Below the pieces are notes generated by a model. The model was not told the origin of the DNA. It saw nothing but the letters and a program-made list of their open reading frames with translations, and made no database searches. The position numbers and the translations under genes are program-made. From Catajapyx aquilonaris (lineage: Eukaryota): a stretch of DNA of 20,000 nucleotides. The stretch is from contig KZ538365.1 in NCBI GenBank assembly GCA_000934665.2, positions 57,679-77,678 of the forward strand. Reading direction: 5' to 3'. Positions 1 to 20,000 of the stretch are shown one piece after another (within the stretch, counting starts at the first letter, position 1; the number at the start of each line of letters is the position of its first letter).

Positions 1-1
1 C

Positions 2-2089
2 ATGAAAGACTTGCGTCTGCAAGCCAAAGCCGTTGAACAAGTAAACCAAGAGGGAGGGCAAAAGCTGCAAGCTACTCAAGAAAAATGGGAAGAATTTACG
101 GAAGGCCTACAAACCGTCAGTCAGCTGATCCAAGAAGTTCAGCTGCAGCTCAAGCAAGTTATCGAGTCAGAGCAACCGATGGAGAGCAAAGTGGAAGAAC
201 TGGACTTAATTGAAATTGCCAACAAGAGCCACACCACCAAGCTCATCTATTTAATCGCCACTGGGAATCATTTGCTGCGAGATCTTCCCAACTACGACAT
301 GCCTCCCATGATATTCGAATTGTATGACACTGTTCGGCACATTGAGAAAACCGTGACATGGGAGCGAGAACGGCTCTTGCAACTCATGTCACTGACCGAG
401 GAATATGAGCAGACTCTAGAAGAATTTGCGCAAATCATCGAGGTAGCAGACGCCCTGGTGGAGAGCCCCATCATTGCCTTGCATCTGAATCACCTTCAGG
501 AAGAACTGCAAAAGCACCGCAGGTTCTTTGCCAATCTCAGCCACTGCCAACAAGTTTTGGAATCTCTGGAGGCCAACCTGGATCCAGCCACTCGTGCCTC
601 CCATCACGAGATGCACTCGAGATTGCATCATCAAGCTTCAGTAATCCTGGACAAGGCCGCCCAAAGAGCACAGCAGATGGCCATGGCTGCCTCGAGATGG
701 ACGGTGCTGGAGAGAGGAATGCAAGAAGAGAGTGGTTGGCTTCAACTTACACAGCAAAGAGTGCCGGGCCTGGAGTCAGTATCTTGTGCCGATTACGAGC
801 AATGCTTTGCATTATTCCAGAGCCTGTATTCGGACGTGGTGGTCCACCAAGCGCGTCTGACTCAGCTCAGGAGCATTGCTGAAAATCTTCAAGGCATCCT
901 GACATGTTCGGGCCTAGAGACAAAGTATGACTACCTTGCCGAGACTATTCACAGGCTGCAAGAGGTGGTGACTGCAGGTCTGCAGAGACTAGTCGCCTTC
1001 AGAGAAGCTTGGAATAACTACGAACAACTGACCGACCGCCTGCAGGGCTGGCTGGAAAAATCAGAGAAGAAGCTTGATGCCATCCTGGCGCACAAACTTT
1101 CTGGTCGAAATTTGAAAGAATTTTGGGAGTTAAAAGCACAGTTAGAAGTGCAGCAAGCTGTCAGGAACGAGATTATCGTGTGCTTTGAACAGGCTCTAAG
1201 AGCGTTGCCCATCATTGATGAACCGGCTCAAAGACAGTTTTACAGTCAGCTGGACGACCGATGGACCTCCCTGTCCGCGAGAGTGATGGCAGTTGACGCT
1301 ACCTTGCAGCAGGACGACACAGCTGACGAGATTAACGTCGAGGAAACTCTCCACACCGTGGGTAAGGAGTTGGACGAGATTCAAGAGGTGGTCGAGAGCC
1401 TTACCGTCGTCATCGAGACGGAAGACGACTTGTACGAGTATCTGGAGAAGTTGCAGGTACTCAAAGCCCAAATAGTCAACAAGCTAAACCATTTGAACGT
1501 TCTCAAGAGTCGCAGATTGACAACAAAAGAAGCAGAGACCTTGGGTGGATTGCTCCACACCATCCACACCTTGGATTATCAAATCACCGAAGAACTGGAA
1601 GCAGCTCAGGTTATCCGGGATAAGTTTACCAGTTTTAACAAGATGGCTATCAAAGTCAAACGACTCCAGGACAACCTGAAAGCCAAGGTGGACCAGTGGA
1701 CTACGTTCGTTGAGCTGTCTCACGATATACTCCAGCAGACCATCAAGAACTGCGACGGCATCGACGAAGAAGTTGAAACACAAAGGCACGATCTCCGAAG
1801 ACTCTCGGGAGTGTTGGTTGGCTTTCCTTCAACGGAGCACTTGTCCATCAGCACTGCCAAATTGGAGAGCGAAGTAGCCGAATTAGAAGCCAACCTTCAG
1901 ACGCTGACCACCCGGGTCAAGGAGCTGCAGAAGAAAGTTCAGGAGCACCTCGGCTTGTGGCAGCAGTACGAACACACCCTAGAGTTGCTAAACCAGTGCG
2001 TCCACGAAACTCAGTACGTCATGGACATCCTGGACGTCAATGGAGTTGTCGACTACGATCGAGTTCAAGCGGCCACCGAGAAGCTAGAG
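2..2089 (+). CDS. Msp300: Nesprin/Msp300-like gene, exon A (5'-truncated large spectrin-repeat exon, 696 codons in window)
   Basis: Long helical E/Q/L-rich ORF with spectrin-repeat Trp spacing (AWNNYEQLTDRLQGWL, LDDRWTSL, LWQQYE). Phase-0 donor GAG|GTATGT at 2090. Open from the window start. Confidence 0.9.
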
Positions 2090-3795
2090 GTATGTATTGG
2101 ATTCATTTCTTGCGTTTTTGTGGGCGTGGCTAATTCATATCAGACCAAATTGGATTTTTATCGTCATATCTACCCCCATGCTAATTGAGGATAGTGTCGC
2201 AGGTTTTAAGTAAGATCCATCCGATTACTGGTTACCGACAAGGATGCCAAATTCTTGCGAACAATATTTCTTAGCTGCATGTTTTTCCTGACTGATCTTG
2301 TGTGCTGTTTTGTTATTGTAACTCGAAGGAATGTCTGACTCTCTGATTTGCTATAGGTCGCGACTCACGAGTTATTCCAATTCAGATCACGCCATCTAAT
2401 ATTGGTTGCACTGGTTTGGTTACAAGCCAAGGACCAGGGTGTAAAAATAGGATGACGACATAGCACACTGGGAATAATATATGCCTGTATTTCTTTCCAT
2501 CGGATGCAGAGGTGACGTATAAGCGCCGAGATGCGTGCTGAAATATCTGGTTCAAAATAGTGGTCCTAGCTGCTTCAGACTGACCCGATGGTGGGGTAAG
2601 AACTATCTGCATAGTGCATCTTTATGGATGTCAATGCGCTCTGTAAATAGGTTAGTGAATCAGGACGGGGAGATTATGCCTTGCGGTAAGATGTAAGAGG
2701 GCATCTTGTGATAACTCCGAACTTGGCCTCTGCCCCCACCCCTTTCTGTATCGGAAAATGCGGAAATAAGTGATACACTGAGATATACAAAGCTCCAGTG
2801 TTGGTAATATGTATACCGCCAGTGTCAGGAGCGCCTAGGACCACGTGACTAATCCGAACCGGAGATAAAATAAGGAAAAGTTCCGTTCTCGGGAATTTTG
2901 TCGCCTATTTTCTGGAAGAGAGCCAAGGTGATGACGAAGACATGCCATGACTTTTTTTTTTAAACGCTGGTGGCATTTAGGATTTACGACCGTGTTTATG
3001 TCATTCACGTGTATTACCAGTGCGTGATGTCATACCTTTCGCGCCCAGGGTGCGTGAATATTTGTGGCGGAAGATGTGAGTGGAATGGACGAATTCCTTG
3101 AGCTGCATAACTGCGTGCCGTGATATTTACACGAGTCGTTGGCCCTTCGTGCAGAAAACTATTGAATGAATGACCGTGACGTATTTGGGGTATAGCGAAA
3201 AAGTCACGGCTTTGGCTGCCGGGATGCCAAGGACGGTGAAGAGTTGTGTGGGTCGTTAAAGAGACGTGTTGATTACATGCTTGCTGCTGTGATTGAAAAG
3301 GTCATTCCCCAATTATAACTGATCCCGAGCTTTCGTGTGCCGGCCGACATGGAGAGTAGAGTCTGACGGGATGCTCCGAAGGAATTTTTGAGAGAAAGTT
3401 TTGTAGGGCAAAAGTCAGCGAAACACAGCAGATTGTTTGTGCATATTTCGGTTCCAAGTTAGTCACTAGACTGCTATTGTTAGTTCAGCAACGTTCCATA
3501 CAATCTTATCGATTCGTAGAAAAACCACTTGGAAGGCCAGTCCGTCTCATCCACTCCAGATAATGAATCTATCCCACTGATGTTTCTAGTGTCTACAGTA
3601 ATTAGTTTCGCAGTCCTCGACACTGCATTATCAGCTAGAGTAATTGCTTCCAAATGGGTCGGGCAGCCCCCCGCGTTGTACCGGCCTTATTGGATCCTGT
3701 TCTGGCGCGTGCCAGGGGCCAATTAACACCGCCAGCCCATTTGATCGGCCAAGAGACACGTGGAAGCTGCCTCTGATAACGATTGTTTCCAATAG

Positions 3796-4089
3796 GAACT
3801 TGGTGGCAAGTTGAAGGAGCGTGAACGACTAGTGGACGAGCTTCGCAACTCGGCGTCCACCTTGACTGCCCAGTGTGCTCCCGAGGTACGTGAGGAAGTG
3901 GAGGCTGCCGTTGGATCAGCTGCTCGGGCTTGGCATGCCACGTGCGATACTCTCAACTCCTTGCGGGACAAGTACCGGAAGGCTCTGGGACTTTGGGACA
4001 CCTTCAGAGACGACTGCCAGGGTGTTCGGGCTTGGACTGAGGAGAAGATTGAGGCCGTTGCTCACATGTCATGCCCTGGAGATATCAAG
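3796..4089 (+). CDS. Msp300: Nesprin/Msp300-like exon B (ELGGKLKERERL...PGDIK)
   Basis: Acceptor tttccaatAG ending 3795; donor AAG|GTAGGA at 4090; phase 0/0; spectrin pattern AWHATCDTL...LWDTFRDDCQGVRAW. Confidence 0.88.
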
Positions 4090-7010
4090 GTAGGATAAGT
4101 TTGGATTGCTCTTTCCGTGGCTTCTTAGGGTTGATTAGACAGTCTGACCTGCGATGCACTCGTGTGCCATTTGAAAATAATGTTGCTCAAGTGGTTGCAT
4201 CAGCATTCGGCAAAATTTCATGCAGCATACGGATGGTTCACCGGAGAAAAAAAAACTTGAAATTAGGCAAAATTCGTAAGAGATTGCGCACTTCCTGCTT
4301 TACTGAAATGTCAAGTTCATTTCCCTGGATTATGACTGCGCTGATAAGACAAGTTGCACAAAAGAAGACCGACTCATACCTTCACACCCATAGAGGAATC
4401 ACCCTAGACTGACTTTCGTCTTGCATGTTGTTCATCCAGGCCCTGTAGTGTACGCAGGGCACTTTTTATTACACTTTCAATTCTGCCGTAGCTATACAGT
4501 TACTAGAGAATGCGGAATTTACGATCTTTGTCTTTTGCCATTCGTTTTGTTACGGCAAAGCACCAACCAACGCGCGATAAGGCAGTGTTTGCAACATAGG
4601 TCGTAGATTTCAAGGTGAAGACCGTATCAGCTTCTTGCATCGTTAGGTTGGAAGGGGGAAAAAATTAAGCCCCCAAGAAATGTGTAAGAAATTTCCGGAC
4701 GTAAAAGAAGTACACAAGGGCGGAGTCTAGGCGGGAATTACATCAACACCATTAGTGTAGCGTTGCCCCCGGCGAAATCATATGAACGAGGCTGAATTGT
4801 TCTTATAAGCCGAACAAGTCCACTTACTAATAAGCTGAAAACTTCAAAAATGGAGTTAGTATCGAGTGATATATACTTGTTTGTAAGCATGATATAGATG
4901 ACTTGAGAAACTACAACTAATAGGTTATAAAGAGGAAAGGTCGCACGCAACTGTCGACTACGATCGGAATATTGGCATATCAGAGAACTGACCCCCCTTA
5001 CCCACAGGTCCTTCTGTGTATAAATTTAAATATTAACGGTGTAGGGGGAATATAGAAGGCGACCTTCGACAGAGGTTAGGTCATCGAGCAAGTCAAGAAG
5101 GAACTGCGACTCGAGACCGAGTTGTTCCGCACTAAATATAGAGGTGATGTCGGTAGCTGCATGTTTTGCCTCCTTCACCTGTTTGCATAATGTTGGTTGC
5201 AGCCGCAGGACAAGGAGGTGTCTGTGACTACCGGAGTACTTTGCAACGTTTTTTTTTTTTTTCACGATGACTTTCAAATCGGTAAACCGCATATTTAAAG
5301 AGCGGGGGTAACCTGCTGATTACCTGGGCGCAGGCGCAGGCAGGTACTGTACAGTACATTACCGGCAAGTTGCGTAACACGTGTATTCCCATCTGGGCTG
5401 CGGCAGGAAACGAGCTATAGAATTGTGCGGAGCATATCTGCAGTTGCCAGCTGTACTGCCTCGATAGAGGATCCCTTACTTGGATATGCGAACTGTGTCT
5501 GAATGGATGTAGTGCAAAGTGTTCGTTTCAATATGGGTGCTGTGTATCGGGACACTCAGGAAAAACGGCAGAAATCGGTGAGACTTTTTTTCAAAGGCAT
5601 GTTTTGTAACTGCTGCGTGAAGTGAATATTTAAGCGTGTGTACTGGTGTCGCAATCTCAAAGTGGCGTAAGTTGTGTGGTAGGCGTATAAGGGAAAAAAT
5701 AGTCGTGACGATAACGCTCAACGTTGATACGCGCGCAAATTGTATTTGCTATTAAATTAACCTTAGAGATAGCGTCACCCGTCCGAGTGAACAACATGAT
5801 GTCATGTTTGTTGACAAATAGTGATGTCCTACTCAATGCCGGTATTTAGCCAGTAAAAGTGACGGGTGCTGGGAGTGCATGACCGGAACTTGACATCACA
5901 CTGGTGACTTTTCGGGAACCTTGAGTAATAAGTTATGGCCAAGACGTGACGCGATACAGGTGAAAGGCATGCTTCCGAGACGGTGCTACGGAGGTGAATA
6001 TAATCGAAATGCCAAAAATAGTTCAAGGCGATTAGGTCGAGGAGAACTGCAAGAAATGAGGATATGTCTGTCCCATCCCACTTTCATTCATTCGTTCATT
6101 GATTCATTCAGCCGTGATCTGACAGAATATGATTTCTCACATGCGCGCTACGTGTCACTGTACCATTGCATGCTGGTACCTTGACGCAGCGGGAACCTGA
6201 TAGTATATGTGAATAGGAATAGGCAGGCATGTGTCGACGAATTTATGAGTCAACTCGCAAGCCATTGCATATAGTACTGCACCTGTGGTTCCTTTCGAAG
6301 CTGAGATTTCTAATGGCCATGTTCTGAATACAGGAACGTGACTTTGCTGTGTGACTCAGCAAAAAATTACGGCAATCATTTCAAGCCATGAGTATAGCTT
6401 ACTAATCTGTAAAATTACGCATCGGAACTGTAATGATGGCACAGCCTCATTGCACATAGCTCCTGTGTACAACGTAGTGAGCTAGGAAGACAAAAATTAT
6501 ACTCAGACTACGATTGCTATCTGGCCATGCGTTTCCGTTTAATATATTGCACTTTTCTAGACCTGAGTTTTGTCTAGTTTTCGTAAGCTGTGCTGCTAAC
6601 TGCTGTAGTTTTCTAGATCAGCGTGCTTGCAAATTAAAAAATAGCCCTATATACCCATGTCATAGTGAGAGCAGTATAGGCTACAAATAAGGAATTCTAC
6701 TGTCTACATAATTATCTAGGCGGTTGAAATGCGTGGTTTCTTATGGGGTTCCCCATACCAGTAGTAGAATAATAAAAAGATTATTGCTATACTTATTTCC
6801 ACTGCAGTAATTCGAGATTTTCGGAACGTAGCCAACGAGGCTTTCTTGTGTACCGTATGCCATTACATTTGAATAAGCTGATTAACGAGCTTCTGTTCAG
6901 CTGTGGTGACGCTTAAGCTATAGCCCTCCATTTATACGATCCCGTCGTCAGGTGTACTTGTAATCACAAATATGCCTTTATGAACGTGAACATAATGACG
7001 ACTAATTGTA

Positions 7011-7117
7011 ATCACGTGTGCACGTGATAGAGGCGTTAATTTTTTAGATCAATGCGGTTGTGACCCACCATTTACCTCTGGTCACGCGCGTCTTGTATTG
7101 TAAAGCAAGCCGGAAAT
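7011..7117 (+). promoter_or_regulatory. Putative internal promoter motifs: two CACGTG E-boxes (7013-7018, 7021-7026) and an ETS-like CCGGAAAT (7110-7117)
   Basis: Motifs read directly in CpG-rich DNA 50-150 bp upstream of the candidate alternative ATG. Function is inferred. Confidence 0.3.
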
Positions 7118-7163
7118 GTTTAATATTTAGATTAATCCCCAGTCCCCTTTTTTAAAGAAAAAA

Positions 7164-7235
7164 ATGCTTTTGGGAGCAGGAGAATTGAAATTGTCAGTAA
7201 ACGATGGAACTTATTCAGGAGTCACTCTTTGGCCG
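7164..7235 (+). CDS. Candidate alternative first coding exon (MLLGAGELKLSVNDGTYSGVTLWP); may extend 5' to an acceptor at 7142
   Basis: AAAATG start context, 24 open codons, consensus donor CCG|GTAAGT at 7236 in phase 0, compatible with exon C at 8415. The upstream ccccAG (7141-7142) would give an in-frame 93-nt exon. Confidence 0.55.
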
Positions 7236-8414
7236 GTAAGTGCATTATCAAGTTATTGTAAAACTTAATGTGTTTAAATACCGCAAAGTCGTATTATGAA
7301 CTACCAATACACTATAAAATGAGCCTGTCAATGTCTGTCGTGCCTGCTTTTCTGCGAAATACCCGAATGATATAGGTATAGGTATATTCGAGGACCCAAT
7401 CATTGCAACACTAGATTTATGCAGGGATTACTTCAGAGACCAAGTAATAGCCAGGCAAATTTTGCAGCCATATTTTGAGGACTCGGATAAAAATTATTTA
7501 ACACATACGATAAAAGGTTATAATTAGATCCACTTCAGAGTACAAAATCGATTCATATGACTTGTAACGTGCAATATTCATGTCTTCTCCAATGAAATGA
7601 TAATCAATACAAGTGACTTAATTGGTTAAACCACACTTGTAAAACGAGGAAAAAGTTTCTTTATATGGTTACTATATACAGATTTCATACACAAAAAAAT
7701 CATATTTTCCCCGCGTGACCTCGGAGTAAACCCGGAAAACACGGGGTTTTCCGGGCTATTACAACACTGCGCATTTTCTTATCGCTGCTTACCCTGCGCT
7801 GGGTGATGTTCCCAAATAATACAAAGACGACGAGGCGACGACGCGACGCCCGTCTGAACACCACTTTATGTGAATTCAAGCTGTGTCAGACACAGGACGA
7901 TACCTCATTTTAAAATTTATATACTGCATTATGCTGGGAATCATATGGCAGTAGGGCTAAAATTACGCCACATGATGACCCATAATGAAATGATAATTTT
8001 GTTCCCAGTCCTGGTGGAGGGCTGGAGCAGAAAGCAGGAAGTCGGTAAATTCGACCGATAAAAATTGTCGCAGGAAGTGGCCGGATGAACCCAGCCCAGA
8101 AAGGAAGTATTATTCACGTTGCTTTGAGTTTCGCGGCACCTACTTTTGGTCTCATGGTCCCATGCATTAGTGAGCTGAGTCAATTGTCTCTGAAAGATGC
8201 ATCATCCTTGTGACATCAGGCGGACTGGTTGTCACCTATTATTAGTTCCTCCAGTGCACCCTATTATTCTCTATGTTCTCTTGGTGTTAATCGTCTTGCT
8301 GTGGATAAGCAAGTGGTGGCCGATTCTTTGCGACATGAAGGTCGTGAACCTGGAATGATGGTTTTCTTGATGGGAGGTAATAGTATAATTATTGAACAAT
8401 GTCCTTTTTTTCAG

Positions 8415-8672
8415 GCTGTAGAATCGGGGCTTCTGGAGCAGGAAGGACGGGTTGAACGGCTGGAATCGGTGGCTATCCAGTTGGGCCAGGAGCTGGAGAT
8501 GGGTGAAGAAGCTGTGACGGTCCTGACAGCAGAAACTGATGCTCTCAGGAGACGTTTAGCTGTACTGAAGGACAGTTTGGGCTCGTTGTCAAAGTTGGCT
8601 GGGGAAGAGACAGCAGCTCGATGCAATGGGACTCTCAAGGACACAACGAGTTATCTCCAGAATGTCCAGGAG
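8415..8672 (+). CDS. Msp300: Nesprin/Msp300-like exon C (AVESGLLEQ...LQNVQE)
   Basis: Acceptor tttttttcAG ending 8414; donor GAG|GTGTGT at 8673; phase 0/0. Confidence 0.88.
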
Positions 8673-8987
8673 GTGTGTTAAGATGGCTTGATGATTCCAC
8701 ACTTATATAATAAATTATGCCAAAATATGTACAGAAAAGGTGGGGTGTGTGGGGGAAGGGGGGTGCAGTGCAGGAGGTGCTCACAACTTGTGAGCAATGA
8801 GTTTATTTAATTATTGGAGTGAAGGCACTGTTTGGTTTGATCCAGGCATGAATTCTGGCTCTGTTAGTGCAGAAGCATTGATTGTCATAGCCACTATACC
8901 TTCACGTTGCCCGTATAGGCCACATAAGGCATGACAGAGGATAGAAGTGGATAATAAATATGTAAAATGTAAATGTTTGTATTCCAG

Positions 8988-9173
8988 TCACTGCAAAGCA
9001 GAGAGAAGCCAGTGAATGGGGATGAAGAAACTGAGTTAGGTGCCCTGAGAGACCAACTGCTGGCACTAGGCAAAGCTGAGAACCAAATCCAGGCTGTCAA
9101 AGAACATGGGTCATCAACTTTGGGGCCTCCTTACGCTCCTGTAACCACGTCTGTTGTGTTGCAAGCACTACAG
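8988..9173 (+). CDS. Msp300: Nesprin/Msp300-like exon D (SLQSREKP...VLQALQ)
   Basis: Acceptor tattccAG ending 8987; donor CAG|GTTTGT at 9174; phase 0/0. Confidence 0.85.
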
Positions 9174-9731
9174 GTTTGTTTTTTAAAATGTTCAAAGCCA
9201 AATAATAATGTATCAGCATGATGGGAACAAATAATGAATAGGCCACAGCCAATTCCTTCCTTTCCTACCCTTGTCCCGTCCATGAGGAGGTGCTGTGTCG
9301 GTGAGGAGTTTCTGACCTGCACCTAGGGGGTTGTCTTGTAGCTTGGCCCCCTGGGGGACTGCACACAACCCCCAATTTGAGACATCGCACTTGCACCTGT
9401 ATCCCCCCCCCCCCCCTCACAANAAATCTCTATCCTGACCCCTGCACTGGAGAGAAAAATAATTAGAAAATTTTGTAAGAAGAAAATGGTGGTAATCCAC
9501 CCCCCCTGAAAGGGCTCTGCTACCTCAATGAGGTAAAGCTAAACTAAACTAAACATGATGGGAACAAATGTGTCTGCTTCTATAGTAAAATTTGATTTTG
9601 CAAACTATTTTAACTCTTTGACACTACAAATAAAGTGCATAAATGGGAGGCATATAACCTCAGCTTTATAATCTCCATAAAAACTATGTGTCTCGAGATG
9701 AATGAAATTGATATACAGTGGAGCATCGATT

Positions 9732-9993
9732 GACTGATGTTGGATGATTGGTGGCGTATGAATCGATGATGGATGACTTGAGGGATGGCTTATGACTGGA
9801 TGACTTGATGGTTGACTGGTGGCTTGTGACTGGATGACTTGATGGTTGACTGGTGGCTTATGACTGGATGACTTGATGATGGATGATTGGTGGCAGCGTC
9901 GTCGTTTTATTTTGTATTATGATTGTTGGTGTTGGGAGTGAGTGGGCTGTTGGTCCTTAACGGGCATGGCCGGTCCTAATAAAATCCTATTAA
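9732..9993 (+). mobile_element. 262-bp insertion inside the MITE left TIR, probably a 5'-truncated non-LTR retroelement 3' end
   Basis: Flanked by a 15-bp direct repeat, AGTGGAGCATCGATT (9717-9731) / AGTGGAGCAGCGATT (9994-10008). AATAAA at 9978-9983 near its 3' end. Confidence 0.55.
9786..9878 (+). repeat. 34-bp minisatellite, about 2.7 copies (TGGCTTRTGACTGGATGACTTGATGGTTGACTGG)
   Basis: Units start at 9786, 9820 and 9854, with degenerate copies on both flanks. Confidence 0.9.
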
Positions 9994-10236
9994 AGTGGAG
10001 CAGCGATTATCCGAACACCGATCAACCGAACCTTCGGTTAACCGAACGTTTTCGGGTCGGCAAAAAAAAACAAAAAACGAAAAAAACACACCATGTGATT
10101 CCCCTAGTGGTCGCTACAGCTGTGGCGCTGCAGATTAGCCGCCAAAAAAACGAGCCTCGGCTCTCAAGCAAAAGAGTTGGCCTTCCCCCCCCCCCCTAAA
10201 CTGTAGGACTACTTCATGTAAGGACAGTAAGGTATA

Positions 10237-10301
10237 TGTACTATATACGCCAAATTGTTTCATACCCCGGGGGTATGAAACAATTTGGCGTATATAGTAC
10301 A
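10237..10301. repeat. Perfect 65-bp palindrome (32-bp arms, 1-nt spacer)
   Basis: TGTACTATATACGCCAAATTGTTTCATACCCC-G-GGGGTATGAAACAATTTGGCGTATATAGTACA. Confidence 0.95.
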
Positions 10302-11101
10302 GTATTTTTAAGACGTGCCTGTGACAGAAAATATACAGGTTTGTGATTAATATCACTGTTTCTTAGTTTCATATTACTCCTGTGACACCGGTACAATTTT
10401 TTTCCGTAAATGATTGGTTATCCGAACAATCAGTTATCCGAACACCCCCTTGGCAGACTCTGTTTGGATAATCGATGCTCCACTGTAATTGCAAAGTAAA
10501 ACTAGCACATGTTTCAGCACAACTTACATATTGTTCACACATTGTAGATGGCCTTGCTAAAGCCAAACTCAATATTGTACTTCTACAATATCAGAGTTCA
10601 CTTAATTCCCATTGTAAACTCATTTTGCACAGAATTATGTGAAGTGCTTTTCACTGTATAAGGAGTTAATTCACGTGGGGTCTGGGTGATCCAGATATCC
10701 CACAGATGTTTTAGGGAGGCCTATCCCCACCAACTGTCCATGGAAAGCGTATTTTACTTTGGAGCTAATATTTTGTGCAACAAAATTGCTTTGCTTTATA
10801 GACTGAGTCAGAAGACAACCCAACCTATCCCACATGAGACATGACACACTTGGATGACAGCTATCCATCCTGGTGGTTTAATTTATGACCCTGGCACCTT
10901 ATGGAGGCCATGTAACACCTGGTTTAACCTAACTTCTTCATGGCGATCTCTTTAACTTGAATAAGATCTTGCCAATCAATCTAGGAAAGCCCACTACTGA
11001 TGATACTCCTCCATATACGAGCTCGTAGCTTTAATTTCATCACTAGTACTAACAATTCATTCAAGCCCTGCATTGTGTAAAAAATTATTTTCCTGTTTCA
11101 G

Positions 11102-11929
11102 TTGTGGCAGCAGGTTTTCCAGGAGACTTTTAGCCAGTATCAGCGTCTGTCCCGCCTTCTAGTATGTCGCCATGACACCAATTCCCTTCTGGGTATGTGG
11201 GAGTCCTACTTGAACCATGTCAAGCAGTTTCTCTCTGCTGCTCTTCCTGGGTCATATGATGCCCTGAGTGAGGAGCAACGCCTTTGCGAGATCCACAGGA
11301 ACCTGGTCAGCTGCCAGCAGAATGTGATTCAGACTAGGCAGGATGAGCTGCAGTCTTCTGAGCTGCCTGAGGTTTCTGTTGGCGAGGCTGCAAGCTTGTC
11401 AGCTTTACAGGAGCTTCATTCAGACACTTTGAGCCAACTTGGTTGCCGCCACTCACAGATAGGTGAGAGGCTGGAGAAATGGGATCGGTATAAGCGGGAC
11501 CAAGACAAGCTCTTGGCATGGCTGAGGGAACTGGAGAGGGAGAAGCAGAAGCTGGAACTTCCATACTTGAGAATAAGAAGAGCCCCCAAGGTCCTTCACC
11601 GGATACAGGTTTTGCATGACAAGATACCAGTTGGAGAGTCATTAGTGTCTGGATTGCTGCACCAGCAGGCCACACTCTTACTTTACTGCAATGAAAGTGT
11701 GGCGTCTTCTATGCGAATGGAGGCAGGTGCACTGAGGCAGAGAGTGGCAAACCTGAGAGCTGGCCTGGAAACTTGGCGGGACTTTATGATGCGAGTGCAA
11801 GACCTGTATAAATCATATGAAGAGCGAAGAGGGAGAATACAGACAACTTTGCACACAGTGCAAGCTTGCTTGGCTGGCGAGGTTCCAACTAAACTTGAAC
11901 ACTGTCAGAGGAGATTGGATGATCTGAAG
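11102..11929 (+). CDS. Msp300: Nesprin/Msp300-like exon E (LWQQVFQETF...RLDDLK)
   Basis: Acceptor tgtttcAG ending 11101; donor AAG|GTAAGA at 11930; spectrin repeats (KWDRYKRDQDKLLAWL). Confidence 0.92.
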
Positions 11930-12342
11930 GTAAGAAAACTCCTAACCAAGCAGTACAAAATGAAAACCACGGAATATTCTTGATAAACTGTAATAAGCAT
12001 TCATGTAAACAAATTATTGCTTTTAATGCTCGGTGCTCCACTCCTATACTTTTTAAAAAAATCAAAAGACTTGACTGTATGTTCTGTAACATTTCAAGTG
12101 GCTGAGAAAAGGCACTGTGAATAATTGCCAGGTTATTTGCTTAGGTCTTTTTCAAGCATTCACTTCCATTTTGTTGCATACTTCTTTGCCTTCAACTATT
12201 TATATTAACATGTACAAAAAGTAAGGGCCATTTTGGTGCATGTATATCATTATATTTATTATACCCTATGATCAGTGTTGTCTTCCTTACTTTAGCATCT
12301 TTGTAAAACTGCCTTAGTTAATAAATTGATTCTCATTTGTAG

Positions 12343-12996
12343 AAGCACCGCAGTTCTTTACTGGAACTAACAAAAGACCTAGACAATCTGGGTACAACTC
12401 AAGAACAGTTGAAGCAACGACTAAGCCCCTCAGATCTGAAGGTTATCAACCAGCATGTGTGGCTACTATGGCAACAACATGCAGAACTCCAGCATCAGCT
12501 TTGCAGTCACACCTACCAGTTGGAGGAAAGGATGGGCTTGCTCAGGATGTTTGACTCCAGGTGTTCACGATTTATAACCTGGGCTGTAGAGATGGAAGGG
12601 AGGCTTGAGTCTGGTGGACAACGACACGGAGGGATGGAGGAGATGATACGCCAGCTTGACTCAGAACTCAAAGAAGAGATGGAGCTGCGACAAGGAGATG
12701 TCACTTGGCTGATGGAATCTGGGCGAGAGCTGCAGGAGATGGCCTCAGAAGAGGAGATGGTAGAGTCCATTGGGCAGAAGATGAACAAGGTCAAGGAGAA
12801 ATGGGAGGCACTGCAGGCTGTTAGGGGGAGAAGAGTGAGCAGGCTACAAGAAGTACTTCAAGCATTGGCAGAGCTGGAAGCCAGAATGGCTGAGCTCCGG
12901 GCTCTCCTGCTTAGCCTGGAGGCACAACTGAATGTTCCATTACAGTTCCAGGAATGCACGCGGGCTGACATTGATGCAAAGCTTAAGGCACATGAG
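12343..12996 (+). CDS. Msp300: Nesprin/Msp300-like exon F (KHRSSLLEL...KLKAHE)
   Basis: Acceptor catttgtAG ending 12342; donor GAG|GTTAGT at 12997; phase 0/0. Confidence 0.92.
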
Positions 12997-13136
12997 GTTA
13001 GTTATTCCAAAATGAAAGTACAAATAATAATAATGCTTGTCTTGTAATTAGGTTTTCAGCAGTGAAGAATTTTATGCAGAGTTGCTTTAACACTGTATAT
13101 TTGATTTATGGATGGTTCTTTTTTTTTGTACTTCAG

Positions 13137-13282
13137 GACATGCAGAAAATGATTGAGAAGCAGAGCAGTGCAATGGCTGATGTCCTCAACCTTGGAGAAG
13201 TACTTTTGAGTGACTGTGAATCATGCAATGCATCCATTGACACAGAGGCCGTACAGCTTGCAATGGATTTGCTGGAAAAGAG
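13137..13282 (+). CDS. Msp300: Nesprin/Msp300-like exon G (DMQKMIEKQ...LLEK/R)
   Basis: Acceptor tacttcAG ending 13136; phase-2 donor AG|GTCAGT at 13283; VLNLGEVLLSDCESC resembles the conserved nesprin VLNLCEVLLHDCDAC motif. Confidence 0.9.
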
Positions 13283-13348
13283 GTCAGTTGCGTCGCCTAA
13301 ATGTTTTCAATATGCAAAGAACAATTACGGTATTGTTTTTCTTGATAG

Positions 13349-13547
13349 GTGGAAGAACATTTGCACACTGTCAGCTGATCGGAAAAAGTGCATCCTTAGC
13401 ACTTGGAAGAGCTGGAAGAAAATTTTGTCTGAATGTGACAAGTTGGAAGTCTTTCTTGCTGAGCAAGAAAAGGCTGCAGCAGATATCAATACAGATGCCA
13501 GTGTAGTGAAACTAGAGGCATTTGAGGAGCAGGTTGCTGCTGCTAAG
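13349..13547 (+). CDS. Msp300: Nesprin/Msp300-like exon H (R/WKNICTLS...AAAK)
   Basis: Acceptor ttcttgatAG ending 13348 (phase 2); donor AAG|GTCAGT at 13548. Splicing restores LEKRWKNIC, similar to nesprin LDRRWRNIC. Confidence 0.9.
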
Positions 13548-13638
13548 GTCAGTGTGGACAACAATAATAATACATTGTGTTCCATGTACAGCATTTGGAT
13601 CCTTTTAGTGATTGAAACTTTCTCCCAAAGTTGTTATA

Positions 13639-14012
13639 TAGGGTAACAGGAAACTCGCACCCAATCGCCAGGTAGACTGATAGTACTCGCAAAACTAATA
13701 CAGGGATGTGCAATTAGTTTTTGGCTCCGTTGCGTACTTAATGCATATGACACCTTTAAAGTGTAGAGGGCTGGATGGTAGAATATGAGGCAAAAACGAC
13801 GAAGTGCACGGGTGTCGCACCAGGATTCTTCCTCTGATGGGATTTGATCACCTATTGCACATGGACGATGCATTAGGGGACCAAGGTTGGATTATTTGGA
13901 GGCCTCCAGCTGACCTGCTTCTCTGAAGAAGAACTAATTGCACATCCCTATATTAGTTTTACAAGTACTATCAGTCTATCTGGCGATTGTCCCTGAGTTT
14001 CCCTTCACCCTG
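13639..14012. mobile_element. Tc1/mariner-type MITE, about 374 bp, with ~80-bp imperfect TIRs
   Basis: TA|TAGGGT...CAATCGCCAGGTAGACTGATAGTACTCGCAAAACTAATACAGGGATGTGCAATTAGTT (to 13719) is inverted at 13932-14012, ending CACCCTG|TA. Confidence 0.85.
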
Positions 14013-14078
14013 TACGTATTTGTATATTATGTTTTGTCCCCCAATGGAGATGCCCAATTATTCCCAGATGCTAGTATA

Positions 14079-14514
14079 CAGGGTGTATCAAAACTCTACC
14101 ATAAGCCATGTACCAATGGCATAAGGGGCACCAGAGCATCATTGTATGTAGAGGGGTCATCATCTCTAGGCCGCCTCATTACGGAGATAACTGCCTTCAA
14201 ACACGTAGTACAAAGTATCCTGGGAGGTATGGAAACCTTCAGCCCCGACATCGCATCACTCGTGAAAATAGCAGCTTTTCCATTTATCTACTAGCATGTC
14301 GCATGTGTACTGCATGTCGCATGTGATCTGGGACCATTTGTGACAATCTGTGACAATCTGTGACAATCACTCTTAGGCCCAATTGCTAAAATGCAAATGA
14401 TCAATTATCTCAGTAATGAGGCTGCCCAGACAATGACTCCTCTACATTAATTGATCCCCTGGTGCCCATTAAGCCATTGGCATATGGCTTATGGTGGAGT
14501 TTTGATACACCCTG
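14079..14514. mobile_element. Tc1/mariner-type MITE, 436 bp, with ~113-bp imperfect TIRs
   Basis: TA|CAGGGTGTATCAAAACTC... and ...GAGTTTTGATACACCCTG|TA. Internal short repeats: GCATGTCGCATGTG x2 (14294-14325) and TGTGACAATC x3 (14339-14368). Confidence 0.9.
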
Positions 14515-14722
14515 TATAATTGCGCACCTTGTATGGGGCACAAAAAGCTACACAAAAATAGCAACTTCGGGCAAAATTTGCAGTAAGTAAAAGGACCTGA
14601 ATACTTGGAAAATACTGTATAATAACTTCATTTGTACACCTGGAATTTATCAAATCAAGTGCAGTGCACATCTACTGGACCCAGAAGGCCTGTAATTCTG
14701 ACCTATTGGTATCTACTTTCAG

Positions 14723-15043
14723 GAGTGCCTCAACAACCTTCAGTCACACCTTTCCATCCTGGAGGATACAAATCGACTGTACTGCCGGTTGGCCCATGAG
14801 GGTTTGCTGGATTTAGGCCACCATTTGAGCGACCGGGTGCAGGGGATGGACTCCAGGTGGAGGTCTTTGGAAGCCCTTCTGACTGCTCACTTGCAGAGGG
14901 GCCAGCATCAGTTAGACAAACATGGTGCCTTCCAAGCTGCCTGGACAAATCTCCGAGTCTGGCTAACTCAGGTTGACCTGCGTATGACTGAGCTGCAGCA
15001 CCTGGACAAGAGGGAGAGACATGTACAGCTCAAGAGTCTGCAG
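14723..15043 (+). CDS. Msp300: Nesprin/Msp300-like exon I (ECLNNLQSHL...QLKSLQ)
   Basis: Acceptor actttcAG ending 14722; donor CAG|GTATGT at 15044. NRLYCRLAHEGLLD and VWLTQVDLRMT match the nesprin motifs NKQYRRLARENRTD and VWLTEMDLQLT. Confidence 0.93.
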
Positions 15044-15138
15044 GTATGTACCTGGTAACTTGGCACATATGGTGACAATATTGTAAATTATGATTAGCTA
15101 TGATGTAAAACTACCACAGGTTAACATTAGATGAAACA

Positions 15139-15484
15139 CGGGAGGTGTAGATGTCTGAGATGGTAAAGTCTTGGCTTGCTGAGTGAAAGGCCCCAGGTTC
15201 GATCCCGCCTGGGGAGTTCCTTTCACCTGCACCTTAAAGGTGTCTGGCGACCTAACCTCCTGGGGAACGGCACATGACCCCTTTACAGACCTTGCACTTG
15301 CACCCCATGTTCCCTTCTCAAAAATCCCTATCCTTACCCATGTCCCTGTTGCCTTGCACCAGTGAGCAAAGAAAATAGTACACAGTTACTTGAAAACTGA
15401 TAGTGGTGTGCCACCCCCCTAAAAAGGCCCCACCTTATGACGGGGTAACTTTAAAAAAAAACACACGCACGCACGCGCGCACAC
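15139..15484 (+). mobile_element. tRNA-derived SINE with A/CA-rich tail and 15-bp TSD
   Basis: Pol III A-box-like TGTCTGAGATGG (15152-15163); B-box GGTTCGATCCC (15196-15206); tail of A9 plus (CA/CG)n; TSD ACATTAGATGAAACA (15124-15138) / ACATTAGACAAAACA (15485-15499). Confidence 0.85.
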
Positions 15485-15755
15485 ACATTAGACAAAACAG
15501 ATTTTTTTAAATGGAACTAATGCTTTGCTGAGCTTGCCAGGAGAAGAAAATAAGTGCATCCATCTCCATATCCCATCCTGTGTCACTTCTAAATGTCATC
15601 ATTTTAGGGGTGTGTAATGTTTCAAGGTGTGGGGGATTTTCAGGGGAATAATATGAATACTAATAAATTAGTTTATTGGAGGGAGATGGTGAAAGCTGGC
15701 AAAAAAAAGTTATGAGGATAATCAATTGCTTACAACAACAAATAAAATGTTCCAG

Positions 15756-15947
15756 CAAATTCAGAGGGATGTGGTGGATCATGCCCAGGCCCAGAGCGAC
15801 ATGGAGGAGCTTGGTCTGTACCTCATGCAATGCAGTGAGCCAGGAGATGCAACCAAGGTGCAGGAGCAGCTGGACGAGTATCAAGCCCTCTCTCAGGATG
15901 TTGCCCATCGGATGAGTCTTTTAGTTCAAGAGCCTATGGACCAAAGG
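15756..15947 (+). CDS. Msp300: Nesprin/Msp300-like exon J (QIQRDVVDH...PMDQR)
   Basis: Acceptor gttccAG ending 15755; donor AGG|GTAAGC at 15948; LMQCSEPGDATKVQEQLDE resembles nesprin LIEKSEPLDAAIIEEELDE. Confidence 0.9.
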
Positions 15948-16080
15948 GTAAGCATTTAGGAGATTAATTGATTTACATAAAATCTGCAGTATATAGATAA
16001 GGGCAAACTATCTGACTAAAAAGTTTATGTAGACTTGCACTATACTTTAAGAGTAAAAGTGGAACATTTTTCTCCTGCAG

Positions 16081-16526
16081 GAAAAGACAAGTGAATCTCG
16101 AAAGCATTCAGCTGTAGAAGTTGACCAAGGTGTTCAGGTGGAGACCTTGAGGTTTGAACGTGACAGTGAGACACAGGTTGAGACCCTGGGCCACCCACCT
16201 GAATCTGGGGTGTTTAGCCTGACACGTGGCGATATCTATGCCCAAGAGCTTGGAGCAGGTTTACGGGATGCAAGAGAGAAGGCAGATGCCTTAGACTATG
16301 CCTTGGGTTCTGAAGAGGAATCCAGTTCAGGGGCCTCCCTGGTGAAGCAGCTGGGGGAGTGCAAATCAGCCATGGACATGGTGAAGCACTTAAGCCAACT
16401 GCTGCAGGAGGAGTGTGGGGCAAGTGCAGAGGAGGCCAGGGACTCAGAGATTCAGGAGCTGGGAGACCTGCTCAAGGACCTTGAAGCAAGGGTCATTGTC
16501 AAGGGGCAAAGGATTAGGGAAGTTGG
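16081..16526 (+). CDS. Msp300: Nesprin/Msp300-like exon K (disordered linker plus helical segment; EKTSESRK...IREV/G)
   Basis: Acceptor tctcctgcAG ending 16080; phase-2 donor GG|GTAAGC at 16527. Confidence 0.9.
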
Positions 16527-16676
16527 GTAAGCATGGCAATTTTCAGTCAGTCTTAGGTTCTGTTCAGGTGATCTGAAATTTTTGAGCCTCAACACACCTA
16601 ATTTTGAATTTGTCTTAACTGACCTTGTTTGCAAAGGAGATCATCTGAAAAATAACATCTATTGTATCTGGTTCAG

Positions 16677-16812
16677 GTGTAACTGGAGACAGTTTGAAAG
16701 TGATATGTGGCGCCTGGAAAAGTGGCTTGAGTATGCAGAGGGCATCCTGGAAGGCCAGAATGCACTACCAAGCAACATTGAGCGATTGGAGGATATAATT
16801 CAAGACAATAGG
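16677..16812 (+). CDS. Msp300: Exon L, Klarsicht-like spectrin repeat (CNWRQFESDMWRLEKWL...IQDNR)
   Basis: Acceptor ggttcAG ending 16676 (phase 2); donor AGG|GTAATT at 16813. Confidence 0.9.
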
Positions 16813-16927
16813 GTAATTATAGCAACTTGCAGCCTAATTATTTTGCTGGGATGGAAGCAGCCTGTCATCTCATTTCTTTTGTTCTGTATTCTGTAGGGTT
16901 TGTTTCACCTTTCAGGCCATTTAAAAA

Positions 16928-16965
16928 TGAAGCTAAAGTCTCTTTGTGAAGCTAAAGTCTCTTTG
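16928..16965 (+). repeat. Exact 19-bp tandem duplication TGAAGCTAAAGTCTCTTTG x2 in the branch-point region
   Basis: Copies at 16928-16946 and 16947-16965, ending just upstream of the acceptor AG (16980-16981). Confidence 0.95.
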
Positions 16966-16981
16966 TTCTGTATCTTGGCAG

Positions 16982-17317
16982 GAGTTTTCATTGAACCTGG
17001 ACAGCCACAAGAATATCCTAGTGTCACTAAACATAGTGGGCAGCAATCTGGGTGACTTGACACAAGACCCTGATCATGCATCTGAGCTGAGATCTCGCTT
17101 GGAGGAGGCAAATCACAGGTGGGATTCAGTTTGCAGAGATGCTGCCTCCTGGGAGCAGAGGTTGCAGTCTGCTCTGATGGACAACAGGGATTTCCACCTC
17201 ACTATTGAAGAATTGGTTTCCTGGATGGAAAGAACAGAGGACCAGATAAAACAAGCAGAGCCTGTTGACCTTAGGGCTGAAAGAGGAGTCATCGAGGCCA
17301 AATACAACCGATTTGTT
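16982..17317 (+). CDS. Msp300: Exon M, Klarsicht-like spectrin repeats (EFSLNLDSHK...KYNRFV)
   Basis: Acceptor cttggcAG ending 16981; donor GTT|GTGAGT at 17318; LQSALMDNRDFHLTIEELVSWMERTE...AEPVDL motif. Confidence 0.93.
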
Positions 17318-17380
17318 GTGAGTTTTTAGTGCACATGTCCTTTATCCATCAAGTGTGAGATTTATTGCCCTGCTTTATAT

Positions 17381-17979
17381 CCTCCTGAGACCCGAGAAGA
17401 AATGAGTAACACAATGTCAGTTCCTATTGCATTTTCTGAACATTTTCCCAATAAGAAACGAGAAAAAATTATATTTTTCAGCTTTCATCCGTTCTGCTTT
17501 TAAAAGCAGAACGGATGAAATCTGAAAATTTAAATGCCACTTAATGGATCACTAACATAGTGCTCTATCCTCCAAAGAATGTTTTTTAAATTCATTTGTG
17601 GAATTCATGGTAGCAATTCGTCTCATAAGGCAATTAAAGATAAACTGCAATTATTTTTGAATGCCACCACTCCAGGCATGGGGCTTGCTCCTTCCCTTCT
17701 TACCCCCTAGCATGGTATACCTTGCTATTCTAGATTTTAAAATTGAACTGTAGTACCAAGCACACTTCCTTGTGGGTGTTCAGGCATAAGATGAGCGCCT
17801 AGCTTCAGCAGCGGCATCCGCCATTTTCATGAGTGATTTCATTTTCGCGGCCAAAGTCAGATATTTGACACTAGGTGGCTACACCTATTCAGGCCAGATT
17901 GTAATCATGGGATGCCAACAGATTACAGTTCTGTTGGCATCACTAGTTGGCGCCAATTTTTTTTGCTGGTCTCGGGAGG
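17381..17979. mobile_element. Non-autonomous piggyBac-like element with ATAT target-site duplication
   Basis: ATAT|CCTCCTGAGACC ... GGTCTCGGGAGG|ATAT (11/12 TIR match); internal 27-bp-arm palindrome at 17475-17528 and a 12-bp stem at 17911-17941. Confidence 0.7.
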
Positions 17980-18639
17980 ATATAGGCATTATATCAAATA
18001 GTCTGTCAGTCAAGCAAACCCAGATCATTCAAGGAAAACAGTTTTCAATCAGCCTTTTCTCACCAGTTCAAAAGTAGTGGAAGCTGAATTCAGTTTATGA
18101 CGTGGCCTTTCACATTCCTGCTGTTGTAGCATGCTATTTTCTCCCACTCTTGATTGGCTGTATGCTGTAGTGAATGGTTAAAAAAGTTTGTAGTGGGAAT
18201 AAGCTAAAGAGGTGCAGTACATCAAGTTCGGAGAGAGATTGTGGGTTGTCTGAATAACCTGTCATATATGCACTAGACATGAAACTGATATACATATTCA
18301 AGAAAATGTGATTTCAGCTAAGTCAATCTTTCCACCTAAAAAAGATAACATGTTTGCCTAAATAATTAGAAGTACAAGTGTGTAAAGGATATGAAGGACT
18401 TAGCAATGCTGCTTATTACAGTAATGATAACTATTCTGATAGATATTAATAAAACTGTGTTCCAAAGGTAATGATCCTCCTTTTCTCTGCTACTTTTGCC
18501 CATATTGACATTCTGACACTTGCATGCCATCTGCCATGAGCAGGATTCCTGCTTGTAACACACAACTTAATTTTTTATTATATTCAATGTACGAAGCTTT
18601 GCCTAGGTGATCCACAATTATGGTGTGTGTAATTTCCAG

Positions 18640-18915
18640 GAACTCCAGACTGATCTATGCAGGCATGAACCTCGTGTAATGCGCCTGAGAGAGGCTTCAG
18701 ATCAGCTGCTATCCCATGTGGCATCCTCTGAATGCGTGTCATCCAGGAGGAAACTGGCTCGCCTCAGCCAGCAGCTTAAGGCCACCCTAAGGCTGTGCAA
18801 CATTTATATCACACGGCTTGCCCAGGCCATGGGGCGGGACTTTGCACAGCTCAGGGCTGATGGGAGAATCGGGGCTGCTGCTGCGACTCCCACATTACTA
18901 TCTCTCTCACAACAA
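18640..18915 (+). CDS. Msp300: Exon N, last spectrin repeat before the KASH linker (ELQTDLCRHEPRV...SLSQQ)
   Basis: Acceptor atttccAG ending 18639; donor CAA|GTGAGT at 18916; EPRVMRLREASDQLL resembles Klarsicht/nesprin EPRVVSLQDAADQLL. Confidence 0.92.
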
Positions 18916-18986
18916 GTGAGTTGTGTTTGCACAATCTCCAGTTGCTGGACAGTTTATTGATGCACAGTCTCACTGTTGTAGCTTAA

Positions 18987-19132
18987 CGCCCCTTCACACA
19001 CATGCTACACAGGCTGCACTGATGGAACTCAGCATATTTATTGGCTTCATGTCACCATAGAGACAAAGAGAAAGCCAAGTTCCCATCAGTGCAGTGAGCG
19101 TAATGCTGGCGTAATGTATGTGTGGATGGGCC
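18987..19132. mobile_element. Possible decayed PIF/Harbinger-type MITE
   Basis: TAA|CGCCCCTTCACACACAT ... ATGTGTGGATGGGCC|TGA, with an internal inverted CTGCACTGATGG / CCATCAGTGCAG. The TSD is imperfect. Confidence 0.4.
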
Positions 19133-19507
19133 TGAAAAGTTTTAAATTCGGTATTGCTGATACGATCATTACAGGGTCAGCTGGGAACAGGGTACAAAAA
19201 AAATTAAAAGCAACAAGCTGCATTGCATCATATTTGGCCCAAAGCAGTAGTTACGTGCAATTTTTCAAATATTAGAAGATAGAAATTCATTCTGTAGAAA
19301 TAGCTAAAAGTTAAATAGTTAAAATACACAGCATTCTGTGCACTGTATCAATTTGAACCTGTACAGTCAGCAGCAACAATTGCCGGCTTTTTTTTAGGGC
19401 ACAATTTTATTTTGCAGATCACACCATTTCTCCACATACCCACTCCTTGAGTTGAGCTGTAAATATGCTGGCTCACGCTGACATGCTTTTTTTCTCCCCC
19501 TATTTAG

Positions 19508-19581
19508 CTGCTGGACCAGTCATCTAGCTTTGACTTGGCAAGGTCTGACTCTTCTGCAGAAAGAGATCAGCAGCAGGAAAA
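19508..19581 (+). CDS. Msp300: Small exon O missed by the ORF track (LLDQSSSFDLARSDSSAERDQQQE), pre-KASH linker
   Basis: Branch-like GCTGAC, long polypyrimidine tract and tttAG ending 19507; open in phase 0; phase-2 donor AA|GTAAAT at 19582. The join gives SLSQQLLDQ, reminiscent of the Klarsicht pre-KASH linker. Confidence 0.7.
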
Positions 19582-20000
19582 GTAAATACTCCTCTTTTTT
19601 GTTTTTTGCTTTTTGCTAACTGTAAAGAGGCCATTTTGATTTATTTGCCTTGCTTTCGAACATGAGTGCAATATGAGGAATTGGCCACCCCTGTGTAATC
19701 AGGTGTACACTTTGTTGTGTAATTACATATGATAATGAATAGACACCAATGCTTTCTTTATGTAATCATAATCCAATGTGCACCTCAATGTGGCCAACTC
19801 CTTGGTTCAATCAAACTCTCACATTACAGGCCTGAAAAGGTCCATCCTAAAAGGATTACAGTATTGGCAACACATAATTGGAACATGTAAGAGTTTGATG
19901 GTTATATTTATAGCATAATAGTAAGCTATGCGCTATGCCTCAATAGTGTCACATGGCATCCATCATGTTGCACGTTATTGACAAGAAGGAGGACACAAGT

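Follow-up and report, generated by a model that had tools for sequence, protein, structure and literature searches.

In invertebrates, mosaic gene-body methylation has been read from the observed/expected ratio of CpG (CpG o/e) in Ciona (PMC3827831), the termite Zootermopsis (PMC5111047), insects (PMC5915941) and arthropods (PMC7343188). About 1 kb separates start from depletion in Ciona (PMC3827831), and CpG methylation is absent in flies (PMC5915941). Drosophila Msp300 has internal start exons that yield the CH-less isoforms E, G and M, is expressed in all tissues tested, ovary included, and, isoform F excepted, is transcribed as 21-43 kb RNAs (PMC8616381, PMC11230431); hence, within the excerpts of those papers, no KASH isoform of 1400-1500 aa is described in the fly. 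Vertebrate nesprin-1-alpha and nesprin-2-epsilon are short nesprins made from internal promoters, N-terminally truncated spectrin-repeat/KASH proteins of 100-120 kDa; epsilon-1 was found in ovary and embryonic cells and nesprin-1-alpha-2 is muscle-specific (PMC3981789). Silkworm nesprin-1 is among the maternal mRNAs, isoform not stated (PMC6887711).

The window, i.e. the whole 20,000-nt stretch analysed here, covers the 3' part of an Msp300/nesprin-1 gene from an arthropod. The gene model comprises 15 exons and 2144 aa, with an uninterrupted frame and GT-AG ends, and its residues 1-2127 are colinear, in a single alignment, with four proteins annotated as Msp300/nesprin-1 (P0004, P0005, P0051 and P0219) at 34-38% identity. 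The top insect matches per region reached 43-60% identity, with two more distant proteins lower, which places the animal as an arthropod closer to insects than to the source of those two; a blowfly annotation gave no match to residues 1088-1873. Exon A found its best matches at around 40% identity, among them named insect Msp300/nesprin-1 proteins, and many ORFs of 2400-3300 aa in the protein comparison terminate at the position of its last residue. Searching exon E against cluster representatives returned 127 matches, the best at 46%, so that no close relative is among them. Five of the nine exons searched showed Pfam Spectrin or Spectrin_SYNE1 matches with E<0.01, exon M alone passing the gathering score; weak matches to CoV_S2 and bZIP, below the cut-off, were discarded as coiled-coil noise. 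The KASH domain is expected 3' of the window: the RNA contig extends 1937 nt past exon O, and the orthologues have KASH. The N-terminal calponin-homology (CH) domains of giant isoforms would be encoded 5' of the window. An Rfam search of the window and of a related locus (L010) gave no matches. Among 40 stop-to-stop frames of at least 60 aa in 2090-8414, those outside exons were all shorter than 100 aa, so no nested gene is evident there.

Features of the window, in window coordinates (o/e, observed/expected)
Feature	Position	Strand	Description
Exon A	1..2089	+	3' end of giant spectrin-repeat exon; frame open from window edge
Intron 1	2090..3795	+	CpG o/e 0.93; without high-copy repeats
Exon B	3796..4089	+	294 bp; starts the main RNA contig; synonymous sites show partial CpG depletion
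First in-frame ATG of exon B, with 8 codons (MSCPGDIK)	4066..4089	+	resembles insect short-isoform leader MCTPEEIK
Intron 2	4090..8414	+	CpG o/e 0.95; without high-copy repeats
Rival first exon	7164..7235	+	in-frame ATG to GTAAGT donor; pattern match only; no X5 RNA cover
Three AGGAAGT motifs in 73 bp	8036..8108	+	rival promoter or enhancer; motif search; presumably ETS-like
Exon C	8415..8672	+	258 bp; CpG change point near 3' end
CpG-depleted gene body	8673..20000	+	contains exons D-O
Exon D	8988-9173	+	186 bp; open frame, GT-AG ends
MITE-like insertion	9714..10487	.	18-nt terminal inverted repeats
Exon E	11102-11929	+	open frame, GT-AG ends
Exon F	12343-12996	+	open frame, GT-AG ends
Exon G	13137-13282	+	open frame, GT-AG ends
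Exon H	13349-13547	+	open frame, GT-AG ends
Two MITE-like insertions, intron 8	13637..14523	.	86- and 96-nt inverted arms
Exon I	14723-15043	+	open frame, GT-AG ends
Very high-copy repeat, intron 9	15130..15330	.	DNA depth >60000 in bin; presumably SINE-like
Exon J	15756-15947	+	open frame, GT-AG ends
Exon K	16081-16526	+	446 bp; open frame, GT-AG ends
Exon L	16677-16812	+	open frame, GT-AG ends
Exon M	16982-17317	+	336 bp; open frame, GT-AG ends
High-copy repeat, intron 13	17380..17990	.	–
Exon N	18640-18915	+	open frame, GT-AG ends
Exon O	19508-19581	+	open frame, GT-AG ends; RNA runs on 3' of 19581

Between 1-8700 and 8701-20000, CpG o/e falls from 0.85 to 0.31, with TpG o/e rising from 1.20 to 1.35, CpA from 1.12 to 1.32, GpC at 1.08 versus 1.14 and a GC fraction of 0.457 versus 0.435. 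The sequence-only reading had described a sharp change from CpG-rich to CpG-poor DNA at about 8.7 kb, and this was borne out: maximum likelihood puts the change point at 8650 (support range 8140-8780), with a log-likelihood gain of 86, whereas 200 block permutations gained at most 19 and the GpC control around 8. The six manual CpG counts of that reading (16 in 1261-1440, 17 in exon B, 9 in C, 2 in D, 5 in K and 3 in M) were all exact on recount, and the introns do show the same shift, with CpG o/e of 0.95 in introns 1-2 and 0.37 in introns 3-14. The profile it had suggested as a check is not flat, GC is nearly equal on both sides, GpC does not drop and the step holds under codon control. All dinucleotide ratios other than CpG are at least 0.86. 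A candidate second change point near 1160 was not significant (reached by 12 of 200 permutations), and intron 2 contains a CpG peak with an o/e of 1.38 at 7601-7900.

In the exons, the change is a ramp rather than a single step. The synonymous CpG-capable sites that hold CpG are 76/218 in exon A (35%), 9/47 in B (19%), 5/30 in C (17%) and 17/393 in D-O (4%), with p=0.006 for A against B+C and p=9e-5 for B+C against D-O. Arg CGN codons account for 8 of the 17 CpGs of exon B. Exon A shows no CpG-specific loss (C before G 56/93, before other bases 145/227, p=0.61), whereas exon B is partly depleted already (6/21 vs 20/32, p=0.024), and C3-before-H is unchanged across the step. CpG depletion accompanied by TpG/CpA gain and flat GpC, and independent of codon use, is the pattern looked for in a germ-line gene-body methylation domain. 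Germ-line gene-body methylation followed by CpG to TpG decay is our best reading of the 3' depletion, and the earlier suggestion of germ-line CpG deamination in this part is thereby supported. The accompanying suggestion that the giant 5' part is unmethylated in the germ line appears to hold for exon A and less so for exon B. As in the invertebrate systems described, depletion is CpG-specific, spans a conserved gene's exons as well as its introns without affecting GpC, and grows from 5' to 3' behind an apparently unmethylated 5' zone. Unlike in those systems, the border lies within one annotated gene, between the giant exon and the 3' unit, full depletion comes several kb past the proposed start, and the domain is deduced here from sequence.

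Transcript support came from one run, X5 (assembled contigs, tissue not stated), taken as RNA because GT-AG joints are present. It contains exons B-O. Its main contig (contig 10, 6284 nt) begins at 3795, one base 5' of exon B, joins exon B to exon C without a break, and its pieces listed lie at the expected spliced positions as far as exon M; the RNA joints listed include at least 11 of the 14 introns. That the contig begins at 3795 points to a second exon upstream, spliced to B; none was placed in introns 1-2. A separate RNA contig spans 1-2024 (exon A); its depth of 6.8, compared with 51.8 for B-O, is not counted as evidence, since contigs cannot rank exons and 3' bias alone could cause the difference. 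Neither a first exon of the short unit nor an A-B joint was found in the X5 contigs, which leave 2025-3794 and 4088-8412 uncovered; contigs can prune short first exons, so this gap is mere absence of cover.

A separate short 3' unit, as the sequence-only reading had proposed, gains support from short proteins of 1150-1515 aa that are annotated separately in ten insect species, hand-picked from a larger listing, and start at the equivalents of exons B to E. Eight of these ten end in a KASH-type tail, and Pfam found KASH in the three searched. Ant, wasp and beetle proteins carry a common leader, MCTP[ED]E[IL]K, directly before the exon-C equivalent, and in wasp isoforms a leader of 1-2 aa is joined to the exon-B equivalent. 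In a comparison spanning just eight residues, MSCPGDIK, at the end of exon B, was the top of the 2136 8-mers of the model against the insect leader (BLOSUM62 score 19), and the tails of 14 full-length exon-B sequences scored from -13 to 5. We propose ATG 4066 as the translation start of the short isoform; this predicted codon would provide an in-frame start for a CH-less KASH protein, and short orthologues of such a protein are annotated in relatives. In DNA, the exon encoding the insect leader was not found: it was absent from the 1.3-1.4 kb 5' of exon C in three loci (L001-L003) and likewise 5' of exon C in L015. A search for exon-B homologues yielded none among four candidates. The short KASH isoform is present in automated annotations of many insects and missing from the fly isoform list, and our literature searches found no description of a short Msp300 KASH isoform.

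Splitting of giant genes can create artefactual short annotations; an ant orthologue is annotated unsplit, with 7148 aa.

On balance, we lean towards a short KASH unit with an upstream start and gene-body methylation as the explanation of the step. Besides the giant isoforms, the gene would use an internal start 5' of ATG 4066, in intron 1 or beyond the window, to make a spectrin-repeat/KASH isoform that lacks CH domains and measures about 1400-1500 aa. Broad or germ-line transcription of this unit would place 5mC on its body, where methylated CpG would deaminate to TpG/CpA and decay. In favour of such decay, the copies of intronic repeats in the window show CpG loss against copies elsewhere: where the window has T/A, CpG is restored in other copies at 7 of 11 majority transitions (binomial p=0.004, assumed 0.22), against 1 of 8 in the opposite direction (Fisher p=0.06), in a comparison drawn from the 40 differences listed out of 97. 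The promoter-proximal introns 1-2 would have stayed unmethylated and exons B and C would be partially methylated, with full methylation from after exon C probably tracking the onset of H3K36me3 downstream of the long 5' intron; the giant exon A would lie outside the short unit and so escape decay. A start upstream of ATG 4066 is the more likely one because exons B and C are unbroken in the RNA, both are partly depleted, and the tail of exon B matches the leader. Intron 1 is a candidate home of the first exon, with two donors whose exons end in non-A,G (at 2595 and 2685), as the start of contig 10 would require. From ATG 4066 to the onset of full depletion there are at least 4.6 kb, compared with about 1 kb in Ciona.

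The sequence-only reading had put the start in intron 2; this finds no support here, the same three observations pointing upstream. In such a scheme the methylated unit would begin from a promoter towards the end of intron 2 (roughly 7.0-8.2 kb), with a first exon that joins or extends exon C; we consider it unlikely as the main account. Such a start could coexist with an upstream one, for instance as a minor, gonad-only or germ-line-only start. It would put the step about 0.5-1.5 kb downstream of the start, as in Ciona (PMC3827831), and it could draw on the CpG peak, the AGGAAGT triple, the ATG at 7164 with its donor at 7235, and the direct attachment of insect leaders to the exon-C equivalent. 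However, the counterpart of that leader sits in exon B of the window, and AGGAAGT is not enriched window-wide (9 vs 8.8 expected), its clustering p of about 2e-4 having been computed post hoc, after the cluster was picked.

We give distinctly less credit to a model with no nearby internal promoter, in which the germ line transcribes either long isoforms that skip exon A or the giant one, and the CpG-rich block from exon A to intron 2 is a protected regulatory or repressive domain of a gene methylated elsewhere. Under this model the second exon spliced to B from upstream might sit outside the window, alternative splicing is extensive in Drosophila Msp300, which has four start exons (PMC8616381), and CpG drops weakly, without significance, at 1-1160. 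Short proteins with their own leaders across several insect orders argue against it, as does an exon A without synonymous CpG loss.

Very improbable, in our view, is transposon-seeded methylation that spread into the flanks, the step being where insertions begin. High-copy repeats do occupy 8 of 17 bins 3' of 8671 and 0 of 13 bins 5' of it (Fisher p=0.004), but with repeat-like stretches removed the 3' side is more depleted (CpG o/e 0.24) than those stretches (0.53), exons B and C are depleted though 0.6-5 kb from the first repeat, and L010 retains a CpG o/e of 1.0 in a transposase remnant that lies 5' of its step. A CpG-rich patch on the poor side (9990-10490, o/e 1.05) lies inside the MITE-like insertion at 9714..10487, which is probably young. 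An assembly misjoin, or a plain compositional or codon effect, is scarcely credible: the step does have an N (9423) and repeats (9.3-10.5 kb) in its vicinity, but a DNA contig, possibly from the source sample, matches 1-9293 without difference and the RNA joints C-D and D-E span the step, so that both bridge it, the reading frame stays open and follows the insect orthologues colinearly, and GpC, GC and C3-before-H are unchanged.

Among related loci, support comes from the polyneopteran-like L010, where CpG o/e falls from 1.07 to 0.30 at position 1400, roughly 1.6 kb 5' of exon D (reached by 0 of 100 permutations), with a CpG-rich side of just 1.4 kb that lies at the contig edge, includes the transposase remnant (445 bp) and shows no DNA likeness to the introns of the window. 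CpG retention in L010 versus L012 was 13/20 upstream and 20/49 downstream (p=0.11). Permutations matched the steps of L008, L011, L012 and L014 too often for significance (6, 34, 14 and 24 of 100), and L015 likewise lacked a significant step (11 of 100); the apparent steps of L008, L011 and L014 were not counted, being also partly microsatellite-inflated. Three ant loci lack depletion (o/e 1.38-1.56), though ants have a short annotated protein, and L004-L007, L009 and L013 have little or no sequence 5' of exon D.

The proposed unit resembles the CH-less isoforms that Drosophila Msp300, of the same gene family, makes from internal start exons, and the short vertebrate nesprins. Its product would be larger than the latter (about 160 kDa, estimated from length), and the likeness is one of architecture, homology of start sites not being implied. 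In contrast to the muscle-specific nesprin-1-alpha-2, this unit would be expressed in the germ line or broadly. Neither CpG erosion by gene-body methylation nor the making of short nesprins at internal promoters is new in itself, so the surprise for a specialist is small; the novelty lies in the place of the apparent footprint. It offers a natural experiment within one gene, in which CpG loss and transposon load switch at one border in the same gene and amino-acid class, and the border is useful for asking what determines where gene-body methylation of invertebrates begins at its 5' end. Outside flies, the short Msp300 KASH isoform is a candidate broadly expressed or germ-line LINC component. 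A tentative and rather doubtful extension is that non-dipteran hexapods share an old short CH-less Msp300 isoform (about 160 kDa) with a Met/Cys-bearing leader, which would serve as a general and germ-line LINC KASH protein, possibly in meiotic chromosome movement, and would leave a CpG border near exons C-D in this animal and in polyneopteran insects. If true, intragenic CpG steps, read from DNA sequence by itself, could reveal germ-line isoforms still hidden in giant genes.

The sequence-only reading had placed a sharp CpG step inside one gene at about 8.7 kb, and this was borne out: all six of its CpG counts were reproduced, and the observed/expected ratio (o/e) falls from 0.85 at window positions 1-8700 to 0.31 beyond 8700. 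Across the step, GC content (0.457 to 0.435) and GpC o/e (1.08 to 1.14) are almost flat, TpG and CpA go up on the CpG-poor side and, among the 16 dinucleotides, CpG alone drops by more than 14%. The change point lies at 8650 (range 8140-8780); the gain in likelihood there is 86, and none of 200 block permutations exceeded 19. Introns show the same shift as exons, with a CpG o/e of 0.95 in introns 1-2 and 0.37 in introns 3-14, taking the form of a step 3' of exon C in the introns and of a ramp in the exons (depletion is absent from A, incomplete across B and C and complete from D onward). A misjoin as the source of the step was ruled out by a DNA contig spanning 1-9293 with zero differences from the window, together with RNA joints over the step.

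After correction of several exon ends, 15 exons with GT-AG introns join into a 2144-aa open frame that contains spectrin-repeat matches and aligns as a single block (34-38% identity) to the C-terminal region of Msp300/nesprin-1 proteins from insects. Exon A is the terminal portion of a giant exon, and the KASH and CH domains fall beyond the window. The animal is an arthropod for which the protein collections searched contain no close relative. Of the 14 introns, at least 11 appear in the listed joints of contigs from X5, a sequencing run that we took as RNA from its GT-AG joints; in the main contig, contig 10, the listed exons through M lie at the expected spliced positions and 1937 nt remain past exon O.

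The form of the loss points to deamination. Among synonymous sites, exon A holds CpG at 76/218, exons B and C at 9/47 and 5/30, respectively, and exons D-O at 17/393. Third-position C before A, C or T is retained throughout (145/227 in exon A, 234/374 in D-O), while before G it is found in 56/93, 6/21, 0/10 and 13/161 cases in A, B, C and D-O, respectively, so that loss begins at B, where depletion is partial (p=0.024). NCA stands in place of NCG (88 vs 4 in exons D-O). Comparing the window with other copies of intronic repeats, for differences carried by most copies among 40 listed of 97, CpG loss made up 7 of 11 window transitions to T/A vs 1 of 8 in the opposite direction. CpG loss of such form is the accepted mark of germ-line 5mC (PMC5915941), and germ-line 5mC deamination is the most likely cause in the 3' part, judging from sequence.

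Is there a separate short 3' unit? Among shorter relatives, 146 proteins were retrieved, 120 of them listed; 86 were mapped onto the model, and many of the named ones start at equivalents of exons B to E. The clusters of 10 hand-picked named relatives contain annotated proteins of 1153-1515 aa from Hymenoptera, Coleoptera, Hemiptera, Orthoptera and Phasmatodea. In eight of these 10 species the protein carries a KASH-type C-terminal tail, and Pfam KASH was found in all three short proteins tested. One ant orthologue is annotated whole (7148 aa), and short annotations can stem from artefactual splitting of giant genes. Isoform leaders are more telling: wasp isoforms X1-X3 have one or two residues ahead of the exon-B equivalent, and two ants, one wasp and one beetle share MCTP[ED]E[IL]K immediately ahead of the exon-C equivalent, unlike the exon-B tail of the same species. 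We looked for the DNA position of this insect leader exon and did not find it.

In the short-isoform leaders a Cys is retained at the N-terminus or close to it (window 4066-4089; P0121, P0217, P0218, P0155, P0096, P0222 and P0122), where it might serve for lipid modification or as an N-degron. Separately, the annotated blowfly Nesprin-1, P0045, lacks a stretch of the 3' rod some 780 residues long (model residues 1088-1873) that beetles, ants and C. aquilonaris keep; flies may have lost it, or the annotation may have a gap there. Precomputed Pfam matches place a C2 domain (PF00168) in two distant relatives of the short unit, P0176 and P0178.

Regarding the start site in this animal, the earlier placement in intron 2 was not supported by these data, and three observations point to a start upstream of it: the unbroken B-C joint in contig 10, the depletion of exon B and a leader match in B. 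Contig 10 starts at 3795, one base 5' of exon B, which from the way contigs are built we infer to be a graph branch, suggesting a second upstream exon, ending non-A,G, spliced to B. An exon ending at either of the donors 2595 and 2685 would satisfy this, as would one outside the window. Exon B closes with eight codons from its sole in-frame ATG (4066) that are the best of 2136 model 8-mers against the insect leader (score 19) and rank first of the 100 ending in K, while exon-B tails of 14 full-length proteins score -13 to 5. A unit may also begin late in intron 2, perhaps from a minor or gonad-only start: at 7164-7235 an in-frame ATG is followed by a GTAAGT donor, CpG peaks at 7601-7900 and three AGGAAGT motifs are clustered at 8036-8108 (p about 2e-4, post hoc); against it, AGGAAGT shows no enrichment across the whole window, and contig 10 (one run, contigs only) crosses the joint.

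Candidate elements in the window
Feature	Position	Details
Candidate short first exon for a unit from exon B	2513-2595	TGACGT, then TATA-like hexamer; GTAAGA donor ~75 bp on
MITE-like element	9714-10487	18-nt terminal inverted repeats; 34-nt tandem repeat (9778-9883); perfect 32-nt hairpin (10237-10301)

Methylation spreading from repeat seeds into their flanks is argued against, since unique 3' DNA is poorer in CpG than repeats (o/e 0.24 vs 0.53), although high-copy repeats are confined to the CpG-poor side (8/17 bins past 8671 vs 0/13 before, p=0.004), with none in the 6 kb of introns 1-2. Their distribution fits tolerated insertions in methylated gene bodies, as described in PMC13345969, or constraint on regulatory introns 1-2. 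The MITE-like element, whose 3' half remains CpG-rich, is probably a young insertion.

Fifteen orthologous loci were taken from metagenome contigs. In all 10 that form a polyneopteran-like group, CpG is depleted from exon D on, with a whole-locus o/e of 0.25-0.45, and only L010 extends 3 kb 5' of exon D. It shows a step at 1400 (CpG o/e 1.07 vs 0.30; 0/100 permutations), downstream of exon C, which is itself outside the locus; its CpG-rich side is short, stops at the contig edge and contains a transposase remnant. No significant step was found in L008, L011, L012, L014 or L015, three ant-like loci showed no CpG depletion whatever and L013 was too short for the comparison, which leaves L010 as the one locus behind a conserved border. 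The remnant (L010:1-445) is Tc1/mariner-like, with a weak Sleeping Beauty transposase match (E 0.023), and its end has an 18-nt stretch in common with inverted arms at window 14070-14523. CpG-rich intronic L010:950-1200, with GGAAGT and TGACGT motifs and, at 1170, a GTGAGT donor, may be a first exon for this group on the 5' side of exon D; it is about 94% conserved in L012, no higher than other aligned sequence.

The mode of action resembles ordinary invertebrate gene-body methylation. Such methylation follows maternal and stable expression in Ciona (PMC3827831) and climbs 5' to 3', introns included, in a termite (PMC5111047); most arthropods show an exon bias (PMC7343188). Likewise, short vertebrate nesprins arise from internal promoters (PMC3981789). 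Drosophila Msp300 has four start exons, yet giant KASH isoforms (PMC8616381, PMC11230431). The literature searched, mostly outside subscription journals, yielded no description of a short Msp300 isoform beyond Diptera, nor of a methylation border within Msp300, and PMC13502018 mentions Msp300 only as isoform-regulated. The first observation is confirmed, and its interpretation partly supported. Most likely, a start upstream of ATG 4066 would give a short CH-less KASH isoform with broad or germ-line transcription, the body of this unit would be methylated and so have lost its CpG, and the 5' introns would have escaped both methylation and CpG loss.

Follow-up and report, generated by a model that had tools for sequence, protein, structure and literature searches.

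The nesprin gene of the window

The window, that is the whole stretch of 20,000 nucleotides of Catajapyx aquilonaris DNA that was analysed, is the final 20 kb of contig C654 and carries the 3' part of an arthropod Msp300/nesprin gene (Table 1). A nesprin locus had been proposed in a preliminary description made from the letters, and this identity is borne out by spectrin repeats and by exons collinear with those of insect Msp300, exon E being 44-46% identical to the insect proteins. Two giant exons lie upstream, one with its own stop and the other, exon A, ending at 2089. The former is 7 kb long (38,175-45,245 of C654, or -19,503 to -12,433 of the window) and has a phase-0 donor about 90 nt before its stop, which is like a KASH-less terminal form with the option of reading on. 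Both the donor of exon B (4089) and the acceptor of exon C (8415) are in phase 0, and the reading frame is open from exon B to the last exon (3796 to about 19581), over about 1,448 codons. A KASH exon was found at the start of contig C6054 (PF10541, E 1.8e-22; 53-68% identity to seven insect C-termini). Because of this homology, and because its acceptor is in phase 2 and matches the last donor of the window, we infer that this exon belongs to the gene on C654.

Intron 1, 4090-7150 and 7680-8414 are single-copy DNA, and a search of 2000-11200 against Rfam gave no matches. Further dispersed repeats lie in introns at 9260-10490, 13631-14014 and 17786-17956; the part at about 10000-10490 is CpG-rich, has inverted ends and stands out against CpG-poor DNA.

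Table 1. Features of the window discussed in the text (positions in window coordinates)
Feature	Position	Strand	Remarks
Exon A	2..2089	+	3' end of 7.4-kb giant exon; donor GAG/GT, phase 0
ATG/GT donor	2588..2591	+	score 6.8; only one in intron 1; would place Met directly on exon B
Out-of-frame donor	2596	+	score 8.6, stronger; 5 nt downstream of the 2588-2591 donor
Exon B	3796..4089	+	98 codons; joined to exon C in the 6,284-nt spliced contig
MSCPGDIK	4066..4089	+	only in-frame ATG of exon B; resembles short-form starts in ant and beetle models
Twin CACGTG E-box	7013..7026	.	in single-copy DNA; the repeat begins 67 bp to the right; putative function
MITE-like dispersed repeat	7093..7769	.	677 bp; imperfect terminal inverted repeats; contains the whole candidate exon
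Left terminal repeat	7093..7117	+	includes CCGGAAAT (7110-7117)
AG acceptor candidate	7141..7142	+	putative start of a stop-free cassette of 93 nt, which the spliced contig omits
Candidate ATG-led stretch	7164..7235	+	24 codons; read as repeat-derived pseudo-exon
Donor GTAAGT	7236..7241	+	strong consensus; private to this repeat copy; score 10.9
Right terminal repeat	7746..7769	-	imperfect reverse complement of the left
CpG change point	8090..8710	.	o/e falls from about 0.9-1.0 to about 0.3
Exon C	8415..8672	+	contig unbroken at its acceptor

A candidate start exon inside an old repeat

The preliminary description placed in intron 2 an alternative start exon, with its own promoter, for a short nesprin isoform. 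Its letters are all present: ATG 7164 follows a run of A and opens 24 codons (MLLGAGELKLSVNDGTYSGVTLWP) which end at CCG/GTAAGT (7233-7241), in phase 0 with exon C. When scored with a generic donor matrix, donor 7236 (10.9) is the best in intron 2 and exceeds all 14 modelled or verified donors (5.5-10.7). An ATG-led in-phase exon at this donor level, a threshold that we set ourselves, arose in 4.5% of 2,000 Markov-simulated introns, and in 1.3% of the same 2,000 if at least 24 codons were demanded; at a donor score of at least 6 the proportion was 91%. The minus strand of the 77.7-kb contig contains no such exon at a donor score of at least 10.8, 14 with a score of at least 8 and at least 10 codons (0.78 per 4.3 kb), and five with that score and at least 24 codons (0.28 per 4.3 kb). 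Exons of this ATG-donor class are common, and 7164-7235 stands at their upper end.

Of the features cited for the candidate, ATG 7164, all 24 codons, the AG at 7141, donor 7236 and the supposed ETS motif are inside the repeat of Table 1, and only the twin E-box lies outside it, in unique DNA. The CACGTG motifs at 7013 and 7021 and CCGGAAAT at 7110-7117 do exist where they had been reported; the latter, however, is repeat terminus and not a separate ETS site. It was also read in three of five other genomic matches to the terminal pattern, one of these five matching along the whole body of the element. Its two ends, at 7093-7117 and 7746-7769, form an imperfect inverted repeat, which makes the 677-bp element MITE-like: it is dispersed in short copies that have no coding capacity (the longest ORF inside it has 69 codons) and, as MITEs are, it is AT-rich. 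No target-site duplication was found, the flanks of this copy sharing only 3 bases, in a family of old copies. Of 1,895 random pairs of intron segments, 0.9% aligned with a score as high as that of the two termini. Inverted termini are present, imperfectly, both in this copy and in the family profile, and an intact pair was not recovered in the other copies. The repeat starts with TAGTG, which we take to be reminiscent of hAT elements.

A genome search with 7100-7760 yielded at least 40 other matches, mostly 65-76% identical, with 40 of the 45 genome candidates scored. These other copies cover 7147-7768 and nothing further left. A profile made from 20 copies, leaving out the one under study, matches 7090-7793 (E 1e-98); the alignments comprise 20 of the 25 distinct non-self loci, the remaining five being those whose match starts at 7345 or later. 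The copy in intron 2 is old, with 58-80% identity to the family consensus depending on the segment. At the position of the donor the family is T-rich, none of the 20 other copies scores above 4.2 in the homologous stretch, and donor 7236 is four changes in nine away from the repeat consensus. Either drift or selection could account for such a private donor. An old MITE-like element would have inserted into intron 2, where point mutations of this one copy would have turned a T-rich stretch downstream of an ATG with its A-run into a perfect donor.

The element may also have been exonised. Under this explanation, which we hold to be very unlikely, the twin E-box would act as promoter and ATG 7164 together with the new donor would give exon C a 24-aa N-terminus (about 1,455 aa, KASH included), possibly in place of an ancestral first exon that insects keep in intron 2. 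The strength of the donor within the intron, its restriction to this copy and the lack of equivalents on the minus strand agree with it, as does the twin E-box in unique DNA, which appeared in 0.2% of intron simulations, although CACGTG occurs three times in the 1.7 kb of intron 1 and is thus denser there than in intron 2, which has three in 4.3 kb. It is opposed by the origin of the supposed ETS motif in the terminal repeat, by ATGs upstream at 7052 and 7116, by the fact that an intron of this size is expected to hold about one ATG-donor pair of ordinary strength, and by a divergence of the segment from the consensus (0.58) that falls within the range of other copies (0.37-0.88). A donor GTAAGC at 6583, put forward for a non-coding first exon, is weak and was rejected for its low score (2.6).

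The 24-aa peptide had no match: compared with 32 N-termini and 239 proteins it did no better than shuffles, and in a protein homology search with the 45-codon frame 7131-7265 as query none of 12 candidates reached E<=10, which is weak evidence. The suggested conservation in orthologues thus found no homologue in its favour, though with identities of only about 46% to the nearest relatives found, an exon of recent origin would escape such a comparison. From the repeat origin, the peptide without a match and the spliced contig described below, 7164-7235 is most likely a transposon-derived pseudo-exon, and we are fairly confident that it is not a main exon of the gene; a role as start exon or as cassette joined to 8415 is not supported.

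The transcript assembly

RNA was available from one run (X1, share 0.24; run type unrecorded) as assembly contigs only, which were aligned over 1-13600. The assembly is spliced: a 6,284-nt contig removes six GT..AG introns, five of them further downstream, and joins 4089 directly to 8415, running unbroken through exon C. The main transcript, judging by this one assembly, would therefore splice exon B to exon C across the repeat. The stop-free stretch of 93 nt behind the AG at 7141-7142 exists, as had been stated, but as a cassette it is omitted from this contig, and the expected junction 7235->8415 is absent from the X1 assembly, 4089->8415 being the sole joint, although an assembly may lose minor forms. 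If a main 5' exon were spliced to 8415, a contig break would be expected there, and its absence argues against exonisation of the repeat; a minor 5' exon may have been lost to tip clipping. Assemblers clip short tips, and minor 5' ends fall under this rule. Because assemblies drop such tips, minor or tissue-specific use of donor 7236 would be invisible in X1. Logan assemblies are described as simplified in a SPAdes-like manner with a 150-bp rule (10.1101/2024.07.30.605881). Directly before the acceptor of exon C, 8214-8414 forms 67 stop-free codons in frame with it, including three Mets; as an extension of exon C this stretch was rejected, since the 4089->8415 joint skips it.

The 6,284-nt contig starts at 3795, one base (G) before exon B, which suggests a second upstream partner of this exon. 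In a 31-mer graph the start at 3795 would fit a merge with an exon ending in CG, GG or TG, because exon A and the intron both end in AG and only the final G would be shared. Of the modelled exons upstream, the four closest have A or AG at their 3' ends, which is at odds with one shared G. Depth is 6.8 on exon A and 51.8 from exon B onward, one figure per contig, and was not used as evidence. The region 2271-3632, which includes 2588, has no assembly contig, and no joint of exon A to exon B was seen; short records were dropped or filtered, so these gaps are uninformative. The contig of exon A ends at 2024, which fits a merge at the phase-0 CAG 1994-1996 (a cryptic acceptor) or low cover.

It is also conceivable that there is no short isoform, the break at exon B being due to long transcripts that skip the giant exon or to an assembly effect and the short insect models being mostly annotation splits. 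Skipping a giant exon needs no new promoter, and fly Msp300 uses its giant exons alternatively (PMC8616381). The endings of the four nearest upstream exons speak against it, and we consider it unlikely.

Short Msp300 models of insects

Proteins of 404-2,592 aa were collected by a profile search, its query having been seeded by models of this kind. Among the resulting 119 proteins there are 11 named insect models of 1,362-1,555 aa, 8 with KASH on record; all are gene models, and annotation splits at giant exons could inflate this count. Nesprin-1-like and Msp300-like models of 1,360-1,560 aa (P0003, P0134, P0135, P0138, P0139, P0140 and P0165, with P0009 partial) are collinear with the gene described here from exon B or C to KASH, and exon E is 45-46% identical where measured. 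We inspected 22 N-termini, all of which extend upstream of exon E by 125 residues or more. In 15-16 of them there are internal Mets or intron-like extensions, which would agree with annotation splits, and one model runs back into exon A.

Three models (P0134, P0009 and P0140) place a novel start of 8-10 aa on exon C. The start peptides on exon C are MCTPEEIK in the ant Pseudomyrmex and MCTPDELK and MCSCTQDEIK in the beetles Oryctes and Agrilus, with the common pattern MC(T)xxE(I/L)K, which Gryllus follows loosely. They do not resemble what other ants and beetles have at the end of exon B. Annotation error is hard to credit for a near-identical novel peptide in ant and beetle, and splits fail to explain it. 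Met stands directly on exon B in two of the 22 N-termini (Diachasmimorpha and Ranatra), at a place occupied by E, K or D in five long forms. Neither type of start resembles the 24-aa peptide of 7164-7235.

Ant and beetle models place their first coding exon, joined to exon C, in exactly this intron, so a promoter in intron 2 is possible, and this is a point in favour of an exonised repeat. A scan of 459 stop-free GT/GC sites in introns 1 and 2 found no MC..K-like exon led by ATG, so that intron 2 offers no other candidate of this type; the best MC..K-like site, SCSALNIE (5120-5143), was rejected because it has no ATG in frame. Against the three insect start peptides the end of the candidate exon scores -14, which opposes exonisation. 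The boldest version, replacement of an ancestral start exon of intron 2 by an exonised MITE (7164-7235), we regard as highly improbable.

Proposed entry at exon B

Most of the support for a short isoform points to entry at exon B and not at 7164. If there is an internal first exon, the likeliest place for it to end is the ATG/GT donor of intron 1, a putative splice site. It fits both the pattern of Met on exon B and the single shared G; four other donors of intron 1 fit this G too. The minus strand has three ATG/GT sites in 77.7 kb (0.07 per 1.7 kb). The tandem donors at 2588-2601 follow one and the same ATG, one of them giving an in-frame Met on exon B; the stronger one, which would compete with it, would give an 8-codon ORF. 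The partner of exon B is compatible, equally, with five intron-1 donors or with exons beyond the aligned stretch.

In this reading the internal promoter lies within intron 1 or upstream of it and would drive a short first exon ending at 2588-2591, which would be spliced to 3796 and give Met, exon B and the following exons up to KASH, about 1,530 aa. In a variant, translation would begin at ATG 4066 (about 1,440 aa). The product would be a spectrin rod at the outer nuclear membrane. KASH binds SUN proteins and CH domains bind actin, so such a product would be attached to SUN and would be without the CH link to actin. That the locus makes a short KASH isoform without CH domains, about 1,440-1,530 aa long and entering at exon B, we put at somewhat better than even.

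Hybrid first-internal exons have been described in mammals, and exon B may be one, with transcription starting within it and translation at ATG 4066, so that its 3' end would be the counterpart of the MC..K exon. MSCPGDIK has the same length to the junction as the ant peptide and shares M, P, I and K with it. Its score against the three insect start peptides, 14.3, was reached by 12 of 17,454 control 8-mers, and the exon-B ends of other insects score 1.7-3.3; this is, however, a match of eight residues to a profile of three peptides, picked post hoc. Putative promoter motifs occur within exon B (an E-box at 3939, ETS-like motifs at 3893 and 3975), and transcripts starting there would leave the contig unbroken. 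ATG 4066 is in a weak context, with out-of-frame ATGs nearby at 3935 and 4071, and the contig start at 3795 would stay unexplained. We regard a hybrid exon B as distinctly unlikely.

An ATG-led stretch further upstream (about 46,355-46,462 of C654, or about -11,324 to -11,217) has 36 codons and a phase-0 donor GGG/GTGAGT with a score of 9.8. It directly precedes a coding exon, also fits the single G before exon B and could match internal start sites of fly Msp300.

The CpG step

The candidate exon had been said to lie in CpG-rich DNA, but this property is not local: CpG o/e is 0.95 at 6300-7092, 0.98 in the 5' part of intron 2 and 0.93 in intron 1. The drop was placed at 8,650 (interval 8,090-8,710) and is seen in synonymous sites too, where observed and expected CpGs are 56/68 in exon A, 6/11 in B, 0/5 in C, 3/15 in E and 1/12 in F. 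A CpG-neutral block of 28 kb (about 38,200-66,100 of C654, or about -19,500 to 8,400) extends over both giant exons, and the rest of the gene is CpG-depleted (o/e 0.2-0.35). Gene-body methylation in crayfish targets long, CpG-poor housekeeping genes (PMC6172769). Broad or germ-line activity of the short unit would have brought gene-body methylation and, with it, loss of CpG from exon C onward; the step is the trace that we infer for a broadly active internal promoter upstream. It lies 5.5-6 kb downstream of 2588 and only about 1 kb downstream of 7235, and this distance suits an intron-2 promoter, and with it an exonised repeat, better than an intron-1 promoter; it cannot place the promoter. 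The intermediate CpG loss of exon B agrees with a start inside that exon. The step may simply mark the end of an unmethylated giant-exon block, and a neutral block that tracks the two giant exons over 28 kb is what would be seen if there were no short isoform.

The preliminary idea of a short isoform from an internal promoter gains independent, if indirect, support in its general form: the insect models, the contig start at 3795 and the CpG step speak for a CH-less KASH form, whose entry would more probably be at exon B than at 7164.

Comparison with known nesprins

Drosophila Msp300 is transcribed from four start sites, and internal ones at exons 18 and 21 yield G and M, isoforms that bear KASH and lack the CH domains (PMC8616381; PMC11230431). 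According to these texts, all fly transcripts except isoform F measure 21-43 kb (PMC8616381) and isoform G has 1.5 MDa (PMC11230431). The form proposed here is like G and M in being a CH-less KASH form from an internal promoter of the same gene; unlike them it would start downstream of the giant exons, with about 6.3 kb and 1,440-1,530 aa. A KASH form of 6.3 kb is absent from the 11 fly isoforms as given in that text. Nesprin-1 alpha of vertebrate SYNE1 is likewise N-terminally truncated, CH-less and KASH-bearing; it uses an alternative start exon and is tied to myonuclear anchoring in mice (PMC8616381). The proposed form shares the truncation, the lack of CH domains and KASH with it, and the two are likely of independent origin.

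The principle of internal-start CH-less KASH forms is known, and a short arthropod form would be new: no published short Msp300 isoform of a non-fly arthropod was found in the literature searched, most subscription journals being outside it. That non-fly arthropods keep a short Msp300 of about 160-170 kDa with its own start and broad expression, which left the methylation step here, is a tentative proposal that we rate somewhat short of even. If such an isoform is real and conserved, the arthropod equivalent of nesprin-1 alpha would have escaped fly genetics. In that case many of the insect models named 'nesprin-1-like' would be true transcription units instead of annotation splits, and an internal promoter could be recognised by a CpG step in the sequence. 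As a repeat-derived look-alike exon, 7164-7235 itself would be of little import.

A second, divergent KASH domain was detected elsewhere in the genome (C5171:29121-29273, 28.5 bits), which we take to be probably that of the other arthropod KASH gene, klarsicht.
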